Shown piece after piece: positions 1 to 64,000 of a stretch of 64,000 nucleotides of DNA. The stretch is from NCBI GenBank assembly GCA_046347635.1, contig JAXMFT010000003.1, positions 215,551 through 279,550 on the forward strand. The letters are read 5' to 3'. Source of the DNA: Burkholderiales bacterium. Lineage in GTDB: Bacteria; Pseudomonadota; Gammaproteobacteria; Burkholderiales; SG8-39. The position numbers and the translations under genes were made by a program. Below the pieces are notes generated by a model. The model did not search any database. It saw only the letters and a list, made by a program, of their open reading frames with translations, and was not told the DNA's origin. The first letter of the stretch is position 1; each line of letters begins with the position of its first letter.

Positions 1-210
1 GCGATCCACGATCGCGCCGGCGAGCGGCGCGCAGAGCGCGATGGCGAGCGCGGGCGCGGTGAGGACGAGCTTGGTCAGCAGCTCGACGCCCGCGACGGCG
101 CGATACGCGTCGGCCATGCGCGGCAGCGCCGGCGCGATCGTCGCCGCCGCCATCACCGTCAGGCACGCGACCAGCAGGAGGGTGGCCTTGCGGCCGGTGG
201 CGGAAGGCAA
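1..210 (-). CDS. MFS-type transporter, N-terminal fragment (gene runs off the left edge)
   Basis: My own reverse-strand translation from a TTG at 210 gives (M)PSATGRKATLLLVACLTVMAAATIAPALPRMADAYRAVAGVELLTKLVLTAPALAIALCAPLAGAIVDR. It has two hydrophobic helices and a loop ending in D-R, as in the MFS N-terminus. It is absent from the ORF track because it has no in-window stop. The start codon is uncertain. Confidence 0.4.
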   Translation of the reverse strand, partial: MPSATGRKATLLLVACLTVMAAATIAPALPRMADAYRAVAGVELLTKLVLTAPALAIALCAPLAGAIVDR

Positions 211-392
211 GGGAAATCGGACGGCAATGGGAGCGTCGAGGATACCCGGACGGGCGCCGCCCGCGGGCGGCCGCGATTCCGCCTCGGGTCGGGCCGCGGA
301 CGAGCGCCCCGGCCCTCGCGTGCGGCGCGAGCGGGACTCGACCGACGCCGGCGGCCGGCCGCTGATGCGCGGGCGAGCCTCGCGACGGCGCG

Positions 393-3062
393 CTAGGACG
401 AGTAGAACTGGAAGCGGTTCTTGCCCGCCTCCTTGACGCGGTACATCGCCGCGTCGGCGTGCTTGAGCAGCGCCTCGGGCGTGGTGCCGTCGCGCGGGTA
501 GATGCTGATGCCGATGGAGGCGCCGATCTCGAAGTGCCGCCCGCCCGCGGCCACCGGCTCGGTGAGCGCGGACAGGATCTTCTCGGCGACGAGGCTCGAG
601 TCCTCGGGCACGCGCTGGCCGGAGAGCAGCACCACGAACTCGTCGCCGCCGAGGCGCGCGACGGTGTCGGACTCGCGCACGCACTCGCGCAGGCGGCGCG
701 CGACGGTGCGCAGCGCGTAGTCGCCCATCAGGTGGCCGAACTGGTCGTTCACCGCCTTGAAGCCGTCCAGGTCGATCAGCATCACCGCGACCAGGGCGTC
801 GTTGCGCCGCGCGAGCGTGATCGACTGCTGCAGGCGGTCCTCGAGCAGCCGCCGGTTCAGCAGCCCGGTCAGCGCGTCGTGGTCGGCGAGGTGCTGGATG
901 CGCTGCTCGCGCTCCTTGCGCGCGGTGATGTCCAGCATCACCCAGATCGAGCCCTCGCCCACCGCGGCGGCGTCGATCGCGCGCCCGCGCAGTTCGCACC
1001 AGAACGTCGTCCCGTTCTTGCGCCGGACCATCAGCTCGGTCTCGAACACCCGGCCCTGCTCCATCGCGGCCGGCGCCTGGCGGCGCACGTAGTCCCACTC
1101 GGCCGGGTCGGCGTAGAAGGCCAGCGTCGGCTTGCCCGCCAGCTCCTCGGGCCGGTACCCGACCATCTCGGCGAACTTCGCGTTGCACTTCTGGATCGTG
1201 TCCGCGCGCACGACCGCGAGCCCTTCGGACACCGCGTCGAAGATCAACCGCTGCTCGGCGAGCGCTTCGGACAGCTCGTGCTCCTTCGCCTTGATCGCGG
1301 TGACGTCGGTAGCGGTGCCGGTGACGCCGACCACCGCCCCGCGCGCGTTGCGCACGGGAGTCGCGTTGAGACTGAGCACGACCTCGCCGCCCCTGCGCGT
1401 GCGGTGCAACGTCTCGAAATGGGACGCCGTCCCGTCGTTCATGACGCGCACGAGCATCGCCGTCGTGCGGTCGCGATCGCCCTCGGGCTGCGAGTCCACC
1501 AGGCGCTCGGCGAGCATGTCCTCCGGCTCGCAGCCGAAGATCTGCCGCGTCGCGCGCGGGCTGAGGTAGGTCCAGCGCCCCTCGCGGTCGACCGCCCACA
1601 CCAGGTCGTTCGCGGTCTCGACCAGGTGGCGGAAGTGGCTCTCGCTCTCGCGCAGGCGCTCCTCGACCGCCTTCCGGTCCGAGATGTCGATGATCGAGCC
1701 GGCGAACCGCACCGCGCTGCCGCGGGCGTCGCGCACCGCACGCCCGTGCCCGTGCACCCAGGTGTACGTCCCGTCCGCGCGGCGCAGGCGGTACTCGCAG
1801 TCGAACGTCTCGTCCCCCTCCACGCAGCGCGTCATCGCGCTCATCACCCGCTCGCGGTCCTCCGGGTGCAGCCGGTCGGAGAAGAAGAACAGGGTCTGGA
1901 AGTCGGCGTCCGCGCGATACCCGAGGATCTCCTTGAACCGCGGCGAGAAGTAGTTCGCGTTGTCGACGATGCTCCAGTCCCACAGCCCGCTCTGCGCCGC
2001 CTTGACCGCGAGGTCCAGGCGCTCCTCGCTCGCGCGCAGGGCCGCCTCGGCGCGCTTCGCCTCGGAGATGTCGGCGCACACCACCACCACGCCGGACTCC
2101 GGCCTGCCGGCGACGATCGACTGGCCGGAGACGTCGCACCACACCTGCGCGCCGTCGCGACGGAGCAGCGCCATCTCGCTCCGGTACAGGCGACCCTCCA
2201 CGAGCGCGCGGTGGCTCTCCTGGATCTTCGCGTCCCCCACCGCCTGCTCGGAGAAGAACATGCGCACCGACTGCCCGATCAGCGCGCCTCGGGGGTAACC
2301 CACGATGCGCTCCACTTCGCGGTTGCAGTCGACGATGCGGAGGTTGCGCAGGAACATGATCCCGACAGTGGCGGCGTCGAAGAGACCGCGCTGCTCGGCC
2401 AGCAGCCGCTCGTTGGCCAGGCCGCGCTCGATGCTCTGCAGCACCGACCGGTGGAGGTGCGTCGACACCCGCCACGCTGCCGCCAGGAACACGACGACGA
2501 GCAGCGCCATCGCGCGGCTGAGCTCCCCGCCGTGCGCGATGAAGCTCGCGCCCAGGGCGACCAGCATCGGCCCCGCGAACCACAGGAACGCGGAGCGGCT
2601 GGCCGCGAAAATCCCCATCGCGGCGATCGCCAGGCCGCCGATCAACAGGGCGACGAAGGCGTGCTGCGCGACCGACCCCCGGTCGACCAGGAGGACGAGG
2701 GCCGCCCAGGCGCAGCCCATTGCCGCGGCCCCGGCGACGAAGCGGCTCTCCCACAGCGACGCGCTCGCCACGGTGCGCGCGGCGGCGCGATACCAGCGCA
2801 CGAGGAGATACCGCAGGAGCACGACCGCCGCCGTGGCGGCGAACCAGGCGCTCAGGCCGGCCCGGTTCCCGACCTTCCAGAACACCCAGACGCAGATCGC
2901 CGCCACGATCAGCGCGAGCGGAAGCGTCGGCGTGACCTGGCGATAGAGGAGTGCGACCCGCTCGGCGGCGATCGCGTCCGGATCGGGTTGCGAGAAGGTC
3001 GCAGCGCCCGTGGTGGAATCGACGTCCATGTCCGGCCCTGGGGGAGCCGGAAGTATAGGCAA
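393..3062 (-). CDS. Membrane-anchored multi-PAS sensor diguanylate cyclase (GGDEF)
   Basis: 889-aa ORF. The N-terminal ~200 aa are strongly hydrophobic (several TM segments), followed by repeated PAS/PAC-like blocks. The C-terminus reads HDALTGLLNRR...RLGGDEFVVLL...FQFYSS, a GGDEF domain. An alternative start (MDVDST) lies at 3029. Confidence 0.85.
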   Translation of the reverse strand: MPILPAPPGPDMDVDSTTGAATFSQPDPDAIAAERVALLYRQVTPTLPLALIVAAICVWVFWKVGNRAGLSAWFAATAAVVLLRYLLVRWYRAAARTVASASLWESRFVAGAAAMGCAWAALVLLVDRGSVAQHAFVALLIGGLAIAAMGIFAASRSAFLWFAGPMLVALGASFIAHGGELSRAMALLVVVFLAAAWRVSTHLHRSVLQSIERGLANERLLAEQRGLFDAATVGIMFLRNLRIVDCNREVERIVGYPRGALIGQSVRMFFSEQAVGDAKIQESHRALVEGRLYRSEMALLRRDGAQVWCDVSGQSIVAGRPESGVVVVCADISEAKRAEAALRASEERLDLAVKAAQSGLWDWSIVDNANYFSPRFKEILGYRADADFQTLFFFSDRLHPEDRERVMSAMTRCVEGDETFDCEYRLRRADGTYTWVHGHGRAVRDARGSAVRFAGSIIDISDRKAVEERLRESESHFRHLVETANDLVWAVDREGRWTYLSPRATRQIFGCEPEDMLAERLVDSQPEGDRDRTTAMLVRVMNDGTASHFETLHRTRRGGEVVLSLNATPVRNARGAVVGVTGTATDVTAIKAKEHELSEALAEQRLIFDAVSEGLAVVRADTIQKCNAKFAEMVGYRPEELAGKPTLAFYADPAEWDYVRRQAPAAMEQGRVFETELMVRRKNGTTFWCELRGRAIDAAAVGEGSIWVMLDITARKEREQRIQHLADHDALTGLLNRRLLEDRLQQSITLARRNDALVAVMLIDLDGFKAVNDQFGHLMGDYALRTVARRLRECVRESDTVARLGGDEFVVLLSGQRVPEDSSLVAEKILSALTEPVAAGGRHFEIGASIGISIYPRDGTTPEALLKHADAAMYRVKEAGKNRFQFYSS

Positions 3063-3229
3063 CGGGCCGCGCGCTCACGCGGCACTAGTTCCTTGGCGCC
3101 GCGCCCGGGATCGCCGGACGCGGCGCGCGCGAGTGCCTCCTGTCGATCGCGTGCGCATGGCCGCGCGCGCCGGGTGAACGCAGGCGGCAGAGGATAGCAT
3201 CGGGGCTTTCCCGGTCCGCGCGTCCACAC

Positions 3230-4141
3230 TTGCCCGACGAGCCCGCCCCCTACCGCGGCCGCTTCGCGCCGTCGCCCACCGGACCGCTGCACTTCGGGTC
3301 GCTCGTGGCCGCGCTCGGCAGCTGGCTCGATGCGCGCGCGGCGGGCGGCGAGTGGCTCGTGCGCATCGAAGACCTCGACGCGCCGCGCGCGGCCCCCGGC
3401 GCGGCGTCGGACATCCTGCGCACGCTCGAGGCGCTCGGCCTGCAGTGGGACGGGCCGGTGCTGCGCCAGAGCGGACGGGCCGAGGCATACCGCGCCGCGC
3501 TCGACCTGCTGGCGCGCACGGGCGCGACGTATCCGTGCGCCTGCTCGCGCCGCGAGATCGGCGACGGCGCGCGTGCCGGCGTCGACGGCGGGCTCGTCTA
3601 TCCCGGGACCTGCCGCGCCGGCCTGCCGCCGGGGCGCGCCGCGCGCGCGCTGCGCGTCCGCGTGGGGAACGCCGTGATCCGGTTCGACGACGCGGTGCAG
3701 GGCGGCGTGCGCCACGTCCTGGCGGACGACGTCGGGGACTTCGTCCTGCAGCGGGCGGACGGGCTGTGCGCCTATCAGCTCGCGGTGGTCGTCGACGACG
3801 CGGCGCAGGGCGTCACCGACGTCGTGCGCGGCGCCGACCTGCTCGACTCGACGCCGCGGCAGATCTTCCTGCAGCGGCTGCTCGGCCTGCCCACGCCCCG
3901 GTACCTCCATCTTCCCGTCGCCACCGACGCGCGCGGCGTGAAGCTCTCGAAGCAGACCGGCGCCCCGCCGATCGACCGCGCGCGACCCGGCGCTGCGCTC
4001 GCCGGCGCGCTGCGGTTCCTCGGCCAGCGCGTCGACGCCGAGCTCGTCGACGACCGCCCGGCGGTGCTGCTCGCGTCCGCGCGCGCGCGCTGGGACCGCG
4101 CGTCGATTCCGCGCGCGCGGTCGGCGCTCGCGCCGGCCTGA
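3230..4141 (+). CDS. gluQ: Glutamyl-Q tRNA(Asp) synthetase
   Basis: 303 aa. [18 protein letters not shown] carries a class-I aaRS HIGH-type motif. The protein has only a truncated GluRS-like catalytic domain, with length and N-terminus typical of GluQ/YadB. The start is TTG according to the ORF track. Confidence 0.85.
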
Positions 4142-4148
4142 CGAAGCG

Positions 4149-4955
4149 CTACAGCGCGCGCTCCGCGAGGAAGGTCCCGATCGCGCGCCAGTACTCCTCC
4201 TGGGCGCCGAGGTCGTTGTGCCCGGCGCCGGGAATTCCCACCCAGCGCTTCGGCCCCGCCCACGCCGCGAAGAGGCGGCGCGAGTGCTCGGGCGGGACGA
4301 TCGCGTCCCGCTCCCCGACGAGCGCGAGCAGCGGGACGCCGATCGCGGGGGCGCGGGCGAGCGAGTCGAACGGATGCTTCAGCAGCCAGCGCACCGGCAG
4401 AAACGGGTAGTGCCGCGCGCCGATCGCGACCATGCTGTCGAAGGGCGCCACGAGCACGACGCCCGCGACGCGACGGCGCGACGCCAGGTGCACCGCCACG
4501 CCGCTGCCGAGGCTGCGCCCGACCAGGACGATGCGGGCGCGATCGACGTCCGGGCGCGCCGCCAGCGCGTCGAAGACGCGCTCCGCGTCGGCGCACAGCG
4601 CCTGCTCGGACGGCTTGCCGTCGCTCTGGCCGTAGCCGCGATAGTTCACCAGCGCCAGCGACCACGCCTCCGGCCACGGCTCCGCGGCCTGCCGGGAGAT
4701 TTCCTCGGCGTTGCCGCCGAAGTAGACGAGGAGCGGCGCGGGCGCGCGCGCGGCGCGAACGAGCCAGCCGCGCACGGTGACGCCGTCGCCCGCTTCGACG
4801 CTCAGCCCCTCCACCGCGCGCCCGGCGCGGGCGGGCGGCGGGCGCGCCGGGCCGGGCGGCGGCTGGAACAGCATGCCGTCCTGCGCCAAGTACAGCGCGC
4901 CCGGCACGCCGAGCGCCAGCGCCGCGACGAGGACGAGCCAGGCGATCACGTCCAC
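4149..4955 (-). CDS. Alpha/beta-fold hydrolase with N-terminal hydrophobic anchor
   Basis: 268 aa. MDVIAWLVLVAALALGV is a hydrophobic start. VLVGRSLGSGVA is a G-x-S-x-G nucleophile elbow, and GAGHND lies near the C-terminus. This is a family-level call only. Confidence 0.7.
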   Translation of the reverse strand: MDVIAWLVLVAALALGVPGALYLAQDGMLFQPPPGPARPPPARAGRAVEGLSVEAGDGVTVRGWLVRAARAPAPLLVYFGGNAEEISRQAAEPWPEAWSLALVNYRGYGQSDGKPSEQALCADAERVFDALAARPDVDRARIVLVGRSLGSGVAVHLASRRRVAGVVLVAPFDSMVAIGARHYPFLPVRWLLKHPFDSLARAPAIGVPLLALVGERDAIVPPEHSRRLFAAWAGPKRWVGIPGAGHNDLGAQEEYWRAIGTFLAERAL

Positions 4956-4965
4956 GCCGGCGCAA

Positions 4966-5913
4966 TCATCCCGGCCCGGCCGCGCGCTCCTCCCGCGCGG
5001 CGAGCGGCGGGGCTCGGCGCCGCCCCGGAACGAGGACCGTCACGAGGGAGCCGACCACCAGCACGAGCGCGGCGTAGTCGCTCCAGCGCGGCGTCTCGCC
5101 GAGCACGAGCGCGCCGCTGAACACGCCGACCACCGGGACCATGAGCGACGAGAGCCCCGACACGCCCGCGGGCGCGCTCTGCGCGATCTTGGTGAACGCC
5201 CAGTAGCAGAACCCGAAGGCGACGAACATGTTGTAGAGCACGCCGATCAGCGGCCCGGGCGGCAGCGCGCGCAGGTCGAAGCTCCCCTCCTCCACGAACA
5301 CTGCGTACGCGAGGATCGGCGCCCCGCCGATGACCATCTGCCAGGCGGCGTAGCTCGTGGTCGGCAGCGCGGTCGGCCACTTGCGGATGAGCACGATCGC
5401 GATCGCCCACCCGATCGCGGCGCCGATCATGAGCAGGGCGCCGGTGGGCGCGCGCTCCACCGCGCGGAACTCCGCCCCGAGGAGCAGCAGCATGCCGGCC
5501 ATGCCGAGCGCGACCCCGAGCGCGCGCCGGCGGGTGAAGGGCTCGCCGAGCACCCAGGTGCCGAGCAGGACGCTCCAGATCGGCATCGTGTAGCCGAGGA
5601 TCGACGCCCGCCCGGACGCCATCAGGGCGACGCCGTGGACCGAGAGGACGTTCCAGACGGTGATGTTCACGAACGAGACGATGGTGAGCCGGCGCAGCTC
5701 CGCGCGCGGCACGCGCCACGGGAGCCCGCGCCAGGCCGCCAGCGCGAACAGGATCGCCGCGCCGGCCGCGAGGCACCAGGTGCGGAAGTGCATCGGCGCC
5801 ATGCCGGCGAGCGAGAGCTTGATCATCGGCCAGTTGAAGCCCCACGCGAGCGTGAGCGCGACCAGCACGCCGATCAGGTGCGGCGGGAAGGTCTGGGAGG
5901 CGTCCGGCTTCAT
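4966..5913 (-). CDS. EamA/DMT-family permease
   Basis: C-terminal 315 codons of the 596-aa ORF, starting at ATG 5913 (MKPDASQTFPPHLIGVLVALTLAWGFNWPMIKL...). About 10 hydrophobic segments are present. The upstream ~280 codons of the ORF are Arg/Ala-rich and overlap the better-supported 5910..6947 gene, so I trimmed them. Confidence 0.8.
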   Translation of the reverse strand: MKPDASQTFPPHLIGVLVALTLAWGFNWPMIKLSLAGMAPMHFRTWCLAAGAAILFALAAWRGLPWRVPRAELRRLTIVSFVNITVWNVLSVHGVALMASGRASILGYTMPIWSVLLGTWVLGEPFTRRRALGVALGMAGMLLLLGAEFRAVERAPTGALLMIGAAIGWAIAIVLIRKWPTALPTTSYAAWQMVIGGAPILAYAVFVEEGSFDLRALPPGPLIGVLYNMFVAFGFCYWAFTKIAQSAPAGVSGLSSLMVPVVGVFSGALVLGETPRWSDYAALVLVVGSLVTVLVPGRRRAPPLAAREERAAGPG

Positions 5914-6947
5914 GGCGCGCCGAAGCGCGCGCGCAGGTCGGCTGCGACCTCCTCGGGCGCGAGCATCGCGAAGCGCTCGTCGAGCAGCAGCTGCATGTGC
6001 GATGCGTCGGAGACGTGCAGCTGCGGATTCAGGTGGAAGCGCGGCAGCAGCCGCGCGGTGAGCCAGTGCCGGCGCGGCGCGGCGCCGAACGCGTCGGGCA
6101 GCAGGCAGAGGTTGAAGCTCCAGAGCCCGCGCGCGGCGAACGCCGCGAGCACGCGCACGAGGCTCGCCGCGAAGTCGGCGATGTCCGCGTCGTCGAGGTC
6201 GAGCAGCGTGGCGCGGTCGCGCACCACCGCCAGCGCGTCGCCGAGGACGCCGGCGGGCGCGAACGGCGCGAGCCAGGCGACCCGGCCCCGCTCCCCGATC
6301 CAGCGCGGTCCAGCGCGCTCCGCCGCGATCAGGGCGTCCGCGTAAACGCGGCCGGTGCGGCGGCGAAACGCCTCCGCGGCGGCGTGCTGGCGCGCAAGGG
6401 CGTTCCCGGGCGTCGCGGTCGTGATCACCTGCATGTGCGGGTGCACCTGCGAGCCGCCCGAGGCGGGCATGAAGTTCCAGGTGGCGATCCCGTACGCCGC
6501 GCCCCCGTCGATCCGCCCGGCGGTGAGCCCGATGAACTCGCGCGCCACCGCGAGCCCGTCGGCGATCAGTCGCGCGGGCATCGCGTCCATCGCCTGCACG
6601 TGCTCCCGGCACAGCACCGCGATCGCGGAATAGTCGTCGTAGGGAAAGAGGTTGGGGACGAGCGTCGCCTCGCCGCGCCGCAGGCGGCCGCCGGGCACCA
6701 GCTCCTCCGGGAAGCGCGGCGTGAGCGCGTCGAGCCGCTCGGGGCAGAACGGGCAACCCGGCCGGCTGAGCGCCTCGATCGCCGCGAGATCCGGGGCCGG
6801 CGGCGCGCGCAGCGCGAAGTGGCAGATCCGCGCCGAGTCGCCGGTGAGCGGGTCGCGGCGCACCTCGCTCTCGATCTCGGCGAGCGCGAAGCCCGCGCGC
6901 GGATCGTGCAGCCGCGTGCGCTTGGTCTGGGCGAGGAACTCGATCAT
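5910..6947 (-). CDS. GalT-family (galactose-1-phosphate uridylyltransferase-like) nucleotidyltransferase/phosphorylase
   Basis: 345 aa. It has a GCPFCPE Cys pair near the N-terminus and SGGSQVHPHMQV (an H-x-H-x-Q nucleotidyl-histidine motif) as in the GalT family. Its stop overlaps the downstream permease start (ATGA at 5910-5913). Confidence 0.6.
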   Translation of the reverse strand: MIEFLAQTKRTRLHDPRAGFALAEIESEVRRDPLTGDSARICHFALRAPPAPDLAAIEALSRPGCPFCPERLDALTPRFPEELVPGGRLRRGEATLVPNLFPYDDYSAIAVLCREHVQAMDAMPARLIADGLAVAREFIGLTAGRIDGGAAYGIATWNFMPASGGSQVHPHMQVITTATPGNALARQHAAAEAFRRRTGRVYADALIAAERAGPRWIGERGRVAWLAPFAPAGVLGDALAVVRDRATLLDLDDADIADFAASLVRVLAAFAARGLWSFNLCLLPDAFGAAPRRHWLTARLLPRFHLNPQLHVSDASHMQLLLDERFAMLAPEEVAADLRARFGAP

Positions 6948-7000
6948 GGGGCGGGCGGGGGTCGGTCGCGCGGGGACGCAGCGCGGCCGATTCTAGCCCG

Positions 7001-7900
7001 CTACGAACGCACGACGAGCGCCACCCCCAGCATTGCGAGCGCGAATCCGGCCACGCCCGGCGCGCCGAGTCGCTCGTCGAACATCGCGTACGCGATCACT
7101 GCGGTCAGCGGCGGCACGAGGTAGAAGAGGCTCGCCACCTTGGTCGCGGCGCCGCGCCGGATGAGCAGCGTCAGCAGCGAGATCGCGCCGATCGACAGCA
7201 CCAGGACGAGCCAGGCGAGCGCGAAGACGAACTCGCCGGTCCAGCGCACCGGTTCGTGCTCGAAGAGGGCCGCGAACGGCGCCAGCACCGCGGCGGCGGC
7301 GACGAACTGGATCACCGCGCCGGCGCGCAGATCGAAGGCGCCGCAGAAGCGCTTCTGGTAGAGCGTGCCCGCGGTGATGGACGCGAGCGCGATCAGGATC
7401 GTGGTCGCGCCGAGCGCGGTCAGCCCGGCGAGCGTCGAGCGCTCCGCCGCGACCAGCGCGACGCCGCCGAACCCGAGCGCGAGGCCGAGCCACTGCCGGC
7501 CGGAGACGCGCTCGCGCAGCACGCCGGTGGCCAGCACCGCGGTCAGGATCGGCTGTAGCCCGACGATCAGCGCGGCGAGCCCCGCGGACATCCCGGCGTG
7601 GATGGCGGTGAAGACGCCCCCGAGGTAGCCGCCGTGCAGGAGCACGCCGGTCGCGGCGATGTGCGCGGTCTGCGCCGGCGTCGCGGGCCAGGGCGCGCGC
7701 AGCAGGAGCGCGATCGGAACCATCAGCGCGAGCACGAGTCCGAACCGAAGCAGCAGGAAAGTGATCGGCTGCGCGTACGGCAGCCCGTACTTGGCGCCGA
7801 TGAAGCCCGTGCTCCACAGGAAGACGAAGACGCCGGGCATCGACCGCACCCAGACCCCGTCCACGCCCGCTGGCGGGCCGGCGGAAACGCTCTCGTCCAT
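7001..7900 (-). CDS. EamA/DMT-family permease
   Basis: The ORF track gives 304 aa from a GTG at 7915. I prefer the ATG at 7900 (MDESVSAGPP...). FVFLWSTGFIGAKYGLPYAQPITFLLLRF and about 10 hydrophobic segments support the call. Confidence 0.75.
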   Translation of the reverse strand: MDESVSAGPPAGVDGVWVRSMPGVFVFLWSTGFIGAKYGLPYAQPITFLLLRFGLVLALMVPIALLLRAPWPATPAQTAHIAATGVLLHGGYLGGVFTAIHAGMSAGLAALIVGLQPILTAVLATGVLRERVSGRQWLGLALGFGGVALVAAERSTLAGLTALGATTILIALASITAGTLYQKRFCGAFDLRAGAVIQFVAAAAVLAPFAALFEHEPVRWTGEFVFALAWLVLVLSIGAISLLTLLIRRGAATKVASLFYLVPPLTAVIAYAMFDERLGAPGVAGFALAMLGVALVVRS

Positions 7901-7960
7901 CGCTCTTCTTGACACTAACTTACTGTTTTAATTGTATGTTCTCAGCGTTTCGCAAGCCGA

Positions 7961-7975
7961 TTGTGCAAAGCACAA
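7961..7975. promoter_or_regulatory. Perfect inverted repeat TTGTGC-AAA-GCACAA upstream of the phasin promoter (candidate PhaR-type operator)
   Basis: The palindrome is read directly from the sequence. The TTGTGC half-site recurs at 8016-8021, downstream of the candidate -10 box. TGC-rich operators are known for PhaR regulators of phasin genes, and the assignment rests on that analogy only. Confidence 0.4.
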
Positions 7976-7982
7976 AAATTTC

Positions 7983-8010
7983 TTGACTTGGCTGCGCCGA
8001 CCCGTACAAT
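7983..8010 (+). promoter_or_regulatory. Candidate sigma-70 promoter of the phasin gene
   Basis: TTGACT (7983-7988), a 16-nt spacer, then TACAAT (8005-8010), about 80 nt upstream of the phasin ATG. It sits in an unusually AT-rich intergenic region. Confidence 0.5.
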
Positions 8011-8088
8011 GCGGGTTGTGCGGTGCAGCAAGACCGCAACCGAACACAGGATTCAGTGACCGCTCAACTCTCGCCAACGGAGCCCCAA

Positions 8089-8619
8089 ATGTACGTGACC
8101 CCCGAACAGATCGTCGCCAACGGCAAGGCCGGCGTCGAAGTCATGCTCGCCCTCGCGAACAGCCAGTTCGCCGTGTACGAGAAGTTCGCCGCGCTGAACT
8201 TCAACGCCACCAAGACCGCGTTCGAAGACGGCATGAACCACACCCGCGCCCTGCTCAACGCCAAGGACGTCCAGGAAGTCGTCAACCTGAACGTCGCGGC
8301 CGCGCAGCCGAGCCTCGACCGCGCCATCGCCTACTCGCGCAGCGTGTACGAGCTCGCGACGCAGCAGCAGGCCGAAGCCACCCGTCTGCTCGAGTCGCAG
8401 GCGGGCGAGTACAACAAGACCGTCGTCGGCTTCCTCGACAAGTTCGCGAAGAACGCGCCGGCCGGCTCGGACGTCGCCGTCGCCGCGGTGAAGTCCGCGC
8501 TCGCGGCCGCCAACTCGGCGTACGACAGCTTCACCAAGGTCGCCAAGCAGGCCACCGAGATCGCCGAGGCCAACATGGCCGCCGCCGTGACCGCCGTCGG
8601 CAAGAAGAAGGCCGCCTGA
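8089..8619 (+). CDS. phaP: Phasin (PHA-granule-associated protein)
   Basis: The ORF track starts at 8023. I prefer ATG 8089, preceded by GGAG at 8078-8081. MYVTPEQIVANGKAGVEVMLALANSQFAVYEKFAALNFNATKTAFEDG... is Ala-rich and helical with a KKKAA tail, matching the proteobacterial phasin family. Confidence 0.8.
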   Translation: MYVTPEQIVANGKAGVEVMLALANSQFAVYEKFAALNFNATKTAFEDGMNHTRALLNAKDVQEVVNLNVAAAQPSLDRAIAYSRSVYELATQQQAEATRLLESQAGEYNKTVVGFLDKFAKNAPAGSDVAVAAVKSALAAANSAYDSFTKVAKQATEIAEANMAAAVTAVGKKKAA

Positions 8620-8650
8620 CCCGGCTTCCACCTCTCCTCTCTGCCTCGCA

Positions 8651-8678
8651 AGCCCCCGGCCCCCCGGGGGCTTTTTTT
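8651..8678 (+). terminator. Rho-independent terminator after the phasin gene
   Basis: AGCCCCCGG-cccc-CCGGGGGCT forms a stem-loop whose last base begins a run of seven T (8672-8678). It lies between convergent genes. Confidence 0.7.
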
Positions 8679-8683
8679 CGCCC

Positions 8684-9436
8684 TCAGCCCGGGGACGGCT
8701 CGAAGGTCGCGCCCGCCGCGACCACCCCGCGCTTGAGCACCTCGATCGCCGCGGCCACTTCGGCCGGGTCGCCGCGCACGCCGAGCTCGATGTGGCGGCG
8801 CGCGCCGTCCTCGCCTGCGTGCGGCAGGCTGAAGACCTTGAGCTGGCGGTACTGCGCCTCCACCGCGACCATCAGCGGCGTGAGGGTGCTCTCGGCGGAG
8901 CCGAAGACGATGATCGCGGCCTCCGCCTCGGGCGTGCGGTGGTGCAGGTGCGCGTAGCGCGTGTCGAGGACGCTCTCGACCATCGGCCACGCCATCACCG
9001 GGAACCCCGGCAGGAAGTGGTGCTCGCGCACCGAGAATCCGGGGATCTGGTTGTACGCGTTGGGGATGATCGCCGCGCCGGCGGGAAACTCCACCATCTT
9101 CAGCCGCAGCGGCGTGGTCTCCGCGCCGAAGCGCGCGCGCACCAGCCGCTCGCCCTCCGCATGCAGGACGAGCGCGACGCCCAGCGCCGCCGCCGCGCAC
9201 TGGCGCGTGTGATCGTCCGGCGTCGCGCCGATGCCGCCGAACGAGAACACCGCGTCCGGCGCCGCGAACGTGCGCGCGAGCGTCGCCGTGATCCGTTCGG
9301 GGTCGTCGCCGACGTACTCGGCCCAGTCGAGACGCAGCCCGCGCGCGCCGAGCAGCTCGATCATCTTCGCGAAGTGCCGGTCCTGCCGCTTCCCGCGCAG
9401 GATCTCGTCCCCGATGATGATGGCGCCGAACCGCAT
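8684..9436 (-). CDS. CinA-N/MoCF-binding (MoaB/MogA-like) domain protein
   Basis: C-terminal 250 codons of the 999-aa ORF, starting at ATG 9436. MRFGAIIIGDEILRGKRQDRHFAKMIELL...FSFGGIGATPDDHT is typical of the molybdopterin-binding/CinA N-terminal fold. The upstream part of the ORF is low-complexity sequence antisense to hrpA. Confidence 0.65.
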   Translation of the reverse strand: MRFGAIIIGDEILRGKRQDRHFAKMIELLGARGLRLDWAEYVGDDPERITATLARTFAAPDAVFSFGGIGATPDDHTRQCAAAALGVALVLHAEGERLVRARFGAETTPLRLKMVEFPAGAAIIPNAYNQIPGFSVREHHFLPGFPVMAWPMVESVLDTRYAHLHHRTPEAEAAIIVFGSAESTLTPLMVAVEAQYRQLKVFSLPHAGEDGARRHIELGVRGDPAEVAAAIEVLKRGVVAAGATFEPSPG

Positions 9437-9465
9437 GAGCGAACCGCCGCGCGCGCGAGCCGCGC

Positions 9466-12400
9466 TCAGCGCCGGAGAGTCTGCCACAGCTTGTGCAGGC
9501 GCTTCGCCGACACCGGGACCGGCGTCCGCAGCTCCTGCGCGAAGAGCTGCACGCGCAGCTCCTCCAGCAGCCAGCGGAACTGCTCGAGCTGCGGATCCGC
9601 GGCGCCGGTCTTGCGCTGCCGCACGTCCTCGCGCAGCCATTGCGTCTCGAGCGGGGCGAGTTCGGCAAGCGCCCGGGCGTCGCGCGCCGGGTCGGCGCGC
9701 AGCTTCTCGAGACGCAGGCCGGCCGCCTTGAGATAGCGCGGAAAGTGCTGCAGCCGCTCCCAGGGCGTCGCCAGCACGAAATCCTTCGGAAGGAGGCGCG
9801 CGAGCTGCGCCCCGACGTCCCGCACCGCCTCCGGGAACGCTTTCGCCGCCTGCAGCTTCTTCTGCAGCGCCTGGTGCTCGGCGAGGATGACGCCGACCAG
9901 CCGCGCGAGCTCCTGCGCGATGAGCGCGAGCCGGGGGCGCGCCTCCTCGCAGCGGCGCGCGAACGCCTCCGCGGAGCACGGCAGCGGATCGGCCATGCAC
10001 GCCCGCTCGAACGCCGCGGCCACGAGCTGCGCCCGCAGCGCGTTCGCGTCGCCGAGGCCGGCGTACTGCAGCACCATCGCCTGCAGCCCGGGCAGGCTCT
10101 TCTCGATGTAGCGCGCCTGCTCCTTCAGCCGCAGCATGAAGAGGCGCCGCAGCCCCGCCCGATGCGCCGCCTGCGCCTTGTCGCGCGCGTCGAACACCTC
10201 CAGGTCGACCGAGTCGCCGCGATCGACGAGCGCCGGGTGGCCGATCAGCGTCTGCGGACCGCGCTTGAGCTCCATCACCTCCTCGAGCGGCCCGAACGAC
10301 CAGTCGGTGAGCCCCGTCTGCGCGGCGCCGGCGCCGGCGATGGCGGCGAACTGCTCGCCCGCCTCCCTGCCCAGCTCGGCGCGCAGCTGCGCGAGGTTGC
10401 GGCCCATCCCGAGCTGGCGGCCGTGCTCGTCGACCACGCGGAAGTTCATCCACAGGTGCGCCGGCACCGTCTCCGGCCGGAAGCCGTCTACGGGGACCAC
10501 CAGGTCGAGGGTCTCGCGCGCGTAGCGTGCGATCGCCTGGGCGAGCGGCGTGTCGCCCGGGGCGACCGCGGCGGCGAACCCGGCGCCGAACTCGGGAAGC
10601 GGTCCGAGCCGGTGGCGGAGCTTCTGCGGCAGCGATTTCGCGAGCAGCTGGACCTTCTCCTTGAGCAGGCCGGGAACGAGCCACTCGCAGCGCGCCGCGC
10701 TGACCTGGTTGAGCGCGACGAGCGGCACCGTCATCGTCACGCCGTCGCGCGGACCGCCGGGGTCGTGGAGGTACTCGAGCGCGAACGTGCGGCCGGCCAC
10801 CTCGAGCGCGGGCGGGAAGAGCTCGGTCGTGATCCCCGCCGCCTCGTGGCGCATCAGGTCTTCGCGCCTGAGGAAGAGGCGCTTCGGGTCCGTCCGCTCG
10901 AGCTCGGCGCGCCAGGCGTCGAAGCCCGCGCCGTTGTGGATGCCCTCGGGAACCAGGCTGTCGTAGAACGCGAAGATCAGCTCGTCGTCGACGAGCACGT
11001 CGGGGCGGCGCGACTTGTGCTCGAGCTTCTCGATCTCGCGCACCAGCCGCTGGTTGTGCTGGAAGAACGGCGCGCGCGAGTCCCAGTCGCCCTCGACCAG
11101 CGCCTGGCGGATGAAGATGCGCCGCGCCTCGGCCGGGTCGAGCGGCCCGTAGTGGATGCGGCGGTTGACGTACACCGGCAGGCCGTAGAGCGTCCCGCGC
11201 TCGAGCGCGACCACCTGCGCGGGCTTGCGCTCCCAGTGCGGATCGGCGTGCGCACGCTTCAGCAGATGTGCGCCGATCCGCTCCAGCCATTCGGGCTCGA
11301 CGCCGGCGACGCAGCGCGCGAAGAGCCGCGTCGTCTCGGTCAGCTCGGCGGCCATGACCCAGCGCGGCGCCTTCTTCGCGAGCGCGGAGCCGGGGTGCGT
11401 CCAGAACTTGATGCCGCGTGCGCCCTGGTAGCTCCCGTCGTCCGACTTCAGGCCGACGTTGCCGAGCAGCCCGGCGAGCAGCGCGCGATGCACGCGGGCG
11501 TACTGCTCGTTGTCCTGCTTCACCTCGCCTGCCTTCCATCCCAGCTCCGTCGTCAGCTCCTTGAGCTGCGCGTGGACGTCGCGCCACTCGCGCATCCGGT
11601 TGAACGAGAGGAAATGCTCGCGGCAGGCCTGGTGCAGCTTGCGGTTGGACTCGTGGTGCAGGCCGTCCTCGAAGAACTTCCACAGCTTGAGGTAGCCGAG
11701 GAAATCCGACCGCTCGTCGGCGAACGGCTTCTGCGCCGCGTCGGCGGCCTGCGCGCGCTCGAGCGGCCGCTCGCGCGGATCCTGCACCGACAGCGCGGCC
11801 GCGATCACGAGCACCTCGGCGAGGCTGCCCTCCTCGTGCGCGGCGAGCACCATGCGGCCGACGCGCGGGTCGACCGGCAGGCGCGCGAGGCTGCGCCCGA
11901 CCCCGGTCAGCTCGCGCGCATCGTCGACCGCGCCCAGCTCCTGGAGCAGCGCGTAGCCGTCGGCGATCGCCTTCGGCGCGGGCGGGTCGATGAACGGGAA
12001 CGCCTCGACCGCGCCCAGCCCGAGCGACTTCATGCGCAGGATGACCGCCGCCAGCGACGCGCGCAGGACCTCCGGGTCGGTGAACGCGGGCCGCCTGGCG
12101 AAGTCCTGTTCGTCGTAGAGCCGCAGGCAGACGCCCGCCGCGACCCGTCCGCAGCGGCCCGCGCGCTGCTGCGCCGCCGCCTGCGAGATGCGCTCGACCT
12201 GGAGCTGCTCGACCTTGCTGCGGTAGCTGTAGCGCTTGACGCGTGCGAATCCCGGGTCGACGACGTAGCGGATGCCCGGCACGGTCAGCGAGGTCTCCGC
12301 GACGTTCGTCGCGAGGACGATGCGCCGGCCCGGACGAGACCTGAAGACTCTCTCCTGCTCCTGGGCGGAGAGGCGCGCGTACAGCGGCAGGATCTCGCGC

Positions 12401-13218
12401 GTCTCACCCCGGGCCGGCGGGTGGTGCTTGCGCAGCGCCTCCGCCGCCTCGCGGATCTCGCGCTCGCCGGGCAGGAAGACGAGCACGTCGCCGGGCCCCT
12501 GCCGCGCCGCCTCGTCCACCGCGTCGACGATCGCCTCGTTCACGTCGAGCTCGCCGTCCTCGTTCTCCTGCACCGGGCGATAGCGCACCTCCACCGGGAA
12601 GAGCCGGCCGGACACCTCGATCACCGGCGCGCCGCCGAAGTGTCTTGCGAACCGCTCCGCGTCGATCGTCGCCGAGGTGACGATCAGCTTGAGGTCGGGG
12701 CGGCGCGGCAGCAGCGCGCGGACGTAGCCGAGCAGGAAATCGATGTTGAGGCTGCGCTCGTGGGCTTCGTCGATGATCAGCGTGTCGTACTGGCGGAGCT
12801 CCGGATCGCCTTGCGTCTCGGCGAGCAGGATGCCGTCGGTCATCAGCTTGACGTAGCTCGACGGGCTGGTGCGGCCGGTGAAGCGGATCTTGAAGCCGAC
12901 GGCCTGGCCGAGCTCGGTCTTCAGCTCGTGCGCGATGCGCGCGGCGGTCGCGCGGGCGGCGATCCGCCGCGGCTGCGTGTGCCCGATCAGCCCTTCGACC
13001 CCGCGGCCGAGCTCGAGGCAGATCTTCGGCAGCTGCGTGGTCTTGCCCGAGCCGGTCTCGCCGCAGACGATGACGACCGGGTGGGCGCGGATGGCCCGCG
13101 CGATCTCGGCGCGCCGCGCCGCGATCGGAAGGTCCTCCGGGAAGGACGGGCGCGGAAGGTTGCGGCGGCGCGCCTCGAGCTCGGCCGGCGAGCGGCGCGG
13201 CGCGACCACCGCGGTCAT
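9466..13218 (-). CDS. hrpA: ATP-dependent RNA helicase HrpA (DEAH box)
   Basis: 1250 aa with GETGSGKTTQLPK (Walker A) and IIDEAHERSL (DEAH box). The long C-terminal extension is typical of HrpA. Confidence 0.9.
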   Translation of the reverse strand: MTAVVAPRRSPAELEARRRNLPRPSFPEDLPIAARRAEIARAIRAHPVVIVCGETGSGKTTQLPKICLELGRGVEGLIGHTQPRRIAARATAARIAHELKTELGQAVGFKIRFTGRTSPSSYVKLMTDGILLAETQGDPELRQYDTLIIDEAHERSLNIDFLLGYVRALLPRRPDLKLIVTSATIDAERFARHFGGAPVIEVSGRLFPVEVRYRPVQENEDGELDVNEAIVDAVDEAARQGPGDVLVFLPGEREIREAAEALRKHHPPARGETREILPLYARLSAQEQERVFRSRPGRRIVLATNVAETSLTVPGIRYVVDPGFARVKRYSYRSKVEQLQVERISQAAAQQRAGRCGRVAAGVCLRLYDEQDFARRPAFTDPEVLRASLAAVILRMKSLGLGAVEAFPFIDPPAPKAIADGYALLQELGAVDDARELTGVGRSLARLPVDPRVGRMVLAAHEEGSLAEVLVIAAALSVQDPRERPLERAQAADAAQKPFADERSDFLGYLKLWKFFEDGLHHESNRKLHQACREHFLSFNRMREWRDVHAQLKELTTELGWKAGEVKQDNEQYARVHRALLAGLLGNVGLKSDDGSYQGARGIKFWTHPGSALAKKAPRWVMAAELTETTRLFARCVAGVEPEWLERIGAHLLKRAHADPHWERKPAQVVALERGTLYGLPVYVNRRIHYGPLDPAEARRIFIRQALVEGDWDSRAPFFQHNQRLVREIEKLEHKSRRPDVLVDDELIFAFYDSLVPEGIHNGAGFDAWRAELERTDPKRLFLRREDLMRHEAAGITTELFPPALEVAGRTFALEYLHDPGGPRDGVTMTVPLVALNQVSAARCEWLVPGLLKEKVQLLAKSLPQKLRHRLGPLPEFGAGFAAAVAPGDTPLAQAIARYARETLDLVVPVDGFRPETVPAHLWMNFRVVDEHGRQLGMGRNLAQLRAELGREAGEQFAAIAGAGAAQTGLTDWSFGPLEEVMELKRGPQTLIGHPALVDRGDSVDLEVFDARDKAQAAHRAGLRRLFMLRLKEQARYIEKSLPGLQAMVLQYAGLGDANALRAQLVAAAFERACMADPLPCSAEAFARRCEEARPRLALIAQELARLVGVILAEHQALQKKLQAAKAFPEAVRDVGAQLARLLPKDFVLATPWERLQHFPRYLKAAGLRLEKLRADPARDARALAELAPLETQWLREDVRQRKTGAADPQLEQFRWLLEELRVQLFAQELRTPVPVSAKRLHKLWQTLRR

Positions 13219-13808
13219 TCGCTCCCTGCGCCCAGCAGGCGCTCGGCGTAGCGCGCGAGGAGGTCCGCCTCGAGGTTCACCCGCGCGCCCGGCGCCAGGT
13301 GCTTCAGCGTCGTCACCGCGAGCGTGTGCGGAATGAGGTTGATCTCGAACTCGGCGCCGTCCACCCGGTTGACCGTCAGGCTCACCCCCTGCACCGCGAT
13401 CGAGCCCTTGCGGGCGACGTACCGGGCGAGGTCGGCGGGCGCGCGGATCACCAGGCGGTGACTCTCCCCCACCGGCGCGAAGGCGACCACCTCGCCGACG
13501 CCGTCGACGTGGCCCGACACGAGGTGACCGCCGAGGCGGTCGGCGAGGCGCAGCGATTTCTCGAGGTTGACTTCGCCCGGCGCGCCCAGGCCGACGGTGC
13601 AGTCGATCGTCTCCTGCGACACGTCGACCTCGAAGCGCCGTCCCGCGAGCGCGATCACCGTGAGACAGCAGCCGTTGACCGCGATCGAGTCGCCGACCGC
13701 GACGTCGCTCACGTCCAGCGCGCCGGCGTCGATCGCGAGGCGCAGCCCCTTCGCCCGCGGTTCCGCTCGCTCGATACGGCCGATCGCTGCAACGATTCCG
13801 GTGAACAT
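13215..13808 (-). CDS. ribE: Riboflavin synthase alpha chain
   Basis: C-terminal 197 codons of the 489-aa ORF, starting at ATG 13808. MFTGIVAAIGRIE...GDSIAVNGCCLTV...GSIAVQGVSLTV shows the two lumazine-binding repeats. Its stop overlaps the hrpA start (ATGA at 13215-13218). Confidence 0.9.
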   Translation of the reverse strand: MFTGIVAAIGRIERAEPRAKGLRLAIDAGALDVSDVAVGDSIAVNGCCLTVIALAGRRFEVDVSQETIDCTVGLGAPGEVNLEKSLRLADRLGGHLVSGHVDGVGEVVAFAPVGESHRLVIRAPADLARYVARKGSIAVQGVSLTVNRVDGAEFEINLIPHTLAVTTLKHLAPGARVNLEADLLARYAERLLGAGSE

Positions 13809-13819
13809 CCCTCTCCCCT

Positions 13820-14923
13820 TCAGGCTGCCGGCGCGAAGCGCGCCACGATCCGCAGGTCCTCGCCGACCCGCTCGACGGCGCGTACCACGAGCCGCCGCCG
13901 CTCCGCCAGATCCCCGATCGCGGGCAGGTTGAACATCCCCCGCCCGCTCTCGCCGATCAGGCTCGGCGCGAGGTACGCCAGGAGCTCGTCGACGACGCCC
14001 GCCGCGACGAGCGACCCGTTCAGCTTGAACCCGGCCTCGACGTGGATCTCGTTCAGCGCGCGCCGCGCGAGCTCGCGCACGAGCTCGTTCAGATCGACCT
14101 TGCCCGCCGCGTCCGGCAGCACGACGACCTCCGCCCCGCGCTCGCGCAGGCGCGCGATCCGGTCGCGATCGTCGACCGCGGCGGCGACGAGCGTGCGCCC
14201 GGCGGCGAACAGGCGCGCCTGCGGCGAGACCTCGAGGCGCGAGTCGACCAGCACCTTGAGCGGCTGGCGCGAGGTCTCCACCGCGCGCACCGTGAGCTGC
14301 GGGTCGTCGTCCTTCACCGTGCCGATGCCGGTCAGCAGCGCGCACGCACGCGCGCGCCAGCGGTGCCCGTCGGCGCGCGCCGCCTCGCCGGTGATCCACT
14401 GACTGCGGCCGTTGCCGAGCGCGGTCTTGCCGTCGAGCGTCGCGGCGACCTTGAGCCGCACCCAGGGACGCCCGCGCGTCATGCGCGCGACGAAGCCGAC
14501 GTTCAGCTCGCGCGCCTCGTCCTCCAGCAGGCCGCTCGCGACCTCGATCCCGGCGGCGCGCAGCCGCGCGAAGCCTGCGCCCGCCACGCGCGGGTTCGGG
14601 TCGCCCATCGCGGCGACCAACCGCCGCACGCCGGCGGCGATCAGGGCGTCGGCGCACGGCGGCGTGCGGCCATGGTGGCTGCACGGTTCGAGCGTGAGAT
14701 AGACCGTCGCGCCCGCCGCGCGCGCGCCGGCCGCGCGCAGCGCGTGGATCTCCGCGTGCGCCTCCCCCGCGCGCTCGTGGAAGCCCTCCCCGACGATCGC
14801 GCCGTCGCGCACGATCACGCAGCCGACGCGCGGGTTGGGGGTGGTGGTGAACAGGCCGCGCTCGGCGAGCTGCAGGGCGCGGGCCATGAAGCGGGCGTCC
14901 TGCGGGCCGAACGCGGTCGACAT
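13820..14923 (-). CDS. ribD: Bifunctional riboflavin biosynthesis deaminase/reductase
   Basis: 367 aa. HAEIHAL...TLEPCSHHGRTPPCADALI is the deaminase zinc motif, followed by a C-terminal reductase domain. Confidence 0.9.
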   Translation of the reverse strand: MSTAFGPQDARFMARALQLAERGLFTTTPNPRVGCVIVRDGAIVGEGFHERAGEAHAEIHALRAAGARAAGATVYLTLEPCSHHGRTPPCADALIAAGVRRLVAAMGDPNPRVAGAGFARLRAAGIEVASGLLEDEARELNVGFVARMTRGRPWVRLKVAATLDGKTALGNGRSQWITGEAARADGHRWRARACALLTGIGTVKDDDPQLTVRAVETSRQPLKVLVDSRLEVSPQARLFAAGRTLVAAAVDDRDRIARLRERGAEVVVLPDAAGKVDLNELVRELARRALNEIHVEAGFKLNGSLVAAGVVDELLAYLAPSLIGESGRGMFNLPAIGDLAERRRLVVRAVERVGEDLRIVARFAPAA

Positions 14924-14941
14924 GGGGCGCAGCCCGCGCCG

Positions 14942-15427
14942 CTACTTCCCCTGCGCCCGCGGCCGCGCCTTGCGCCCGGGACGCTTGAGCTCGAGCACCT
15001 TCTCGCGGAACTCGTCGACGCGCTGGAAGTCCTCGTAGACCGAGGCGAAGCGGATGTAGGCGACGCTGTCCATCTTCTTCAGCTCCTGCATCACCATCTC
15101 GCCGATGGTGCGGGAGCTGATCTCGCGCTCCCCGCGCGCGAGGACGCGCTGCTCGATGCGGTCGATCGCCGCGTCGACGTACTGCGTCGGCACCGGGCGC
15201 TTGTGCAGCGCGCGCGCGAAGCCGGTGCGGATCTTCTCGCGCTCATAGGGGATGCGGAATCCGCTCGCCTTCACCACCACCGGCATCGCGAGCTCGACCC
15301 GCTCGTAGGTCGTGAAGCGCTTGTCGCAGCTCTCGCACTCGCGCCGGCGCCGGATGGTCTGTCCGTCCTCCGCGACGCGCGTGTCGATGACCGCGGTCTG
15401 CTCGGACTTGCAGTACGGGCACTTCAT
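14942..15427 (-). CDS. nrdR: Transcriptional repressor NrdR
   Basis: 161 aa. MKCPYCKSEQTAVIDTR...CESCDKRFTTYE is the zinc ribbon, followed by an ATP-cone. Confidence 0.95.
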   Translation of the reverse strand: MKCPYCKSEQTAVIDTRVAEDGQTIRRRRECESCDKRFTTYERVELAMPVVVKASGFRIPYEREKIRTGFARALHKRPVPTQYVDAAIDRIEQRVLARGEREISSRTIGEMVMQELKKMDSVAYIRFASVYEDFQRVDEFREKVLELKRPGRKARPRAQGK

Positions 15428-15433
15428 CGCGCC

Positions 15434-16711
15434 TCACGCCGCCCGCTCGACGCCGGGCGCGGCGCGCGCGTCCGGGTAGACCGGGAAGCGCTGGCAGAGG
15501 GCGCGCGCCTCGTCGCGCACGCGCGCGATGGTCGCCTCGTCGCGCGGCGCGTCGAGCACGTCCCCGATCAGGTTCGCCACGTGCTCGGCCTCGATCTCCT
15601 TGAACCCGCGCGTGGTCATCGCCGGCGTGCCGATGCGCATGCCGCTGGTCACGGTCGGGTTCTGCGGGTCGTTCGGGATCGCGTTCTTGTTGAGCGTGAT
15701 GTGGGCGCGCTCGAGGACGTCCTCGGCCTCCTTGCCGGTGATGCCCTTGGAGCGCAGGTCGACCAGGAACAGGTGCGAGTCGGTGCGGCCGGAGACGATG
15801 CGCGCGCCGCGCTCGGCCAGCACCTTCGACATGACCTGCGCGTTCGCGATCACCTGCTCCTGGTAGCGCCTGAAATCGCGCCCCATGGCCTCCCGGAACG
15901 CGACCGCCTTCGCGGCGATGACGTGCATGAGCGGCCCGCCCTGCAGCGTCGGGAACACCGCGGCGTTCAGCCGCTTCGCGTGCTCCCGTGCCGCGAGCAG
16001 CATCCCGCCGCGCGGCCCGCGCAGCGTCTTGTGCGTGGTCGTCGTCACGAAGTCGGCGATCCCCACCGGGCTCGGGTAGACGCCGGCCGCGACCAGGCCG
16101 GCGTAGTGCGCGATGTCCGCCAGGAGGTACGCGCCGACCGCGTCGGCGATCTTGCGGAAGCGCTTCCAGTCGATCTGCAGCGAATAGGCCGACGCCCCGG
16201 CGACGATCAGCTTCGCCTTGTGTCCCTTCGCGAGGTGCTCGACCTGCTCGTAGTCGATCTCCTCGTGCTCGTCGAGGCCGTAGTAGAACGCCTGGTAGAT
16301 CTTGCCCGAGAGGTTGATCGGAGCGCCGTGGGTGATGTGGCCGCCGTGCGCGAGCGACATGCCGAGCATGACCTCGCCGGGCTTGAGCACCGCCGCGTAG
16401 ATCGCGTGGTTCGCCTGCGAGCCCGAGTGCGGCTGGACGTTGGCGTACTCGCACCCGAACAGCTTCTGCGCGCGCTCGACCGCGAGCGTCTCGACGATGT
16501 CGACGTACTCGCACCCGCCGTAGTAGCGCTTGCCCGGGTAGCCCTCGGCGTACTTGTTCGTGAGGACCGAGCCCTGCGCCGCGAGCACCGCCGGGCTGGC
16601 GTAGTTCTCGGAGGCGATCAGCTCGATGTGGTCTTCCTGGCGCCCGATCTCCGCTGCCATCGCGCGCCAGAGCTCGGGGTCGGACTTCGCGAGAGGCTCG
16701 CTCGAGAACAT
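15434..16711 (-). CDS. glyA: Serine hydroxymethyltransferase
   Basis: I prefer ATG 16711 ([18 protein letters not shown]...IELIASENY) over the track start at 16858. [14 protein letters not shown] is the PLP-lysine motif. Confidence 0.9.
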
Positions 16712-16794
16712 GGCGCGGCGCACGTCGTCAATGAGGGAGGCCGCGTAGTCTATCATGCTGCACCGCACGAGACGGGTATCGAACGCACCGGACC

Positions 16795-17415
16795 ATGAGC
16801 GAAGAGGCCGAATCGAAGCTGAAGCGCGGACCGCGCCTCGACCCCGCCGCGGCCGCATTCTGGGACGCGCGCTATCGCGAGTCGTTCACGCCGTGGGACG
16901 CCGGCGGGACGCCCGCCGCGCTCGCGCGCTTTCTCGCCGCCGAGCGCGCGCCCCTGCGGGTGCTCATCCCCGGCTGCGGGTCGGGGTACGAGGCGCGCGA
17001 CTTCGCTGAACGCGGGCACGACGTGCTCGCCATCGACTTCAGCGAGGCGGCGCTCGCCCGGGCACGCGCCGCGCTGGGCGAGTGGGCGCGCGTCCTGCGG
17101 CAGGCCGATTTCTTCGCCGACGATCTCGGCGCCCCGTTCGACCTCGTCTACGAGCGCGCCTTCGTCTGCGCGCTGCCGCGCAAGCTCTGGGCGGACTGGG
17201 CGGCGCGCGTCGCGGGGCTCGTGCGGCCGGGCGGTCGCCTGGCCGGGTTCTTCTTCTTCGGCGAGGAGGAGCGCGGTCCGCCGTTCGGACTGCGCAGCGG
17301 CGAACCCGGCAGCCTCCTCGGGGGCGCGTTCGCGCCGCTCGCGGACGCCGCGGTCGACGATTCGATCCCGATCTTCGCCGGGCGGGAGCGCTGGCAGGTG
17401 TGGCGGCGGGTCTGA
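16795..17415 (+). CDS. SAM-dependent methyltransferase, thiopurine S-methyltransferase (TPMT)-like
   Basis: 206 aa. [17 protein letters not shown]...[33 protein letters not shown] resembles the TPMT-family N-terminus and SAM motif I. Confidence 0.65.
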
Positions 17416-17436
17416 ACGGCCCCGCCCGCCCGGGCC

Positions 17437-18411
17437 TCAGGTGATCAGCCCGCAGATCGTCTCGAGGTCGACGTTCCCGCCCGAGATCACCACCCCGATC
17501 CGCCTGCCGCGCGTGTCGTGCGCGCCGGCGAGGAGCCCCGCCGCGGCGAGCGCGCCGGTCGGCTCCACGACGATCTTCATGCGCTCCCAGAGGTAGCGCA
17601 TCGCCGCGAGCAGGTCGGCGTCGGACACGGTCATCATGTCGTGCACGTACGCGAGCACCAGCGGAAAGGTCACCGTCCCGAGCGACGGGGTGCGCGCGCC
17701 GTCGGCGATCGTGTCGGGGTTGTGCACCGTCTGCAGGGTCCGGGTGCGAAACGACCGCGTGGCGTCGTCGCCCGCCGCCGGCTCGACGCCCACCACCTTG
17801 CACCCCGGCGCGAGCTGCGCGGCCGCGATCGCGCAGCCGGAGAGGAGCCCTCCGCCCCCGCAGCACACGAACAGCCAGTCGAGCGCGCCCGCCTCGTCGA
17901 ACAGCTCCTGCGCCGCCGTGCCCTGGCCGGCCACCACGTGCGGGTGGTCGTACGGCGGGATGACCGTCAGCCCGCGCTCGCGCGCGATCGCGGCGCCGAG
18001 CGCTTCGCGCGCGGCCGCGCGCCGGTCGTAGGTGACGACCTCGCCGCCGTAGCCGCGCGTCGCCGCGAGCTTCACCGCGGGCGCGTCCTCCGGCATCACG
18101 ATCGTCGTGCGGACGCCGAGCAGCCGGCCGGCGAGGGCGACCGCCTGCGCGTGGTTGCCGGAGGAGTAGGCGAGCACCCCCCGCCGCCGCGCCTCCGGGG
18201 AGAGCTGCGCGAGCGCGTTGTATGCGCCGCGGAACTTGAACGCGCCCATGCGCTGGAAGTTCTCGCACTTGAAGAACACCTGCGCGCCGGTGCGCTCGTC
18301 CACGGTGCGCGAGGTCAGCACCGGCGTGCGGTGGGCGATGCCGGCGAGCCGCCGCGCCGCGTCGGCGACGTCGGCGTACGAAACGGGCAGCGATCCGGGC
18401 GGGGCGTTCAC
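17437..18411 (-). CDS. PLP-dependent threonine/serine dehydratase (short form, no regulatory domain)
   Basis: 324 aa. FFKCENFQRMGAFKFRGAYN is the PLP-lysine motif, and there is a glycine-rich GGGGLLSG loop. Confidence 0.8.
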   Translation of the reverse strand: MNAPPGSLPVSYADVADAARRLAGIAHRTPVLTSRTVDERTGAQVFFKCENFQRMGAFKFRGAYNALAQLSPEARRRGVLAYSSGNHAQAVALAGRLLGVRTTIVMPEDAPAVKLAATRGYGGEVVTYDRRAAAREALGAAIARERGLTVIPPYDHPHVVAGQGTAAQELFDEAGALDWLFVCCGGGGLLSGCAIAAAQLAPGCKVVGVEPAAGDDATRSFRTRTLQTVHNPDTIADGARTPSLGTVTFPLVLAYVHDMMTVSDADLLAAMRYLWERMKIVVEPTGALAAAGLLAGAHDTRGRRIGVVISGGNVDLETICGLIT

Positions 18412-18433
18412 GCGGCGATTGTCCCCGCTCCGG

Positions 18434-19060
18434 CTACTCGTCGTCCAGCGCGGCGGCGGGCAGGTGCGCGACGTCGGCCCAGTCCTCGACCGTCCACTTC
18501 CGCCCCTCGATGCGCAGCCGGCTGAGCGCCGCGTTCGGCACCGCGAAAGTGCGCGGCATCTCGAGCGCGATCCCGTGCGCGCGCCGGTACACGATGCCGA
18601 GCACCCCGCCGTGCGTCACCACCGCGACGCGCGCATCGCCGTGCAGCGCGGCGAGCCGCTCGAAGGCCGCGAAGACGCGGTCGCGGAACTCGATCCCGCT
18701 CTCGCCCTCCGCGACCCGGTAGTCCTGGTCGCGCGCGACGAGCCGCCGGTACGCCTCCGCGTGACGCGCTTCGATCTCGGCCCAGGTCAGGCCCTCGGCC
18801 ACGCCGTAGCAGCGCTCGCGCAGGCGCCGGTCGGGCTCGATCGCGAGCCCCAGCCCCGCCGCGATCGGCGCCGCGGTGGCCTGCGCGCGGCCGAGGTCGC
18901 TCGCGACCAGCGCGTCGACGGCCTCCCGCGCGAGCCGGTCCGCGACCGCGGCGGCCTGCGCGCGCCCCGCGGCGGAGAGCGGGCTGTCGTGCCAGCCCTG
19001 CAGGCGGCCGGCGACGTTCCAGTGGGTCTCGCCGTGTCGGACGATGAGGAAAGTGGTCAC
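18434..19060 (-). CDS. Histidine phosphatase (phosphoglycerate mutase-like) family protein
   Basis: 208 aa. MTTFLIVRHGETHWN carries the RHG catalytic motif. Confidence 0.8.
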   Translation of the reverse strand: MTTFLIVRHGETHWNVAGRLQGWHDSPLSAAGRAQAAAVADRLAREAVDALVASDLGRAQATAAPIAAGLGLAIEPDRRLRERCYGVAEGLTWAEIEARHAEAYRRLVARDQDYRVAEGESGIEFRDRVFAAFERLAALHGDARVAVVTHGGVLGIVYRRAHGIALEMPRTFAVPNAALSRLRIEGRKWTVEDWADVAHLPAAALDDE

Positions 19061-19177
19061 GAGTTCCGCGCGGCGCAGGGCCGCGCACCGGCATTAGTTC
19101 GCGCGCCCGGCCCGCGGCGCGAGCGGCGGCGGCGGCGTTAGTTTATCGTCCCGACGCGCTCGCGACGCCCGCCCACG

Positions 19178-19924
19178 ATGCCCGTATCCCTGGACGCCAC
19201 CACCGGCCAGCACCTCGGCGACCGGACCGAGCAGCAGGACCGCGTCGCGATCATTCCGAGCAAGAAGCTCAAGGGCACCGCGCTCGTGCTCCTCGCCGAC
19301 GGCGCGGGCGGCTACAAGGGCGGCGCCGCGGCGGCCGAGCAGGTGATCGGCACCGGCCTCAACCTGTTCGAGAACTTCGCGCCCAAGACGGAGTCGCCGC
19401 AGGAGCTCCTGCGCCAGCTCGCGCTCGAGGCGCACACCGTCATCCGCCTGAACCGCGTCCTCACCGAGGAGGAGCCGCACAGCACGTTCGTCGCCATGGT
19501 GCTGCAGCCCGACCGCGTGGACTGGGGCTGGGTGGGCGACAGCCGGCTCTACCACTTCAACGGCGCGGCGCTCAAGAGCCGCACCAAGGACCACTCCTAC
19601 GTGCAGCAGCAGATCGACGAGGGGCAGTGGCGCGAGCAGGACCGGCACAAGCACCCGAACCGCAACCTGCTCCTCCAGGCGCTCGGGCACTCCGAGACGC
19701 CGGTGCCGAGCTTCGGCGCCACCGCGCCGCTCGCGGCCAACGACACCTTCCTGCTCTGCTCCGACGGCCTGTGGGATTACTTCAGCGACGCCGAGATCGG
19801 CAAGGCGCTCTCGACGCTCCCGCCGCGCAAGGCGGCCGAGACGCTCATCAGCATCGCACGCACGCGCGCCAAGGGTCGCGGCGACAACGTCTCGGTGGCG
19901 ATCGTCAAGCTGACGCAGACCTGA
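19178..19924 (+). CDS. PP2C-family Ser/Thr protein phosphatase
   Basis: 248 aa with GDRTEQQDR, LADGAGGYKGG and GRGDNVSVAIVKL, which resemble PP2C motifs. Confidence 0.75.
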   Translation: MPVSLDATTGQHLGDRTEQQDRVAIIPSKKLKGTALVLLADGAGGYKGGAAAAEQVIGTGLNLFENFAPKTESPQELLRQLALEAHTVIRLNRVLTEEEPHSTFVAMVLQPDRVDWGWVGDSRLYHFNGAALKSRTKDHSYVQQQIDEGQWREQDRHKHPNRNLLLQALGHSETPVPSFGATAPLAANDTFLLCSDGLWDYFSDAEIGKALSTLPPRKAAETLISIARTRAKGRGDNVSVAIVKLTQT

Positions 19925-19940
19925 GCCGGCCCGCGTCCGG

Positions 19941-21767
19941 TCACCTCCCGTCCAGCCAGCCCCGGCGCAGCCGCAGCGCCCCCGCGGCGGGCCTCTTCTG
20001 GAAGCGCAGGCAGCAGGTGTCGAGCGCCGGCGGGGCGAGCCGCACCGCGAGCTCGAGCAGCTCGTCCCGGCGGAACGCGTGGACGCGCACCGTGTCTCCC
20101 GGGCGCAGGCGGCCGAGCAGCGGCTCGATCGTCCCGGGCGTGGCGCGCAACCCGTCCAGCGCGACCAGCACGTCGCCCGCGGCCAGTCCGGCAGCCTGCG
20201 CCGGGCCGTCGTCGAACACGTGCGTGAGCTTCAGGTCGCCGCCGACGTCCGCCGTGCGCGCCCCCAGCGTGACGCGCCGCGCGCGTGCGGCCGCGCCGGT
20301 GGTCGCCGGGCGCCCGCCGCGGTCGCCCGCGGACTCCGCCGCGCGCACCTCGACGTCCACGCCCACCGCCGCGAGCAGGGACTCGAGCGGCAGGTCGGCG
20401 GTCGAGCGCAGGGCGCGGTCGAAGAAGCTGCGCAGCCTCACCCCGGTCACCTCCTCGGCGAGGCGCTCGACGCCGTCCTCGGGCACGCCGGCGCCGCGCC
20501 TTCCGTAGCGCCGCCACAGCGCGCGCATGACGTCGTCGAGCGAGCGGCGCCCGCCGGTCCGGCTGCGGACGAGGAGATCGGCGCAGAGCGCGACCAGGCT
20601 GCCCTTGCCGTAGTAGCTCACGAGGGCGTTCGGGGCGTTCTCGTCCTGGCGGTAGTACTTGATCCACGCGTCCCAGCTCGACTCGGCCAGCGTCTGGCGC
20701 CGCCGCCCGGGGGTGCGCAGGAGCTGCGTGATCGCGCGGCCGAGCACCTCCAGGTACTGCTCGGGCGTCAGCAGGCCGCAGCGCACGAGCGCGAGGTCGT
20801 CGTAGTAGGAAGTGATCCCCTCGAACGCCCACAGGGTCGCGGTGTAGTTCTCGCGGTCGAGCGCGTACGGGGTGAACGCCTGCGGCTTGATGCGCTTGAC
20901 GTTCCAGGTGTGGAAGTACTCGTGGCTCGCCAGCCCGAGGAAGGTGCGATAGCTGTCGGTCGCCGCCGTGACGCCGGGCTGCGGCAGGTCGTCGCGGCTG
21001 CACACGAGCGCGGTCGAGGCGCGGTGCTCGAGCCCGCCGTAGCCCTCGCCGAGCGCGGTGACGAGAAACACGTAGCGTTCCATCGGCGGCGGTCCGCCGA
21101 AGAGGCGGACGTGCTGCTCGCACACGCGCTTCAGGTCGCGCGCGAGGCGCGCGAGATCGCAGCGCTGGCGCCCGGTGAGCGCGACCTCGTGCGGGACGCC
21201 CTGCACGCTGAACGCAACGTGCGCGAACGTCCCCATCTCCACCGGGTGGTCGATCAGCTCGTCGTAGTCCTGCGCCGCGTACGTCCCGAAGCCATAGGCG
21301 CGCGCGCCCGCGCGCGCGAGCGACGTGGCCACCCGCCAGCGCGCATACCGCCGGCCGGGCGGCGCGAGGATCTCCACCTCGCACGGCCGGTCCTCCTTGC
21401 CGATCACCCGCAGAAAGACCGACGTGCCGTTGAAGAAGCCGTGCGACGCGTCGAGGTGCGCGCCGCGCACCGAGAGGTCCCAGGCGTAGATCTCGGCGCT
21501 GACCGTGAGCGGCCCGCGGCACGGCGCCGCGCGCCAGGTGTGCTTGTCGAGCTTCGCGAGCGGCACGGCGGCGCCGCGGGACTCCGCGTGGACCGAGACC
21601 ACGTGCCGGGCGAACTCCCGGATCATGTAGCTGCCCGGGATCCACGCCGGCAGCGCAAAGCGCTGTCCCGCGGGGTCCGGGTCGGCGACGGTGCACGCGA
21701 CCTCGAAGCGATGCGCCTGCGGACGGCGCGGCTGGATGCGGTAGCGGACCGGCGGCAGCGGTTTCAT
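19941..21767 (-). CDS. M61-family metallopeptidase with C-terminal PDZ domain
   Basis: C-terminal 608 codons of the 963-aa ORF, starting at ATG 21767 (MKPLPPVRYRIQP...). LASHEYFHTWNVKRIKP is an HExxH zinc motif. The C-terminal GDVLVALDG region is PDZ-like. Confidence 0.75.
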   Translation of the reverse strand: MKPLPPVRYRIQPRRPQAHRFEVACTVADPDPAGQRFALPAWIPGSYMIREFARHVVSVHAESRGAAVPLAKLDKHTWRAAPCRGPLTVSAEIYAWDLSVRGAHLDASHGFFNGTSVFLRVIGKEDRPCEVEILAPPGRRYARWRVATSLARAGARAYGFGTYAAQDYDELIDHPVEMGTFAHVAFSVQGVPHEVALTGRQRCDLARLARDLKRVCEQHVRLFGGPPPMERYVFLVTALGEGYGGLEHRASTALVCSRDDLPQPGVTAATDSYRTFLGLASHEYFHTWNVKRIKPQAFTPYALDRENYTATLWAFEGITSYYDDLALVRCGLLTPEQYLEVLGRAITQLLRTPGRRRQTLAESSWDAWIKYYRQDENAPNALVSYYGKGSLVALCADLLVRSRTGGRRSLDDVMRALWRRYGRRGAGVPEDGVERLAEEVTGVRLRSFFDRALRSTADLPLESLLAAVGVDVEVRAAESAGDRGGRPATTGAAARARRVTLGARTADVGGDLKLTHVFDDGPAQAAGLAAGDVLVALDGLRATPGTIEPLLGRLRPGDTVRVHAFRRDELLELAVRLAPPALDTCCLRFQKRPAAGALRLRRGWLDGR

Positions 21768-22723
21768 TGATTGCGCTCGCTTTTCTGCCGCCGGGCGCGG
21801 GATTCGGCGGTTGCGCGTTCGGCCGCGGCCGACCTCAGCCAGTCCACGAACGCCAGCGCCGCGGCCCGGTCGGCCGCGCGCGGCGCCAGGATCGCGTAGT
21901 ACGCGCGGGCCAGGCCGGGCGAGGTGAGGCGCCGCCCGAACGGCGCGACCAGCCGCCCGGAGCGCAGCAGCTCGTTGGCGAGCGGCACGCTGCCGAGGGC
22001 GACGCCCTGTCCGGCCACCGCCGCGTGGATCACCTGGTCGGGCTGGCTGAAGCGCACCATGCCGGCGGGCTTCGGCATCGCGACGCGCATGGTCTCGAAC
22101 CAGACGCGCCAGGTCAGCCACGGCGTGCGCTCGGCTTCGTCGTACTCGAGCAGCACGCAACGCGCGAGGTCGCCCGGTCGCTCGAGCCGCGCGGCGCGAC
22201 ACACCCCCGGACTCGCCACCGGCAGCACGCGCACGCCGAAGAGCCGCGCGGCGCCCGGCCCCGCCATCGCCGGCGGGCAGTAGCGCACCGCCACGTCGAT
22301 GCGCTCGCGCTCCAGGTCCTGGATCCGGTTCTCGGCGACCAGGCGCACCTGGATCCCCGGGTGAGCCGACTGGAACCGCACCAGCCGCGGGACGAGCCAG
22401 AGCGACGCGAACGAAACGGTGGTGGCGACCGTCAGCGCCGCGCTCGACCTGCCGGCGCGCACCGACAGCGTGGCTGCGCGCAGGTCGTCGAGCGCCGCGC
22501 GCACGGCCTTGAAGTAGCGCTGTCCCTCGTCGGTGAGCAGCAGCGCGCGGATGCGGCGCTGGAAGAGCTGCACGCCGAGCTGCGCCTCGAGCGCCTGCAC
22601 CTGCCGGCTGATCGCCGACTGGGTGAGGAAGAGCTCCTCCCCCGCCTTGGTGAACGACAGGTGGCGCGCGGCGGCCTCGAAGCCCTTCAGCAGGTCGAGC
22701 GACGGCAGCTCGCGCATCGGCAT
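21764..22723 (-). CDS. LysR-family transcriptional regulator
   Basis: 319 aa. LLKGFEAAARHLSFTKAGEELFLTQSAISRQVQALEAQLG is a winged HTH. Its stop overlaps the M61 peptidase start (21764-21767). Confidence 0.9.
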   Translation of the reverse strand: MPMRELPSLDLLKGFEAAARHLSFTKAGEELFLTQSAISRQVQALEAQLGVQLFQRRIRALLLTDEGQRYFKAVRAALDDLRAATLSVRAGRSSAALTVATTVSFASLWLVPRLVRFQSAHPGIQVRLVAENRIQDLERERIDVAVRYCPPAMAGPGAARLFGVRVLPVASPGVCRAARLERPGDLARCVLLEYDEAERTPWLTWRVWFETMRVAMPKPAGMVRFSQPDQVIHAAVAGQGVALGSVPLANELLRSGRLVAPFGRRLTSPGLARAYYAILAPRAADRAAALAFVDWLRSAAAERATAESRARRQKSERNQ

Positions 22724-22746
22724 ATGGATTCCCGTTCCTCATCCAT
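22724..22746. promoter_or_regulatory. LysR-type T-N11-A box: ATGGAT-N11-ATCCAT
   Basis: A perfect 6-bp inverted repeat with an 11-nt spacer. It abuts the LysR start codon in the divergent intergenic region. Confidence 0.5.
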
Positions 22747-22861
22747 GCAGTGCGGACAAGTCGTTTGCCGCCCGCCTTCGGGGCGGCAACACTTCGTCCC
22801 GTGGCGCCGGCGCTCTGGCGCGCCGGACGCATGACCGGAACGCATTATCGGGAGCGAGACC

Positions 22862-23146
22862 ATGCAGATCAAGGCCACCACCGCCCTCCTCGCGCTCGCG
22901 CGCGGGTCGGCGCTCACCTTGCAGGACGCGCGCGGCGCGCGCGTGCGCGTGCTCGCCGGGCGGCTGTGGATCACCCAGGACCGCGACCGCAAGGATCACT
23001 TCGTCGACGCCGGCGCGAGCTTCCGCATCGATCGCCCCGGACCGACGGTCGTCGAGGCGACCCGCGCGGCGCGGTTCGTCGTCGAATCGCCGGTCGCGGG
23101 CGCGCTCGAGGCCTGGTGGCCGCCGGCCGCGCGCGTCGGGGGGTGA
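22862..23146 (+). CDS. DUF2917-like small protein, divergent from the LysR gene
   Basis: 94 aa. LALARGSALTLQDARGARVRVLAGRLWITQDRDRKDHFVDAG matches my recollection of the DUF2917 pattern, and the divergent placement next to a LysR gene is typical. Confidence 0.5.
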   Translation: MQIKATTALLALARGSALTLQDARGARVRVLAGRLWITQDRDRKDHFVDAGASFRIDRPGPTVVEATRAARFVVESPVAGALEAWWPPAARVGG

Positions 23147-23198
23147 CCGGTTCGACCCGGTCGACGCCGCGCGCGGCGCACGGCGCGCCGGAGCGCGC

Positions 23199-23789
23199 TC
23201 AGCCGCGCGCGAGGTCGGCGGGCGTGTCGATGTCCCGCACCACGCCCGGATCGTCCACTGCGACGCGCACCAGCGCGCCCGCATCGGCCTTGACGATCTC
23301 GCGCGCGCCCGCGTCGCCGGTGAGCCGCTCGAGCGCGGCGCGGTAGGCGCCCGCGAAGCCCACCGGGTGCCCGCGCTCGCCGCGATAGTCGGGCGCGGCG
23401 ATGGCCGCGCCGCCGGCGACCGCCGCCGCGACGCGGCGGATCGACTCGGGGTCGACGAACGGCATGTCGGCGAGCGCGACCACCCATCCGTCCGCGCCGC
23501 CCGCAGCGCGCACCGCGTGCGCGAGCGTGACCCCCATGCCCTCGGCGGCGTTCGGGCAGACGGTGACGTCGGCGCCCGCCGCGCGCAGCGCGCGCTCGAG
23601 CTCGGGCGCGCCGGGCCGCACCACCGCGACCACGCGCGCGAGCGCGGCGGCCAGGTTGCGCGCCGCGGCGACGGCGATCGGCGTGCCGTCGGGCAGCGGA
23701 TGGAGGAGCTTGTCGGCGCCGAAGCGCCGCGCCGACCCGCCGGCGAGCAGGATGCCGACGATGCGGTCCGGGCGGACCCCGGCGCTCAA
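23199..23789 (-). CDS. MobA/MocA-like nucleotidyltransferase (molybdenum cofactor cytidylyl/guanylyl-transferase family)
   Basis: C-terminal ~196 codons of the 779-aa [21 protein letters not shown] is an NTP-transferase motif. The proposed TTG start at 23789 overlaps the xdhC-like stop (TTGA). The start codon is uncertain. Confidence 0.65.
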
Positions 23790-24805
23790 CCCTGCTGGAC
23801 CGCGCAGCTCGACGGGGCGAAATCGCTCGCCGGCTGGACGAGGGTGTCGCCGATCGTGACCCCGCGCCGCACCGCGGTCATCTCGGCGAGGATCGCGACC
23901 GCGATCTCGGGCGGGGTCTTGGCCCCGATCTTGAGGCCGACCGGGCCGTGCAGCCGCGCGATCTCGGCCTCGGCGAGGTCGAAGCCGGCGAGCCGCCTGC
24001 GGCGCGCGTCGTTGTTCTTCTTCGAGCCGAGCGCGCCGACGTAGAAGCACGGCGCCTTGAGCGCCTCGAGCAGCGCGGCGTCGTCGAGCTTCGGGTCGTG
24101 CGTCACCGCCACCACCGCCAGGTGCGGGTCGGGATTCATCGCCACCACCGCGTCGTCCGGGTAGCCGCGCACGAGCGTCGCGCCGGCGACGTCCCATTCC
24201 TCGGCGTACTCCTCGCGCGGGTCGCAGACCGTCACGTGGTAGTCGAGCGCCATCGCCATCTGCGCGAGGTACCTGCTCGTCTGCCCGGCGCCGATCACGA
24301 GCAGCCGCCAGCGCGGGCCGTGCACGGTCTTGAGGACGCGGTCGTCGAACTCGAGCGCGTCCGACCAGTTCCCCGGCTGGAGGCGCACCGCGCCGGTGTC
24401 CATGTCGAGAAAGCGGGCCACGAGTTCGTGCCGCTCGATCGCCTCGAGCAGCTCGCGCAGCTTTGCGCCCTTGCCGAGCGGCTCGAGGACGATCTGCAGG
24501 GTGCCGCCGCACGGCAGGCCGTAGCGGCGCGCGTCCTCCTCGGTCACCCCGTAGGTCACCGTCTCCGGCTTGCCGGAGGCGAGCCGGTGGCTCTTCACCT
24601 TGGCGATCAGGTCGTCCTCGACGCAGCCGCCCGAGACCGACCCGACGACGTGGCCGTCGTCGCGGATCACCAGCATCGCGCCCACCGGCCGCGGGGCCGA
24701 GCCCCAGGTGCGGGTCACCGTGCCGATCGTCGCGCCGCGCCCGGCCTCGGTCCAGCTCACCGCGGCCTTGATGACCTCCAGATCCACGCTGTCCATGCGC
24801 CGCAT
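23786..24805 (-). CDS. XdhC/CoxI-family molybdoenzyme maturation protein
   Basis: 339 aa. The N-terminal region [35 protein letters not shown] and a Rossmann-like C-terminal half ([14 protein letters not shown]) support the call. Confidence 0.8.
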
Positions 24806-25061
24806 CCTCGAGGGCTGATGCGCACATTCTAGGCCCCTCGGCGCAGCGCGTCACCCCCGCGCGAGCGCGGCCGCCGGGCACCCGATCGCGAGCCGCGCTT
24901 CGGTTGCCTCGGCCATATCCATGGGCTAGCATTCCCGCTCTGATCGCGGCGCGCCGGTCCGGCGCGCCTTTCCCGTTCCGGGCGCAGGGCACGCTAGGAG
25001 GATTTTCGCCGCAGTGCAAGACCGGAGTCCCTGCGCGAGCGCGGCGCGCGCGCCCGAGACA

Positions 25062-25091
25062 GCATCGACCCATACCGCATCGACCCATACC
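25062..25091 (+). repeat. Perfect tandem direct repeat, 2 x 15 bp (GCATCGACCCATACC)
   Basis: Read directly from the sequence. It ends 31 nt upstream of the coxS ATG. Its function is unknown, and a regulator binding site is possible. Confidence 0.9.
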
Positions 25092-25122
25092 AAGACCAAC
25101 ACCGGAGCCGAAGGAGACCGCA

Positions 25123-25590
<468 letters not shown>

Positions 25591-25600
25591 GAGGCGCGCC

Positions 25601-27967
25601 ATGAGCACCAATCTCATCGGTCAGGCGGTCAAGCGGCGCGAGGACTACCGTTTCCTCACCGGCGCCGGGCAGTACACCGACGACGTGCAGCTGCCCAACC
25701 AGACCTACGCGTGCTTCGTGCGCTCGCCGCACGCGCACGCGAAGATCAAGGCGATCCGCAAGGACGAGGCCGCGCGCGCCCCCGGCGTGGTCGCGATTTA
25801 CACCGGCGAGGACATCGCCGCGGCCAAAGTCGGCGGGCTGCCCTGCGGCTGGCTCATCACCGACGTGAACGGCCAGCCGATGAAGGAGCCGCCGCACCCG
25901 GTGCTCGCGCAGGGCAAGGTGCGCTACGTCGGCGACCACGTGGCGATCGTGATCGCCGAGAGCTACGCCCAGGCGAAGGACGCCGCCGAGCGGGTGGAGG
26001 TCGACTACGAGGTGCTGCCGGCGGTGGTGGACGCGCTGGACGCGACGAAAAAGGGCGCCCCGGCGCTGCACGAGGCCGCGCCCGACAACACCTGCTACGT
26101 GTGGGCGCTCGGCGACAAGGCGGCGGTGGACAAGGCGTTCGCTTCCGCGGCGCACGTCACCACGCTCGAGTTCGTGAACAACCGGCTCATCCCGAACGCG
26201 ATCGAGCCGCGCGCGGCCACCGGCGCGTACAGCCGCGCCGACGACAGCTACACGCTGTACGTCGCGAGCCAGAACCCGCACGTCGAGCGGCTGCTGATGA
26301 CCGCGTTCGTGCTCGGCCTGCCCGAGCACAAGGTGCGCGTGGTCGCGCCCGACGTCGGCGGCGGCTTCGGGTCGAAGATCTATCTGTACGCCGAGGACGT
26401 GGTCGTCACTTGGGCCGCGAAGCAGGTGAACCGGCCGGTCAAGTGGACCGCGGAGCGCACCGAGTCGTTCCAGTCCGACGCGCACGGCCGCGACCACCTG
26501 ACCAGGGCGGAGCTCGCGCTCGACAAGAACGGCAAGTTCCTGGCGATGCGGGTGCACACCACGGCGAACCTGGGCGCGTACCTGTCCACGTTCGCCTCCT
26601 GCATCCCGACCATCCTGTACGCGACGCTGCTCGCCGGGCAGTACGCCACCCCGGCGATCTACTGCGAGGTGAAGGCGGTGTTCACCAACACCGCGCCGGT
26701 CGACGCGTACCGCGGCGCGGGGCGCCCCGAGGCGGCCTACGTCGTCGAGCGCCTGGTCGAGACCGCCGCGCGCGAGCTCAAGACCGACCCGGCCGAGCTG
26801 CGGCGGAAGAACTTCATCACCCAGTTCCCCTACCAGACGCCGGTCGCGCTCCTCTACGACACCGGCGACTTCAACGCGACGCTCACCGAAGCGCAGAGGC
26901 TCGCCGACGTCGAGGGCTACGCCGCGCGCAAGAAGGCCTCCGAGGCGAAGGGCCGGCTGCGCGGCCGCGGCTACGCCTGCTACATCGAGGCGTGCGGCAT
27001 CGCGCCGTCGTCGGTCGCGGGGTCGCTCGGCGCGCGCGCGGGCCTGTTCGAGGCGGGCGAGGTGCGCGTGCACCCGACCGGCAAGGTGACGGTGTTCACC
27101 GGCTCGCACAGCCACGGCCAGGGGCACGAGACCACGTTCGCGCAGGTGGTCGCCTCGCGGCTCGGCATCCCGCTCGCGGACGTCGACATCGTGCACGGCG
27201 ACACCTCGAAGGTCCTGTTCGGGATGGGGACGTACGGCTCGCGCTCGCTCGCGGTCGGCGGCACGGCGATCGTGAAGGCGCTGGACAAGGTGGTGAGCAA
27301 GGGCCGCAAGATCGCCGCCCACCTGCTCGAGGCCGCCGAGAGCGACATCGAGTTCAAGGACGGCTTCTTCCAGGTCGCCGGCACCGACAAGAAGAAGGCG
27401 TTCGCGGAGATCGCGCTGACTGCGTACGTGCCGCACAACTTCCCGCACGACAAGCTCGAGCCCGGCCTGAACGAGAACGCGTTCTACGACCCCAGCAACT
27501 TCACCTTCCCGGCGGGGAGCTACGTCTGCGAGGTCGAGGTCGACCCCGAGACCGGGCAGGTGGCGATCGACAAGTGGGTCGCGGTGGACGACTTCGGCAA
27601 GATCGTCAACCCGATGATCGTCGAGGGCCAGGTGCACGGCGGCCTGGTGCAGGGCATCGGCCAGGCGCTCACCGAGGGCTGCCGGTACGACCGGCAGACC
27701 GGGCAGCTGCTCACCGGCACGATGTCCGACTACGCCATGCCGCGCGCCGACGACGTGCCGTCGTTCGTCGTGGGGACGAAGGAGACCCCGTGCACGCACA
27801 ACCCGCTCGGCGTCAAGGGTTGCGGCGAGGCGGGCGCGATCGGCGCGCCGGCGGCGCTCATGAACGCGATCACCGACGCGCTCGGGATCAAGGACATGCC
27901 GATGCCGGCGAGCCCGCAGAACGTGTGGGCCGCGATCCAGGCGAACAAGGTCAAGAAGGCGGCTTGA
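25601..27967 (+). CDS. coxL: Molybdopterin-binding large subunit, form-II (putative) CO dehydrogenase / XDH family
   Basis: 788 aa. The active-site loop AYRGAGR is encoded at 26705-26725, which is the form-II/BMS signature rather than the form-I VAYRCSFR. Confidence 0.85.
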
Positions 27968-27979
27968 GGAGAGAGCACC

Positions 27980-28777
27980 ATGTACTCGTTCAACTACCAG
28001 AAGACGAAGTCCGTTGCCGACGCTGCCGCGGCGCTCGGGAAGAACGCGGACGCCAAGCTCCTCGCCGGCGGCCAGTCGCTGCTCGCGGCGATGAAGCTGC
28101 GCCTGTCGCAGCCGGCCCAGCTCCTCGACCTCGGTGAGGTGGCGGAGCTGCGGGGCATCAAGGTGGACGCGGGCGCGGTAACGATCGGCGCGATGACGCG
28201 CCACGCCGAGGTGGCCTCGTCGGCCGACGTGAAGAAGGCCATCCCGGCGCTCGCCGCGCTCGCCGGCATGATCGGCGACCGCATGGTGCGCAACATGGGC
28301 ACCCTCGGCGGCTCGGTCGCGAACAACGATCCGGCGGCGGATTACCCGGCCGCGGTGCTCGGGCTCAACGCCACCGTCGTCACCAACAAGCGCAAGATCG
28401 CGGCCGACGACTTCTTCAAGGGGATGTTCGAGACCGCGCTGCAGCCGGGCGAGATCATCACCGCGGTGTCGTTCCCGGTGCCGAAGCGCGCGGCGTACAT
28501 GAAGTTCAAGAACCCGGCCTCGCGCTACGCGCTGGTGGGCGTCTTCGTCGCCGACACCGCGGGCGGGCCGCGCGTCGCGGTGACCGGCGCCGGGCCGGGC
28601 GTGTTCCGGCAGAAGGACATGGAGAAGGCGCTCGCCGGCAAGTTCGCCCCGGAGTCGGTGGCGAACGTCAAGCAGTCGGACAACGGGTTGAACTCCGACA
28701 TCCATGCCTCGGCGGAGTACCGGGCCCACCTCGTGACGGTGATGGCGAAGCGGGCGGTGGCGGCGGCGCTGGGCTGA
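27980..28777 (+). CDS. coxM: FAD-binding medium subunit of CODH/XDH-family enzyme
   Basis: 265 aa. KLLAGGQSLLAAMKLR is typical of the FAD-binding CoxM/XdhB-like subunit. Confidence 0.9.
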   Translation: MYSFNYQKTKSVADAAAALGKNADAKLLAGGQSLLAAMKLRLSQPAQLLDLGEVAELRGIKVDAGAVTIGAMTRHAEVASSADVKKAIPALAALAGMIGDRMVRNMGTLGGSVANNDPAADYPAAVLGLNATVVTNKRKIAADDFFKGMFETALQPGEIITAVSFPVPKRAAYMKFKNPASRYALVGVFVADTAGGPRVAVTGAGPGVFRQKDMEKALAGKFAPESVANVKQSDNGLNSDIHASAEYRAHLVTVMAKRAVAAALG

Positions 28778-28799
28778 GCCAGCCCGCGACGCGATGGAG

Positions 28800-28826
28800 C
28801 CCCCGCCCAGGCGGGGGTTTCTTTTT
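28800..28826 (+). terminator. Rho-independent terminator after coxM
   Basis: CCCCCGC-ccag-GCGGGGG forms a stem-loop followed by TTTCTTTTT (28818-28826). Confidence 0.65.
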
Positions 28827-28842
28827 CCGGAGCCGGCACCGC

Positions 28843-29835
28843 ATGGCGAAGATCTTTCTCACCCACCCGCCCGAGGCGCTCGCCAACTACTACGGGGACC
28901 GCGCCGTGGCCGGGCTGAAAGCACTGGGCGAGCTGCGCTTGAACGCCGCCGGGCGCGAGCTTTCGCAGGCGGAGCTCGCTGCGGCGGCGGGCGGCTGCGA
29001 GGTCATCGTCTCGTATCGACAGACGCCGGGCACGGCGGAGCTCTTTCGCTCGTGCCCCGGCCTCGTGGCGTTCGTGCGCTGCGCGATCGACATCCGCAAC
29101 GTGGACGTCGCGGCGGCGAGCGCCGAAGGAATTCTGGTCACGCAGGCGAGCGCCGGGTTCGTCGCGTCGGTGAGCGAATGGGTGATCGGCGCGATGGTCG
29201 ACCTCGGGCGGAACCTGACGGCGTCGACCCTGAGCTACCGCGCGGGAGAGGTCCCGAAGGCGCCGATGGGCCGCCAGCTCGAGGGCTCGACGCTCGCCAT
29301 CCTCGGCTACGGCCAGATCGGGCAACGGCTCGCGGCGCTCGCCGTCGCGCTCAAGATGCGCGTGCTCGTCTACGACCCGTACAAGAGCGTCGGGAACCGC
29401 GGCGTGGAGCAGTGCGACCTGCCGCGGGCCCTCGCGGAGTCGGACTTCGTCGCGTGCCTGGTGGTCGCCAACGAGGCAACCGAGAACCTGATGAATGCCG
29501 CGGCGTTCGCGCAGATGAAGCGGGGCGCGTACTTCATCAACGCGTCGCGCGGAAACCTCGTGGACGAGTCGGCGCTGCGCGCCGCGCTCGATTCCGGCCA
29601 CCTCGCCGGCTGCGCGCTGGACGTCGGACGCGCGCCCGACCAGATGCCGAGCCCCGAGCTCGCGCGCCATCCGAGGGTCGTCGCCACACCCCACTCCGCC
29701 GGCCTGACGCTCCCTGCGGTCGAGCACCAGGCGCTCGAGACGGTCGCGCAGGTGGCGGAGATCGTACGCGGGCGCGCACCCAAGGGATCGGTGAATGCCG
29801 ACCGCGCGACGCGGCTCGCGCGGTTGAACGGCTAG
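28843..29835 (+). CDS. D-isomer-specific 2-hydroxyacid dehydrogenase (NAD-binding)
   Basis: 330 aa with ILGYGQIGQRLA (a GxGxxG motif), INASRGNLVDESAL and ATPHSAG, a catalytic His region. Confidence 0.8.
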   Translation: MAKIFLTHPPEALANYYGDRAVAGLKALGELRLNAAGRELSQAELAAAAGGCEVIVSYRQTPGTAELFRSCPGLVAFVRCAIDIRNVDVAAASAEGILVTQASAGFVASVSEWVIGAMVDLGRNLTASTLSYRAGEVPKAPMGRQLEGSTLAILGYGQIGQRLAALAVALKMRVLVYDPYKSVGNRGVEQCDLPRALAESDFVACLVVANEATENLMNAAAFAQMKRGAYFINASRGNLVDESALRAALDSGHLAGCALDVGRAPDQMPSPELARHPRVVATPHSAGLTLPAVEHQALETVAQVAEIVRGRAPKGSVNADRATRLARLNG

Positions 29836-29854
29836 CTGCGGCGAGCGCCTGCGG

Positions 29855-29913
29855 CCGCCCCGCTTCGCCACCGTGTCGTCGCGGGACGCGACGATCACGA
29901 CGAAGCGCGGCGG
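29855..29913. terminator. Extended GC-rich stem-loop between convergent genes (possible bidirectional terminator, no U-tract)
   Basis: CCGCCCCGCTTCG (29855-29867) pairs 12/13 with CGAAGCGCGGCGG (29901-29913). The inner stem GTCGTCGCG/CGCGACGAT encloses a GGA loop. A second small hairpin, CCGGATC-gt-GATCCGG, lies at 29921-29937. Confidence 0.3.
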
Positions 29914-29943
29914 GGAAGTGCCGGATCGTGATCCGGTCGTCCG

Positions 29944-31917
29944 CTATGCCGGAATCTTGAGCCGGCTCTTGATGATCTTGCGCGTCGGCGTGAGCGGCAT
30001 CTCGGGCGTGATCACCAGCCGCTCGGGCAGCTTGGTCTTGGCGATGTTGTGCTGCACGAGAAAGTCCACCACCTCTTGCAGCGAGAGCGAATCCGCGCCC
30101 GGGCGCAGGCTCACGAAGCAGCACGCACGCTCGCCCAGCACGGGGTCAGGCATCGGCACGATTGCCGACTGGAGAATCTTCGGATGGGAATCGAGCAAGT
30201 CTTCGACGTCGCGCGGATTGAACTTGACGCCACCGCGGTTGATGATGTCCTTGTTGCGTCCGGTGATGGCGACGTTGCCCGCGGCGTCGATCCGCGCCAG
30301 ATCACCGGTCCGATACCAGCGGTCGGCCGTGAACGCCGACCGATTGGCGTCGTCGTTGTCGAAGAACCCCGGGAACAGCGAGCAGCCCCGCACCTGCAGT
30401 TCGCCTTCCTCGTTCGTCGCACAGGGCCTACCGTCGGCTGCGAGGACTCGCACCTCGGTGCCGGGGCTCGGCCGTCCCGCGCTTTCGGCTGCGACGTCGA
30501 GCGCATCGCCCGGCCGCGTGTAGAGCGCCCCTTGAGTTTCCGTCATGCCCCAGAGCTGCGTCACCGCACAGTCAGGCAGCTTCGCTTGGAGCCACCGCAT
30601 GAGCTCCGGCGGGCACGCGCTCCCCGACAGGATGACCAACCGCAGCGAGCCGAAGTCGTGCTTCTCGAACAATCCCTGCGCCCGGCAGGCGGCAAGGTGC
30701 GCCGGGCCGGCCCACAGGCCCGTAGGCCGCTCGCGCTCGATCGTGAGCGCGAGTTCCGGCGGAGAAAACACGGGAAGGAGCACCGCAGCCGCGCCCGCCG
30801 ACCAGGCGACGTGGAGGCTGTAGAGTCCGAACAGGTGCGAAAAAGGCGCGGCCGACAGGACCCGAGCGGCGCTCGTGACACCGTGTTCCGTCGTGCCCAG
30901 GCGTGCGTTCGACAGCATCGTGTGATAGCTGTGCGGAACCGCCTTGGGTGCCGAGGTCGTTCCGGAGGTGTACAGGAGCAGGAAGGGATCGCTCGCCGCC
31001 GGGGCCGGCTCGGACCGCACGTCGAGCGGCGGCGATGCTTCGATCAGCTCGGCAAGGGATAGCGTGCCTCCGATCTTTTCGCCGAAAGCGATCACGGTCT
31101 TCAGCGTGGGGATCGACGCCTTCATCGAGCAATACGCCTCCGCCGGGGACCAGTCCTTGCCCCGAGCGAGACAGATCGCCGCGGACGCACGCGCGTGCGA
31201 GAGCAGCGAGGCGAGCTCGCTGTCCCGATAGGCCAGATGAATCGGGCACATGACGGCACCGAGTCGGCAGATCGCCAGGTATGCGAGCACGAACTCGACC
31301 ACGTTGGGCAACTGCACCGCGACCACCTCGCCCTTCGCAACCCCGGCGAATCGCAGGCCGTGCGCCAGCCGCGCGGCGCGGTCCGCGAGCTCGCGCCAGG
31401 ATATCGTGACCGCGCCGTGGATCAGCGCTGGCGCTGCGGGCCGTTCTTCGGCATGGCGCGCGATCCACGCGCTGAGCGTGTCGTCTCCGCGCCACCAGCC
31501 GCGCCCGAGATACTCGCTCACCCGCTGCGGCTCGAACCCCATTGCGGCGCGCAGACGCAAGGCGTCCGGGCTGAAACGGAAGCGATCCTCGAGGCGCGTC
31601 ACCTTCTCCGCACGAAAGCGCCGGCCGCCGCCCAGGTCGAGCAGGTACGCCTGCCGTCCGGTCTGCAGCCGCCTGGATTCCTCGGTGTTGCGAATGAACA
31701 TGACCTGCTCGCGGGTGAGGCCGATCCGCTCCGCGATCTGCGCGTCGGTTAGCCCCATCGCCTCGCGCTGGCGCTCGATCTCGGCGAAGTCGAGCGTGCG
31801 CACCGGATCGCCCTCACGCACCTGAAGGTTGTGGCTCATCCCGAACACGACTTCGCCGAACGCCCGAATCAGCTCGTCGGTGATGCCGATCTGGTCACGC
31901 GTCAAGCCCCGCGCCAT
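29944..31917 (-). CDS. Acyl/aryl-CoA ligase (AMP-forming, DhbE/EntE-like core) with ~125-aa N-terminal extension
   Basis: ATG 31917 (MARGLTRDQIGITDELIRAF...) lies 4 nt after the stop of the upstream gene. The core motifs LLYTSGTTSAPKAV and YRTGDLARIDAAGNVAITGRNKDIINRGG are present. Residues 1-125 have no counterpart in standard ligases. Confidence 0.75.
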   Translation of the reverse strand: MARGLTRDQIGITDELIRAFGEVVFGMSHNLQVREGDPVRTLDFAEIERQREAMGLTDAQIAERIGLTREQVMFIRNTEESRRLQTGRQAYLLDLGGGRRFRAEKVTRLEDRFRFSPDALRLRAAMGFEPQRVSEYLGRGWWRGDDTLSAWIARHAEERPAAPALIHGAVTISWRELADRAARLAHGLRFAGVAKGEVVAVQLPNVVEFVLAYLAICRLGAVMCPIHLAYRDSELASLLSHARASAAICLARGKDWSPAEAYCSMKASIPTLKTVIAFGEKIGGTLSLAELIEASPPLDVRSEPAPAASDPFLLLYTSGTTSAPKAVPHSYHTMLSNARLGTTEHGVTSAARVLSAAPFSHLFGLYSLHVAWSAGAAAVLLPVFSPPELALTIERERPTGLWAGPAHLAACRAQGLFEKHDFGSLRLVILSGSACPPELMRWLQAKLPDCAVTQLWGMTETQGALYTRPGDALDVAAESAGRPSPGTEVRVLAADGRPCATNEEGELQVRGCSLFPGFFDNDDANRSAFTADRWYRTGDLARIDAAGNVAITGRNKDIINRGGVKFNPRDVEDLLDSHPKILQSAIVPMPDPVLGERACCFVSLRPGADSLSLQEVVDFLVQHNIAKTKLPERLVITPEMPLTPTRKIIKSRLKIPA

Positions 31918-31921
31918 GGCC

Positions 31922-32866
31922 TCAGCCCTCCCCCGCCTGCGGAGCGCGGGTCGCGGCCCGCAGCGATTCGGTTCGGCTGATCGGGTCGGCCTGCGGCGCC
32001 TGGGTCGCGAGAGGACAGACGCGCATGCATTCGAAGCACTGCGCAAACCACGCCCCCGATCCGGCCGAGACCTTGTACCAGAGCATCTTCCGGTCCGGAT
32101 CGAGCAACCCTTCCGCGCCGCGGGAGCGTACTTCGTCGCGCACCGCCTCGGCGAGCATCTTGGGAACGGTCTCGTACTCCTGTGTGAACTCCGCGCACGC
32201 GGCCATGTCGTAGCGCATCCGCTTCTGCCTGCCCCGGTCGTCGACTTCGCCGGCGAGGCACTGCGCCGGGCAGAACTTCATGCAGGGCGTCCGCCCGGTC
32301 GCGCGATACAGCGACACGCAGGAAGGGGCCGGGCAGGGGTTGTCCTTCATGGGCGCGTCCGGCGGCAACGCGAGCTCGGTGAACACCGACGCGTAATACA
32401 TGAATCCGAACTCCGGATGCAGCAGGATGTCGCCGGCAAAGGAGCGCGCACCGATGCCTGCGATCTCCGCGTGCAGCTTCAGGCTCTGCAGCGGTACGCG
32501 TGGTCCGCCCTCCGGATCCAGGTCCGGCGGCACGTAGGCCGAAGGCACGCCGAATTTCTGCTCGATGAAGAATGCGCAGCCATAGGCGACCGAGTACGCG
32601 CGCACCTCGGTCGAGCCCGAATACGCCATGGCCTTCGCCGGGAGCTGCCAGGCGCCGCGGGTCTGACCGCCCACCCCGAGCGAGATGACCGATTTCACGC
32701 GCGGCATCAGGTCCGTGGGTCGGTGGCCCGGGGGCGCGATGCGCTCCAGCACTGCGAGATCGGCGACGCCAACCGCAAGCGCGCCGCGCCGCTTGCAGTA
32801 GTCGACGATCGCCTGCTTAGCCGCCGCCGGATCGACCGGCGCGGCGCCCTCGCCCGGATGTCTCAT
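31922..32866 (-). CDS. QueG/reductive-dehalogenase-superfamily Fe-S protein, paralog A1
   Basis: 314 aa with RBS GAAGAGG. The N-terminal RRGALAVGVADL segment and LLHPEFGFMYYASVFTELALPPD resemble QueG. The Cys motifs are C-x4-C-x11-C-x3-C-x3-C and QCFECMRVCP. No Tat signal or TM segment is present. Confidence 0.65.
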   Translation of the reverse strand: MRHPGEGAAPVDPAAAKQAIVDYCKRRGALAVGVADLAVLERIAPPGHRPTDLMPRVKSVISLGVGGQTRGAWQLPAKAMAYSGSTEVRAYSVAYGCAFFIEQKFGVPSAYVPPDLDPEGGPRVPLQSLKLHAEIAGIGARSFAGDILLHPEFGFMYYASVFTELALPPDAPMKDNPCPAPSCVSLYRATGRTPCMKFCPAQCLAGEVDDRGRQKRMRYDMAACAEFTQEYETVPKMLAEAVRDEVRSRGAEGLLDPDRKMLWYKVSAGSGAWFAQCFECMRVCPLATQAPQADPISRTESLRAATRAPQAGEG

Positions 32867-32929
32867 ATCGCCTCTTCCGCGTTCACGCGCTGCGCAGGGC
32901 GGTGGCCCTCGACTTGGGAGCGGGCGCGC

Positions 32930-33895
32930 TCAAACGTGCCGCCGCCACTGCGGGCCGACCGGTTTCACAGCAATGGATCCTCGCTCGCGACCAAGCGTGA
33001 CGCCGGCAGGGAAGTCGTCCCGGCGGTGCGGCGAGGCCTGGACGGCGGCCGCATCCTCGCCCACCGGGCAGACATGCAGGCACTCCATGCAGCCGGTGAA
33101 CGCGCCCTGGCGCAGCACCGCGAGTCCTTGCCAGAGCTCACGGGTCGCTGCGCTGTCGACGAGTTGCTCCCGCTCCTCGCCGTGCGCGGCGAAGAGCGCC
33201 TTGAAGTGATCGACGAAAGCATCGGGACCGAAGGGATGCGCGCTCTTCAGGCACGCGGCCGCGTCGATTCCGCGCACCGCGGCGAGATCCGCGCCCGCGG
33301 CGGCGCGCAGCGGGATCGCCTTCTCGGGGCAGATCGCAGCGCAGCGGCCGCAAGCCTCGAGCCCGAGGCACAGCTCGGTCGCGAGCGGCGAATCGTGCTC
33401 GAGCGCGAGGTTGGTGAGCAGCCCTCCGAAATAGACGCGCGGGCCGTATTGAGGGGTGAGCACGGCGTTGTTCAGCCCCCACGTGCCCAGTCCCGCTTCG
33501 ACCGCGGCGGCGCGCAGCAGGCGTGAACCCTGTCCGGCCGGCGTGTTGCCCGCAGCGCTCGTCTCGCGCGTGAAATCGACGAACAGCGCGGGCAGGAGCG
33601 CGGCCATCGCGCCGCTGCGTTCCAGCCAATAGCCGAGCTCCCTTCCGGCGGTCTCCATGACCTGGGCGAGCTGGCCGCAAGAGAAGTGCTTCTGCCGCCG
33701 GTCGAGCGCCCCGCTCACGCCGTTCGGGATGTGCTTGCCGAGCACGAGCAGCGTCTTCAGCGTCGTGGAGACCGCCCCCGGCCGGTCTTCCGCCGGCAGC
33801 GTCGCATCCAGACGGTCGGTGCTCGCGAATCCCACCAGGTCGAATCCGCACTCGCGCGCGCGCGCCAGAACGCTCTCCTTGGTCAGCGCCGCCAC
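32930..33895 (-). CDS. QueG/reductive-dehalogenase-superfamily Fe-S protein, paralog B1
   Basis: C-terminal 321 codons of the 639-aa ORF. GTG 33895 is preceded by GGAG and lies 2 nt after the A2 stop. ECGFDLVGFAS, GLGTWGLNNAVLTPQYGPRVYFGGLLT, CLGLEACGRCAAICP and GCMECLHVCP support the call. Confidence 0.6.
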   Translation of the reverse strand: MAALTKESVLARARECGFDLVGFASTDRLDATLPAEDRPGAVSTTLKTLLVLGKHIPNGVSGALDRRQKHFSCGQLAQVMETAGRELGYWLERSGAMAALLPALFVDFTRETSAAGNTPAGQGSRLLRAAAVEAGLGTWGLNNAVLTPQYGPRVYFGGLLTNLALEHDSPLATELCLGLEACGRCAAICPEKAIPLRAAAGADLAAVRGIDAAACLKSAHPFGPDAFVDHFKALFAAHGEEREQLVDSAATRELWQGLAVLRQGAFTGCMECLHVCPVGEDAAAVQASPHRRDDFPAGVTLGRERGSIAVKPVGPQWRRHV

Positions 33896-33897
33896 GT

Positions 33898-34899
33898 TCA
33901 GGTCTCCAGAGCCTTGCCGAGTTCGCTGTCGCGGTTGAAGATCTTCACGCGCTTGGCGGGCGGTCCGAGCCAGTTGATCTTGTGGCGCCCGTCCTGCTTC
34001 GCGTGCCGCACGCCCGGCCGGGGCAGGTCCTCGGCCCGCTCGGGGGCCTTGTACATGCCCTTGTAGTCTTCGCCCACCGGACAGACGTACATGCACTCGA
34101 AGCACGCCGCGAACGCGCCGACCTTCGAGTTGACCGACTGCCACCAGTCGCGCACGTACGGGCTCTCCAGCACGGCATCGGCATCGAACGGCCGGTCGGA
34201 GTTGAGCACGCTCTCCAGATTGAGGTGGATGGACCGGATGCCGATGCGCTCGGCGCCGAGCGAGCACTGGCGCTTGTTGAGCGCGCGGTATCCGCGCAGG
34301 CTCGCGTCCTGGGCCACCTCGCGCGGGATGGCATCGGGGGGACAGACGACGCCGCAGCGGCCGCAGGGCAGGCCCGGACAGAGGTCGCGCGTCATCGGCG
34401 GATCGGGCTCCAGCTCCACGTCGGTCATGACGCAGCCGAGGTAGACGCGCGACGCGTAATTCGGCGAGAGGAAGTTCAGGTTGAGCCCGACCGTCCCGAT
34501 CCCGGCTTCCTCGCAGACCCATTTCAGGTCCAGCGTCCCCATGGGTTTGCGCGGATCGAGATCGAGAAACGCCGCCTCGGGCGGCGGCGCGACGCCCAGA
34601 TGGCCGCGCCGCTCGAGCCAGTCGACCAGTTCCATCTGCAGGCGTTCGATGTCGTCCATCGCCATGTGCCCGTTGTGCGACTGGAGCGGAACGTGGCTGG
34701 TGGCGAAGGCCCCGCTCATCATGTGCCGGTAGAAGGCGACGATGCTGCGGTAGCCGAGGCCGGTGCTGGACGGCTTCTGCAGGTTCGGCACCTTGGTCTC
34801 GAACGCCGCAACTGCGACGACTCCCACGCCATCGGCACCGCGTTCGCAAGCGAACGCCTTGAGGTCCTCCTTCAACTGCGATGCTTGCGGATCAGGCAT
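33898..34899 (-). CDS. QueG/reductive-dehalogenase-superfamily Fe-S protein, paralog A2
   Basis: 333 aa with ERGADGVGVVAV, AGIGTVGLNLNFLSPNYASRVYLGCVMTDVELEPD, CPGLPCGRCGVVCP and ACFECMYVCP. Confidence 0.65.
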   Translation of the reverse strand: MPDPQASQLKEDLKAFACERGADGVGVVAVAAFETKVPNLQKPSSTGLGYRSIVAFYRHMMSGAFATSHVPLQSHNGHMAMDDIERLQMELVDWLERRGHLGVAPPPEAAFLDLDPRKPMGTLDLKWVCEEAGIGTVGLNLNFLSPNYASRVYLGCVMTDVELEPDPPMTRDLCPGLPCGRCGVVCPPDAIPREVAQDASLRGYRALNKRQCSLGAERIGIRSIHLNLESVLNSDRPFDADAVLESPYVRDWWQSVNSKVGAFAACFECMYVCPVGEDYKGMYKAPERAEDLPRPGVRHAKQDGRHKINWLGPPAKRVKIFNRDSELGKALET

Positions 34900-34941
34900 G
34901 GATGAAGATCCGTCCAGGGAGCGTTGTGCCAGGGATCCTGG

Positions 34942-35895
34942 TCATTCGGGATGCCGCCGCTGCGGCTTCGATTCGACCGTGACCACGCCATCGGCGACGT
35001 GGCGGTGCACTCCGTCCGGCAGGTCCGCCTGCCGATGCGGCGAGCCCGAGATCGACGCGTAATCGGCACCGACCGGGCATACATCCTCGCAGCGCATGCA
35101 GGACGTGTACGCCCCATCCTTGAGGAAGGTCGCCTCCTGCCACAGCTCGCCGGTGGTGCGGTGCCGGATGAGCTTGTTCACGGCTGCGCGATCGGGCGCC
35201 GCGAACACCGTCGACAGGTAGCGCACGAATGCATCGGCCCCGAAGGGCTGCGCGCTGCGCCGGCAGGCCGCGCTATCCAGGCCGCGGATGGAACCGAGCG
35301 TCGCACCCTGCGGCGCGCGCAGCGGGATCGCGTGCTCCGGGCAGATCGCGGCGCAACGGCCGCAAGCTTCCAGCCCCGGGCAGAGCTCGGCCGAAAGCGG
35401 CTTCCCCTCGGGGAGCGCACAGTCGGTGAGCAGCACCGCAAAGTGCACGCGCGGCCCGAACTCTGGCGTGAGCACCATGTCGTTGAGCCCGAACGTCCCG
35501 AGGCCGGCCTGTACCGCGGCCACGCGCGCTGCGAGCGCCCCCTGGCCGGCCGGGGTGAGGTCCCCTGCATCGCGCGAGCCGAAATCGATCGCCGCGGGTG
35601 CGAGCGGCATCGCCGCCGCCCCGGCCAGCTCGATCGCCGCAGCCAGATGGACCGCGGCCTCGCCCAGCAGCTTCAGCGAGCGCGCCGCCGCGTACTGCTT
35701 GGTGCCCGGATGACCGGCCCACATGACGCCGCTCGGCATGTGCCGCGCCAGCACCACGACGCGCGTCATCTGTTCGGAGATGCGCGCAAGCCGCCGAGCC
35801 TCGGGCAGTTGCCGGTCGACGGCAGCGGCCGACGCGACGCCCAGCCGGTCCACGCTGTGGCGCAGCGCGATGCGTTCCAGGTCATCAAGTTTCAC
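34942..35895 (-). CDS. QueG/reductive-dehalogenase-superfamily Fe-S protein, paralog B2
   Basis: C-terminal 317 codons of the 346-aa ORF. GTG 35895 is preceded by GAGGGA. GLGTFGLNDMVLTPEFGPRVHFAVLLT, CPGLEACGRCAAICP and SCMRCEDVCP are present. It is the closest paralog of B1. Confidence 0.6.
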   Translation of the reverse strand: MKLDDLERIALRHSVDRLGVASAAAVDRQLPEARRLARISEQMTRVVVLARHMPSGVMWAGHPGTKQYAAARSLKLLGEAAVHLAAAIELAGAAAMPLAPAAIDFGSRDAGDLTPAGQGALAARVAAVQAGLGTFGLNDMVLTPEFGPRVHFAVLLTDCALPEGKPLSAELCPGLEACGRCAAICPEHAIPLRAPQGATLGSIRGLDSAACRRSAQPFGADAFVRYLSTVFAAPDRAAVNKLIRHRTTGELWQEATFLKDGAYTSCMRCEDVCPVGADYASISGSPHRQADLPDGVHRHVADGVVTVESKPQRRHPE

Positions 35896-35994
35896 GGCGG
35901 AATTCCCTCGTCGGCCCAAGCGGCAGTGCCGGGAGCAGCCGGCGCGGCGAGTCCGCCGCTCCGTTCCGCCCGTTCGCCCCACGCGGTCGCACGT

Positions 35995-36615
35995 TCATCT
36001 CACGCGCAGGCCGTCGATCAACGTGCGGCAGAAGCTCCGCGCCACGCGCTCGACCGAGACGCCGGGCTCGCGCCCGGCCCAGAACGACACCGAATTGCAC
36101 AGGCCGAGCAGCGCGAGCGTTGCCATGCGCGCGTCGACCGCCGCATCGATTTCGCCGGCTTGCACCCCCTCGCGTACCAGCTCTTCCAACTCCCGCTCGT
36201 AGGCGCGCGCGAGACGCGAGACGAGCGCTTTCGCTTTCCCGGTCAGATGCTGGCGCATGAATACGAACGAATAGGCGTAGTGCTGGCGACTGACGAAGGG
36301 CGTGAGGTGCGCGCGGATGACGGCCTCGATCTTCGCGAGCGGCGCGTCCTTGGCGGCGCGAATCGTCCTGATGTTGCGCAAGAAGGTCTCGCCGCCGAAG
36401 GCGCAAATCGCGCCGAGCAGCGCATCCTTGGAACGAAAGTGATGATAGATGCTGCTCTGCCGGATTCCGATGCGCTCGGCGACCTCGCGCATCGAGCAGC
36501 CATGATACCCAGCGCGCGCGAACACCTCCGCGGCGCCTTCGATCAGCTCGAATTTCCGGCCGCTGAGATCGGCGGCCGTCTCGGCGCCGGTCGGCTGGAC
36601 CGCGGCTTCGCTCAT
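35995..36615 (-). CDS. TetR/AcrR-family transcriptional regulator (TetR-1)
   Basis: 206 aa. RKFELIEGAAEVFARAGYHGCSMREVAERIGIRQSSIYHHFRSK is the HTH. Its start overlaps the stop of the upstream ligase (ATGA at 36612-36615). It is a paralog of the TetR at 48592..49236. Confidence 0.85.
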   Translation of the reverse strand: MSEAAVQPTGAETAADLSGRKFELIEGAAEVFARAGYHGCSMREVAERIGIRQSSIYHHFRSKDALLGAICAFGGETFLRNIRTIRAAKDAPLAKIEAVIRAHLTPFVSRQHYAYSFVFMRQHLTGKAKALVSRLARAYERELEELVREGVQAGEIDAAVDARMATLALLGLCNSVSFWAGREPGVSVERVARSFCRTLIDGLRVR

Positions 36616-38204
36616 TCGGCTCCTCGCGCGCTCTTCAGCAGGTTGGCCGAAAAGCGCTCATCGCCTTGGTCCCGCGCCAGCGCCGCCAGCGACTTCAGTT
36701 CGTGCCGGAGCACCTTGTTCGCGGCGTTGCGCGGAAGCGCCGCGACGCTGAAGTAGGCGCGCGGCCGCTTGTAGTCCGCCAGGGTGCTGTTGCGGCAGTG
36801 CGCATCGAGCTCCTGCGCGCTCGGGGCCGGCGTGCGGCAGACGACGCAGGCGACCACCAGTTCGCCCCAGCGCACGTCCGGTATTCCGACCGCCGCGACG
36901 TCGGCGACGCCGGGGTGGGATGCTAGCGTCGCCTCCACCTCGGCGGGGTGCACGTTCTCGGCGCCCGATCGGATGATGTCGTCCTTGCGGCCCTTCAGCG
37001 TAACGCTGCCGTCGTCGTTCAGCCGCGCAATGTCGCCGGTTCGGTACCAGCCGTCCACCAGTTTCTCGGCCGTCACGTCCGGCCGATCCAGGTACGCGGT
37101 GAAGGTCGTGCCGACCGTCGCGTCCACGAGCAGCTCGCCTTCTTCTCCGGGCGCGACCGCATCCCCGGTTCCGCCGCCGACCCGAACCACCTTCATGGCC
37201 GAGAGATAGCCCGCCGACAGCCGGTCCGGGTTCTCGAGCGGCGCAGGCTCATAGAGGGAGCACATGGTTTCAGTCGTGCCGTAGACATGGCACAGGCGGC
37301 TCTTGAATCCCTTCGCCATGCGCTGCAGCAGTTCGAAGGGCGCCGGCGCCGCACCATAGCAAAGCATGTCGAGGCTGGACAGGTCGCGCGACCCAAATGA
37401 CGGCGACTCGAGCATCAGGTGATAGTGGGTCGGAGTTGCGAACAGATAGTTGATCCGATACCTCTCGATGCCGGCGAGCGCCCGGTCCGGTTCGAATGCG
37501 TTCTGGGCGAAGTAGGTGCCGTTGAAGACGAGGCACGGGATCAGCACGCCGTAGAAGCCGATGGCGTGGTTGAGCGGCATGAAGCCTAGAAAGCGATTGT
37601 GCGTCCCGAAACGCACGTGGGTGATCGCCACCGTATTGACGAGCCGCGCTTCGGTGGCGCGGTGCGGGATCAGCACCGCCTTCGGCAATCCGGTCGTGCC
37701 GGAGGTGTAGAAGATGTATGCCGGGTCGTCCTCGGCCGGACGCGGCGGGCGCTCGAGGCTTCTCGCGTCGCCGCGACACGTTGCGAGACCCTGCGCCACC
37801 CCCGTGCCCGCGCCGGGCACGAGCAGCAACGTCCCGGCCGGAAGCGCCTTGGCCGCCGCATCCACCGCCGCCACGCCCGATCCGATCAGCGCGCCCTTCA
37901 TGCCGCCCTGCGCCAGGAGTTTGCCGACTTCCTCGGGCTTGAGGCGCGGGTTGATCAGCGCCGGTATCGCGCCGATACGAGACAGAGCGAACAGCGTCAG
38001 GATGAGATCCAGGCTGCCCGGCATGACCGTAGCAAACCGGTCGCCCGGGCGTACGCCAAGGGCAGACAATCCCGCAGCGAGCGTCTCGATCTCGGCGGTG
38101 AGCTCGCCGTAAGTGAGACGTCGCTCGCCGCCGTCTTCTGCCAGGGCGAGATGATCGGGCAGTCGCGCCGCCGATTGCCACAGTAGTTCGACCGCGGTCT
38201 TCAT
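36612..38204 (-). CDS. Acyl-CoA ligase (AMP-forming)
   Basis: I prefer ATG 38204 (MKTAVELLWQSAARLPDHLAL...), which is preceded by GAGGGGG. The motifs IFYTSGTTGLPKAV and WYRTGDIARLNDDGSVTLKGRKDDIIRSG are present. Confidence 0.8.
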   Translation of the reverse strand: MKTAVELLWQSAARLPDHLALAEDGGERRLTYGELTAEIETLAAGLSALGVRPGDRFATVMPGSLDLILTLFALSRIGAIPALINPRLKPEEVGKLLAQGGMKGALIGSGVAAVDAAAKALPAGTLLLVPGAGTGVAQGLATCRGDARSLERPPRPAEDDPAYIFYTSGTTGLPKAVLIPHRATEARLVNTVAITHVRFGTHNRFLGFMPLNHAIGFYGVLIPCLVFNGTYFAQNAFEPDRALAGIERYRINYLFATPTHYHLMLESPSFGSRDLSSLDMLCYGAAPAPFELLQRMAKGFKSRLCHVYGTTETMCSLYEPAPLENPDRLSAGYLSAMKVVRVGGGTGDAVAPGEEGELLVDATVGTTFTAYLDRPDVTAEKLVDGWYRTGDIARLNDDGSVTLKGRKDDIIRSGAENVHPAEVEATLASHPGVADVAAVGIPDVRWGELVVACVVCRTPAPSAQELDAHCRNSTLADYKRPRAYFSVAALPRNAANKVLRHELKSLAALARDQGDERFSANLLKSARGAE

Positions 38205-38422
38205 TTCGCCCGCCCCCTCTCGCCGGCGCAACAGCCGGCGATGCCCGCCCGCGGCGCCCGCCATCCTGCTGGCGGCGCCCGCGCGCGCCTATTGACCTAA
38301 CGAACGATCAGTAGGATAGTGGACGGGATACTAGTGCTGCTACCCGATCCGCGTCAACGATCCCGTCAAGAGGTCGCCGAACTCGCGGTCGAGCGCATGG
38401 CAGGCGGGAGGAGATCGCGCGC

Positions 38423-38746
38423 ATGACTCACGTAGTCGTCGAGAGCTGCATCAAGTGCAAGCACACCGATTGCGTGGACGTCTGTCCGGTCGACTGCTTC
38501 AAGGAAGGTCCGAACATGCTCGTCATCGATCCGGACGAGTGCATCGATTGCGCCGTATGCATCCCTGAGTGCCCGGTAAATGCCATCTACGCCGAGGAGG
38601 ACGTACCGGACGATCAGAAACAGTTCATCGCGCTGAACGCGGAGCTGGCGCGGCACTGGCCGACTCTATCCGATGCCAAGGATGCGCTGCCCGACGCTGC
38701 GCAGTGGAAAGACACGAAAGGCAAGTTGCAATACCTCGAGCGCTGA
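38423..38746 (+). CDS. fdxA: 7Fe ferredoxin ([3Fe-4S][4Fe-4S], Azotobacter FdI type)
   Basis: 107 aa. [55 protein letters not shown]...GKLQYLER aligns along its whole length with my recollection of Azotobacter ferredoxin I. Confidence 0.9.
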
Positions 38747-38889
38747 GCAAGAGGACGCGTTGCCGCACGAGCGCTCCCTAGCCGCGGCACCCACACGCTC
38801 CGGGGACGCGTGCTGCAGGCCCGCCGCGAACGGGCCATCGGAGTCGGGGCAGTCTTTCGGTAGTTCTGTCGAGACGAGGAGGGTTCGAT

Positions 38890-39921
38890 ATGAGCTTGAT
38901 TAACGCGCGTCCCGCCGTTGCAATCGCAATAGCCGTGCTGATCGCCGCGGCCGCAGCGCCCGCAACGGCTCAGAACATCGTGCTGCGCTACAGCCAGTGG
39001 ATCCCGGCGGCGCACCTCACGCAGAGCGGCGGCCTGCACAAGTTCTTCGACGAGGTGGCGAAGGCAACCGAAGGCCGGGTCAAGATCGAGCCGACCGCGC
39101 AGGCGCTCGGCGCGCCGCCGCGGCAAATGCAGCTCGCGGTGGATGGCATCGCGGACGTCGCCTGGGGCCTGCACGGCTACACCCCCGGCACCTATCCCCT
39201 GTCCGAGCTCGCCGAGCTGCCTTTCCTGACCAAGAGCGCCGAAGCCAACTCGGTGGCCTATTGGCGGGTGTTCAAGGCCATGTTCGAGAAGACCGGCATG
39301 CATCCGCCCGGGGTGCACACGCTCGCCCTCCACGTCCACACCGCCGGCCATGTCTACACCAACAAGAAGGTGATTCGCTCCCTGGATGACTTCAAGGGTC
39401 TCAGGCTCCGCACAGCCAACACCATCGTCACAGACGCCTTCCGAATGTTCGGCGCGACGCCGCTCCCGATGCCGGTCAGCCAGCTGCGCGACGCGCTGTC
39501 CAAGGGCGTCGCGGACGGAACGTCCTTTCTCGACGAGTCGATCTTCGGTTTCAAGATCGAGGACTTCGTTACCAGCACGTTCCGCATCCAGGGGGGGCTC
39601 TATAACTCCAGCTTCTTCCTGGTCATGAACCGGGCCAAGTGGGACTCGATCGCGAAGAAGGATCAGGACGCGATCACGGCGCTCGCCGGTGAGGCGCTCG
39701 CGCGCCGCATAGGAAAGCTGTGGGACGCCGAGGACACCGGGTCCATAGAAAAGTTGAAGGCGCGCGGCGTAACGTGGGTGACGCCCGATGCTGCGACGAT
39801 GGCGAAAATGCGCGAGATGCTCGCCCCGTTCGAGAAGAAGTGGGTCGAAGATGCCAGAGCGAAGGGGGTCGATGGCGTCGCGGCGCTCAGGATGTACCGG
39901 GAGGAGATCGCCAAGAACTGA
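38890..39921 (+). CDS. TRAP transporter solute-binding subunit (DctP family)
   Basis: 343 aa. The signal peptide ends in ATAQN, and the length and composition fit the DctP family. It is followed by Q- and M-type permease genes. Confidence 0.85.
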   Translation: MSLINARPAVAIAIAVLIAAAAAPATAQNIVLRYSQWIPAAHLTQSGGLHKFFDEVAKATEGRVKIEPTAQALGAPPRQMQLAVDGIADVAWGLHGYTPGTYPLSELAELPFLTKSAEANSVAYWRVFKAMFEKTGMHPPGVHTLALHVHTAGHVYTNKKVIRSLDDFKGLRLRTANTIVTDAFRMFGATPLPMPVSQLRDALSKGVADGTSFLDESIFGFKIEDFVTSTFRIQGGLYNSSFFLVMNRAKWDSIAKKDQDAITALAGEALARRIGKLWDAEDTGSIEKLKARGVTWVTPDAATMAKMREMLAPFEKKWVEDARAKGVDGVAALRMYREEIAKN

Positions 39922-40043
39922 ATCCCGGCTATCGAACCGCTCCGCGCTCGATAGCCGGATGACGACGGGCCCAGTTGCGACGGGACGTGCGTGTCCTGCA
40001 CGGATCGGCCCGCGGGCTCTGACGTGAGGAGGAGGGTCGCAGC

Positions 40044-40547
40044 GTGAATCACATAGCCGGTTTGCGGCCGATGCTGATCGCCCTCGCGGCCATTCTGGCC
40101 GTGATGGTCTTCCTCCTGATGATGATCACGGTAGTCGACGTACTCGGGCGAAACCTGTTCAACCTGCCGCTCACCGCGTCCTTCGAGCTCACGCGCCTCA
40201 CGCTCGGCATGATGGTGTTCGTCGCGTTGCCGCTGATCAGCGCGAACGACGAACACGTCACGATCGGCCTGTTCAACAGCATCTTCAAGGGGCGGACCGC
40301 GAACCGGAAGCAGTTCGTGGTCAGCCTGTTCCTGGCATTCCTGTGTGCCGTCTGGGCGCGTGAATTGTGGGTGCAGGCCACTGCCCTTGCCCAGCAGAAC
40401 GAGATGATGATGTTCCTGAAAGTCCGCCTGGCACCATTCGTGTACGTCATGAGTGCGCTCACGACGCTCACCGCAGTAATCATGCTGGTGCAGGGCTGGC
40501 TCAAGCTCACGGGGCGTTTCACGCCGCTCGACGGGCCCGGCGTCTAG
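40044..40547 (+). CDS. TRAP transporter small permease (DctQ family)
   Basis: 167 aa with four hydrophobic segments, positioned between the P and M subunit genes. The track start is a GTG, and an ATG alternative lies a few codons downstream. Confidence 0.75.
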   Translation: MNHIAGLRPMLIALAAILAVMVFLLMMITVVDVLGRNLFNLPLTASFELTRLTLGMMVFVALPLISANDEHVTIGLFNSIFKGRTANRKQFVVSLFLAFLCAVWARELWVQATALAQQNEMMMFLKVRLAPFVYVMSALTTLTAVIMLVQGWLKLTGRFTPLDGPGV

Positions 40548-40726
40548 AGCTCGTCCTCATGCCTCCCGTGAGCCGCGTTGCGACAAGGACGGAATGGCTA
40601 CCGGGGGCGGCACGTCGCGGTCAGGTCGGGTCGCCCCGGCGAAACGGGGAACACCGTGCGCACTCACCGCGGCGCGCAACGCTCCGGGACCCCGTTCGCG
40701 CGCGATATCGAGGCGGGTTCTAGAGC

Positions 40727-42058
40727 ATGGAACCGATCGTCGTGGTACTGATCGGGTTTGCCGCACTGTTCATTCTGCTCTTCCTCGAGGTACCGATCGC
40801 CTTCGGCATGGGTTTCGTGGGTTTTCTGGGTTTCGCGCATCTGGTCGGCATCACCCCGGCCTTGCGGGGAATCGGACAGATCGCGTCCGACACCGTGTTC
40901 AACTACGAATTCTCGGTCCTGCCGTTGTTCATCCTGATGGGCAACTTCGTGGCCTATTCGCGCATCTCGCAGGATCTGTACGACGCCTCGCATGCCTGGC
41001 TCGGGCACCAGCGCGGCGGCCTTGCGGCCGCCACGATCGTCGCCTGCGCCGGATTCAGCGCGGTGTGCGGTTCATCCCTCGCCACCGCCGCGACCATGAC
41101 CAAGGTCGCGATGCCGCCGATGCGCCGCTACGGCTATGCCGACAGCCTCGCCGCCGGATGCATCGCGTCGGGCGGGACGCTCGGCATTCTCATTCCGCCG
41201 TCGGTCGCCTTCGTCTTCTACGGCATCATGACCCAGACCGACATCGGCAAGCTGTTCGCATCGGGGATTCTCCCGGGACTCCTCGGAGCAGCGCTCTACA
41301 TCGCGGCGATCCTGATCACCACCAGCATCTGGCCGCGTCTCGGTCCGCCCGGCGCGCGAACCCCGTGGCGACAGCGATTCACCGCGTTGCGAGGCGTTTG
41401 GGGAATGATGTTGCTCTTTGCCCTCGTGATGGGAGGGCTCTACAGCGGCTTCTTCACGCCGGTCGAGGCCGCCGGCATCGGGGCTGCGGGCGGCTGGGTC
41501 ATCGCGATGATGCGCCGATCCCTTCCGTGGGAGCTGTTCAAGCGGGTTCTGCTCGAATCCGGTCGCACCTCCGCCATGCTGCTGCTCATCCTCATCGGGT
41601 CGCTGATCTTTTCGCAGTTCATCAACGTCGCCAAGTTTCCCAACATCATTGCCGACTGGGTCAAGGCCCTGGACGTCGGACCCTACGCGGTGATGGCCAC
41701 GATCGTCTTCATCTACGTGATTCTCGGCTGCATACTCGAGAGCATCTCGATGCTGTTGCTCACGGTGCCGGTGTTCTATCCGATCATCGCCGCGCTCGAC
41801 TTCGGGCTCGGCGGTCCTGAGCGGACGCTGATCTGGTTCGGCGTCATCGTCGTCGTCACGATCGAGATCAGCCTGATCACGCCGCCGATCGGGCTGAACG
41901 TCTTCGTGCTCAAGAGCCTGCTTCCGGGAATCCCCCTGCGCACGATCTTCCGCGGCGTGACCCCGTTCATCATCGCCGACTTCGTGCGCCTCCTCGTACT
42001 GCTGGCGCTGCCGATCGTGTCGCTCGCGCTGCCGGACCTGATGGCGGTCAGGAAGTAG
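40727..42058 (+). CDS. TRAP transporter large permease (DctM family)
   Basis: 443 aa, highly hydrophobic. MEPIVVVLIGFAALFILLFLEVPIAFGMGFVG is typical of the DctM N-terminus. Confidence 0.85.
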   Translation: MEPIVVVLIGFAALFILLFLEVPIAFGMGFVGFLGFAHLVGITPALRGIGQIASDTVFNYEFSVLPLFILMGNFVAYSRISQDLYDASHAWLGHQRGGLAAATIVACAGFSAVCGSSLATAATMTKVAMPPMRRYGYADSLAAGCIASGGTLGILIPPSVAFVFYGIMTQTDIGKLFASGILPGLLGAALYIAAILITTSIWPRLGPPGARTPWRQRFTALRGVWGMMLLFALVMGGLYSGFFTPVEAAGIGAAGGWVIAMMRRSLPWELFKRVLLESGRTSAMLLLILIGSLIFSQFINVAKFPNIIADWVKALDVGPYAVMATIVFIYVILGCILESISMLLLTVPVFYPIIAALDFGLGGPERTLIWFGVIVVVTIEISLITPPIGLNVFVLKSLLPGIPLRTIFRGVTPFIIADFVRLLVLLALPIVSLALPDLMAVRK

Positions 42059-42109
42059 CGGCCCGAAAGGGCAACGCGCGACTCGGCGAACGGTTTTGAG
42101 GCGGATCAA

Positions 42110-43675
42110 ATGCTCACGATGAGTTCGGCACTGGATCGATGCCGTCGCTTTCATGGCCGGAAGCGGGCGATCGTCGACTACTCGGGCGCCCGAAGCTGGG
42201 CGGAGCACCTGGAGCGGGTCGCGCGCGCGGCCGCCCTGCTGCAAGAGCTGGGCGTGAAGCGCGGCGAGCGCTTCGGCATCCTGTCGCGCAACGGGGTCCG
42301 CCACTGCGAGTTGCTGCATGCGGGCTACTGGGCCGGCATCGTGCCCGTCCCCGTCAACGTGCGCCTGGCACCGCCCGAGATCGCGTTCATCCTGCGCGAC
42401 GCCGATGTCAAGGCGCTCGCCGTCGAGGAGCCGTTCCTGCCGCTGGCGGAGAGCGAGCTCCTGAAGCCCTTCACCCGCAACGCTTTCGCGCTCGCGCCGG
42501 CTCCGCTCGGCGGGCCGCTGCCCGACTACGATTCCCTGCTGTCGGCCTGCACCCCGACCGATCCGGTCGAATCCGCCGAAGACGACGACGCGATCGTGCT
42601 CTACACCGGCGGCACCACCGGACGGAGCAAGGGCGTCCGGCTGACGCACCGCAACGTGGTCGCGAACGGCATGCAATGCGGCGCCGAGATGGGGTTTCGC
42701 GGCGATGACGTCTATCTTCATGTCGCCCCGATGTTCCATTCGGCCGACCTGCTGGGCACCGGCTTCACGCTCCTGGGAGGCGCGCACGCCTATCTGACCC
42801 AGTTCACGCCGACGAATCTGCTGCGCGCAATTCAGGACCTGAATGTGTCGTGGCTGATGCTGGCGCCGACCATGATCATGATGGTCCTGCGCGAGTTGAC
42901 GCCGGCCGATTTCGATCTTCGCCACCTGCGCGCGCTGCTCTACGGCAGCGCGCCAATGGCGGCGGAATGGGTCCGCAAGACGATCGAAGCGTTCCCCGGC
43001 GTCGCCATCGCGCAGGGCTACGGCCTCACGGAGACCTCACCAATCCTCACCTACCTCGATTTCGCCGAGCACATGCGAGCGATCGATTCTGGCGACTACG
43101 CGCGCCTTACCGCTGCCGGTCGTCCGATCATGGGGGTCGAGATGCGAATCTGCGACGCTGATGGCGAAGAGAGACCGCTTGGCCAGCCCGGCGAAGTCGT
43201 CGTTCGAGCTCCCAACGTCACGCGAGGCTATCTCAATCTGCCGGAGGAAACGGCGGCCGCCATCCGCGCGGACTGGTTTCATACCGGCGACATCGGGCGG
43301 ATGGACGAAGAGGGATTCCTGTATCTGCTCGACCGCAAGAAGGACATGGTGGTGACCGGCGGCGAGAACGTCTATTCGTCGGAGGTCGAGCACGCGCTTT
43401 ACCAGCACGCCGACGTGAGCGAGTGCGCGGTGATCGGCGTCCCCCACGATCGTTGGGGGGAGGCATTGCTCGCGGTAATCGTGCCCGCACCGGGAAAATC
43501 ACCGACGGCCGAGGCGCTGATCGCCCACTGCCGCAGCCGCATCGGCGGCTACAAGATCCCGCGCGAGTTCGTTTTCGTCCAGGAGCTCCCCAAGAGCGCA
43601 ATGGGCAAGATCCTCAAGACCGAACTGCGCAGGCGTTTCGGCGCCGCGATGCGCGGCGTGGACGAACGATCGTAG
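42110..43675 (+). CDS. Acyl-CoA ligase (AMP-forming)
   Basis: 521 aa with VLYTGGTTGRSKGV and WFHTGDIGRMDEEGFLYLLDRKKDMVVTGGENVYS. It is a paralog of 50546..52081. Confidence 0.8.
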   Translation: MLTMSSALDRCRRFHGRKRAIVDYSGARSWAEHLERVARAAALLQELGVKRGERFGILSRNGVRHCELLHAGYWAGIVPVPVNVRLAPPEIAFILRDADVKALAVEEPFLPLAESELLKPFTRNAFALAPAPLGGPLPDYDSLLSACTPTDPVESAEDDDAIVLYTGGTTGRSKGVRLTHRNVVANGMQCGAEMGFRGDDVYLHVAPMFHSADLLGTGFTLLGGAHAYLTQFTPTNLLRAIQDLNVSWLMLAPTMIMMVLRELTPADFDLRHLRALLYGSAPMAAEWVRKTIEAFPGVAIAQGYGLTETSPILTYLDFAEHMRAIDSGDYARLTAAGRPIMGVEMRICDADGEERPLGQPGEVVVRAPNVTRGYLNLPEETAAAIRADWFHTGDIGRMDEEGFLYLLDRKKDMVVTGGENVYSSEVEHALYQHADVSECAVIGVPHDRWGEALLAVIVPAPGKSPTAEALIAHCRSRIGGYKIPREFVFVQELPKSAMGKILKTELRRRFGAAMRGVDERS

Positions 43676-43688
43676 AGGAGAGATCGCC

Positions 43689-44105
43689 GTGAGGAACTCT
43701 CTGCAGCCGGGCACCACCCACACGGCGGAGTTCTCCGTCGACGCCGCACGCACGATCGCGTTCATGGGCGATGCGCTCCGGGTCTACGCGACGCCGAGCA
43801 TGTGCCTGGACATCGAGCAGACCTGCCGCAAGCTGCTCCTCGAACACCACGACCCGGGCGAGGACTCGGTCGGCGCGCGCATCGAGATCGACCATCTCGG
43901 CCCGACCCTCCTCGGGCAGGTGGTGCGGGTGACCGCGACGGTCGTCGAGCTCGCGCTGCCGCGCGTGACGCTGGAGGTCGAGGTGAAAGACGAGCTCGAC
44001 TTGGTCGGCAAGGCGCGCCACGTCCGCTTCGTCGTGGAAACCGCCCGCCAGGGCGAACGGCTGCGGAAGAAGGCGGAGCGCCTGAAGGCGCGCGGGGGCG
44101 CCTGA
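43689..44105 (+). CDS. Hotdog-fold thioesterase (FlK-like family)
   Basis: 138 aa. GTG 43689 is preceded by GAGGAGAG. The pattern H-x-F-x-V...ATPSMCLDIEQTC...SVGARIEIDHLGPT...G..HVRFVV resembles my recollection of fluoroacetyl-CoA thioesterase-type hotdog proteins. Confidence 0.55.
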   Translation: MRNSLQPGTTHTAEFSVDAARTIAFMGDALRVYATPSMCLDIEQTCRKLLLEHHDPGEDSVGARIEIDHLGPTLLGQVVRVTATVVELALPRVTLEVEVKDELDLVGKARHVRFVVETARQGERLRKKAERLKARGGA

Positions 44106-44131
44106 GGGCGCTGACCCGGAAGGCGATCGCG

Positions 44132-46933
44132 ATGACTACGCAAGGAAAACGGGGTGGCAGTCGCACGGTCCCCGTCTATTGCTATCAGTGCGTCGCAGGC
44201 CCCGACCTGATGAAAGTCGAAGTGCGGGACGGCGTCGCCACCCGCATCGAGTCGAACTACGACATCCGCAACGAGCATCCCGGCGGGGGGCGGGTCTGCG
44301 TGAAGGCCTACGGCCTGATCCAGAAGACCTACAACCCGAACCGCATCCGGCAGCCGATGAAGCGCACCAACCCGAGGAAGGGCCGCGCCGAGGATCCCGG
44401 CTTCGTGCCGATCTCCTGGGACGAGGCGCTCGACATCGTCGGCGCGAAGCTGCGCGAGGTGCGCGCGTCCGGGCTGCTGAACGAGGAAGGCTTTCCGCGG
44501 CTCGCCACCTCCACCGGGGGCGGCGGCACGCCGGTGCAGTACATGGGCACCTTCCCGGCGTTCATGGCCGCCTGGGGGCCGATCGACCAGGGCTACGGCG
44601 CGGGACAGGGCGTCAAGTGCTACCACTCCGAGCACCTCTACGGCGAGCTCTGGCACCGCGCCTTCATCGTCGCCCCCGACACGCCGTACGTGAACTACAT
44701 CATCAACTGCGGCAACAACGTCGAGGCCTCGGGCGGCGTGGTCGGCATCTGGCGCGAGGCCGACGCGCGCGTGCGCGGCGCCAAGCGCGTGCAGGTCGAG
44801 CCGCACCTGTCGGTCACCGGTGCGCTGTCGGCCGAATGGGTGCCGATCAAGCCGAAGACCGACGCCGCGTTTCTCTTCGGGCTCGTCCACCGCATCCTGC
44901 ACGAGCGCGGCTGGCGCGAGTCCTGCGACCTGCCCTATCTGAAGCACCGCACGAGTTCCCCCTACCTCGTCGGCCCCAACGGCTGGTACCTGCGCGACGC
45001 GCAGAGCGGCAAGCCGCTCGTGTGGGACGCGGCCGACGGGCGGGCGAAGACGCACGACGACCCGGGCCTCATCGACCCGGCGCTCGACGGCGAGTACACG
45101 GTCGCGGGCGTGGAGCACGGGCCCGACGGCGAGCGCATCGAGCACCCTGCCGCGGGCGGCGGCGGCGCGGGCGCGCGCGCCGTTCCCGCGTTCCGGAAGC
45201 TGCTCGAGCACATGCGGCCCTACTCCGCCGACTGGGCGGCCGGCGAGTGCGACGTTCCCGCGGCGACCATCCGCCGCGTCGCCGACGAGTACGTGGCGCA
45301 TGCCTGCATTGGCCAGACGATCGAGATCGAGGGCAGGACCCTGCCGTTCCGACCGGTCGCGATCACGCTCGGCAAGACGGTGAACAACGGCTTCGGCGGT
45401 TTCCACTGCTGCTGGGCGCGCACGCTGCTCGCGGTCATGGTCGGGGCCCTGGAAGTGCCGGGCGGCACGCTCGGCACGACGGTCAAGCTGGTGCGGCCCG
45501 CCGCGTCGCGCGTCGGCTCGGTGCAGCCCGGGCCGGACGGGCTGATGTCCTTCCAGTTCAACGAAACGTCGCGCGAAGGCTGGATGCGCAAGCCGCACAT
45601 CCGCAACGCCTACAAGACGCTGGTCCCGCTCGTCTCGGACTCGCCGTGGTCGCCGGCGCTCGGCCCCGCGCATCTGCCCTGGCTGTTCCAGAAGGAGGCG
45701 CCGGACCACTGGCCGCGAACCCGGCCGCCCGATGTCTGGTTCTGCTACCGGACCAATCCGGCGATCTCGTCCTGGAACGCGCCCGAGGTGGCCAACCGCC
45801 TCGCCGAGTTCCCGTTCATCGTCGCGTTCGCCTATACCGACGACGAGACCAACCACTTCGCGGACATCCTCCTGCCCGAGGCCTCCGACCTCGAGAGCCT
45901 GCAGCTGATCCGCATCGGCTCCACCAAGTTCCAGGAGCAGTTCTGGAAGCACGAAGGCTGGGCCATCCGCCAGCCGGCGATCGACTCGCCGTGCGACACG
46001 CGGGACTTCACCGACATCGCCACTGGCCTCGCCGAACGCGCGGGCATTCTCGAGGCATACATCGCGGCGGTGAATCGCGGCGCTGCGGGCGTCGCGCTGC
46101 GCGATCGCAACGGGCGCTACGACTACGCCCTCGACGCCACGCGGACGCCGACCCGCGACCAGGTCTGGGACGCGTTCTGCAAGGCGGCGAGCAGCGAGCT
46201 CACCGGCGGGGACGAGGTGCGCGACCTCGCCTGGTTCAAGGAGCACGGCTATCTGCTGCGGCCGTTCCCGCAGCTCGACTGGTACCTCTACCCGGCCCTG
46301 GAGCGCCAGGGCCTTCGGTTCGAGCTGCCCTACCAGGAGCGGCTGACGCGCCACGGGCGCGAGCTCGCCAACCGCCTGCGCGAATCCGGGATCGAGTGGT
46401 GGAACGCGCAGCTCACGGAGTACGAGTTCATGCCGACCTACGAGCGCTTCCCGGAGATCTGGATCGAGTACGCGCGCGAGTACGGCCGCGACCCCGCCGA
46501 GTTCCCGTTCTGGGCGCTCACCGCGCGCTCGATGCAGTACAGCTGGGGCGCGAACGTCGGCCTGCCGCTGATCAACGAGGTGGCGAACAACGTCTCCGGC
46601 CACCGCGGGGTGATCCTGAACCGCACCACCGCGCGGCGCCTGGGCATCGCCGAGGGCGAGCGCCTGGTGATCGAGTCGGTCTCGGGCGTGACCGAGGGCA
46701 GCGCGGTGCTGCGCGAGGGCATCCGGCCCGACACGCTGCTGATGATCGGGCAGTTCGACCACTGGAAGACTCCCTACGCAAAGAACCTCAAGCTGCCGAG
46801 CCTGAACTCGCTCACCGACCTCTCGCTGAAGCTTACCGACAGCTCGGGCAGCGGCGCGGACGTGATGCGGGTGCGGATCCGCCGCGCGGCCACCGGCGAG
46901 ATCCTCGGCGCGCCCGCAGCGGTACCCGCGTGA
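44132..46933 (+). CDS. Molybdopterin (bis-MGD) oxidoreductase catalytic subunit, no Tat signal
   Basis: ATG 44132 (MTTQGKRGGSRTVPVYCYQCVAGPD...), 933 aa. ISWDEALDIVGAKLREV, NYIINCGNNVEAS and WVPIKPKTDAAFLFG are MopB-type segments. The C-terminal VILNRTTARRLGIAEGERLVIES is a dinucleotide-binding barrel. The N-terminus lacks an RR motif and a hydrophobic h-region. Confidence 0.8.
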   Translation: MTTQGKRGGSRTVPVYCYQCVAGPDLMKVEVRDGVATRIESNYDIRNEHPGGGRVCVKAYGLIQKTYNPNRIRQPMKRTNPRKGRAEDPGFVPISWDEALDIVGAKLREVRASGLLNEEGFPRLATSTGGGGTPVQYMGTFPAFMAAWGPIDQGYGAGQGVKCYHSEHLYGELWHRAFIVAPDTPYVNYIINCGNNVEASGGVVGIWREADARVRGAKRVQVEPHLSVTGALSAEWVPIKPKTDAAFLFGLVHRILHERGWRESCDLPYLKHRTSSPYLVGPNGWYLRDAQSGKPLVWDAADGRAKTHDDPGLIDPALDGEYTVAGVEHGPDGERIEHPAAGGGGAGARAVPAFRKLLEHMRPYSADWAAGECDVPAATIRRVADEYVAHACIGQTIEIEGRTLPFRPVAITLGKTVNNGFGGFHCCWARTLLAVMVGALEVPGGTLGTTVKLVRPAASRVGSVQPGPDGLMSFQFNETSREGWMRKPHIRNAYKTLVPLVSDSPWSPALGPAHLPWLFQKEAPDHWPRTRPPDVWFCYRTNPAISSWNAPEVANRLAEFPFIVAFAYTDDETNHFADILLPEASDLESLQLIRIGSTKFQEQFWKHEGWAIRQPAIDSPCDTRDFTDIATGLAERAGILEAYIAAVNRGAAGVALRDRNGRYDYALDATRTPTRDQVWDAFCKAASSELTGGDEVRDLAWFKEHGYLLRPFPQLDWYLYPALERQGLRFELPYQERLTRHGRELANRLRESGIEWWNAQLTEYEFMPTYERFPEIWIEYAREYGRDPAEFPFWALTARSMQYSWGANVGLPLINEVANNVSGHRGVILNRTTARRLGIAEGERLVIESVSGVTEGSAVLREGIRPDTLLMIGQFDHWKTPYAKNLKLPSLNSLTDLSLKLTDSSGSGADVMRVRIRRAATGEILGAPAAVPA

Positions 46934-48558
46934 GCGAGGTCACCGAAGGCCGGGCCGTGCCGCGCTGGGGCATGGTGATCGACCTCAACCGCTGCGTCGG
47001 CTGCCAGACGTGCACCATCGCCTGCAAGCACGCCAACGACACTACGCCGGGCGTGCAGTGGCGCCGCGTGCTCGACGTCGAGCAGGGCGCCTTTCCGGAC
47101 GTCCAGCGCCTGTTCCTGGTGGTCGGCTGCCAGCACTGCGCGGATCCGCCCTGCGTGCCGGTCTGCCCGACCGGCGCGACGCGCCAGCGCGCCGATGGCC
47201 TGGTGACGATGAACTACGACGTGTGCATCGGCTGCGCCTACTGCGCCGTGTCCTGTCCCTACGAGGCGCGCACCATCGTGCACGACCCCAAGGGCTACTA
47301 CGGCGGCGCGCTGACGCGGCAGGAGCAGGCAACCGCGCATCCCGAGCGCCGCGGCGTCGCGCAGAAGTGCACCTTCTGCCAGGGCCGCATCGAGGACGGC
47401 ATTGCGCAGGGCCTGACCCCGGGCGTCCACCCCGAGGCGACGCCGGCCTGCTCCGCCGCGTGCATCGCGCAAGCGATCCACTTCGGCGACTTCAACGACG
47501 CCGGGAGCAACGTGTCGCGGCTGCTCCGCGAGCAGCCCAGCCTGCAGCTCAACGCCGGGGTCGGCACCGACCCGCAGATCAAGTACCTCTACACCACGCC
47601 CGCGGTGCCAGGCCGGCCGGCCGGAGTCCAGGCCGACGAGGAAGAGCGCCTCGCCGATCCGTTCAACCCGCTGGTCGGGTCGCTGCAGAAGTTCTGGGAC
47701 TGGCGCGCCGCGATGAACTGGATCCTGGGCGGGATCGGCAGCGGCCTGGCGATCGCCACCGGGCTCGCGCTCGGGTCCGGCGCGCTCGACCCGCGCCTCG
47801 CGCCCGTGCTGTTCGTCGCCGCCGCGGCGATCGTGTCGGTGGGCCTGTTCTGCGTGTTCCTGAAGATCGGCCGGCAGGCGCGCTTCTGGCGCGCGGCGCT
47901 GCGCCCGCACACCTCGTGGATGTCGCGCGAGCTCTATGCGGCGATTGCGTTCTACGCGTCGGTGCTCGCCGCCCTCGTCGCGCCGGGACCGGGCCCGTTC
48001 GCGCTCGCGCCGCTTTCCGCCGCGGCGTTCCTCCTCTGCCAGGCGAAGATCCTGCACCTCGCGCGCGGCATTCCGGCGTGGCGCGCACCGCTCGTGCCGT
48101 GGTTGCTTCTCGCAAGCGGGCTGCTCGAGGGCTGCGGAGCGCTCGCGGCGGCGCCGCTGCTGGCCGGCGGCGCGGGCGTCGCGTGGGCCGGCGGTGCGAT
48201 CATCGGGCTCGCCGTCGTCAACGCGCTGCTGTGGCGCGCCTACGTCGGGACCTCCCGCGCGCGCGGCATCGGTCCGCTCGCGCGTCGCGTCCTCGCCCGG
48301 GTAACCGCGCCGCTGCACGCGATCGGGCACGCGCTGCCCGCTGTGCTGGCGGCCGCCGCGGCGTTCGTCCCCGCCGCGTCCGGCGTCTTGCTGGCGCTAG
48401 CGGGCCTCGCCGCAATCGCCGGCGGCGCGCTGTGGAAGTTCGCGCTCGTCGTGCGCGCGGGGTACACCCAGGGCTTCGAGCTCTCGCACCTGCCCCAGCG
48501 CGGCTCCGGCCGCCGCGCAGCGCCGCCGCGCCTGGGCGGCTGGACGCGTTCGGCATGA
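46930..48558 (+). CDS. Fusion of a four-cluster ferredoxin-type subunit (DmsB-like) with a ~8-TM membrane anchor (DmsC-like)
   Basis: GTG 46930 overlaps the alpha-subunit stop (GTGA). The Cys groups are CVGCQTCTIAC, CQHCADPPCVPVCP, CIGCAYCAVSCP and CTFCQGR...C. From about residue 260 onward I count about 8 hydrophobic helices. Confidence 0.75.
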   Translation: MSEVTEGRAVPRWGMVIDLNRCVGCQTCTIACKHANDTTPGVQWRRVLDVEQGAFPDVQRLFLVVGCQHCADPPCVPVCPTGATRQRADGLVTMNYDVCIGCAYCAVSCPYEARTIVHDPKGYYGGALTRQEQATAHPERRGVAQKCTFCQGRIEDGIAQGLTPGVHPEATPACSAACIAQAIHFGDFNDAGSNVSRLLREQPSLQLNAGVGTDPQIKYLYTTPAVPGRPAGVQADEEERLADPFNPLVGSLQKFWDWRAAMNWILGGIGSGLAIATGLALGSGALDPRLAPVLFVAAAAIVSVGLFCVFLKIGRQARFWRAALRPHTSWMSRELYAAIAFYASVLAALVAPGPGPFALAPLSAAAFLLCQAKILHLARGIPAWRAPLVPWLLLASGLLEGCGALAAAPLLAGGAGVAWAGGAIIGLAVVNALLWRAYVGTSRARGIGPLARRVLARVTAPLHAIGHALPAVLAAAAAFVPAASGVLLALAGLAAIAGGALWKFALVVRAGYTQGFELSHLPQRGSGRRAAPPRLGGWTRSA

Positions 48559-48591
48559 CGATCGGTGCGTGACCCGCCCCCGCCGCCGGCA

Positions 48592-49236
48592 CTAGGTCCG
48601 GCGGCGCGTCCGGGCGCGCTGGGTGCGGGGTCCGGCACGTCCTGCGACTTCCCGTTCGAACAATCCGTGGCAGATCAGCCGCGTGAACGTCTCGGCCACC
48701 TGCGCCAGGCTCACGTCGGTCACCGCATGCGGCCAGCGCGCGACCGAGTTGCACATGCCGAGCACCGCCCGCACGGCCAGCGGCGAGTCGAGGGTCGCAG
48801 GGATGGTGCCTTCGCGCTTGCCCTCCTCCAGCAGCGCGCACCACAGCGCCTCGTAGGCGCGCGATTGCGCGTCGAGCGGGTAGCGGGCGCGGCGCGGCAG
48901 GTCGCGCCGCTGGAAGAGGAAAGCATGCACGTAGAAGCGCTTCTCGAGCAGCGGCTCGAGGTGCGCTCGCACCGCGCGGCGCACCCGCTCCTCGGCAGGC
49001 AGCGCGAGCGCCACGACCGCCTCCAGCCGCTGCACGAACTCGCCGATGCCGTAGCGGCAGATCGCCTCCAGCAGATTCGACTTGGAGGGGAACCAGTAGT
49101 ACAGGGCGGCCGGCTTGACGCCGCAGCGGGCGGCGATCCGGCGCATGCTCGCCCCGGGGTAGCCGCGCGCGGCGAACTCCGTCGCCGCAACGTGCAGCAG
49201 TTCAAACTTCCTGTCGGTGCTGGCCTTGCGAGGCAT
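48592..49236 (-). CDS. TetR/AcrR-family transcriptional regulator (TetR-2)
   Basis: 214 aa. RKFELLHVAATEFAARGYPGASMRRIAARCGVKPAALYYWFPSK is the HTH. It shares AHL.P, LG.CNSV..W and other blocks with TetR-1. Confidence 0.85.
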   Translation of the reverse strand: MPRKASTDRKFELLHVAATEFAARGYPGASMRRIAARCGVKPAALYYWFPSKSNLLEAICRYGIGEFVQRLEAVVALALPAEERVRRAVRAHLEPLLEKRFYVHAFLFQRRDLPRRARYPLDAQSRAYEALWCALLEEGKREGTIPATLDSPLAVRAVLGMCNSVARWPHAVTDVSLAQVAETFTRLICHGLFEREVAGRAGPRTQRARTRRRT

Positions 49237-49250
49237 ATTGCGTTTTCCTG

Positions 49251-49260
49251 AACGATCGTT
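49251..49260. promoter_or_regulatory. Perfect 10-bp palindrome AACGATCGTT in the 35-bp TetR-2/rdhA divergent spacer (candidate TetR operator)
   Basis: Read directly from the sequence. The AACGATC core also occurs twice (38303-38309 and 38356-38362) in the divergent region upstream of the TetR-1 operon. Confidence 0.4.
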
Positions 49261-49271
49261 AAACTAACGCG

Positions 49272-50519
49272 ATGGGAGAGAGGCTGACCGTCGACAACCC
49301 CCCGAGCGCCGAGGGCCCGTGGCGCGAGCGCGGCCCGGTGACCGGCCCGAAGGACGCGGCCTGCGGCTTCGAGGTGACGGAGAATTTCGAGCGCTTCAAC
49401 CAGTCCAACGACATCTATACGCGCGGCCAGTGGGACGCGCGCATTCGCTCCGAGAAGGTGCTCAACTGGTTTCGCGGAATGTTCCGCACCGGACTGGGGG
49501 CGCGCAACGCCGAGGGCTATTCGGTGCGCGACTTCGCGCTGCGCAACGCGGGCTGGATGGGTGCCAACCTGACCATCCAGCGCAGCCTGCACCTGGGTCG
49601 CACCGACGGCTTCCTCGACTACATCCGGCCCTATTCCGAGCCCAATCCGGAGAAATATCCGGTCGAATCGCCCGCGGCGATGAGCGAGGAGGTCAAGCGC
49701 GTGGCGCGCCTCTTCGGCGCCGACGACGTGGGCATCACGCAATACGATCCGCGCTGGCATTACACCGCGAGCTTCTCGCCCAAGACCCTTGAGGAGAAGC
49801 CATATGCGATCCCCGACGGCCTGCCCAACGTCATCGTTGTCGTCACGGCCATGCACTACGAAGCGGTGCAGTCCTATCCCTCGGCCACGGCCGGGGTGGC
49901 GGTCGGCCACGGCTACTCGCGCGACTGCGAGCTCGTGCAGGCGATCGCCACCTATCTCCTGAACCTCGGCTACCGGGCGGTCGCCACCGTCAACGACACC
50001 TCACTCGCCATCCCCTACGCCATCCAGGCCGGGCTGGGCGAATACGGCCGCAACGGCCTGCTGATCACCAAGGATTTCGGCCCACGCGTGCGCATCGGCC
50101 GCATCCACACCGACGTGCCGCTCGCCCACGACCAGCCGATCCGCTTCGGCGTGCGCGAGTTCTGCGACACGACCTGCCGGCGCTGCGCCTCGGAGTGCCC
50201 TCCGAAGGCCATCTCCTTCGGCAAACCCACCGAGGAAGTACCGGGCCGTTCGCTGATCAAGGGCGTGCGCAAGTGGCAGGTCGACCCGGAGAAGTGTTTC
50301 AAGTTCTGGGTCAACCAATCGACCGAATGCGGCGTGTGCATGCGCGTGTGCCCCTACAACAAGGATACCTCGAGGTGGGCGTCGCGGACCTGGTACCGCC
50401 TGTGGCGCCGCATGGCTGCCTCGCCGTTGAAGCGCTTCGCCCTCTGGCTGGACGTGAAGCTCGGATACGGCAAGCGCGTCAAGCCGCGCGAGTACTGGCG
50501 CAAGTTCAGCTCGACCTGA
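49272..50519 (+). CDS. Reductive dehalogenase (RdhA) family protein, cytoplasmic type
   Basis: 415 aa with FERFNQSNDIYTR, GLGEYGRNGLLITKDFGPRVRIGRIHTD, FCDTTCRRCASECPPKAI and KCFKFWVNQSTECGVCMRVCPYN (two Fe-S cluster motifs). There is no twin-arginine signal and no adjacent rdhB-like gene. Confidence 0.8.
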   Translation: MGERLTVDNPPSAEGPWRERGPVTGPKDAACGFEVTENFERFNQSNDIYTRGQWDARIRSEKVLNWFRGMFRTGLGARNAEGYSVRDFALRNAGWMGANLTIQRSLHLGRTDGFLDYIRPYSEPNPEKYPVESPAAMSEEVKRVARLFGADDVGITQYDPRWHYTASFSPKTLEEKPYAIPDGLPNVIVVVTAMHYEAVQSYPSATAGVAVGHGYSRDCELVQAIATYLLNLGYRAVATVNDTSLAIPYAIQAGLGEYGRNGLLITKDFGPRVRIGRIHTDVPLAHDQPIRFGVREFCDTTCRRCASECPPKAISFGKPTEEVPGRSLIKGVRKWQVDPEKCFKFWVNQSTECGVCMRVCPYNKDTSRWASRTWYRLWRRMAASPLKRFALWLDVKLGYGKRVKPREYWRKFSST

Positions 50520-50545
50520 TCGAATCCGACCGGATCGAAGCGAGG

Positions 50546-52081
50546 ATGCAGAACCTCGTCCGCGCATTCCGGAACACCGTTCGGCACAACGGGCCGCGCC
50601 CCGCGCTTCTCGACGCTTCGCGCACGTTCACCTGGAACGAGCTCGGCGAGCGCGTGGCACGAGCCGCCGGCGCCCTGCACCATCTCGGCATCCGGCAGGG
50701 CGCGCGCTTCGCGATCCTGTCGCGCAACGGCTTTCGCCACGAGGAGCTGAAATGGGCCGGCCTGTGGCTCGGCGCGGTGCCGGTGCCGATCAACTTCCGC
50801 CTCGCGCCGCCGGAGATCGCGCAGATCCTGGCCGACGCCGGCTGCGAGCGGGTTCTGGTCGAAGCGCCCTTCGCGCCGATGCTCGGCCAGTCCGCGCTCG
50901 CCGCGTGGCAGGCGGGCGCCGTCCCGATCGGCGAGGCCGCGGGCACAAGCGGCGCGCCTTACGAGGCGCTGCTCGCCGCCGCCGACCCGCTGCCGCCCCA
51001 TGACGCCGGGGCGGCGGACGACGCGATCCTTCTCTACACCGGCGGAACCACCGGGCGCAGCAAGGGCGTGCGCCTGTCGCACGCCAACATCCTCGCCTGC
51101 GCCCACGCCTTTGCGGTGGGCACCGGGGCACGCCGCGACCAGGTCTACTTGCACGCCGCGCCGATGTTTCACTCCGCGGACCTGCTCGGGCTCGCCTGGC
51201 TGCTGCAAGGCGCCCCGCAGTGCTATCTGCCGCAGTTCTCCCCCGCCGCGTTCCTGGACGCGCTCCGGCGCTACAGCGTGGGTGCCGTGGTGACGGTGCC
51301 CACGATGCTGATCGCGACGATCTCGGACCCTGCGTTCGCGCAGGCCGACGCCGCCAGCCTGCGCGTGCTGATCTACGGCGCCGCGCCCATGGCGGTGGAG
51401 TGGATCAGGCGCGTCGCGCAGGCCTTTCCCCAGGTCGATCTCTACAACTGCTACGGCCTGACCGAGACCGCACCTGACCTCACGATTTTCGACGCGCAGG
51501 AGTTCCGTGCCGCCATCGGCTCCGCCGCGCCACACCTGACTTCGGTCGGCAAGCCCAACCTCGTGAACGAGCTCAAGGTGGTCCGGCCCGACGGCAGCGA
51601 GTGCGCCACCGATGAGGCCGGCGAACTGCTCGCACGGGGTCCCAATGTCATGCCCGGTTACCTGAACCGCCCGGAGGAGACGAGCGCGGCGCTGCGCGAG
51701 GGCTGGCTGCACACCGGGGACGTCGCGCGCATCGACGCCAACGGCTATGTGTACCTGCTCGACCGGCTGAAGGACATGGTGATCACCGGCGGCGAGAACG
51801 TCTATTCCTCGGAGGTGGAGGCGGTGCTGCACCGGCACCCGGACGTCGCCGAGGCCGCGATCATCGGCGTGCCGGACCCGAAGCTGGGCGAAGCGGTGAT
51901 GGCCGTGATCGTGCCGCGCAGCGGCGCAAACCCCGATCCGGAGCAGATCTCGGCGCATTGCCGCGCCGCGCTGGGCGGGTTCAAGGTGCCGCGGCGCTTC
52001 AGCTTCGTCCAGGCGCTCCCCAAGAGCGCGCTGGGCAAGGTGCTCAAGGCGGAGTTGCGCAGCCAAGTACGCGCGGGGTAA
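50546..52081 (+). CDS. Acyl-CoA ligase (AMP-forming)
   Basis: ATG 50546 (MQNLVRAFRNTVRHNG...) is preceded by GCGAGG. The motifs LLYTGGTTGRSKGV and WLHTGDVARIDANGYVYLLDRLKDMVITGGENVYS are present. Confidence 0.8.
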   Translation: MQNLVRAFRNTVRHNGPRPALLDASRTFTWNELGERVARAAGALHHLGIRQGARFAILSRNGFRHEELKWAGLWLGAVPVPINFRLAPPEIAQILADAGCERVLVEAPFAPMLGQSALAAWQAGAVPIGEAAGTSGAPYEALLAAADPLPPHDAGAADDAILLYTGGTTGRSKGVRLSHANILACAHAFAVGTGARRDQVYLHAAPMFHSADLLGLAWLLQGAPQCYLPQFSPAAFLDALRRYSVGAVVTVPTMLIATISDPAFAQADAASLRVLIYGAAPMAVEWIRRVAQAFPQVDLYNCYGLTETAPDLTIFDAQEFRAAIGSAAPHLTSVGKPNLVNELKVVRPDGSECATDEAGELLARGPNVMPGYLNRPEETSAALREGWLHTGDVARIDANGYVYLLDRLKDMVITGGENVYSSEVEAVLHRHPDVAEAAIIGVPDPKLGEAVMAVIVPRSGANPDPEQISAHCRAALGGFKVPRRFSFVQALPKSALGKVLKAELRSQVRAG

Positions 52082-52158
52082 ACCACGAGGGCGGCGCATT
52101 CTGGCAGACCCGCGCCGGATCAAGTAATCTCGGCATTGATCCCCCCCGCGATTTGCCC

Positions 52159-53073
52159 ATGCCGCACCCTCTCCCCAGCTCGATCGACGACACCGCCGCC
52201 CTCCTCGCCGGCGCCGACTACGTCGCCGAGCGCAGCCTCGCGACCGCGGTGTTCTTGAGCCTGCGGATGGGCAAGCCCCTCTTCCTCGAGGGCGAAGCCG
52301 GGGTCGGCAAGACCGAGATCGCCAAGGTCCTCGCTACCACGCTCGGCCGCAAGCTCGTGCGCCTGCAGTGCTACGAGGGCCTCGACGTGGCGAGCGCGGT
52401 GTACGAATGGAACTACCCGCGCCAGATGATCGAGATCCGCCTGGCCGAGGCCGAGGGCGTGAAGTCGCGCGCAGGGCTCGAGGGGGACATCTTCACCGAG
52501 AAGTTCCTCATCCGCCGCCCGATCCTGCAGGCGCTCGAGGGCGACATCGCCGGCCCGCCGGTGCTGCTGATCGACGAGCTCGACCGCACCGACGAGCCGT
52601 TCGAGGCTTATCTCCTCGAGGTGCTCGCGGACTTCCAGGTCACGATTCCCGAGATCGGCACGGTGCGGGCGGAGGAGCCGCCGATCGTCGTCATCACCTC
52701 GAACCGCACGCGCGAGATCCACGACGCGGTGAAGCGCCGCTGCCTCTACCACTGGGTGGACTACCCGAACGCGCAGCGCGAGCTCGAGATCCTGCGCCGC
52801 AAGGCGCCCGGCGCCTCGGAGCGGCTGTCGCAGGAAGTGGTCGGCTTCGTGCAGCGCCTGCGCGCGATGGATCTCTTCAAGCTGCCCGGGGTGGCGGAGA
52901 CGATCGACTGGTCGCAGGCGCTGGTGGCGCTCGACACGCTCGCGCTCGACCCGGAGACGATCAACAACACGCTCGGCGCGCTGCTGAAGTACCAGGACGA
53001 CATCGCGCGCGTCCAGGGCACGGAGGCCGCGCGCATCCTGTCCGAAGTGAAGGCGGAGCTCGCGACCGCCTGA
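52159..53073 (+). CDS. coxD: MoxR-type AAA+ ATPase (CoxD-like)
   Basis: ATG 52159, 304 aa. LFLEGEAGVGKTEIAK is Walker A and VLLIDELDRTD is Walker B. Confidence 0.8.
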   Translation: MPHPLPSSIDDTAALLAGADYVAERSLATAVFLSLRMGKPLFLEGEAGVGKTEIAKVLATTLGRKLVRLQCYEGLDVASAVYEWNYPRQMIEIRLAEAEGVKSRAGLEGDIFTEKFLIRRPILQALEGDIAGPPVLLIDELDRTDEPFEAYLLEVLADFQVTIPEIGTVRAEEPPIVVITSNRTREIHDAVKRRCLYHWVDYPNAQRELEILRRKAPGASERLSQEVVGFVQRLRAMDLFKLPGVAETIDWSQALVALDTLALDPETINNTLGALLKYQDDIARVQGTEAARILSEVKAELATA

Positions 53074-53090
53074 GCCGCGCCCGGCCGGGG

Positions 53091-54170
53091 CTAGAGCCCG
53101 GCGAGCTTCAGCACCTCCGCGCGCGCGAGCTTCAGCGCCTCGCCCGCCGCGAGGATCTCCTCCCAGGTCGTCGCATCCACCGCCAGTCCCTTGGCGGCCC
53201 GCTCCCTGCGCCGCGCGCGCTCCGGATCCCCCGCGATCAGCACGCCCTCGGCGCCGGCGGCGGGCGGCGAGGCCTTCTCCCACGCGATGAACGCTTCGGC
53301 CTGCGCGGCGAGGAACTGCGCGGTGCCGAGCGCCTCGGGGTCGATCAGGATCGAGAGCATCCCGTTCATCACGCGCATCTTCCCCTGGTCGGGGAGGTGC
53401 TGCGTGCCGCCGCCGGCGAGCGCGCCGCCGAGCAGCTCGCACGCGAGCGCGAGCCCCGAACCCTTGTGCTCGCCGAAGGGCATGATCGCGCCGAAGGGCG
53501 GGATCACGCTGTAGCGCGGGTCGGTGGAGGGATCGCCCTTGTCGTCGATCACGATGCCCGGCTCGAGGCGCTTGCCCTGGTTGTGGGCGACGCGGGTCTT
53601 GCCCTGCGCGATGCGGCTGGTGGCGAAGTCGAGCACGAAGTGCTCGCCGTTCGGGCGCGGGATGCCGATGCACACCGGATTGGTGCCGAAGCGCGCGTCG
53701 CGCCCGCCCCAGGGCGCGACGATCGGCCGCGAGATCACGTTGACGAAGTGGAGCGACACGAGCCCCGCCGCGAGGCACTGCTCGGCCCAGTGGCCGATGC
53801 GCCCCAGGTGGTGCGAGTTGCCGAGCGCGACCACGCACGAGCCGTGCTTGCGCGCCCGCTCGATCCCGAGCGCCATCGCCTCCAGCCCGATCACCTGCCC
53901 GTAGCCCGCGCGGCCGTCGAGGCGCAGCATCGTCCCGGCGTCGAGGACGACCTGCGGGTGCTGGTTGACGGCGAGCCCGCCCTCCAGCAGGGCCTTCACG
54001 TAGCGCGGGATCATGCCGACGCCGTGCGAGTCGTGGCCGGCGAGGTTGGCCGCCACGAGGTTGCCGGCGACCAGCGCCGCTTCGCGCGCCTCCGAGCCGC
54101 CCTGCGCCACGATGGCCTCGACCGCGGCCTCGAGGCGCGGCGCTGCGATGACGATCTCCGGTGCCGCCAC
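53091..54170 (-). CDS. Ldh2-family malate/L-lactate/ureidoglycolate-type dehydrogenase
   Basis: C-terminal 359 codons of the 765-aa ORF. GTG 54170 is preceded by GGAG. AGHDSHGVGMIPRY, GNSHHLGRIGHWAE and PFGEHKGSGLAL are family motifs. Confidence 0.8.
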   Translation of the reverse strand: MAAPEIVIAAPRLEAAVEAIVAQGGSEAREAALVAGNLVAANLAGHDSHGVGMIPRYVKALLEGGLAVNQHPQVVLDAGTMLRLDGRAGYGQVIGLEAMALGIERARKHGSCVVALGNSHHLGRIGHWAEQCLAAGLVSLHFVNVISRPIVAPWGGRDARFGTNPVCIGIPRPNGEHFVLDFATSRIAQGKTRVAHNQGKRLEPGIVIDDKGDPSTDPRYSVIPPFGAIMPFGEHKGSGLALACELLGGALAGGGTQHLPDQGKMRVMNGMLSILIDPEALGTAQFLAAQAEAFIAWEKASPPAAGAEGVLIAGDPERARRRERAAKGLAVDATTWEEILAAGEALKLARAEVLKLAGL

Positions 54171-54248
54171 GGGGTGCTCCGTCGGAACGAGGCCGCTACT
54201 CTCGCACAGCGTCCGGCGCGCCGCCAAGCGATGCGATAATCCCGCGCC

Positions 54249-55469
54249 ATGGAAGGCCCGCAGGTCCGCGTCCCGCCCGCCGGCAGGGGCAAGCTCGCCG
54301 AGAACGTCATGCACTTCGCGCGCGTGCTGCGCGCGGCCGGCCTCCCGGTCGGCCCGGGAAAGGTGCTCGACGCGCTGGCGGCGCTCGAGATCGCCGGGGT
54401 CGAGCGCCGCGACGACTTCTACTGGACGCTCGCCGCGGTGTTCGTCGACCGGCGCGAGCAGTTCGAGCTCTTCGACCAGGCGTTCCACATCTTCTGGCGC
54501 GACCCGAAGCTGCTCGAGCGGGTGATGTCGCTCTTCCTGCCGCAGGTGCAGGGGCGGGTCCAGGAGGAGCAGCCGGAGATGTCGAACCGCCTCGCCGACG
54601 CGCTGCTGCCGCGCGACAAGCCCGGCGAGACGCCGGAAGCGCCGCAGGAGATCGAGCTCGACGCGACCTTCACCGTCTCGGAGCGCGAGGTGCTGCAGCG
54701 CGCCGACTTCGAGTCGATGACGAACGAGGAGCTCGCGCAGGCGAAGAAGCTGATCGCGAACCTGCGCCTGCCGATCCCCGAGGTGCGCACGCGCCGGCTC
54801 GTGCCCGACGCGCGCGGGCGCCGGGTCGACCTGCGCGCCACCCTGCGCGCGACGCTGCGCTCGGGCGCCGACATCATCCCGCTGCGCCGCCGCTCGCCGG
54901 AGTCGCGCCACCCGCCGCTCGTCGTGCTGTGCGACATCTCCGGCTCGATGAGCCGCTACTCGCGCATGTTCCTGCACTTCCTGCACGCGATCACCAACGA
55001 CCGCGACCGGGTGCACACGTTCGTCTTCGGCACGCGCCTCACCAACATCACGCGCCACCTGCGCCACCGCGACGTGGACGTGGCGCTGGCGGGCGTCGCC
55101 GCCGCGGTCGCCGACTGGTCCGGCGGCACGCGCATCGGCGCGAGCATCAAGGAATTCAACCTGCGCTGGTCGCGCCGGGTGCTCGGGCAGAACGCCGTGC
55201 TGCTCCTCATCACCGACGGCCTCGACCGCGACCTCGGCAAGGACCTCGGCCCGGAGATGGAGCGGCTGCACAAGAGCTGCCGCAAGCTCATCTGGCTCAA
55301 TCCCCTGCTGCGCTACGAGGGCTTCGAGCCGCGGCCGCTCGGCGTGCGGGTCATGCTGCCGCACGTGGACGCCTTCCTGCCGGCGCACAATATCGACAGC
55401 CTGATCGCGCTCGGGCGCGCGCTCTCGTCCCTGCCGGACGGCGCGGCCCCGGCGCGGCGGGCCGCCTGA
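54249..55469 (+). CDS. coxE: VWA-domain protein (CoxE-like)
   Basis: 406 aa. FARVLRAAGLPVG is the N-terminal region, and VVLCDISGSMSRYSR is a MIDAS DxSxS motif. An alternative start (MHFARVL) lies about 20 codons downstream. Confidence 0.8.
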   Translation: MEGPQVRVPPAGRGKLAENVMHFARVLRAAGLPVGPGKVLDALAALEIAGVERRDDFYWTLAAVFVDRREQFELFDQAFHIFWRDPKLLERVMSLFLPQVQGRVQEEQPEMSNRLADALLPRDKPGETPEAPQEIELDATFTVSEREVLQRADFESMTNEELAQAKKLIANLRLPIPEVRTRRLVPDARGRRVDLRATLRATLRSGADIIPLRRRSPESRHPPLVVLCDISGSMSRYSRMFLHFLHAITNDRDRVHTFVFGTRLTNITRHLRHRDVDVALAGVAAAVADWSGGTRIGASIKEFNLRWSRRVLGQNAVLLLITDGLDRDLGKDLGPEMERLHKSCRKLIWLNPLLRYEGFEPRPLGVRVMLPHVDAFLPAHNIDSLIALGRALSSLPDGAAPARRAA

Positions 55470-55501
55470 CCCCCGTCCACCCGGAACGAAGAGGAACGAC
55501 G

Positions 55502-56065
55502 ATGGAGATGACCGGTGAGCAGCTGATCGCGCTGCCGCAGCAGCGCGTGTGGGAGGGCCTCAACGACCCCGCGGTGCTCAAGGCCTGCATCCCGGGCTGC
55601 GAGACGATCGAGAAGGTCTCCGACAGCGAGTACCGCGTCGCGCTGACGGCGGCGGTGGGCCCGGTGAAGGCGAAGTTCAACGGCAAGCTGCTGTTGGCCG
55701 ACCTCGATCCGCCCAACTCCTACACCCTGACGTTCGAGGGCTCGGGCGGCGCCGCGGGGTTCGGCAAGGGCGGCGCGCAGGTCGCGCTCGCGCCCGAGGG
55801 CACGGGGACGAAGCTCTCCTACAAGGCGAACGCGCAGGTCGGCGGCAAGCTCGCGCAGGTGGGTTCGCGCCTGATCGACGGCGTGGCGAAGAAGATGGCC
55901 GACGAGTTCTTCCAGCGCTTCAACCTCCATCTCGCCGGCCCGGCGCCGGCGGCGCCGGCCCCAGCGGCGGCGGCGGCGGTCGAGCAGGGACCGTGGCTCA
56001 CCCCGGTCTGGGCGTTCGCCGCGTCGTTCGTGGTCGCGCTCGCCCTCATCTGGATCCTGGGGTGA
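55502..56065 (+). CDS. coxG: CoxG-like SRPBCC protein with Ala/Pro linker and C-terminal TM anchor
   Basis: 187 aa. The order is MEMTGEQLIALPQQRVWEGLNDPAVLKACIPGCE..., then GPAPAAPAPAAAAA, then a hydrophobic tail WAFAASFVVALALIWILG. Confidence 0.8.
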   Translation: MEMTGEQLIALPQQRVWEGLNDPAVLKACIPGCETIEKVSDSEYRVALTAAVGPVKAKFNGKLLLADLDPPNSYTLTFEGSGGAAGFGKGGAQVALAPEGTGTKLSYKANAQVGGKLAQVGSRLIDGVAKKMADEFFQRFNLHLAGPAPAAPAPAAAAAVEQGPWLTPVWAFAASFVVALALIWILG

Positions 56066-56130
56066 CGCGCCCGGCGGCGATCGGCTGCACCAGGTCGCGC
56101 GCCCCGAGCAGCCTGGCGGCGGCTCGCGCC

Positions 56131-57021
56131 CTAGCCCGAGCGTCCGGGCGTCGCGGTGCGGGTGGGGGAGATCCGGCGCGCGAGCTCGACCAGCTCGCGC
56201 ACCGCGGACAGGTACTTCTCGTACCCGACGTCGGTCGAGTTGCGGTGCGTGCCGTTCGCGATCAGCAACAGGCGCTTGGGGTCGCGCGCCGCCGCGTACA
56301 GCCGCTCGGTCATCGCGGGCGGGACGAACCGGTCGGCGGTGCCGTGCACGAATAGGATCGGCGCGCTCACCGCCGGCACCTTGGCGAGCGAGTCGAAGCG
56401 CTGCGTGATCAGCCCGTCCAGCGAGAGGCTGGTGTAGCCGAGCGCATCCACCATGTCGCGGATCGAGGTGAAGCTCGACTCGACGATCACTCCGGCGACG
56501 TCGTCGTTGCGCGTCGCGAGCTCGATCGCCACCGCGCCGCCCAGCGAGTGCCCGTACAGGAAACGCCGCGCGGGGTCGCGCTCCCGCCCGCGCAGGTGCT
56601 CCCACGCGGCCTGCGCGTCGGCGTACGCCTGCGCCTCCGAGGGCAGCGCGCCGTCGCTGCGCCCGAAGCCGCGGTAGTCGATCGCCAGCACCGCGAAGCC
56701 CATGCGGTGGAGCTGTCCGATGCGGCGCAGATTGTTGGAGAGGCTCCAGCGCGCGCCGTGCAGGTAGAGCAGCGCGGGCGCGCCGGCGTCGGCGGCGGGA
56801 ATCCACCACCCGTTCACGCGTTCGCGCTCGCCTCCGGCGCCCGGCACCGCGAGCCACACCTCGTCGAAGCGCAGCCCGAGGTCGGCGGGGGTCGCCTGCA
56901 CCTCGCGCTGCGGGCGGAAGATCCACTCGCGCTGCTTCACGTCGAGGTAGGCGCACCCTCCGGCCGCGAGGGTGACGGCGGCCAGCACCGCCGCCACGCC
57001 GCGAGTGAACCCGGCCGTCAT
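56131..57021 (-). CDS. Alpha/beta hydrolase (S33/BEM46-like) with N-terminal signal/anchor
   Basis: 296 aa. YGHSLGGAVA is a GxSxG motif, and the N-terminal segment VAAVLAAVTLAAGGC is hydrophobic. Confidence 0.75.
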   Translation of the reverse strand: MTAGFTRGVAAVLAAVTLAAGGCAYLDVKQREWIFRPQREVQATPADLGLRFDEVWLAVPGAGGERERVNGWWIPAADAGAPALLYLHGARWSLSNNLRRIGQLHRMGFAVLAIDYRGFGRSDGALPSEAQAYADAQAAWEHLRGRERDPARRFLYGHSLGGAVAIELATRNDDVAGVIVESSFTSIRDMVDALGYTSLSLDGLITQRFDSLAKVPAVSAPILFVHGTADRFVPPAMTERLYAAARDPKRLLLIANGTHRNSTDVGYEKYLSAVRELVELARRISPTRTATPGRSG

Positions 57022-57055
57022 TCCCGCGCGCGCTCCCGTGCCTCGTCGCGCGCCG

Positions 57056-57901
57056 CTAGCGCTTCGTCCCGGTCCAGCGCGACTCGGGACCGGTCTCGAG
57101 CTTCATCGTGCCTTCGAGCGCGTTGCCGTTGATGCGGCCGCTGAAGTCGCGCCGCACGCCGCCCTGGTCGACGAACGAAAAGGCGATCCGGTCGCCGTGC
57201 AGCTTGGCGTCGCGCAGCCCCGCGTTGACCGTGCCGAGCTTCACCGAGCCCTCGAGCATCTGGTACTTCTGCTCGAGCGTGACGTCGAGGACGTCGCCGC
57301 CGGAGACGAGGCGCCAGGTGCCCGCGGCCTTCGCCGGGACCAGCCAGAAGTAGGCCCGCCGCCCGTCGATGGTGGTGATCTCGTCGGGCTGCCAGTCGTC
57401 CATGTTGAACTGGTGCGAGACGATGCGCGTGCCGGGCTTCATGTCGAGCAGCTTCGGGCGCAGCTTCAGGTTCAGCCCGGGCAGCAGGTACATCGTGATC
57501 ACCGTCGCCTGGCTGAAATCGCTCTCGAAGATGTCGGCCTTGGCGAAGCGCGCCTTGCCCGCCACCCCCTCCTTCGCCGCGTTGCGGTTGGAGAGATCGA
57601 CCATGTCGGGGTTGTACTCGATGCCCATCGAGCGGGCGCCGAACTTCTTCGCCGCGGCGATCGCGATGCGGCCGTCGCCCGAGCCGAGGTCGATCACGAA
57701 GTCGTTCGGGGTGGTCTGCGCCATGCGCAGCATCCGCTCGACCAGCTCCTCGGGGGTCGGCACCCAGATCACGTCCTTGCCGGCCTGCCCGACCTGGGGC
57801 GCGAAGTCTTCCTTCTTCTGGGCTTGGGCCGCGGCGGTGGCGGCGACTGCGACGAGGGCCAGCGCGGCGGCGGCCCGGCGGACGAGCGTGGAGGACCTCA
57901 A
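57056..57901 (-). CDS. Class-I SAM-dependent methyltransferase fold protein with a cleavable-looking signal peptide
   Basis: 281 aa. MRSSTLVRRAAAALALVAVAATAAAQAQ looks like a signal peptide. VIDLGSGDGRIAIAAA is SAM motif I. Confidence 0.7.
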   Translation of the reverse strand: MRSSTLVRRAAAALALVAVAATAAAQAQKKEDFAPQVGQAGKDVIWVPTPEELVERMLRMAQTTPNDFVIDLGSGDGRIAIAAAKKFGARSMGIEYNPDMVDLSNRNAAKEGVAGKARFAKADIFESDFSQATVITMYLLPGLNLKLRPKLLDMKPGTRIVSHQFNMDDWQPDEITTIDGRRAYFWLVPAKAAGTWRLVSGGDVLDVTLEQKYQMLEGSVKLGTVNAGLRDAKLHGDRIAFSFVDQGGVRRDFSGRINGNALEGTMKLETGPESRWTGTKR

Positions 57902-58113
57902 GACCTTCTCCCTTGCGTGATGGGCCGGCCGGGCCGGCGAAGGGCGCAGAGTTTAGCATCGACCCTCGCGCGCCCCGGTGGTTCCCGGCCCTGCCGTCGC
58001 CCCGGGCGCGCCCGGGGTCCGGGGCGCCGCGATCGGGGCGCGAGCGGCAGATTTGCACAGCGTGCCACGGGGACCATGGCGGCGCGGGCGCGCGCCCGTT
58101 CCATAATCGCCCG

Positions 58114-61100
58114 ATGGGAGGAGACCACCCGGCCGTCACCCGGCCCCCCGTCGATGCGTTCGAGCTCGCCGGCACCGGGATCGCGATCATCGACGCGAGC
58201 GGGGTCGTGCTGCGCGCCAACCCGGCCTACTGCGAGCTCGTCGGCCGGAGGGAGGCCGAGCTGGTCGGCCAGGCCCTCTCCCTCGTGTTTCCGCGCGAGC
58301 AGCAGGCCCTTGCGCGCCGCGCCCTGAAGGCCGCGCTCGCGCCGGCGACGCTGCCGCTGCCGAGCTACTGGACGCTGGTGCGGCCCGACGGCCGGACCGT
58401 CGCCGCCCTGCTCACCGTGCGTCCCGCCGGCTTCGACGACACGCTCGCGGTGGTCACCGCGACCGACGTCACCGCCCTCGCCGCCACCGAGGCGCGGCTC
58501 ACCGCGGTGCTGGAGGAGAGCCGCCTGATCCTCGAGCACGCCCAGGTCGGGGTCGCCTTCGTGCGGCGCGGCCGCGTGATGCGCGCCAACGCGACCTGCG
58601 CGCGCATGTTCGGGTACGGCGTGCGCGAGCTCGTCGGCGAGCCGGCGGCGGAGCTGCTCGCCCCCGCCGGCGCGCCCGCGCCGGCGAGCGGCGTGCTCGA
58701 GGCGGCGTGGAACGGCGAGCGGCTGCTGCGCCGGCGCGACGGGTCGGAGTTCTGGTGCGAGATCGACATCCAGCCGTTCGGCGCTCCCGGCGACCCCGGG
58801 CAGGCGATCCTGACGCTGCGCGACGTCACCGCGCGGCGCCTGGCGCAGGACGAGCTCGCGCGCCTGATGCTCGACCAGCGCGCGCTGCTCGACAACGCCT
58901 CGGTCGCGATCCTGTTCACCCGCGAGCGGCGCGTGCAGCGCTGCAACCGGCGCGCGGAGGAGCTGCTCGGCTACGGCCCGGGCGAGCTCATCGGCCTGCC
59001 CGGCATGGTCTTCTACCCCGACGCCGAGGCCTACGCGGCGATCGGCCGCGAGGCCGGCCCGATCCTCGCGCGCGGCGAGGCGTTCAGGACCGAGCTGCAG
59101 CTCGCGCGCAAGGACCGCTCGCTGCTCTGGTGCCGCCTGCACGCGAAGGCGGTGAACCCGCACGCGACCGGCGAGGGCACGATCTGGATCGCCGAGGACA
59201 TCAGCGAGGCGCGCCTCGCGAGCGAGTCGCTCGGGCGGCTGCTGCGCGAGCTCTCCACCATCTTCGACAACGCGGCGGTCGGGATCGCCTACACGCGCGA
59301 GCGGATCTTCCTGCGCTGCAACCGCAAGCAGGAAGAGCTCTTCGGGTACGGGCTGGGCGAGCTCGAGGGGCAGAGCGCCGCGGTGCTCTTCCCGGACGCG
59401 GACGCGTTCGAGGCGTTCGGCGCCCGCTCCGAGGCGGTGATCGCCTCCGGCGAGACCTACGAGGCGGAGATCGTGAACCGGCGCCGCGACGGCTCGTCCG
59501 TCCTGTGCCACGTCTCGGGCCGCGCGATCGACCCGGCCGATCTCGCGCAGGGCGTGATCTGGATCATCCAGGACGTGACCGCCGAGCGCGCCGCGCAGCA
59601 GGAGCTCGTGCGCGGCCGCGACCAGCTCGAGCAGCGCGTCGCCGAGCGCACCCACGCGCTCGCGCGCAAGAACGTGGAGCTGCAGTCCGAGATCGGCGAG
59701 CGCCGCCTGATCGAGGAGGAGCTGCGGGTGCGCAGCGAACGGCTCCTCTTCCACCGCAACCAGCTGCTCGCGCTCGCGCGCCGCGACCGGTCGGACTTCG
59801 CGCAGGCGCTGCGCGAAGTCCTCGCGGTGGCGTGCACGACGCTGCGCCTGGACCGCGCGAGCTTCTGGCGCATGTCCCCGGACGCGCGGGCGCTGCGCTG
59901 CGAGGCGGTGTTCCGCGCCGACGGCGGGGTGGACGCGGCGCCGGTGCCCGCGCTGCTCGGCGCCGGCGAGCACGCCGAGTACTTCCGTGCGATCGGGGCG
60001 AACGAGATCGTCGCCGCCGACGACGCCGGCAGCCACCCGGCCACCCGCTCGCTCGACCCGGTGTACATGCGGCCGCTCGGCATCGCCTCCACGCTCGACC
60101 TGCCGGTGTGGCTCGACGGGCGCGTCGTCGGGATGGTGTGCCTGGAGGCGATCGCCGCGCCGCGCGCCTGGCAGCCCGAGGAGATCGACTTCGCCTCCGG
60201 CGTGGCGACGATGGTCGCGCTCGCGATCGAGGCCTCGCACCGGCGCGACGCCGAGGCGCGCCTGGTGCGGCTCGCGCACTACGACTCGCTCACCGGGCTG
60301 CCGAACCGGAACCTGCTGCACGACCGCCTGCGGCAGGCGCTCGTCTACGCCGCGCGCCACCGCTCGCGCGTGGCGCTCATGTTCCTCGACCTCGACCGCT
60401 TCAAGACCATCAACGACTCGCTCGGCCACCACGTCGGCGACCGGATCCTCAAGGAGGTCGCGGCGCGCCTCACCCGCACGCTGCGCAGCGGCGACACCGT
60501 CGCGCGCCTCGGCGGCGACGAGTTCGTGGTGGTGCTGCAGGAGGTGCGCGAGCCGAACGACGCCGCGCACGTGGCGCAGAACCTGCTGCGCGAGCTCGCC
60601 CCGCCGTGCGCGGTGGACGGGCGCGAGCTGCACCTTTCGGCCAGCATCGGGATCACCATCTTCCCCGACGACGGGCGCGAGGCCGACGTGCTGATGAAGC
60701 ACGCCGACGTGGCGATGTACCACGTCAAGGAGGGCGGGCGCAACGGCTACCAGTTCTTCGCCGCCACCATGAACCAGCAGGCGAACCGGCGGCTCACGAT
60801 CGAGAACGAGCTGCGCCGCGCCATCCGCCGCGGCGAGCTGGTGCTGCACTACCAGCCGCAGTACGACATCGAGCGCGGGGAGCTGCGCACGCTCGAGGCG
60901 CTGGTGCGCTGGCTGCATCCCGAGCGCGGCCTGGTGATGCCGGGCGGCTTCATCACCATCGCCGAGGACGGCGGGCTCGCGCAGGCGCTCGGCGACTGGA
61001 CGCTGCGCGAGGCGTGCCTGCAGAGCGAGCGCTGGCGGCGCGCCGGCATCGAGCCGGTCCCGATCGCGGTCAACCTGTCGGCGCGCGCGTTCCGCGAGCG

Positions 61101-61572
61101 CTCGCTGCCCGACACGCTGCGCGCGATCCTGCAGGAGACCGGCGTGGACGCGCGCATGCTGGAGCTCGAGATCACCGAGAGCGCGCTGATGCAGCACTCG
61201 GAGGCCACCGCCACCACCCTCGCCGAGCTCTCGGCGATGGGCATCCAGCTCGCGGTGGACGACTTCGGCACCGGCTACTCGAGCCTCGCCTACCTCAAGC
61301 GCTTCCCGATCGACAAGCTGAAGATCGACCGCTCGTTCGTGCGCGAGGTCCCGGGCAACGTGGACGACGCGGCGATCACGCAGGCGATCATCTCGCTCGC
61401 GCGCACCCTCGGCCTGCGGGTGGTGGCCGAGGGCGTGGAGACCGGCGCCCAGCTCGAGTTCCTGCGCCGCCACGGCTGCGACGGCGTGCAGGGCCACCTC
61501 TTCTGCCCGCCCTGCGACCCGGGCGAGACCGAGCGCCTCTTCGGCCCGAGCCCGGCGCGCAGGGCCGGCTGA
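58114..61572 (+). CDS. Multi-PAS/GAF sensor with GGDEF and EAL domains
   Basis: I prefer ATG 58114 (MGGDHPAVTRPP...). The order of domains is repeated PAS/PAC blocks, a GAF-like region, RLGGDEFVVVL (GGDEF), then LEALVRW...DDFGTGYSSL...KIDRSF (EAL). Confidence 0.85.
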   Translation: MGGDHPAVTRPPVDAFELAGTGIAIIDASGVVLRANPAYCELVGRREAELVGQALSLVFPREQQALARRALKAALAPATLPLPSYWTLVRPDGRTVAALLTVRPAGFDDTLAVVTATDVTALAATEARLTAVLEESRLILEHAQVGVAFVRRGRVMRANATCARMFGYGVRELVGEPAAELLAPAGAPAPASGVLEAAWNGERLLRRRDGSEFWCEIDIQPFGAPGDPGQAILTLRDVTARRLAQDELARLMLDQRALLDNASVAILFTRERRVQRCNRRAEELLGYGPGELIGLPGMVFYPDAEAYAAIGREAGPILARGEAFRTELQLARKDRSLLWCRLHAKAVNPHATGEGTIWIAEDISEARLASESLGRLLRELSTIFDNAAVGIAYTRERIFLRCNRKQEELFGYGLGELEGQSAAVLFPDADAFEAFGARSEAVIASGETYEAEIVNRRRDGSSVLCHVSGRAIDPADLAQGVIWIIQDVTAERAAQQELVRGRDQLEQRVAERTHALARKNVELQSEIGERRLIEEELRVRSERLLFHRNQLLALARRDRSDFAQALREVLAVACTTLRLDRASFWRMSPDARALRCEAVFRADGGVDAAPVPALLGAGEHAEYFRAIGANEIVAADDAGSHPATRSLDPVYMRPLGIASTLDLPVWLDGRVVGMVCLEAIAAPRAWQPEEIDFASGVATMVALAIEASHRRDAEARLVRLAHYDSLTGLPNRNLLHDRLRQALVYAARHRSRVALMFLDLDRFKTINDSLGHHVGDRILKEVAARLTRTLRSGDTVARLGGDEFVVVLQEVREPNDAAHVAQNLLRELAPPCAVDGRELHLSASIGITIFPDDGREADVLMKHADVAMYHVKEGGRNGYQFFAATMNQQANRRLTIENELRRAIRRGELVLHYQPQYDIERGELRTLEALVRWLHPERGLVMPGGFITIAEDGGLAQALGDWTLREACLQSERWRRAGIEPVPIAVNLSARAFRERSLPDTLRAILQETGVDARMLELEITESALMQHSEATATTLAELSAMGIQLAVDDFGTGYSSLAYLKRFPIDKLKIDRSFVREVPGNVDDAAITQAIISLARTLGLRVVAEGVETGAQLEFLRRHGCDGVQGHLFCPPCDPGETERLFGPSPARRAG

Positions 61573-61582
61573 CGCCCTGCGC

Positions 61583-63304
61583 CTACTCGACGGCGAACCG
61601 CGCCGGCCGCTCCCCGCGCGCCGCGCGCGCCGCCATCGTCTCGAACGCGCGCTCGATTCCGCGCGCGAACCGCGCGGTGTCGAAGAGCGGCAGCGCGCGC
61701 CGGTTGCGCCCGAGCCGCGCCTTCAGCTCCGCGCGCCGCTCCGGCGCACGCGCGAGCTCGATCGCCGTGCGCTCGTAGTCGGCGAGCGTCGCCACGGCGA
61801 GCTCCGGCAGCCCGACGGCGTGCAGGAGGCTCGTCGCCACGCGCCCCTGGAACGACGGCGCCGGGCAGGTGAGCACCGGCAGCCCGGCCCAGAGCGCGTC
61901 GCACGCGGTCGTGTGCGCGTTGTACAGGTGCGTGTCGAGAAAGAGGTCGGCCACGCCGTGGCGCGCGAGGTGCGCGGATTTCTCGGCGATGCGCGCTGCG
62001 AACACGAGCCGGTCCGCGGCGACGCCCGCGCGCGCGGCCGCCTGCGCGAGGTTGCCGCGCGCCCCGGGGCCGGGGTCCGCGAGCCACAGCACCGAATCCG
62101 GCACCGCCGCGAGCACGCGCATCCAGCGCGCGAAGATGCCGGCGTCGATCTTGGCCACCTGGTTGAAGGCGCAGAACACCACGCCGCGCGCGGGCAGCCC
62201 GCACTCGGCGCGCGTCGGCACCCGCGCGTCGATCGGCTGCGTGTCGTCGGTCGCGAGGTAGCTGTGCGGCAGCCAGACCACCTGCTCCGAGTACCACGCG
62301 AGGTCGCTCTCGGGGACCACGACCCGGTCGCCCACCAGGTAGTCGATGAAGCCGGCGCCCGTGGTGCCCGCGTAGCCGAGCCAGGCCGCCTGCACCGGCG
62401 CCGGGCGCAGCGCGAACACCTCGGGCCGGCTGCGGCCGGTGTGCGACATCAGGTCCACCAGCACGTCGATGCCGTCGGCCGCGATGCGCTCGGCCGCCGC
62501 CCGGAACGGGGCCGCGCCCAGGTCGACGAAGCGCGCGCACGCGGCGGCGATGCGGCGCCGGTACGCGCTCCCGTCGTCGTGCCCGAACGAGTAGGCGTGG
62601 ATGTCGAAGCGCGCGCGGTCGTGCCGCTCGAAGAGGCCGGCGGTGAGGTGTGCCACCGCGTGGTCGTGGAAGTCCGCCGAGGCGTAGCCGATGCGCAGCC
62701 GCTCCCCGCGCGCGCGCGCTTCCCGGCGCAGCGGCGCCCCGGCGCGCGCCGCGACGCGGCCGGCGTGATGCCGCGCGATCGCGAACCGGAGCTCCGGCGC
62801 GCGCGGCAGCAGCAGCGAGTTGAACGGCGTGACGCAGTCGAGCCACTCGCCGGCGCCCGCGCGCGCCCAGCGCTCGTTCAGGCGCGCCACCTCGGCGCTC
62901 ACCGCGTCCCACACGCAGAGGTCCATCAGCGGGCGCACGAGGTTGGCGCGCGCCTCGGCGTGGTCGGGCGCGAGGCGCAACACCTCGCGGTAGTGGGCCA
63001 CGGCCTCCGCGGGCCGGCCGGCCATGGCGAGCACGTTGGCGAGGTTGAGGCGCGCGTTCGCGTGGCGCGGATCGAGCTCGACCGCGCGGGCGAGGCGCGC
63101 GAGGCCCTCGTCGAGGCGCCGCTGCTCCCACAGCACCATGCCGAGGTTGCCGTACGCCGGCGCGAACCCCGGCGCCGCGTCGACCGCGGCGCGGAAGGCG
63201 CGCTCGGCGCCGGCGAGGTCGCCCGCGTGCCAGCGCGCGAGGCCCGCCTCGTTGAGGCCGGGGGCGCGGCCGGCGCGCAGCGACCGCAGGAGGTTCTTCA
63301 GCAT
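61583..63304 (-). CDS. TPR-repeat protein with C-terminal O-GlcNAc-transferase (GT41/SPINDLY)-like domain
   Basis: 573 aa. The N-terminus has TPR repeats (GDLAGAERAFRAAVDAAPGFAPAYGNLG...). The C-terminal half, YLVGDRVVVPE...FNQVAKID...DTHLYNAHTTACDALWAGLPVLT, resembles bacterial OGT-like proteins. Confidence 0.7.
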   Translation of the reverse strand: MLKNLLRSLRAGRAPGLNEAGLARWHAGDLAGAERAFRAAVDAAPGFAPAYGNLGMVLWEQRRLDEGLARLARAVELDPRHANARLNLANVLAMAGRPAEAVAHYREVLRLAPDHAEARANLVRPLMDLCVWDAVSAEVARLNERWARAGAGEWLDCVTPFNSLLLPRAPELRFAIARHHAGRVAARAGAPLRREARARGERLRIGYASADFHDHAVAHLTAGLFERHDRARFDIHAYSFGHDDGSAYRRRIAAACARFVDLGAAPFRAAAERIAADGIDVLVDLMSHTGRSRPEVFALRPAPVQAAWLGYAGTTGAGFIDYLVGDRVVVPESDLAWYSEQVVWLPHSYLATDDTQPIDARVPTRAECGLPARGVVFCAFNQVAKIDAGIFARWMRVLAAVPDSVLWLADPGPGARGNLAQAAARAGVAADRLVFAARIAEKSAHLARHGVADLFLDTHLYNAHTTACDALWAGLPVLTCPAPSFQGRVATSLLHAVGLPELAVATLADYERTAIELARAPERRAELKARLGRNRRALPLFDTARFARGIERAFETMAARAARGERPARFAVE

Positions 63305-63324
63305 CCCGGCGCGCGGCGGACCGG

Positions 63325-64000
63325 CTACGCGCCCGCGATCGTCATGCCCTCGACCAGGATCGAGCCGCAGGTGCGCGAGCCGCGCGTGAGCGCGTCGCCG
63401 CCGATCGCGACGACGTTGCGGAACATGTCGCGCAGGTTACCGGCGATCGTGATCTCCTCCACCGGGTAGCGGATCTCTCCGCCCTCGACCCAGTAGCCGA
63501 ACGCGCCGCGCGAGTAGTCGCCGGTGACCATGTTGATCCCCTGCCCCATCAGCTCGGTGACCAGCAGCCCGGTGCCGAGCTCGCGCAGCATGCCTTCGAA
63601 GTCGCGCGGGCCGGGCGCGAGGACCAGGTTGGCGTTGCCGCCCGCGTTGCCGGTGGACTTCATCCCGAGCTTGCGCGCGGCGTAGACGCCGAGGAAGTAG
63701 CCCTGCAGGACGCCGTCCTTCACCACGTCGCGCGCGTGCGTCGCGACCCCGTCGTCGTCGAAGCAGCCGCTCGCCAGCCCGCGCGGCACGAACGGGTCCT
63801 CGCGCAGGTTCACGATCGGGGCGAACACCTGCGTGCCGAGGCTGTCGAGCAGGAACGAGCTCTTGCGGTAGAGCGCCCCGCCGCTCACCGCGCTCACGAA
63901 GTGCCCGAGCAGCCCGTTCGCGACCGGCGCCTCGAACAGCACCCGCGCCGCGCGCGTGGCGACCCGGCGCGGGCGCAGCCGCGCGAGCGCCCGGCGCCCG
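63325..64000 (-). CDS. pmbA: Metalloprotease PmbA/TldE, C-terminal part (5' end beyond the right edge)
   Basis: VTELMGQGINMVTGDYSRGAFGYWVEGGEIRYPVEEITIAGNLRDMF...CGSILVEGMTIAGA is typical of the PmbA C-terminus. The reading frame is open to the window edge. Confidence 0.8.
   Translation of the reverse strand, partial: GRRALARLRPRRVATRAARVLFEAPVANGLLGHFVSAVSGGALYRKSSFLLDSLGTQVFAPIVNLREDPFVPRGLASGCFDDDGVATHARDVVKDGVLQGYFLGVYAARKLGMKSTGNAGGNANLVLAPGPRDFEGMLRELGTGLLVTELMGQGINMVTGDYSRGAFGYWVEGGEIRYPVEEITIAGNLRDMFRNVVAIGGDALTRGSRTCGSILVEGMTIAGA

Follow-up and report, generated by a model that had tools for sequence, protein, structure and literature searches.

A mosaic cluster of acyl-CoA ligases and RdhA/QueG-like redox modules with a probable role in CoA-dependent carboxylic acid catabolism

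The locus raises the question of what a dense 23-kb set of ligase, reductase-like and transport genes does, and whether it was inherited as one unit. The cluster occupies positions 28843-52081 of a 64,000-nucleotide stretch of DNA (the window). Its host is an uncultured betaproteobacterium. Genes were called with guidance from GC3, and families were assigned by Pfam/NCBIfam scans. All 20 genes of the initial annotation were found in this way. The cluster contains four AMP-forming ligases, four QueG/RdhA-like proteins (Q1-Q4), one true RdhA, FdxA, DctPQM, an FlK-type thioesterase, a Mo-bisPGD subunit, a fused FeS/membrane subunit and two TetR regulators, as follows.

28843-29835, plus strand: D-isomer-specific 2-hydroxyacid dehydrogenase (PF02826, 163.6 bits; PF00389)
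29944-31917, minus strand: LigN, AMP-forming acyl-CoA ligase with an N-terminal extra domain of ~150 aa (PF00501, PF13193)
31922-32866, minus strand: Q1, of the Q1 subfamily of a new RdhA/QueG-like family (TIGR00276, 21.8 bits against a cut-off of 200)
32930-33895, minus strand: Q2, RdhA/QueG-like (TIGR00276, 46.8 bits; TIGR02486, 41.4 bits; both far under cut-off)
33898-34899, minus strand: Q3, RdhA/QueG-like (TIGR00276, 43.1 bits)
34942-35982, minus strand: Q4, RdhA/QueG-like (TIGR02486, 44.4 bits, under cut-off)
35995-36615, minus strand: TetR1 regulator (PF00440, PF17932, PF08359)
36612-38204, minus strand: LigB, AMP-forming acyl-CoA ligase, first gene of the Q operon (PF00501, PF13193)
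38423-38746, plus strand: FdxA-type 7Fe ferredoxin (NF045490, 164.6 bits against a cut-off of 135; DUF3470)
38890-39921, 40044-40547 and 40727-42058, plus strand: TRAP transporter DctP, DctQ and DctM (PF03480, PF04290, PF06808)
42110-43675, plus strand: LigC, acyl-CoA ligase, paralog of LigD
43689-44105, plus strand: FlK-type hotdog thioesterase (PF22636, 103.5 bits against a cut-off of 27)
44132-46933, plus strand: MoA, cytoplasmic Mo-bisPGD catalytic subunit (PadB-type by homolog annotation)
46930-48558, plus strand: MoBC, fused four-cluster FeS subunit and membrane anchor (FeS part matching DsrO, QrcC, ArrB, TtrB and DmsB models)
48592-49236, minus strand: TetR2 regulator (PF00440, PF17932)
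49272-50519, plus strand: RdhA, cytoplasmic non-respiratory reductive dehalogenase homolog (TIGR02486, 181.4 bits against a cut-off of 160.35)
50546-52081, plus strand: LigD, acyl-CoA ligase co-operonic with RdhA (PF00501, PF13193)

The paralogies proposed earlier were upheld, with 37% identity between the two TetR_N+TetR_C_24 regulators and 49.7% between LigC and LigD, and genes for ring reduction, ring cleavage or beta-oxidation were indeed absent within 28843-52081. Some details of the inventory changed. The N-extended ligase is present, but its most likely start codon is ATG 31917, which a Shine-Dalgarno sequence precedes, rather than position 32046. The second Q gene shares the frame of open reading frame 32930-34849 and begins near 33895. 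The Q4 start is uncertain because the orthologs in locus L007 and on contig P0123 have 317 aa, and the LigB start at ATG 38204 is consistent with orthologs of 527-530 aa. The 2-hydroxyacid dehydrogenase, inside the range but missing from the title of the initial annotation, is the edge of the cluster and of uncertain membership. Its GC3 of 0.92 is between the flank and cluster values, it is preceded by a terminator-like hairpin at 28796-28821 after coxM, and the 2-Hacid_dh genes near two RdhA clusters elsewhere are unrelated to it.

Q1-Q4 are paralogs of 314-346 aa, each with two Cys clusters and weak QueG/RDH matches. Q2 and Q4 are 46% identical, and Q3 is 28-30% identical to both. Assignment as QueG or RdhA by family thresholds was rejected, with scores under the TIGR00276 and TIGR02486 cut-offs. 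Q1 has 773 homologs, for which no Pfam domain is on record, and more than 120 clusters at 73-91% identity; Q2 has only 140 homologs at E<1e-5 among 5.8e9 clusters. The AF2 model of Q1 (pLDDT 71) matched only QueG, PceA, NpRdhA and MMACHC, and Foldseek matched that of Q2 (pLDDT 90) only to QueG, RdhA and MMACHC (TM 0.40-0.49). All eight Fe-S Cys residues are invariant in both Q subfamilies, and the corrin-loop motif AGxG...TPxxGPRV is kept in the family. The fold and the motif predict cobalamin binding; neither a cobalamin riboswitch nor any other Rfam element was found. The residue aligned with PceA Arg305 is Tyr in Q2 and Q3, as in QueG, and His in Q4, so that dehalogenation chemistry is not implied for Q2-Q4.

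Of 82 loci, 75 have the Q genes in tandem, as 61 pairs, 13 triplets and one quadruplet, Q3 being the middle gene of a Q4-Q3-Q2 triplet conserved in 13 loci, and di-Q and tri-Q fusion proteins exist among the relatives. A PaaK-like ligase lies directly 3' of the Q genes in 48 of the 82 loci. Other frequent neighbours are Liv-type ABC transporters, benzoate-CoA-ligase-like genes and enoyl-CoA hydratases; one triplet is flanked by a PaaK-like ligase and BcrAD/HGD-D genes, and one in Chloroflexi by IclR and a 4HBT thioesterase. Nearly all of the relatives are from MAGs, and no published description of them was found. These results indicate that Q1-Q4 are a distinct, little-known and uncharacterised branch of the vitamin-B12-type reductase (RdhA/QueG) superfamily.

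RdhA aligned with PceA structures at E = 2.8e-52 (8q4h) and 4.9e-46 (4uqu) and with the catabolic NpRdhA at E = 5e-31, and it has Tyr, Asn and Arg at the positions of PceA Y246, N272 and R305. LigD is directly 3' of RdhA in 11 of 18 related contigs (54-71% identity). Full-length LigN orthologs (65-83% identity) follow Q1 in five loci, and in three others the N-domain is a separate ORF right after Q1; HTH matches of this domain were sub-threshold only. The best solved relatives of LigC are feruloyl-CoA synthetase 8wev and fatty-acyl-CoA synthase 8weu (E about 1e-83). The Q operon in L007 and four RdhA clusters have FdxA orthologs (72-77% identity) as neighbours. Likewise, TRAP genes adjoin the Q operon in L007 and on contig P0123, and RdhA clusters in three loci.

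The nearest solved relatives of TetR1 include FadR/YsiA, KstR2 and DarR, and both regulators resemble acyl-CoA-sensing TetRs. The placement of TetR1 between LigB and Q4 is kept in three lineages. The only two promoter-like sites within 28000-47900 lie back to back at the LigB/FdxA divergent region. The following elements were located at the divergent promoters.

38292-38320, plus strand: promoter-like site, FdxA/TRAP operon; contains the putative TetR1 operator CCTAACGAACGATCAGTAGG (core 38302-38312)
49247-49263, no strand assigned: putative TetR2 operator, palindrome TGAACGATCGTTA, in the 35-bp TetR2/RdhA intergenic region

The putative TetR1 operator, which holds an exact GAACGATCRKT match at 38302, is kept in the corresponding intergenic region of L007. 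Exact GAACGATCRKT sites occur at the two divergent promoters only; the estimated chance expectation is about 0.03 per window. The TetR2 palindrome 5' of RdhA has at most one mismatch in 11 loci with TetR2 and at least three in six loci without it; its conservation is limited to loci with TetR2. These results suggest that the two TetRs have related putative palindromic operators that share a core, at both divergent promoters.

MoA has more than 3000 homologs, those at 70-79% identity being JGI-named "phenylacetyl-CoA:acceptor oxidoreductase", so that at annotation level the Mo part corresponds to a known type of enzyme. The copy of MoA on the window's own contig (97% identical, tblastn) has recorded PF00384 and PF01568 domains, and the similarity of MoA to PhsA, ArrA and DmsA is weak. 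MoBC, whose reading frame overlaps that of MoA by GTGA, has 16 Cys in four 4-Cys motifs and at least six hydrophobic segments from residue 265 to 490. The FeS/anchor fusion also follows MoA in four other loci. Elsewhere the Mo pair is usually alone, with varied neighbours including SDR, UbiD and XDH-type genes, which do not point to phenylacetate. MoA lacks a hydrophobic segment and an RR motif, RdhA and Q1-Q3 have no hydrophobic segment, Q4 has a single marginal one, and no TAT motif was found in any of these proteins. This topology fits CoA-bound substrates.

In composition and in evolutionary origin the cluster is a mosaic, and its modules also occur apart. GC3 along its sub-blocks is 0.78-0.89, then 0.94, then 0.90-0.91, against 0.96-0.98 in the flanks, so that co-location could be partly historical. 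The module LigB-TetR1-Q4-Q3-Q2-Q1-LigN was found in three lineages. TetR2, divergent from RdhA-LigD, recurs in about 13 further contigs (56-65% identity), where Q1-type genes, a ligase, TRAP and FdxA often come next; the continuation is either Q1-LigN or two Q1-like genes with a LigC-like ligase. The Q1-LigN pair is highly conserved and in some cases mobile. In L145, the Mo pair directly follows it in a co-directional Q1-LigN-MoA-MoBC-MFS array with gaps of 4-38 bp. Parts of different blocks thus adjoin elsewhere in rearranged form, but every block also stands alone. The initial annotation had taken independent blocks elsewhere as evidence against it, and this finding counts partly that way. 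What stands of its functional reading is carboxylic acid uptake, CoA activation and unusual redox steps in a peripheral pathway, but not one co-inherited unit. The CoA link was strengthened, as pairing with CoA ligases recurs across many other genomes for the Q family and for RdhA.

On balance, we read the region as a catabolic cluster for one or more carboxylic acids as CoA thioesters, assembled from separately transferable ligase/redox modules. Aromatic or aryl-alkanoic acids, which may be halogenated, are the most probable substrates. The most serious competitor, although unlikely, is accretion of unrelated modules with independent substrates at a recombination or horizontal-transfer hotspot in a cox/xdh-type gene set. 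It would account for the GC3 steps, for Block 1 (LigB to LigN) occurring elsewhere without RdhA and without the Mo pair, for the Mo pair alone in three other genomes, for Q1-LigN alone between toxin-antitoxin genes or amid transposases and an integrase, and for the lack of the FlK gene (GC3 0.94) in the ~90% identical relative L110. However, the module types re-associate in different orders on unrelated contigs, which is unexpected if they are functionally unrelated. The paralogous TetRs with the common core of their putative operators, the LigC/LigD paralogy, and the company that FdxA and TRAP keep elsewhere with both Q and RdhA clusters also argue against it.

It is improbable that Block 2 (FdxA to MoBC) is an anaerobic phenylacetate (Pad) peripheral pathway, with import and ligation of phenylacetate, alpha-oxidation by PadBCD to phenylglyoxylate and the other genes as accessories. 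The JGI name of the MoA homologs, the cytoplasm-facing Mo enzyme, the ligase upstream and the thioesterase between ligase and MoA would fit, and a 933-aa protein with a 542-aa fused FeS/membrane protein matches the 93 + 27 + 26 kDa that Rhee and Fuchs reportedly gave in 1999 for phenylacetyl-CoA:acceptor oxidoreductase. However, padEFGHI and the PaaK-type PadJ are absent from the window, the ligase is FadD/feruloyl-CoA-synthetase-like and differs in GC3 from the Mo pair, the neighbours of that pair elsewhere are varied, the PadC and PadD functions are fused, and no NCBIfam model matched the Mo enzyme above cut-off. That Q1-Q4 are epoxyqueuosine reductases for tRNA modification, or plain electron-shuttling ferredoxins, is very unlikely. 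Many homologs are JGI-named "epoxyqueuosine reductase QueG" or "ferredoxin", QueG is the best fold match, the Tyr of Q2 and Q3 is QueG-like, and the LigN N-domain has weakly HTH-like features. Nevertheless, TIGR00276 gave 22-47 bits against 200 over ~70 residues, DUF1730 was not detected in the Pfam scan, and PDB QueG chains have 370-437 aa against 314-346 aa here. Four paralogs share one operon with a TetR and a pair of CoA ligases; PaaK-like ligases, ABC transporters and thioesterases are recurrent neighbours; and a mere ferredoxin would not need the corrin-loop motif. Least credible of all is organohalide respiration with RdhA as terminal reductase. In its favour, RdhA matches respiratory PceA (E = 3e-52) better than NpRdhA, and a quinone-linked membrane-bound FeS subunit is nearby. 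However, RdhA has no TAT signal, hydrophobic segment or adjacent RdhB-like gene, it is co-operonic with a CoA ligase under TetR in those further contigs as well, and it is the Mo subunit, rather than RdhA, to which the membrane subunit is translationally coupled.

Returning to the catabolic reading, gene content, synteny and operators suggest the following chemistry. Acids would be imported by the TRAP system and converted to thioesters by the four ligases, and the thioesters, or the acids, would release both FadR-like repressors from their related operators. Low-potential electrons would come from FdxA and reach soluble enzymes of two types, both with the cobalamin/2x[4Fe-4S] fold. One is RdhA, PceA-like but cytoplasmic, with the catalytic Tyr, Asn and Arg kept. 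The other is Q1-Q4, probably as hetero-oligomers, which probably perform two-electron reductive eliminations of halide, hydroxyl or a similar leaving group from activated substrates. An acyl-CoA would be oxidised by the cytoplasm-facing Mo-bisPGD enzyme with its fused FeS/membrane subunit, with electrons passing to quinone, and the FlK-type thioesterase would release the product. The best reading is thus CoA-dependent (aryl)carboxylic acid catabolism that combines ferredoxin-driven reductions with a quinone-linked, PadBCD-like oxidation. By analogy with PadBCD, the latter step might convert arylacetyl-CoA to arylglyoxylyl-CoA. The Pad pathway has been described (PMC4453571, PMC5109826); in its reference organism PadC and PadD are separate genes (PMC5109826), whereas in the window the corresponding parts are fused.

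The window is included in the JGI metagenome contig Ga0131077_10000696 (3300009873; 326 kb, ~72% G+C), and the best matches of its proteins were in MAGs of Burkholderiales and other betaproteobacteria. Genes were called by third-position GC with the frames checked by hand, because spurious frames swamp raw ORF lists. The initial annotation had described a 23-kb cluster of five RdhA/QueG-like enzymes, four CoA ligases, a TRAP transporter, a ferredoxin and a Mo-oxidoreductase under two TetR regulators. Gene calls and family scans located all of these elements, as follows:

28843-29835: D-2-hydroxyacid dehydrogenase, left edge of the cluster
29944-31917, minus strand: LigN, AMP-forming acyl-CoA ligase with an extra N-domain
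31922-32866, minus strand: Q1, QueG/RdhA-like protein
32930-33895, minus strand: Q2, QueG/RdhA-like protein
33898-34899, minus strand: Q3, QueG/RdhA-like protein
34942-35982, minus strand: Q4, QueG/RdhA-like protein
35995-36615, minus strand: TetR1, regulator in the Q operon
36612-38204, minus strand: LigB, AMP-forming acyl-CoA ligase
38423-38746, plus strand: FdxA, 7Fe ferredoxin
38890-42058, plus strand: DctP/Q/M TRAP transporter
42110-43675, plus strand: LigC, AMP-forming acyl-CoA ligase
43689-44105, plus strand: FlK-type thioesterase
44132-46933, plus strand: MoA, Mo subunit
46930-48558, plus strand: MoBC, fused FeS/membrane subunit, with a GTGA overlap with MoA
48592-49236, minus strand: TetR2, regulator divergent from RdhA
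49272-50519, plus strand: RdhA
50546-52081, plus strand: LigD, AMP-forming acyl-CoA ligase

The paralogy claimed earlier was also confirmed, with 37% identity between TetR1 and TetR2 and 49.7% between the ligases at 42110 (LigC) and 50546 (LigD). DctP, DctQ and DctM of the TRAP transporter are all present (PF03480, PF04290 and PF06808 in consecutive genes). The nearest solved relative of its binding protein was 4p56, whose ligand may be mandelate. FdxA scored 164.6 bits against NF045490 (cut-off 135) and also contains DUF3470.

The cluster splits a cox/xdh-type gene set, the halves of which lie at window 23786-28777 and 52159-56065. On the upstream side are XdhC- (minus strand), CoxS-, CoxL- and CoxM-like genes, with a terminator-like hairpin at the end (28796-28821), and on the downstream side are MoxR/CoxD, Ldh_2 (minus strand), VWA CoxE and CoxG. 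The CoxL-like protein scored below the cut-offs for CO dehydrogenase (653 vs 991), glyceraldehyde dehydrogenase and 4-hydroxybenzoyl-CoA reductase. XDH-family genes were also observed near Q pairs in about eight other loci and beside the Mo pair in the related locus L092. GC3 was 0.96-0.98 in the flanks, 0.92 in the 2-hydroxyacid dehydrogenase, 0.78-0.89 from LigN through LigC, 0.94 in FlK, MoA and MoBC, and 0.90-0.91 in TetR2, RdhA and LigD. These steps along the cluster argue for a foreign and stepwise origin. No tRNA genes were found in the window, no direct repeats flanked the cluster (every repeat found in the window reflects paralogy), and no empty site lacking the cluster was found, the contigs with an identical CoxM protein having the same junction. 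The argument for foreign origin thus consists of GC3 and synteny only.

The initial annotation had also raised the question of whether the block is conserved as a unit. In this study, we found that the 23-kb block is not kept as a whole, since its modules occur separately and the FlK gene is missing from a relative of ~90% identity with otherwise the same gene order. The operon LigB-TetR1-Q4-Q3-Q2-Q1-LigN and the adjoining TRAP genes are kept in two other betaproteobacterial lineages at ~72-87% identity, one of which also keeps FdxA-DctPQM-LigC. TetR2|RdhA-LigD was found in part or whole in 18 related metagenome contigs (54-79% identity), with TetR2 in ~13 and LigD in 11. In 10 contigs the RdhA unit was followed by a Q1 ortholog and LigN (72-75% and 65%, respectively), or by two Q1-like paralogs and a LigC-like ligase. 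TRAP genes and FdxA (72-76%) were often found near RdhA units elsewhere. Q1-LigN is a self-contained pair, which stands alone between toxin-antitoxin genes in one setting and elsewhere directly precedes MoA-MoBC and an MFS transporter gene, the genes being 4-38 bp apart. At L147 (61-15911), the pair, with a truncated ligase, was found amid a resolvase, a phage-type integrase, a DDE transposase and an IS21-type rve/IstB pair, and at L007 an HTH_38 (IS30-like) gene directly follows LigN. These mobile-element genes are evidence that the modules are mobile.

The N-domain of LigN (~100 aa; window 31600-31917) forms part of the ligase chain in the window and at L007, L074, L105, L106, L145 and L146. 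Three Rhodospirillales MAG loci instead encode it as a small ORF of its own directly after Q1 (L071 6693-6986; L073 13198-13470; L075 14992-15285). This alternation provides a Rosetta-stone link between Q1 and its ligase. The domain had no family or PDB match, and gave only sub-threshold matches to HTH_3/HTH_23. At L105, a 786-aa FAD_binding_3 and Oxidored_FMN fusion (3295-7436) lies beside another ligase, near TetR2|RdhA-LigD...Q1-LigN. It resembles 2-aminobenzoyl-CoA monooxygenase/reductase with its ligase, which hints at aryl-CoA 'hybrid' pathways in the neighbourhood. A 277-aa ORF between LigD and Q1 in the same locus was discarded as an Arg-rich antisense artefact.

Promoter-like sites in 28000-47900 numbered only two, which lie back to back in the intergenic region between LigB and FdxA. 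The exact motif GAACGATCRKT occurred only in this region (38302) and in the 35-bp TetR2|RdhA spacer (49250), against ~0.03 occurrences per window expected by chance from composition. The putative TetR1 operator is CCTAACGAACGATCAGTAGG, a longer site that is kept in L007, and that of TetR2 is the palindrome TGAACGATCGTTA in the TetR2|RdhA spacer. Upstream of RdhA, the palindrome was conserved with at most one mismatch in 11 loci with TetR2 and was absent (at least 3 mismatches) from six loci without TetR2. A one-mismatch core, GAACGATCGTA, at 43664-43674 overlaps the last LigC codons, 15 bp 5' of FlK, and coincides with the GC3 step between the sub-blocks, and could represent either a third operator or a junction remnant. 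Both regulators have TetR_N and the TetR_C_24/TetR_C_4 ligand domain, and among the closest relatives of TetR1 with a solved structure are DarR and two acyl-CoA-binding regulators, FadR/YsiA and KstR2. Neither a cobalamin riboswitch nor any other Rfam family was found in the window.

Q1, Q2, Q3 and Q4 scored 21.8, 46.8, 43.1 and 31.2 bits, respectively, against TIGR00276 (QueG; cut-off 200), and at most 44.4 bits against TIGR02486 (RdhA; cut-off 160). These matches span only ~70 residues, covering the loop AGxG...TP.(F/Y)GPRV and the first Cys motif. A Pfam scan found no DUF1730 (PF08331) in any of the four, and PF13486 and the Arg at PceA position 305 were likewise not found. The residue at that position is Tyr in Q2 and Q3, as in QueG, and His in Q4, and Q1 has a divergent loop in this region. 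By these family measures, Q1-Q4 are classed as neither QueG nor RdhA. The fold was recognizable in AlphaFold models (pLDDT 90 for Q2 and 71 for Q1), for which Foldseek returned only QueG, PceA/NpRdhA and MMACHC from the PDB (probability 1.00, TM 0.36-0.49). Eight Fe-S cysteines, forming two [4Fe-4S] motifs, are invariant in both Q subfamilies, and the proteins may bind cobalamin.

Q1-Q4 resemble QueG (5d08, 5d6s) in having a cobalamin-type fold, two 4-Cys motifs and the AGxG...TP.(F/Y)G loop. However, they differ in the low TM, in family scores far under the cut-off and in the spacing of the first cluster motif (C-x5-C-x2-C-x3-CP in Q2; CPAPxCV-x9-TPCxxxCP in Q1). Moreover, the Q genes occur as two to four tandem paralogs or fused repeats, almost always near CoA ligases, and tRNA-related genes are not their company. 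In the window, four tandem copies share an operon with a TetR and two ligases, instead of the single-copy gene expected for a tRNA-acting enzyme. A true QueG function was rejected on account of the TIGR00276 scores, the lack of DUF1730 and the ligase context. A 350-aa tRNA-synt_1c protein, presumably of the glutamyl-queuosine tRNA(Asp) synthetase type, is encoded at window 3089-4141, 25 kb from the QueG-like genes; this closeness is probably a coincidence.

Q2/Q4-type proteins are rare (140 at E<1e-5 in 5.8e9 clusters), and Q1-type proteins are commoner and strongly conserved (773, with >120 clusters 73-91% identical). An exhaustive profile search gave 163 representatives at E<1e-30 and 1565 at E<1e-10. 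It included chains with two Q-like repeats (670-678 aa; P0241, P0242) and with three (~730-810 aa; P0274, P0277, P0281, P0292 and others), which mirror pair and triplet operons. In the databases, Q relatives are unnamed or called 'ferredoxin' or 'epoxyqueuosine reductase', and our literature search on QueG-like/RdhA-like proteins found no description of the family. Among PLSDB plasmids, Q2 had QueG-level matches only.

A scan of GTDB species genomes gave 166 Q relatives, and the loci of the best 80 were all in MAGs. They belong to Chloroflexota, Acidobacteriota, Gemmatimonadales, Methylomirabilota/Rokubacteria, Tectomicrobia, many Rhodospirillales and other Alphaproteobacteria, Burkholderiales and one Halobacteriales archaeon. 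Tandem Q genes were present in 75 of 82 loci, as 61 pairs, 13 triplets (order Q4-Q3-Q2) and one quadruplet. The commonest neighbour was a divergent PaaK-like ligase, directly 3' in 48 of the 82 loci, and Liv-type ABC transporters, benzoate-CoA-ligase-like genes and enoyl-CoA hydratases were also frequent. In Chloroflexi, a Q triplet lies between IclR and a 4HBT thioesterase. The triplet at L009 (6632-15338) has a PaaK-like ligase to one side and, to the other, genes of the benzoyl-CoA-reductase or 2-hydroxyacyl-CoA-dehydratase type (two BcrAD_BadFG and three HGD-D); the locus further encodes enoyl-CoA hydratases, an aldehyde dehydrogenase, a UbiX-like flavoprotein and a 4HBT_2 thioesterase. 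The tandem paralogs and natural fusions argue for hetero-oligomers, and the steady company of ligases and thioesterases argues for acyl-CoA-linked substrates.

A flavo-FeS protein of ~1175-1280 aa was also observed (L007 15146-18670, L098 5037-8570, L100 3797-7642, and L113). It adjoins FdxA or Q/RdhA clusters in three lineages (61-72% mutual identity), contains Pyr_redox_2 and Fer4_20, and looks like a GltD-like plus PDR-like 'glutamate synthase beta/2-polyprenylphenol hydroxylase'. This protein is a candidate NAD(P)H-dependent electron donor, and the 64-kb window encodes no homolog of it. At L007 it is followed by a 1182-aa POR/DUF6537 (IOR-like) protein.

We tentatively propose, as a possibility that we hold with some doubt, that the RdhA-QueG superfamily of cobalamin/[4Fe-4S] proteins has a third functional branch, made up of the Q proteins. 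These would be soluble reductases working as hetero-oligomers, assembled from pairs, triplets, quadruplets or fused di-/tri-domain chains, and would act on CoA-activated aromatic or other carboxylic acids. Their reaction might be a new reductive elimination, such as dehydroxylation, deamination, dehalogenation or epoxide reduction of aryl-CoA, unassigned among B12 enzymes. Members of the family would occur widely among uncultured Proteobacteria, Chloroflexota, Acidobacteriota, Methylomirabilota and others, with the highly conserved Q1-LigN pair as a mobile minimal unit whose ligase may dock on the reductase via the extra N-domain. RdhA and QueG are the sole characterised activities of this cobalamin fold, to which the Q proteins would add a further branch. 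As they occur in many uncultured soil, groundwater and marine lineages, almost always with CoA ligases, this partnership suggests that the turnover of aromatic or other carboxylic acids includes a reductive step not recognised so far.

The product of the separate RdhA gene (415 aa) scored 181.4 bits against TIGR02486 (cut-off 160.35) and was nearer to respiratory PceA (E = 2.8e-52) than to NpRdhA (E = 5e-31). Two Fe-S motifs are present (Fer4_7 and Fer4_16, residues 300-363). In an ungapped HMMER alignment, Y215, N241 and R274 matched the active-site residues Y246, N272 and R305 of PceA. RdhA has no RR motif at its N-terminus and no hydrophobic segment, and no RdhB gene lies beside it, the neighbours being TetR2 and a ligase. 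These features indicate a cytoplasmic, non-respiratory RdhA, and organohalide respiration was rejected as the role of the cluster on the same grounds. RdhA aligns with PceA (4uqu, 8q4h) across the corrinoid and FeS core and keeps Tyr/Asn/Arg, but has neither the TAT signal nor the RdhB of PceA. NpRdhA/BhbA share with it the cytoplasmic location and a catabolic setting with a TRAP transporter; however, the window RdhA has neither their vestigial N-terminal domain nor their fused reductase. It also differs from characterised RdhAs in its constant acyl-CoA ligase partner, for which we know of no precedent among them. It resembles the 'simplified cytosolic' type of ~395 aa (PMC12219181), in a classification that takes QueG as outgroup only. 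The RdhA-ligase pair bears on non-respiratory dehalogenation in non-specialist bacteria. The exact RdhA sequence was indexed in 265 blocks of a public assembly collection, from many sequencing runs, which suggests that the organism, or the gene, is common in the sampled environments.

MoA contains Molybdopterin and Molydop_binding domains (PF00384 and PF01568 on record for the 97% identical tblastn copy on L001, the window's own contig), and has no 4-Cys N-terminal domain and no TAT motif. MoBC has four 4-Cys motifs and at least six hydrophobic segments. The missing TAT motif and the topology of MoBC place the catalytic site on the cytoplasmic side, as a CoA-ester substrate would require. Homologs of MoA at 70-79% identity are named 'phenylacetyl-CoA:acceptor oxidoreductase' by JGI, and no NCBIfam model scored above its cut-off on MoA or MoBC. 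As a two-gene unit, MoA-MoBC is very widespread (>3000 homologs, of which the best 120 are 68-88% identical), and it mostly occurs without the other modules of the cluster. PLSDB plasmids held no relative of the Mo subunit above 30% identity.

The Pad pathway comprises PadJ, PadBCD and PadEFGHI (PMC4453571, PMC5109826). Like the membrane-bound Mo-FeS enzyme PadBCD of Thauera/Aromatoleum, the window pair has a large Mo-bisPGD subunit with FeS and membrane parts, faces the cytoplasm and has a ligase upstream. In contrast, the counterparts of PadC and PadD are fused in the window pair, neither a PaaK-type padJ nor padEFGHI was found in the 64-kb window or beside the Mo pair in L092, L137, L138 and L145, and its neighbours elsewhere are varied. 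These differences count against strict PadBCD membership.

Taken together, it is somewhat probable that this is a CoA-dependent peripheral catabolic cluster built of ligase-plus-redox modules. FdxA would drive its reductases, of two cobalamin-fold kinds, with electrons flowing from the ferredoxin; the Mo pair might carry out a quinone-linked, PadBCD-like oxidation; and the two FadR-like TetRs would control the cluster. The main alternative, that the modules are merely co-located and share no pathway, is compatible with their separate occurrence and with the GC3 steps. The module types nonetheless re-associate repeatedly, in differing arrangements, and we consider mere co-location rather unlikely. 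The window unites all module types of such a catabolic cluster: the Q quadruplet, Q1-LigN, RdhA-ligase, FdxA, TRAP, the Mo enzyme and two TetRs with operators. It also offers experimental handles: ligands could be screened with the binding protein, inducer biosensors built from the TetRs and operators, and substrates profiled with the ligases.

CoA-mediated reductive dehalogenation and dehydroxylation of aromatic acids, such as 3-chlorobenzoyl-CoA and 4-hydroxybenzoyl-CoA reduction, are known. The proposed pathway would follow the same logic, in which a thioester is formed and a ring substituent is then removed reductively with electrons from ferredoxin. However, to our knowledge, the known aryl-CoA reducers are benzoyl-CoA reductases or Mo-flavo-FeS enzymes of the xanthine-oxidase family, whereas the candidates in the cluster have the RdhA/QueG fold. 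The cluster as a whole is a variation on known CoA-dependent aromatic acid catabolism, and its new element is the Q family.

Follow-up and report, generated by a model that had tools for sequence, protein, structure and literature searches.

Does the molybdenum oxidoreductase encoded behind a CoA ligase and a thioesterase in this 64-kb stretch of DNA (the window, as we call the whole stretch analysed) act on an acyl-CoA, in the manner of PadBCD, the phenylacetyl-CoA:acceptor oxidoreductase found in bacteria that degrade aromatics anaerobically? An earlier note on this DNA proposed that it does. Homology to PadB, alignment to PadC and PadD, membrane topology and conserved CoA-gene neighbours support a cytoplasm-facing, membrane-bound, PadBCD-like molybdenum enzyme acting on a CoA thioester. 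Our preferred reading, to which we give a probability of roughly 60%, is that the block from 38.4 to 48.6 kb (Table 1) is a catabolic operon for the oxygen-independent oxidation of a carboxylic acid, which undergoes attack at the alpha-carbon in the form of its CoA thioester. The most likely substrate class is an arylacetate-like acid.

Table 1. Features of the module and of possibly linked genes, in window coordinates.
Feature	Position	Strand	Support or detail
AMP-ligase (657 aa, 29944-31917) and divergent RdhA/QueG-like protein (314 aa, 31922-32866)	29944..32866	-	
Divergent pair of sigma-70-like promoter sites	38292..38357		Consensus match only
Small 7Fe-type ferredoxin, 107 aa, opening the plus-strand block	38423..38746	+	Pfam DUF3470 (4.7e-18) and Fer4
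TRAP solute-binding subunit DctP	38890..39921	+	Pfam DctP (1.7e-36); NCBIfam TRAP_S1 above cutoff
TRAP small membrane subunit DctQ	40062..40547	+	Pfam DctQ (3.3e-15)
TRAP large membrane subunit DctM	40727..42058	+	Pfam DctM (2.7e-82)
AMP-forming acyl-CoA ligase, FadD type, 521 aa	42110..43675	+	Pfam AMP-binding and AMP-binding_C
FlK-family hotdog thioesterase, 138 aa	43689..44105	+	Pfam FlK, 103.5 bits (cutoff 27)
PadB-like catalytic (alpha) subunit, 933 aa, DMSO-reductase (bis-MGD) family	44132..46933	+	Pfam Molybdopterin and Molydop_binding
FS0 cluster-binding segment	44180..44299	+	C17 44180-44182, C20 44189-44191, D25 44204-44206, C56 44297-44299
Cys163, probable Mo ligand	44618..44620	+	Alignment; within invariant K162-C163-x-H165-S166-E167-H168
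Fused PadC-PadD (beta-gamma) protein, 542 aa	46930..48558	+	Alignment to Thauera PadC and PadD
Four-cluster ferredoxin domain (PadC, DmsB, PsrB-like)	46993..47463	+	16 Cys in four groups
Eight-helix quinone-side anchor (PadD, DmsC, PsrC type), residues 258-509	47701..48456	+	AlphaFold2, Foldseek
TetR-family regulator whose gene converges on the operon end	48592..49236	-	Pfam TetR_N and TetR_C_24
Second ligase of FadD type, sharing 50% identity with that of the operon	50546..52081	+	

The catalytic subunit, whose translation begins MTTQGKRGGSRTVPVYCYQCVAGPD, aligns over its full length with PadB of Thauera (58.6% identity over residues 1-918). When 1.84 billion cluster representatives were searched with it, the best match was a Thauera protein at 59%, a level of identity that fixes neither substrate nor reaction, and the next reached at most 48%. 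Its 120 closest database relatives share 68-88% identity, and relatives are encoded in 454 species genomes. By sequence, then, the nearest relative outside its own clade is PadB of Thauera, Aromatoleum and Azoarcus. A neighbour-joining tree places the window clade as a monophyletic sister to canonical (Thauera) PadB. The grouping with Psr, Ttr or Dms reductases that the earlier note had weighed against its own proposal was not seen: the best solved relatives, ArrA and PsrA, align over short segments only. The proteins of Aromatoleum and Azoarcus share 81-82% identity with Thauera PadB. The only enzyme to have been purified is that of Thauera aromatica (Rhee and Fuchs 1999), and what ties the Thauera and Azoarcus genes to it is the order of the genes, their names in the literature and the sizes of the subunits.

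Two features first taken as peculiarities of this locus turn out to belong to a larger group. No twin-arginine motif is found at the alpha N-terminus of the window protein or of any of the 120 homologs, as the earlier note had seen for this protein, and a Tat signal on an alternative upstream start was looked for and does not exist. The in-frame 5' extension to 43802 is rich in Arg, Pro and Gly, has no hydrophobic h-region and runs across the thioesterase gene, which in its proper frame matches Pfam FlK (E=7.7e-30); the alpha start lies 8-40 residues ahead of the first Cys in 117 of 120 homologs with a recognisable CxxC. Canonical PadB likewise has no Tat signal, and both clades carry C-x2-C-x4-D-x30-C. 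The supposedly degenerate cysteine motif is thus real in its parts (C-x2-C and a distant Cys, residue 56) but is not special to this locus. C17, C20, P24, D25 and C56 are invariant across 31 aligned alpha homologs, and D25 aligns with the canonical third FS0 cysteine kept by more distant outgroup relatives; judged by alignment, the third FS0 ligand has changed from Cys to Asp throughout the clade. Cys163 aligns with the sole cysteine conserved in all outgroup relatives of the DMSO-reductase family and is the probable molybdenum ligand. HMMER pairwise alignments to ArrA and PsrA put their ligand cysteine 5-6 residues earlier, so that we infer the assignment of Cys163. Near the active site the AlphaFold2 model of alpha is poor (residues 156-235 have pLDDT below 50), so both the molybdenum ligand and the substrate pocket are read from alignment only.

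The second subunit joins what are two proteins in canonical PadBCD: residues 12-221 share 56% identity with Thauera PadC, and residues 252-536 share 36% with Thauera PadD. In strain EbN1 padC and padD are separate genes (PMC5109826). The start overlaps the alpha stop as GTGA at 46930-46933, as had been described, and because R12, W13 and G14 are invariant among homologs the start must precede the ATG at 46972. The single chain holds both a ferredoxin domain with four cysteine groups (C22/25/28/32, C67/70/75/79, C99/102/105/109 and C147/150/174/178) and an anchor of eight helices, matching the original description of a fused four-cluster ferredoxin and an anchor of about eight transmembrane helices. 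The anchor helices are modelled mostly at pLDDT above 90, their best Foldseek match is PsrC (2vpw_C, E=1.4e-5, target-normalised TM-score 0.75), and PF04976 (DmsC) is found on many homologs. Lys and Arg residues number 16 on the side of the iron-sulfur domain and 0 on the opposite side, a bias that makes the enzyme face the cytoplasm; the anchor termini and the iron-sulfur domain are cytoplasmic, the orientation the earlier note had proposed. The N-terminus of the fused protein (MSEVTEGRAVPRWGMVIDLNRC) was inspected for a twin-arginine motif and has none.

A survey of orthologs for separate beta and gamma genes, as the earlier note had suggested, found the two fused in nearly every one of the roughly 70 related genomes for which enough sequence was available; there the protein is a single ORF, with the exception of one locus (L034). 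The 120 closest homologs measure 494-605 aa, and one identical protein (P0121) is present on 17 contigs that were assembled independently and come from ENA, Logan and NCBI. A sequencing frameshift behind the fusion is ruled out by these genomes and contigs.

The promoter pair lies between a minus-strand ligase gene (ending at 38264) and the plus-strand ferredoxin gene, and is a candidate start for the plus-strand operon; its two members are the sole promoter-like sites in 38000-49400, where shuffles predict 0.6. From its position, we infer that the small ferredoxin belongs to the module. DctP, whose best solved relatives are 4p56, 7nr2 and 5i5p, probably serves uptake of the carboxylate substrate. 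The ligase and thioesterase are, as claimed, directly upstream of the enzyme and in the same direction, identified by Pfam and separated by gaps of 13 nt (ligase to thioesterase) and 26 nt (thioesterase to alpha), all on one strand. The best NCBIfam model for the ligase is PRK06187 (469 bits, slightly under the cutoff of 476), its best PDB matches are fatty-acyl and feruloyl-CoA synthetases (8weu, 8wev), and about 18 other loci have an ortholog of 51-73% identity at this position. In the thioesterase, T35, E43, H69 and R113 align with T42, E50, H76 and R120 of FlK, and A29 aligns with the FlK gate residue F36; the enzyme is a candidate 2-oxoacyl-CoA hydrolase that would release the product. 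The TetR gene keeps its position in independent assemblies and is a candidate local regulator.

The order ligase, thioesterase, alpha, beta-gamma, with orthologs, recurs in about 18 other genomes, which puts the arrangement beyond chance. Of 80 related loci, 56 carry one or more CoA-related genes within about 6 kb: CoA ligases in 31, type-III CoA-transferases in 19, FlK-type thioesterases in 29 and enoyl-CoA hydratases in 6. Such genes are usually found directly upstream of the enzyme on the same strand, and the thioesterase immediately precedes alpha in 29 of the 80. The partners differ greatly from one locus to another (four ligase types, CoA-transferases, an SDR, a luciferase-like monooxygenase), which suggests several substrates.

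In the pathway we propose on the basis of the homology, domain content, topology, fusion and conserved gene order shown above, the acid would be imported by the TRAP transporter and converted to its acyl-CoA by the FadD-type ligase. At the cytoplasmic face of the membrane, the PadB-like subunit would then convert the alpha-methylene to a carbonyl with water, removing four electrons as phenylacetyl-CoA:quinone oxidoreductase (EC 1.17.5.1) does. Electrons would pass from molybdenum, probably ligated by Cys163, to an Asp-containing FS0 cluster (C17, C20, D25, C56), on to four [4Fe-4S] clusters of the PadC-like domain, and finally to a quinone site in the fused eight-helix PadD/PsrC-type domain. 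The FlK-type thioesterase may hydrolyse the 2-oxoacyl-CoA to the 2-oxo acid and CoA, and would prefer this alpha-substituted product over the unoxidised substrate.

Other genes in the window are possibly linked to the module. In three related loci (L026, L028 and L029; 70-86% identity) orthologs of the AMP-ligase/RdhA-QueG-like pair immediately precede the padB-like gene, and in another (L031; 61-72%) they lie downstream of it; the pair, on the same island, may belong with the module. The 314-aa protein is itself a distant paralog of RdhA/QueG-like genes. In L072 and L074 a relative of the second FadD-type ligase (53-54% identity) immediately precedes alpha; this ligase could be an alternative feeder of the same enzyme. 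The suggested involvement of a D-2-hydroxyacid dehydrogenase (28843-29835) and an Ldh2-family enzyme (53091-54170) found no support: of the 80 loci, 3 have a weak homolog of the former near alpha and not one has Ldh2 there, and in the window both sit among cox-type genes bordering the lower-GC3 block. No 2-oxoacid-consuming enzyme was seen among the genes scanned, which comprised the island with its flanks and, from the rest of the window, the larger genes.

It is possible, though unlikely, that the enzyme is a functional PadBCD ortholog, the organism's own phenylacetyl-CoA:quinone oxidoreductase with padC and padD fused; that it would serve anaerobic or oxygen-independent degradation of phenylalanine and phenylacetate is similarly doubtful. 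PadB is its nearest characterised relative, JGI KO-based names on alpha and beta-gamma homologs read "phenylacetyl-CoA:acceptor oxidoreductase" and its subunit, and an indolepyruvate-type 2-oxoacid:ferredoxin oxidoreductase, present in 5 of the 80 loci, could either produce or use up aryl 2-oxo acids. A canonical pad cluster, too, is accompanied by an FlK-family thioesterase: in Rhodoblastus one with 47% identity to that of the window follows padJ in the padBCDEFGHIJ genes. The JGI names, the loci with that oxidoreductase and this thioesterase speak for our preferred reading as well. Against this, the clade is a separate sister, with 53-61% identity to Thauera PadB versus 67-97% within the canonical clade, and the window enzyme is a member of that sister clade, not an ortholog of canonical PadBCD. 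The canonical order, seen in Azoarcus sp. DN11 as PaaX-FdhD-PadB(918)-PadC(215)-PadD(305)-PadEFGHI-PaaK-type PadJ, agrees with the published pad cluster (PMC4453571). The window ligases are of FadD type (AMP-binding_C), whereas padJ is of PaaK type (AMP-binding_C_2); PadEFGHI and PaaX were not seen among the window genes scanned, PadEFGHI and FdhD are missing from the window clade, and a search with Thauera FdhD was negative both for the window and for the related loci. The different ligase type and these missing genes argue against a plain phenylacetate pathway. The sister-clade position and different accessory genes mean that phenylacetyl-CoA cannot be taken as the established substrate, and the varying partners again point to several.

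Less probable still is a free, non-CoA substrate, with the enzyme carrying out a (trans)hydroxylation of an aromatic or heterocycle as in pyrogallol transhydroxylase or resorcinol hydroxylase; that the ligase and thioesterase would then serve neighbouring pathway steps is just as improbable. Some DMSO-reductase-family enzymes of the cytoplasm do use free aromatics as substrates. The closest Burkholderiales relatives (82-88% identity) mostly have no adjacent ligase or thioesterase and adjoin cox-type genes of XDH-family hydroxylases, a LysR regulator and an acetoacetyl-CoA-synthetase-like gene, a setting that also counts against our preferred reading. The match to pyrogallol hydroxytransferase is nevertheless marginal (4v4c, E=3.6e-4) beside 59% identity to PadB, tight operon linkage (13- and 26-nt gaps, a 4-nt overlap) recurs with four types of CoA-forming enzyme at the same upstream place, and the position of a thioesterase right ahead of the enzyme makes little sense if no thioester is substrate or product.

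A periplasmic quinol-fed reductase of Psr, Phs, Ttr, Arr or Dms type, its Tat signal and separate subunits lost to annotation or assembly artefacts, is close to refuted: the best curated or solved matches do fall there (PhsA, ArrA and PsrA for alpha, the last two over short segments with E-values of 1e-23 to 1e-31; DsrO, QrcC, ArrB, TtrB and DmsB-like models for beta) and the anchor has a PsrC fold, but the matches lie far under family cutoffs (PhsA, 134 versus 694 bits; all beta models under theirs), and the absent twin-arginine motif and upstream start, the 16:0 charge bias and the widely kept fusion all stand against it.

In summary, we favour a PadBCD-like oxidation of an acyl-CoA, and regard the locus as a widespread variant of a known enzyme, not a new kind.

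The Mo-dependent oxidoreductase encoded in this window is the closest relative of PadBCD (phenylacetyl-CoA:acceptor (quinone) oxidoreductase, EC 1.17.5.1), the enzyme of Thauera aromatica, Aromatoleum and Azoarcus, and is predicted to work as PadBCD does. It is not a new kind of system; what is new is the fused form of its Fe-S and membrane subunits, its place in a clade sister to PadB, and the thioesterase context of its genes. An earlier note, made from the sequence, had recognised the enzyme and proposed a PadBCD-like function. The observation is confirmed, and the proposed function is supported by the 58.6% identity of the catalytic subunit (alpha) to Thauera PadB over the full length (residues 1-918), the sister-clade position and the cytoplasmic orientation. 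Genes in the window, which has a G+C content of about 72%, were called by third-position G+C and then checked with Pfam and NCBIfam.

Features of the operon, of the island around it and of its flanks
Feature	Position	Strand	Remarks
PAS-GGDEF protein, 878 aa	393-3029	-	multi-PAS, cyclic-di-GMP
cox-type XDH cluster, first part	23199-28777
D-2-hydroxyacid dehydrogenase	28843-29835
AMP-forming CoA ligase, 657 aa	29944-31917	-	N-terminal extension of ~150 aa
divergent RdhA/QueG-like, 314 aa	31922-32866	-	no Pfam match; blastp E=8e-13 to paralog
tandem RdhA/QueG-like	32930-33895	-	tandem genes, 317-325 aa
tandem RdhA/QueG-like	33898-34875	-	tandem genes, 317-325 aa
tandem RdhA/QueG-like	34942-35895	-	tandem genes, 317-325 aa
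TetR-family regulator	35995-36615	-	TetR_C_24
AMP-forming CoA ligase	36612-38264
divergent promoter-like pair	38292-38357		before ferredoxin gene
small ferredoxin	38423-38746	+
TRAP transporter DctPQM	38890-42058	+	DctP at 38890-39921
AMP-forming CoA ligase	42110-43675	+
FlK-family hotdog thioesterase, 138 aa	43689-44105	+
molybdopterin oxidoreductase alpha, 933 aa	44132-46933	+
Fe-S + membrane protein beta-gamma, 542 aa	46930-48558	+
TetR-family regulator	48592-49236	-	TetR_C_24
RdhA-type, 415 aa	49272-50519	+	NCBIfam reductive-dehalogenase 181 vs cutoff 160; no Tat
AMP-forming CoA ligase	50546-52081
cox-type XDH cluster, second part	52153-56065
Ldh2-family enzyme	53091-54170
PAS-GAF-GGDEF-EAL protein, 1152 aa	58114-61572	+	multi-PAS, cyclic-di-GMP

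In the series ligase, thioesterase, alpha and beta-gamma, the first two gaps measure 13 and 26 nt, and the last two genes overlap by 4 nt (GTGA). The promoter-like pair before the ferredoxin gene holds the sole such sites in 38000-49400, and the two TetR-family regulators flank the plus-strand operon. All four window ligases carry AMP-binding_C and none carries AMP-binding_C_2 (Pfam). Neither a POR/TPP-type 2-oxoacid oxidoreductase nor PaaX was seen among the window genes scanned. The nearest solved relatives of DctP (4p56, 7nr2/7nra, 5i5p/5iga and 7nsw) are proteins that we take to be binders of aromatic carboxylates (mandelate, hydroxycinnamates, benzoates). The multi-PAS cyclic-di-GMP proteins near the window ends are unrelated to the finding.

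Alpha matches PF00384 (66 bits, cutoff 24) and PF01568 (30.2 bits, cutoff 26.8). With these Mo/MGD domains and the N-terminal Fe-S cluster motif (FS0) it is classed in the DMSO-reductase (bis-MGD) family, the Mo ligand being assigned by alignment. A search of 1.84 billion cluster representatives returned one close neighbour at 59%, whose 90% cluster consists of Thauera proteins, with the rest at 48% or less. In a neighbour-joining tree the members of the window clade, alpha among them, form one monophyletic group with Thauera PadB as its sister; the group does not fall within the canonical clade, and all 121 members share 53-61% identity with Thauera PadB. Scores against the curated NCBIfam models for PhsA (134, cutoff 694), ArrA (96, cutoff 1600), the DmsA subfamily (95, cutoff 778) and TtrA (28, cutoff 1750) are far lower than required, and PDB sequence searches with alpha found nothing closer than ArrA and PsrA (2vpw, E=4.4e-19 with the single sequence). 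The exact alpha protein had no database record on look-up, and tblastn of plasmids gave no match above 29% identity. An AlphaFold2 model built from a 31-sequence alignment has a mean pLDDT of 67, with values below 50 at residues 156-235, a stretch that includes the putative Mo ligand. Alpha is closer to PadB than to any other DMSO-reductase-family enzyme, yet stands in a separate clade.

Export of alpha to the periplasm finds no support in its N-terminus, which reads MTTQGKRGGSRTVPVYCYQCVAGPD. The upstream in-frame extension is rich in Arg, Pro and Gly, is without a hydrophobic core and overlaps the thioesterase frame; a twin-arginine motif is absent from alpha and from 120 of 120 homologs, as had been claimed for alpha. 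Among the 117 homologs with a recognisable CxxC, 8-40 residues separate the start from the first Cys, and the N-terminus of Thauera PadB is as short as that of alpha. Because the checks of the start, the extension, the homolog starts and the overlap agree, all that the earlier note stated of the sequence (start, Cys motif, GTGA overlap, fusion, upstream genes, lack of a Tat signal) is correct. The note had also proposed weighing alpha against the periplasmic Psr/Ttr/Dms-type reductases; the lack of Tat, an Asp in place of the third Cys and the scores far below cutoff all set alpha apart from the periplasmic Psr, Phs, Ttr, Arr and Dms enzymes.

The clade of Thauera, Aromatoleum and Azoarcus is treated here as canonical PadB, on the basis of gene order, subunit sizes and organism. 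Thauera PadB as query finds Aromatoleum toluvorans, A. anaerobium and Azoarcus sp. DN11 at 81-82%. In Thauera, FdhD is followed by alpha (917 aa), a four-cluster ferredoxin (215 aa), a membrane protein (301 aa) and then a divergent PaaX, and the Azoarcus sp. DN11 locus comprises PaaX, FdhD, PadB (918 aa), PadC (215 aa), PadD (305 aa), five PadEFGHI-like genes and a PaaK-type ligase. It is because this Azoarcus locus matches the pad cluster as described in the literature (PMC4453571) that we regard the clade as canonical. Separate genes for PadC (215-221 aa) and PadD (279-305 aa) are present in six of six canonical loci (Thauera, Azoarcus, Rhodoblastus, Motiliproteus and a further canonical locus, L100, among them), and padC and padD are likewise listed as separate genes in strain EbN1 (PMC5109826). 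Of five distinct canonical organisms, four (Thauera, Azoarcus sp. DN11, Motiliproteus and that of L100; not Rhodoblastus) have FdhD immediately before PadB, and a Thauera FdhD query found no homolog in the window or in any window-clade locus examined.

The FS0 motif of alpha, C17-x2-C20-x4-D25-x30-C56, has the same residues and spacing as that of PadB. In an alignment of alpha with Thauera PadB and fifteen more distant representatives, the canonical third FS0 Cys of the outgroups aligns with Asp25, which is invariant in the window clade and also found in Thauera PadB and most PadB-like relatives. The degenerate Cys motif singled out earlier is therefore present but not peculiar to this locus: it is a Cys-to-Asp character of the lineage, common to PadB. 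A motif of this kind points to either an Asp-ligated [4Fe-4S] or a [3Fe-4S] cluster at FS0. The invariant Cys163 of alpha stands in the column of the only Cys that every outgroup keeps, and is for that reason the likely Mo ligand; the Psr, Phs and Arr group likewise has Cys in this role. When alpha is aligned with ArrA and PsrA by HMMER, pairwise or by profile, their ligand Cys falls opposite A157 or G158, 5-6 residues off Cys163. A Mo site lacking a protein ligand, of the arsenite-oxidase type, was considered and dropped, as the multiple alignment with the outgroups pairs Cys163 with the conserved Cys.

The beta-gamma protein contains 16 Cys in four ferredoxin-type groups followed by about eight hydrophobic helices; with Thauera PadC it shares 56% identity over residues 12-221, and with PadD 36% over residues 252-536. 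Both halves lie in one ORF at every related locus with enough downstream sequence, except at one (L034) where the frame is broken. The 120 closest database homologs of beta-gamma are 494-605 aa long, and 17 contigs, drawn from assemblies in ENA, Logan and NCBI, encode a protein 100% identical to it, with the same 933-aa and 542-aa calls. The identical beta-gamma is also encoded in assembly GCA_019137045.1. A sequencing frameshift as the source of the fusion is excluded by the clade-wide single ORF, the homolog lengths and the 17 contigs with the identical protein, and the PadC-PadD-type fusion read from this one sequence turns out to extend throughout the clade.

The AlphaFold2 model of beta-gamma shows eight helices at 258-509, with pLDDT mostly above 90; the Fe-S domain is modelled poorly (pLDDT below 50 at 1-125), and the membrane domain alone was used in fold searches. 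The one significant PDB match of that domain is PsrC (2vpw_C, E=1.4e-5, target-normalised TM-score 0.75), which anchors polysulfide reductase in the membrane and binds menaquinone; NrfD-type ActC subunits of alternative complex III rank after it. Many homologs of beta-gamma carry PF04976 (DmsC) in the C-terminal half and a few carry PF03916, while the membrane half of the window protein matches neither DmsC nor any other Pfam anchor family at E<0.01. The model points to a membrane part that is an NrfD/PsrC/DmsC-type anchor with a four-cluster ferredoxin partner and a putative role in quinone binding. Lys and Arg number 16 in the Fe-S-side loops and C-terminal tail and 0 in the opposite loops. 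Because of this 16:0 bias, the Fe-S domain is predicted by the positive-inside rule to face the cytoplasm, as would alpha, which must contact it. The homology, topology, fusion and synteny described here count as shown.

We know of no enzyme other than PadBCD described to oxidise an acyl-CoA at the alpha-methylene by means of water rather than oxygen, and PadBCD has reportedly been purified once, in 1999. The window enzyme resembles PadBCD in the 4-nt overlap of its alpha and beta genes, the lack of a Tat signal, the cytoplasmic orientation and the relatedness of all its parts, and a FlK-type thioesterase also lies alongside at least one canonical cluster. PadBCD, however, consists of three separate subunits (93, 27 and 26 kDa), whereas the window clade fuses the PadC and PadD parts in one 542-aa chain; the ligase is of the FadD type here and of the PaaK type (PadJ) there, and FdhD, PadEFGHI and PaaX were not found near the window enzyme. 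As judged from sequence, the window enzyme is the nearest relative of PadBCD without its separate subunits and pad context, and oxidation of an acyl-CoA is predicted for it. PadBCD itself carries out a four-electron oxidation of phenylacetyl-CoA to phenylglyoxylyl-CoA, with quinone as acceptor. The literature that we searched on PadBCD, phenylglyoxylyl-CoA and the DMSO-reductase family offered brief mentions, among which we found no description of a fused PadCD, of the window clade or of the thioesterase gene.

Other members of the family share the architecture at a greater distance. Polysulfide reductase PsrABC (Thermus thermophilus, 2VPW) and thiosulfate reductase PhsABC are likewise built from three modules: a bis-MGD subunit, a four-cluster ferredoxin and a quinone-binding anchor of the NrfD/PsrC type with eight helices. 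The membrane domain finds its best structural match in PsrC, alpha has PsrA and PhsA among its best sequence matches, and Cys is probably the Mo ligand there as here. The similarity of alpha to Psr and Phs is nevertheless distant (E ~1e-19 to 1e-28) and covers parts of the protein only. Psr is Tat-exported and faces the periplasm, has four Cys at FS0 and separate subunits, and works as a quinol-fed reductase; the window enzyme lacks Tat, is inverted in orientation, has an Asp-containing FS0 and a fused chain, and is presumably a dehydrogenase feeding quinone. Respiratory arsenate reductase ArrAB (6CZ7) provides the best solved match of alpha (E=1.8e-23 with the single sequence, 5.6e-31 with a profile), including a conserved post-FS0 segment (KRTNPKKGR-EDP-FVPISWDEALD), yet it is periplasmic and Tat-dependent, with a four-Cys FS0, no membrane subunit in the crystal form and an oxyanion substrate. 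The Fe-S domain of the window protein is DmsB-like, as in DmsABC of E. coli, although DmsA is a Tat substrate with a Ser Mo ligand and DmsABC has separate subunits. The match to pyrogallol-phloroglucinol transhydroxylase (4v4c) is marginal (E=3.6e-4, residues 59-261); its large subunit, like that of resorcinol hydroxylase, has no FS0 cluster, whereas the window alpha keeps FS0.

Alpha shares 44-48% identity with more distant PadB-like enzymes from Syntrophales and Thermodesulfobacteriota, which have the same Cys-Cys-Asp-Cys FS0 and no Tat, but their beta subunit is separate (227-230 aa) and the third part is either a 320-aa NrfD protein or a soluble Pyr_redox_2 flavoprotein. The flavoprotein takes the place of the anchor in two Syntrophales loci, which have a UbiD decarboxylase gene directly upstream. 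In Thermodesulfobacteriota (two loci) the separate NrfD protein is encoded, with an AMP-ligase nearby; an AMP-ligase lies two genes upstream in one of these distant relatives. These enzymes show that the third module of PadB-like enzymes is exchangeable.

The thioesterase matches PF22636 (FlK) with 103.5 bits against a cutoff of 27. T35, E43, H69 and R113 align with T42, E50, H76 and R120 of FlK, among them its catalytic Thr, Glu and His, and the gate residue F36 is replaced by A29. The domain and the conserved Thr, Glu and His identify it, as a sequence-based assignment, as a FlK-type hotdog thioesterase. FlK of Streptomyces cattleya (3KV7, 3P3F) belongs to the same Pfam family, although the match is distant (E ~1e-7); the genomic partner here is a Mo oxidoreductase, and the substrate is likely a 2-oxoacyl-CoA, not fluoroacetyl-CoA. 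Because FlK distinguishes acyl-CoAs by their alpha substituent, a FlK-type enzyme is by analogy a reasonable candidate for a hydrolase that would cleave the 2-oxo product and spare the substrate. We know of no gene assigned to the hydrolase step EC 3.1.2.25. In Rhodoblastus sphagnicola a FlK-family gene (18459-18748 of the locus) follows the padBCDEFGHIJ cluster, and its partial product is 47% identical to the window thioesterase. The classical pathway requires phenylglyoxylyl-CoA to be hydrolysed (PMC9765128), and this gene is a candidate for encoding the enzyme that does so.

A scan of one genome per species found a close relative in 454 genomes. The best 80 of these loci (68-86% identity), which we searched with the window proteins and recurrent neighbour families, come mostly from uncultured Burkholderiales and Alphaproteobacteria, including Rhodospirillaceae from sponges, Defluviicoccus and one isolate (Lacisediminimonas profundi CHu64-6-4, locus L018). 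A gene of CoA metabolism lies within about 6 kb of the enzyme in 56 of the 80. An AMP-ligase is present at 31 of the 80 loci, a FlK-type thioesterase directly upstream at 29, a type-III CoA-transferase at 19, an enoyl-CoA hydratase at 6 and an indolepyruvate-type 2-oxoacid:ferredoxin oxidoreductase at 5. The order found in the window (ligase, thioesterase, alpha, beta-gamma) recurs at about 18 loci. Other recurrent orders place before alpha and beta-gamma a luciferase-like monooxygenase, a CoA-transferase and a thioesterase; a CoA-transferase and an SDR; or a RdhA/QueG-like gene and a ligase of the 657-aa type. The closest Burkholderiales relatives often lack such partners; a LysR regulator or cox-type XDH genes lie beside them instead. 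Neither the D-2-hydroxyacid dehydrogenase nor the Ldh2-family enzyme, put forward earlier as speculative members of the pathway, is a conserved neighbour; in the window they lie among the cox-type genes next to the block of lower third-position G+C. With no conserved linkage to the enzyme, both were dropped.

The operon sits in an island of about 22 kb with four AMP-forming CoA ligases, five RdhA/QueG-like Fe-S paralogs and the ferredoxin. Three of the ligases are of types found directly beside a padB-like gene in other genomes, and the pair at 42110 and 50546 shares 50% identity. Several acids may feed a single oxidase. The 415-aa RdhA-type protein bears the marks of a cytoplasmic RdhA type, as judged from its lack of a Tat signal. 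Orthologs of the divergent RdhA/QueG-like gene and the adjoining 657-aa ligase lie directly upstream of a padB-like gene at three related loci (70-86% identity) and downstream of one at a fourth, L031 (61-72%). Because these orthologs adjoin a padB-like gene in other genomes, a functional link of the pair with the Mo enzyme is suggested.

Between 29.9 and 52.1 kb third-position G+C is lower (0.84-0.91 in most genes) than in the flanks (0.95-0.98), and this block appears to split the cox-type XDH cluster, with MobA-like, XdhC and CoxS/CoxL/CoxM-like genes on one side and CoxD/CoxE/CoxG-like genes on the other. CoxL-like genes also lie near the padB-like gene at eight related loci (L001, L031, L043, L061, L067, L069, L070 and L078). 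Identification of the cox-type genes as a 4-hydroxybenzoyl-CoA reductase was rejected: the alpha-subunit model scores 375 against a cutoff of 995, scores stay under every specific NCBIfam cutoff, and it is generic models of the CoxL and glyceraldehyde-dehydrogenase types that match best.

What we infer is the chemistry, the acceptor and the substrate class. The TRAP system would import a carboxylate, and the ligase would make its CoA ester. The Mo site would oxidise the alpha-methylene with water in a four-electron reaction. FS0 and four [4Fe-4S] clusters would hand the electrons on to the fused anchor, where quinone would accept them on the cytoplasmic side, and the thioesterase would free the 2-oxo acid. 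A simple phenylacetate pathway fits poorly with a ligase of the FadD type, with partner genes that vary and with the lack of PadEFGHI, PaaX and FdhD. It is tempting to go further and to see in the window clade not a phenylacetate enzyme but the core of an oxygen-independent alpha-oxidation that is widespread in Proteobacteria (at least 454 species genomes): a PadB-type Mo enzyme with its ferredoxin-anchor in one chain would take different acyl-CoAs from interchangeable ligases and CoA-transferases, with the FlK-type protein as the hydrolase of 2-oxoacyl-CoA (phenylglyoxylyl-CoA) that has long lacked an assigned gene, and with cobalamin-type reductases as its partners here. We consider this larger proposal rather unlikely as a whole, at roughly one chance in four. 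If it is true, the enzyme cooperates with the cobalamin-type reductases of the island, for example on halogenated or hydroxylated arylacetic acids.

Hundreds of Burkholderiales and Alphaproteobacteria, most of them uncultured, carry an enzyme of the sister clade of PadB; MAGs from sponges and from activated sludge are among them. The variable CoA-activating partners of the clade point to substrates beyond phenylacetate. The single-chain ferredoxin-anchor may simplify expression and structural work, the Cys-to-Asp replacement at FS0 across the PadB lineage is a defined target for spectroscopy, and the conserved FlK-type thioesterase is a concrete candidate for the step EC 3.1.2.25. Moreover, KO-based annotation names all such proteins phenylacetyl-CoA oxidoreductase, and may in this way overstate anaerobic phenylalanine and phenylacetate degradation in metagenomes.
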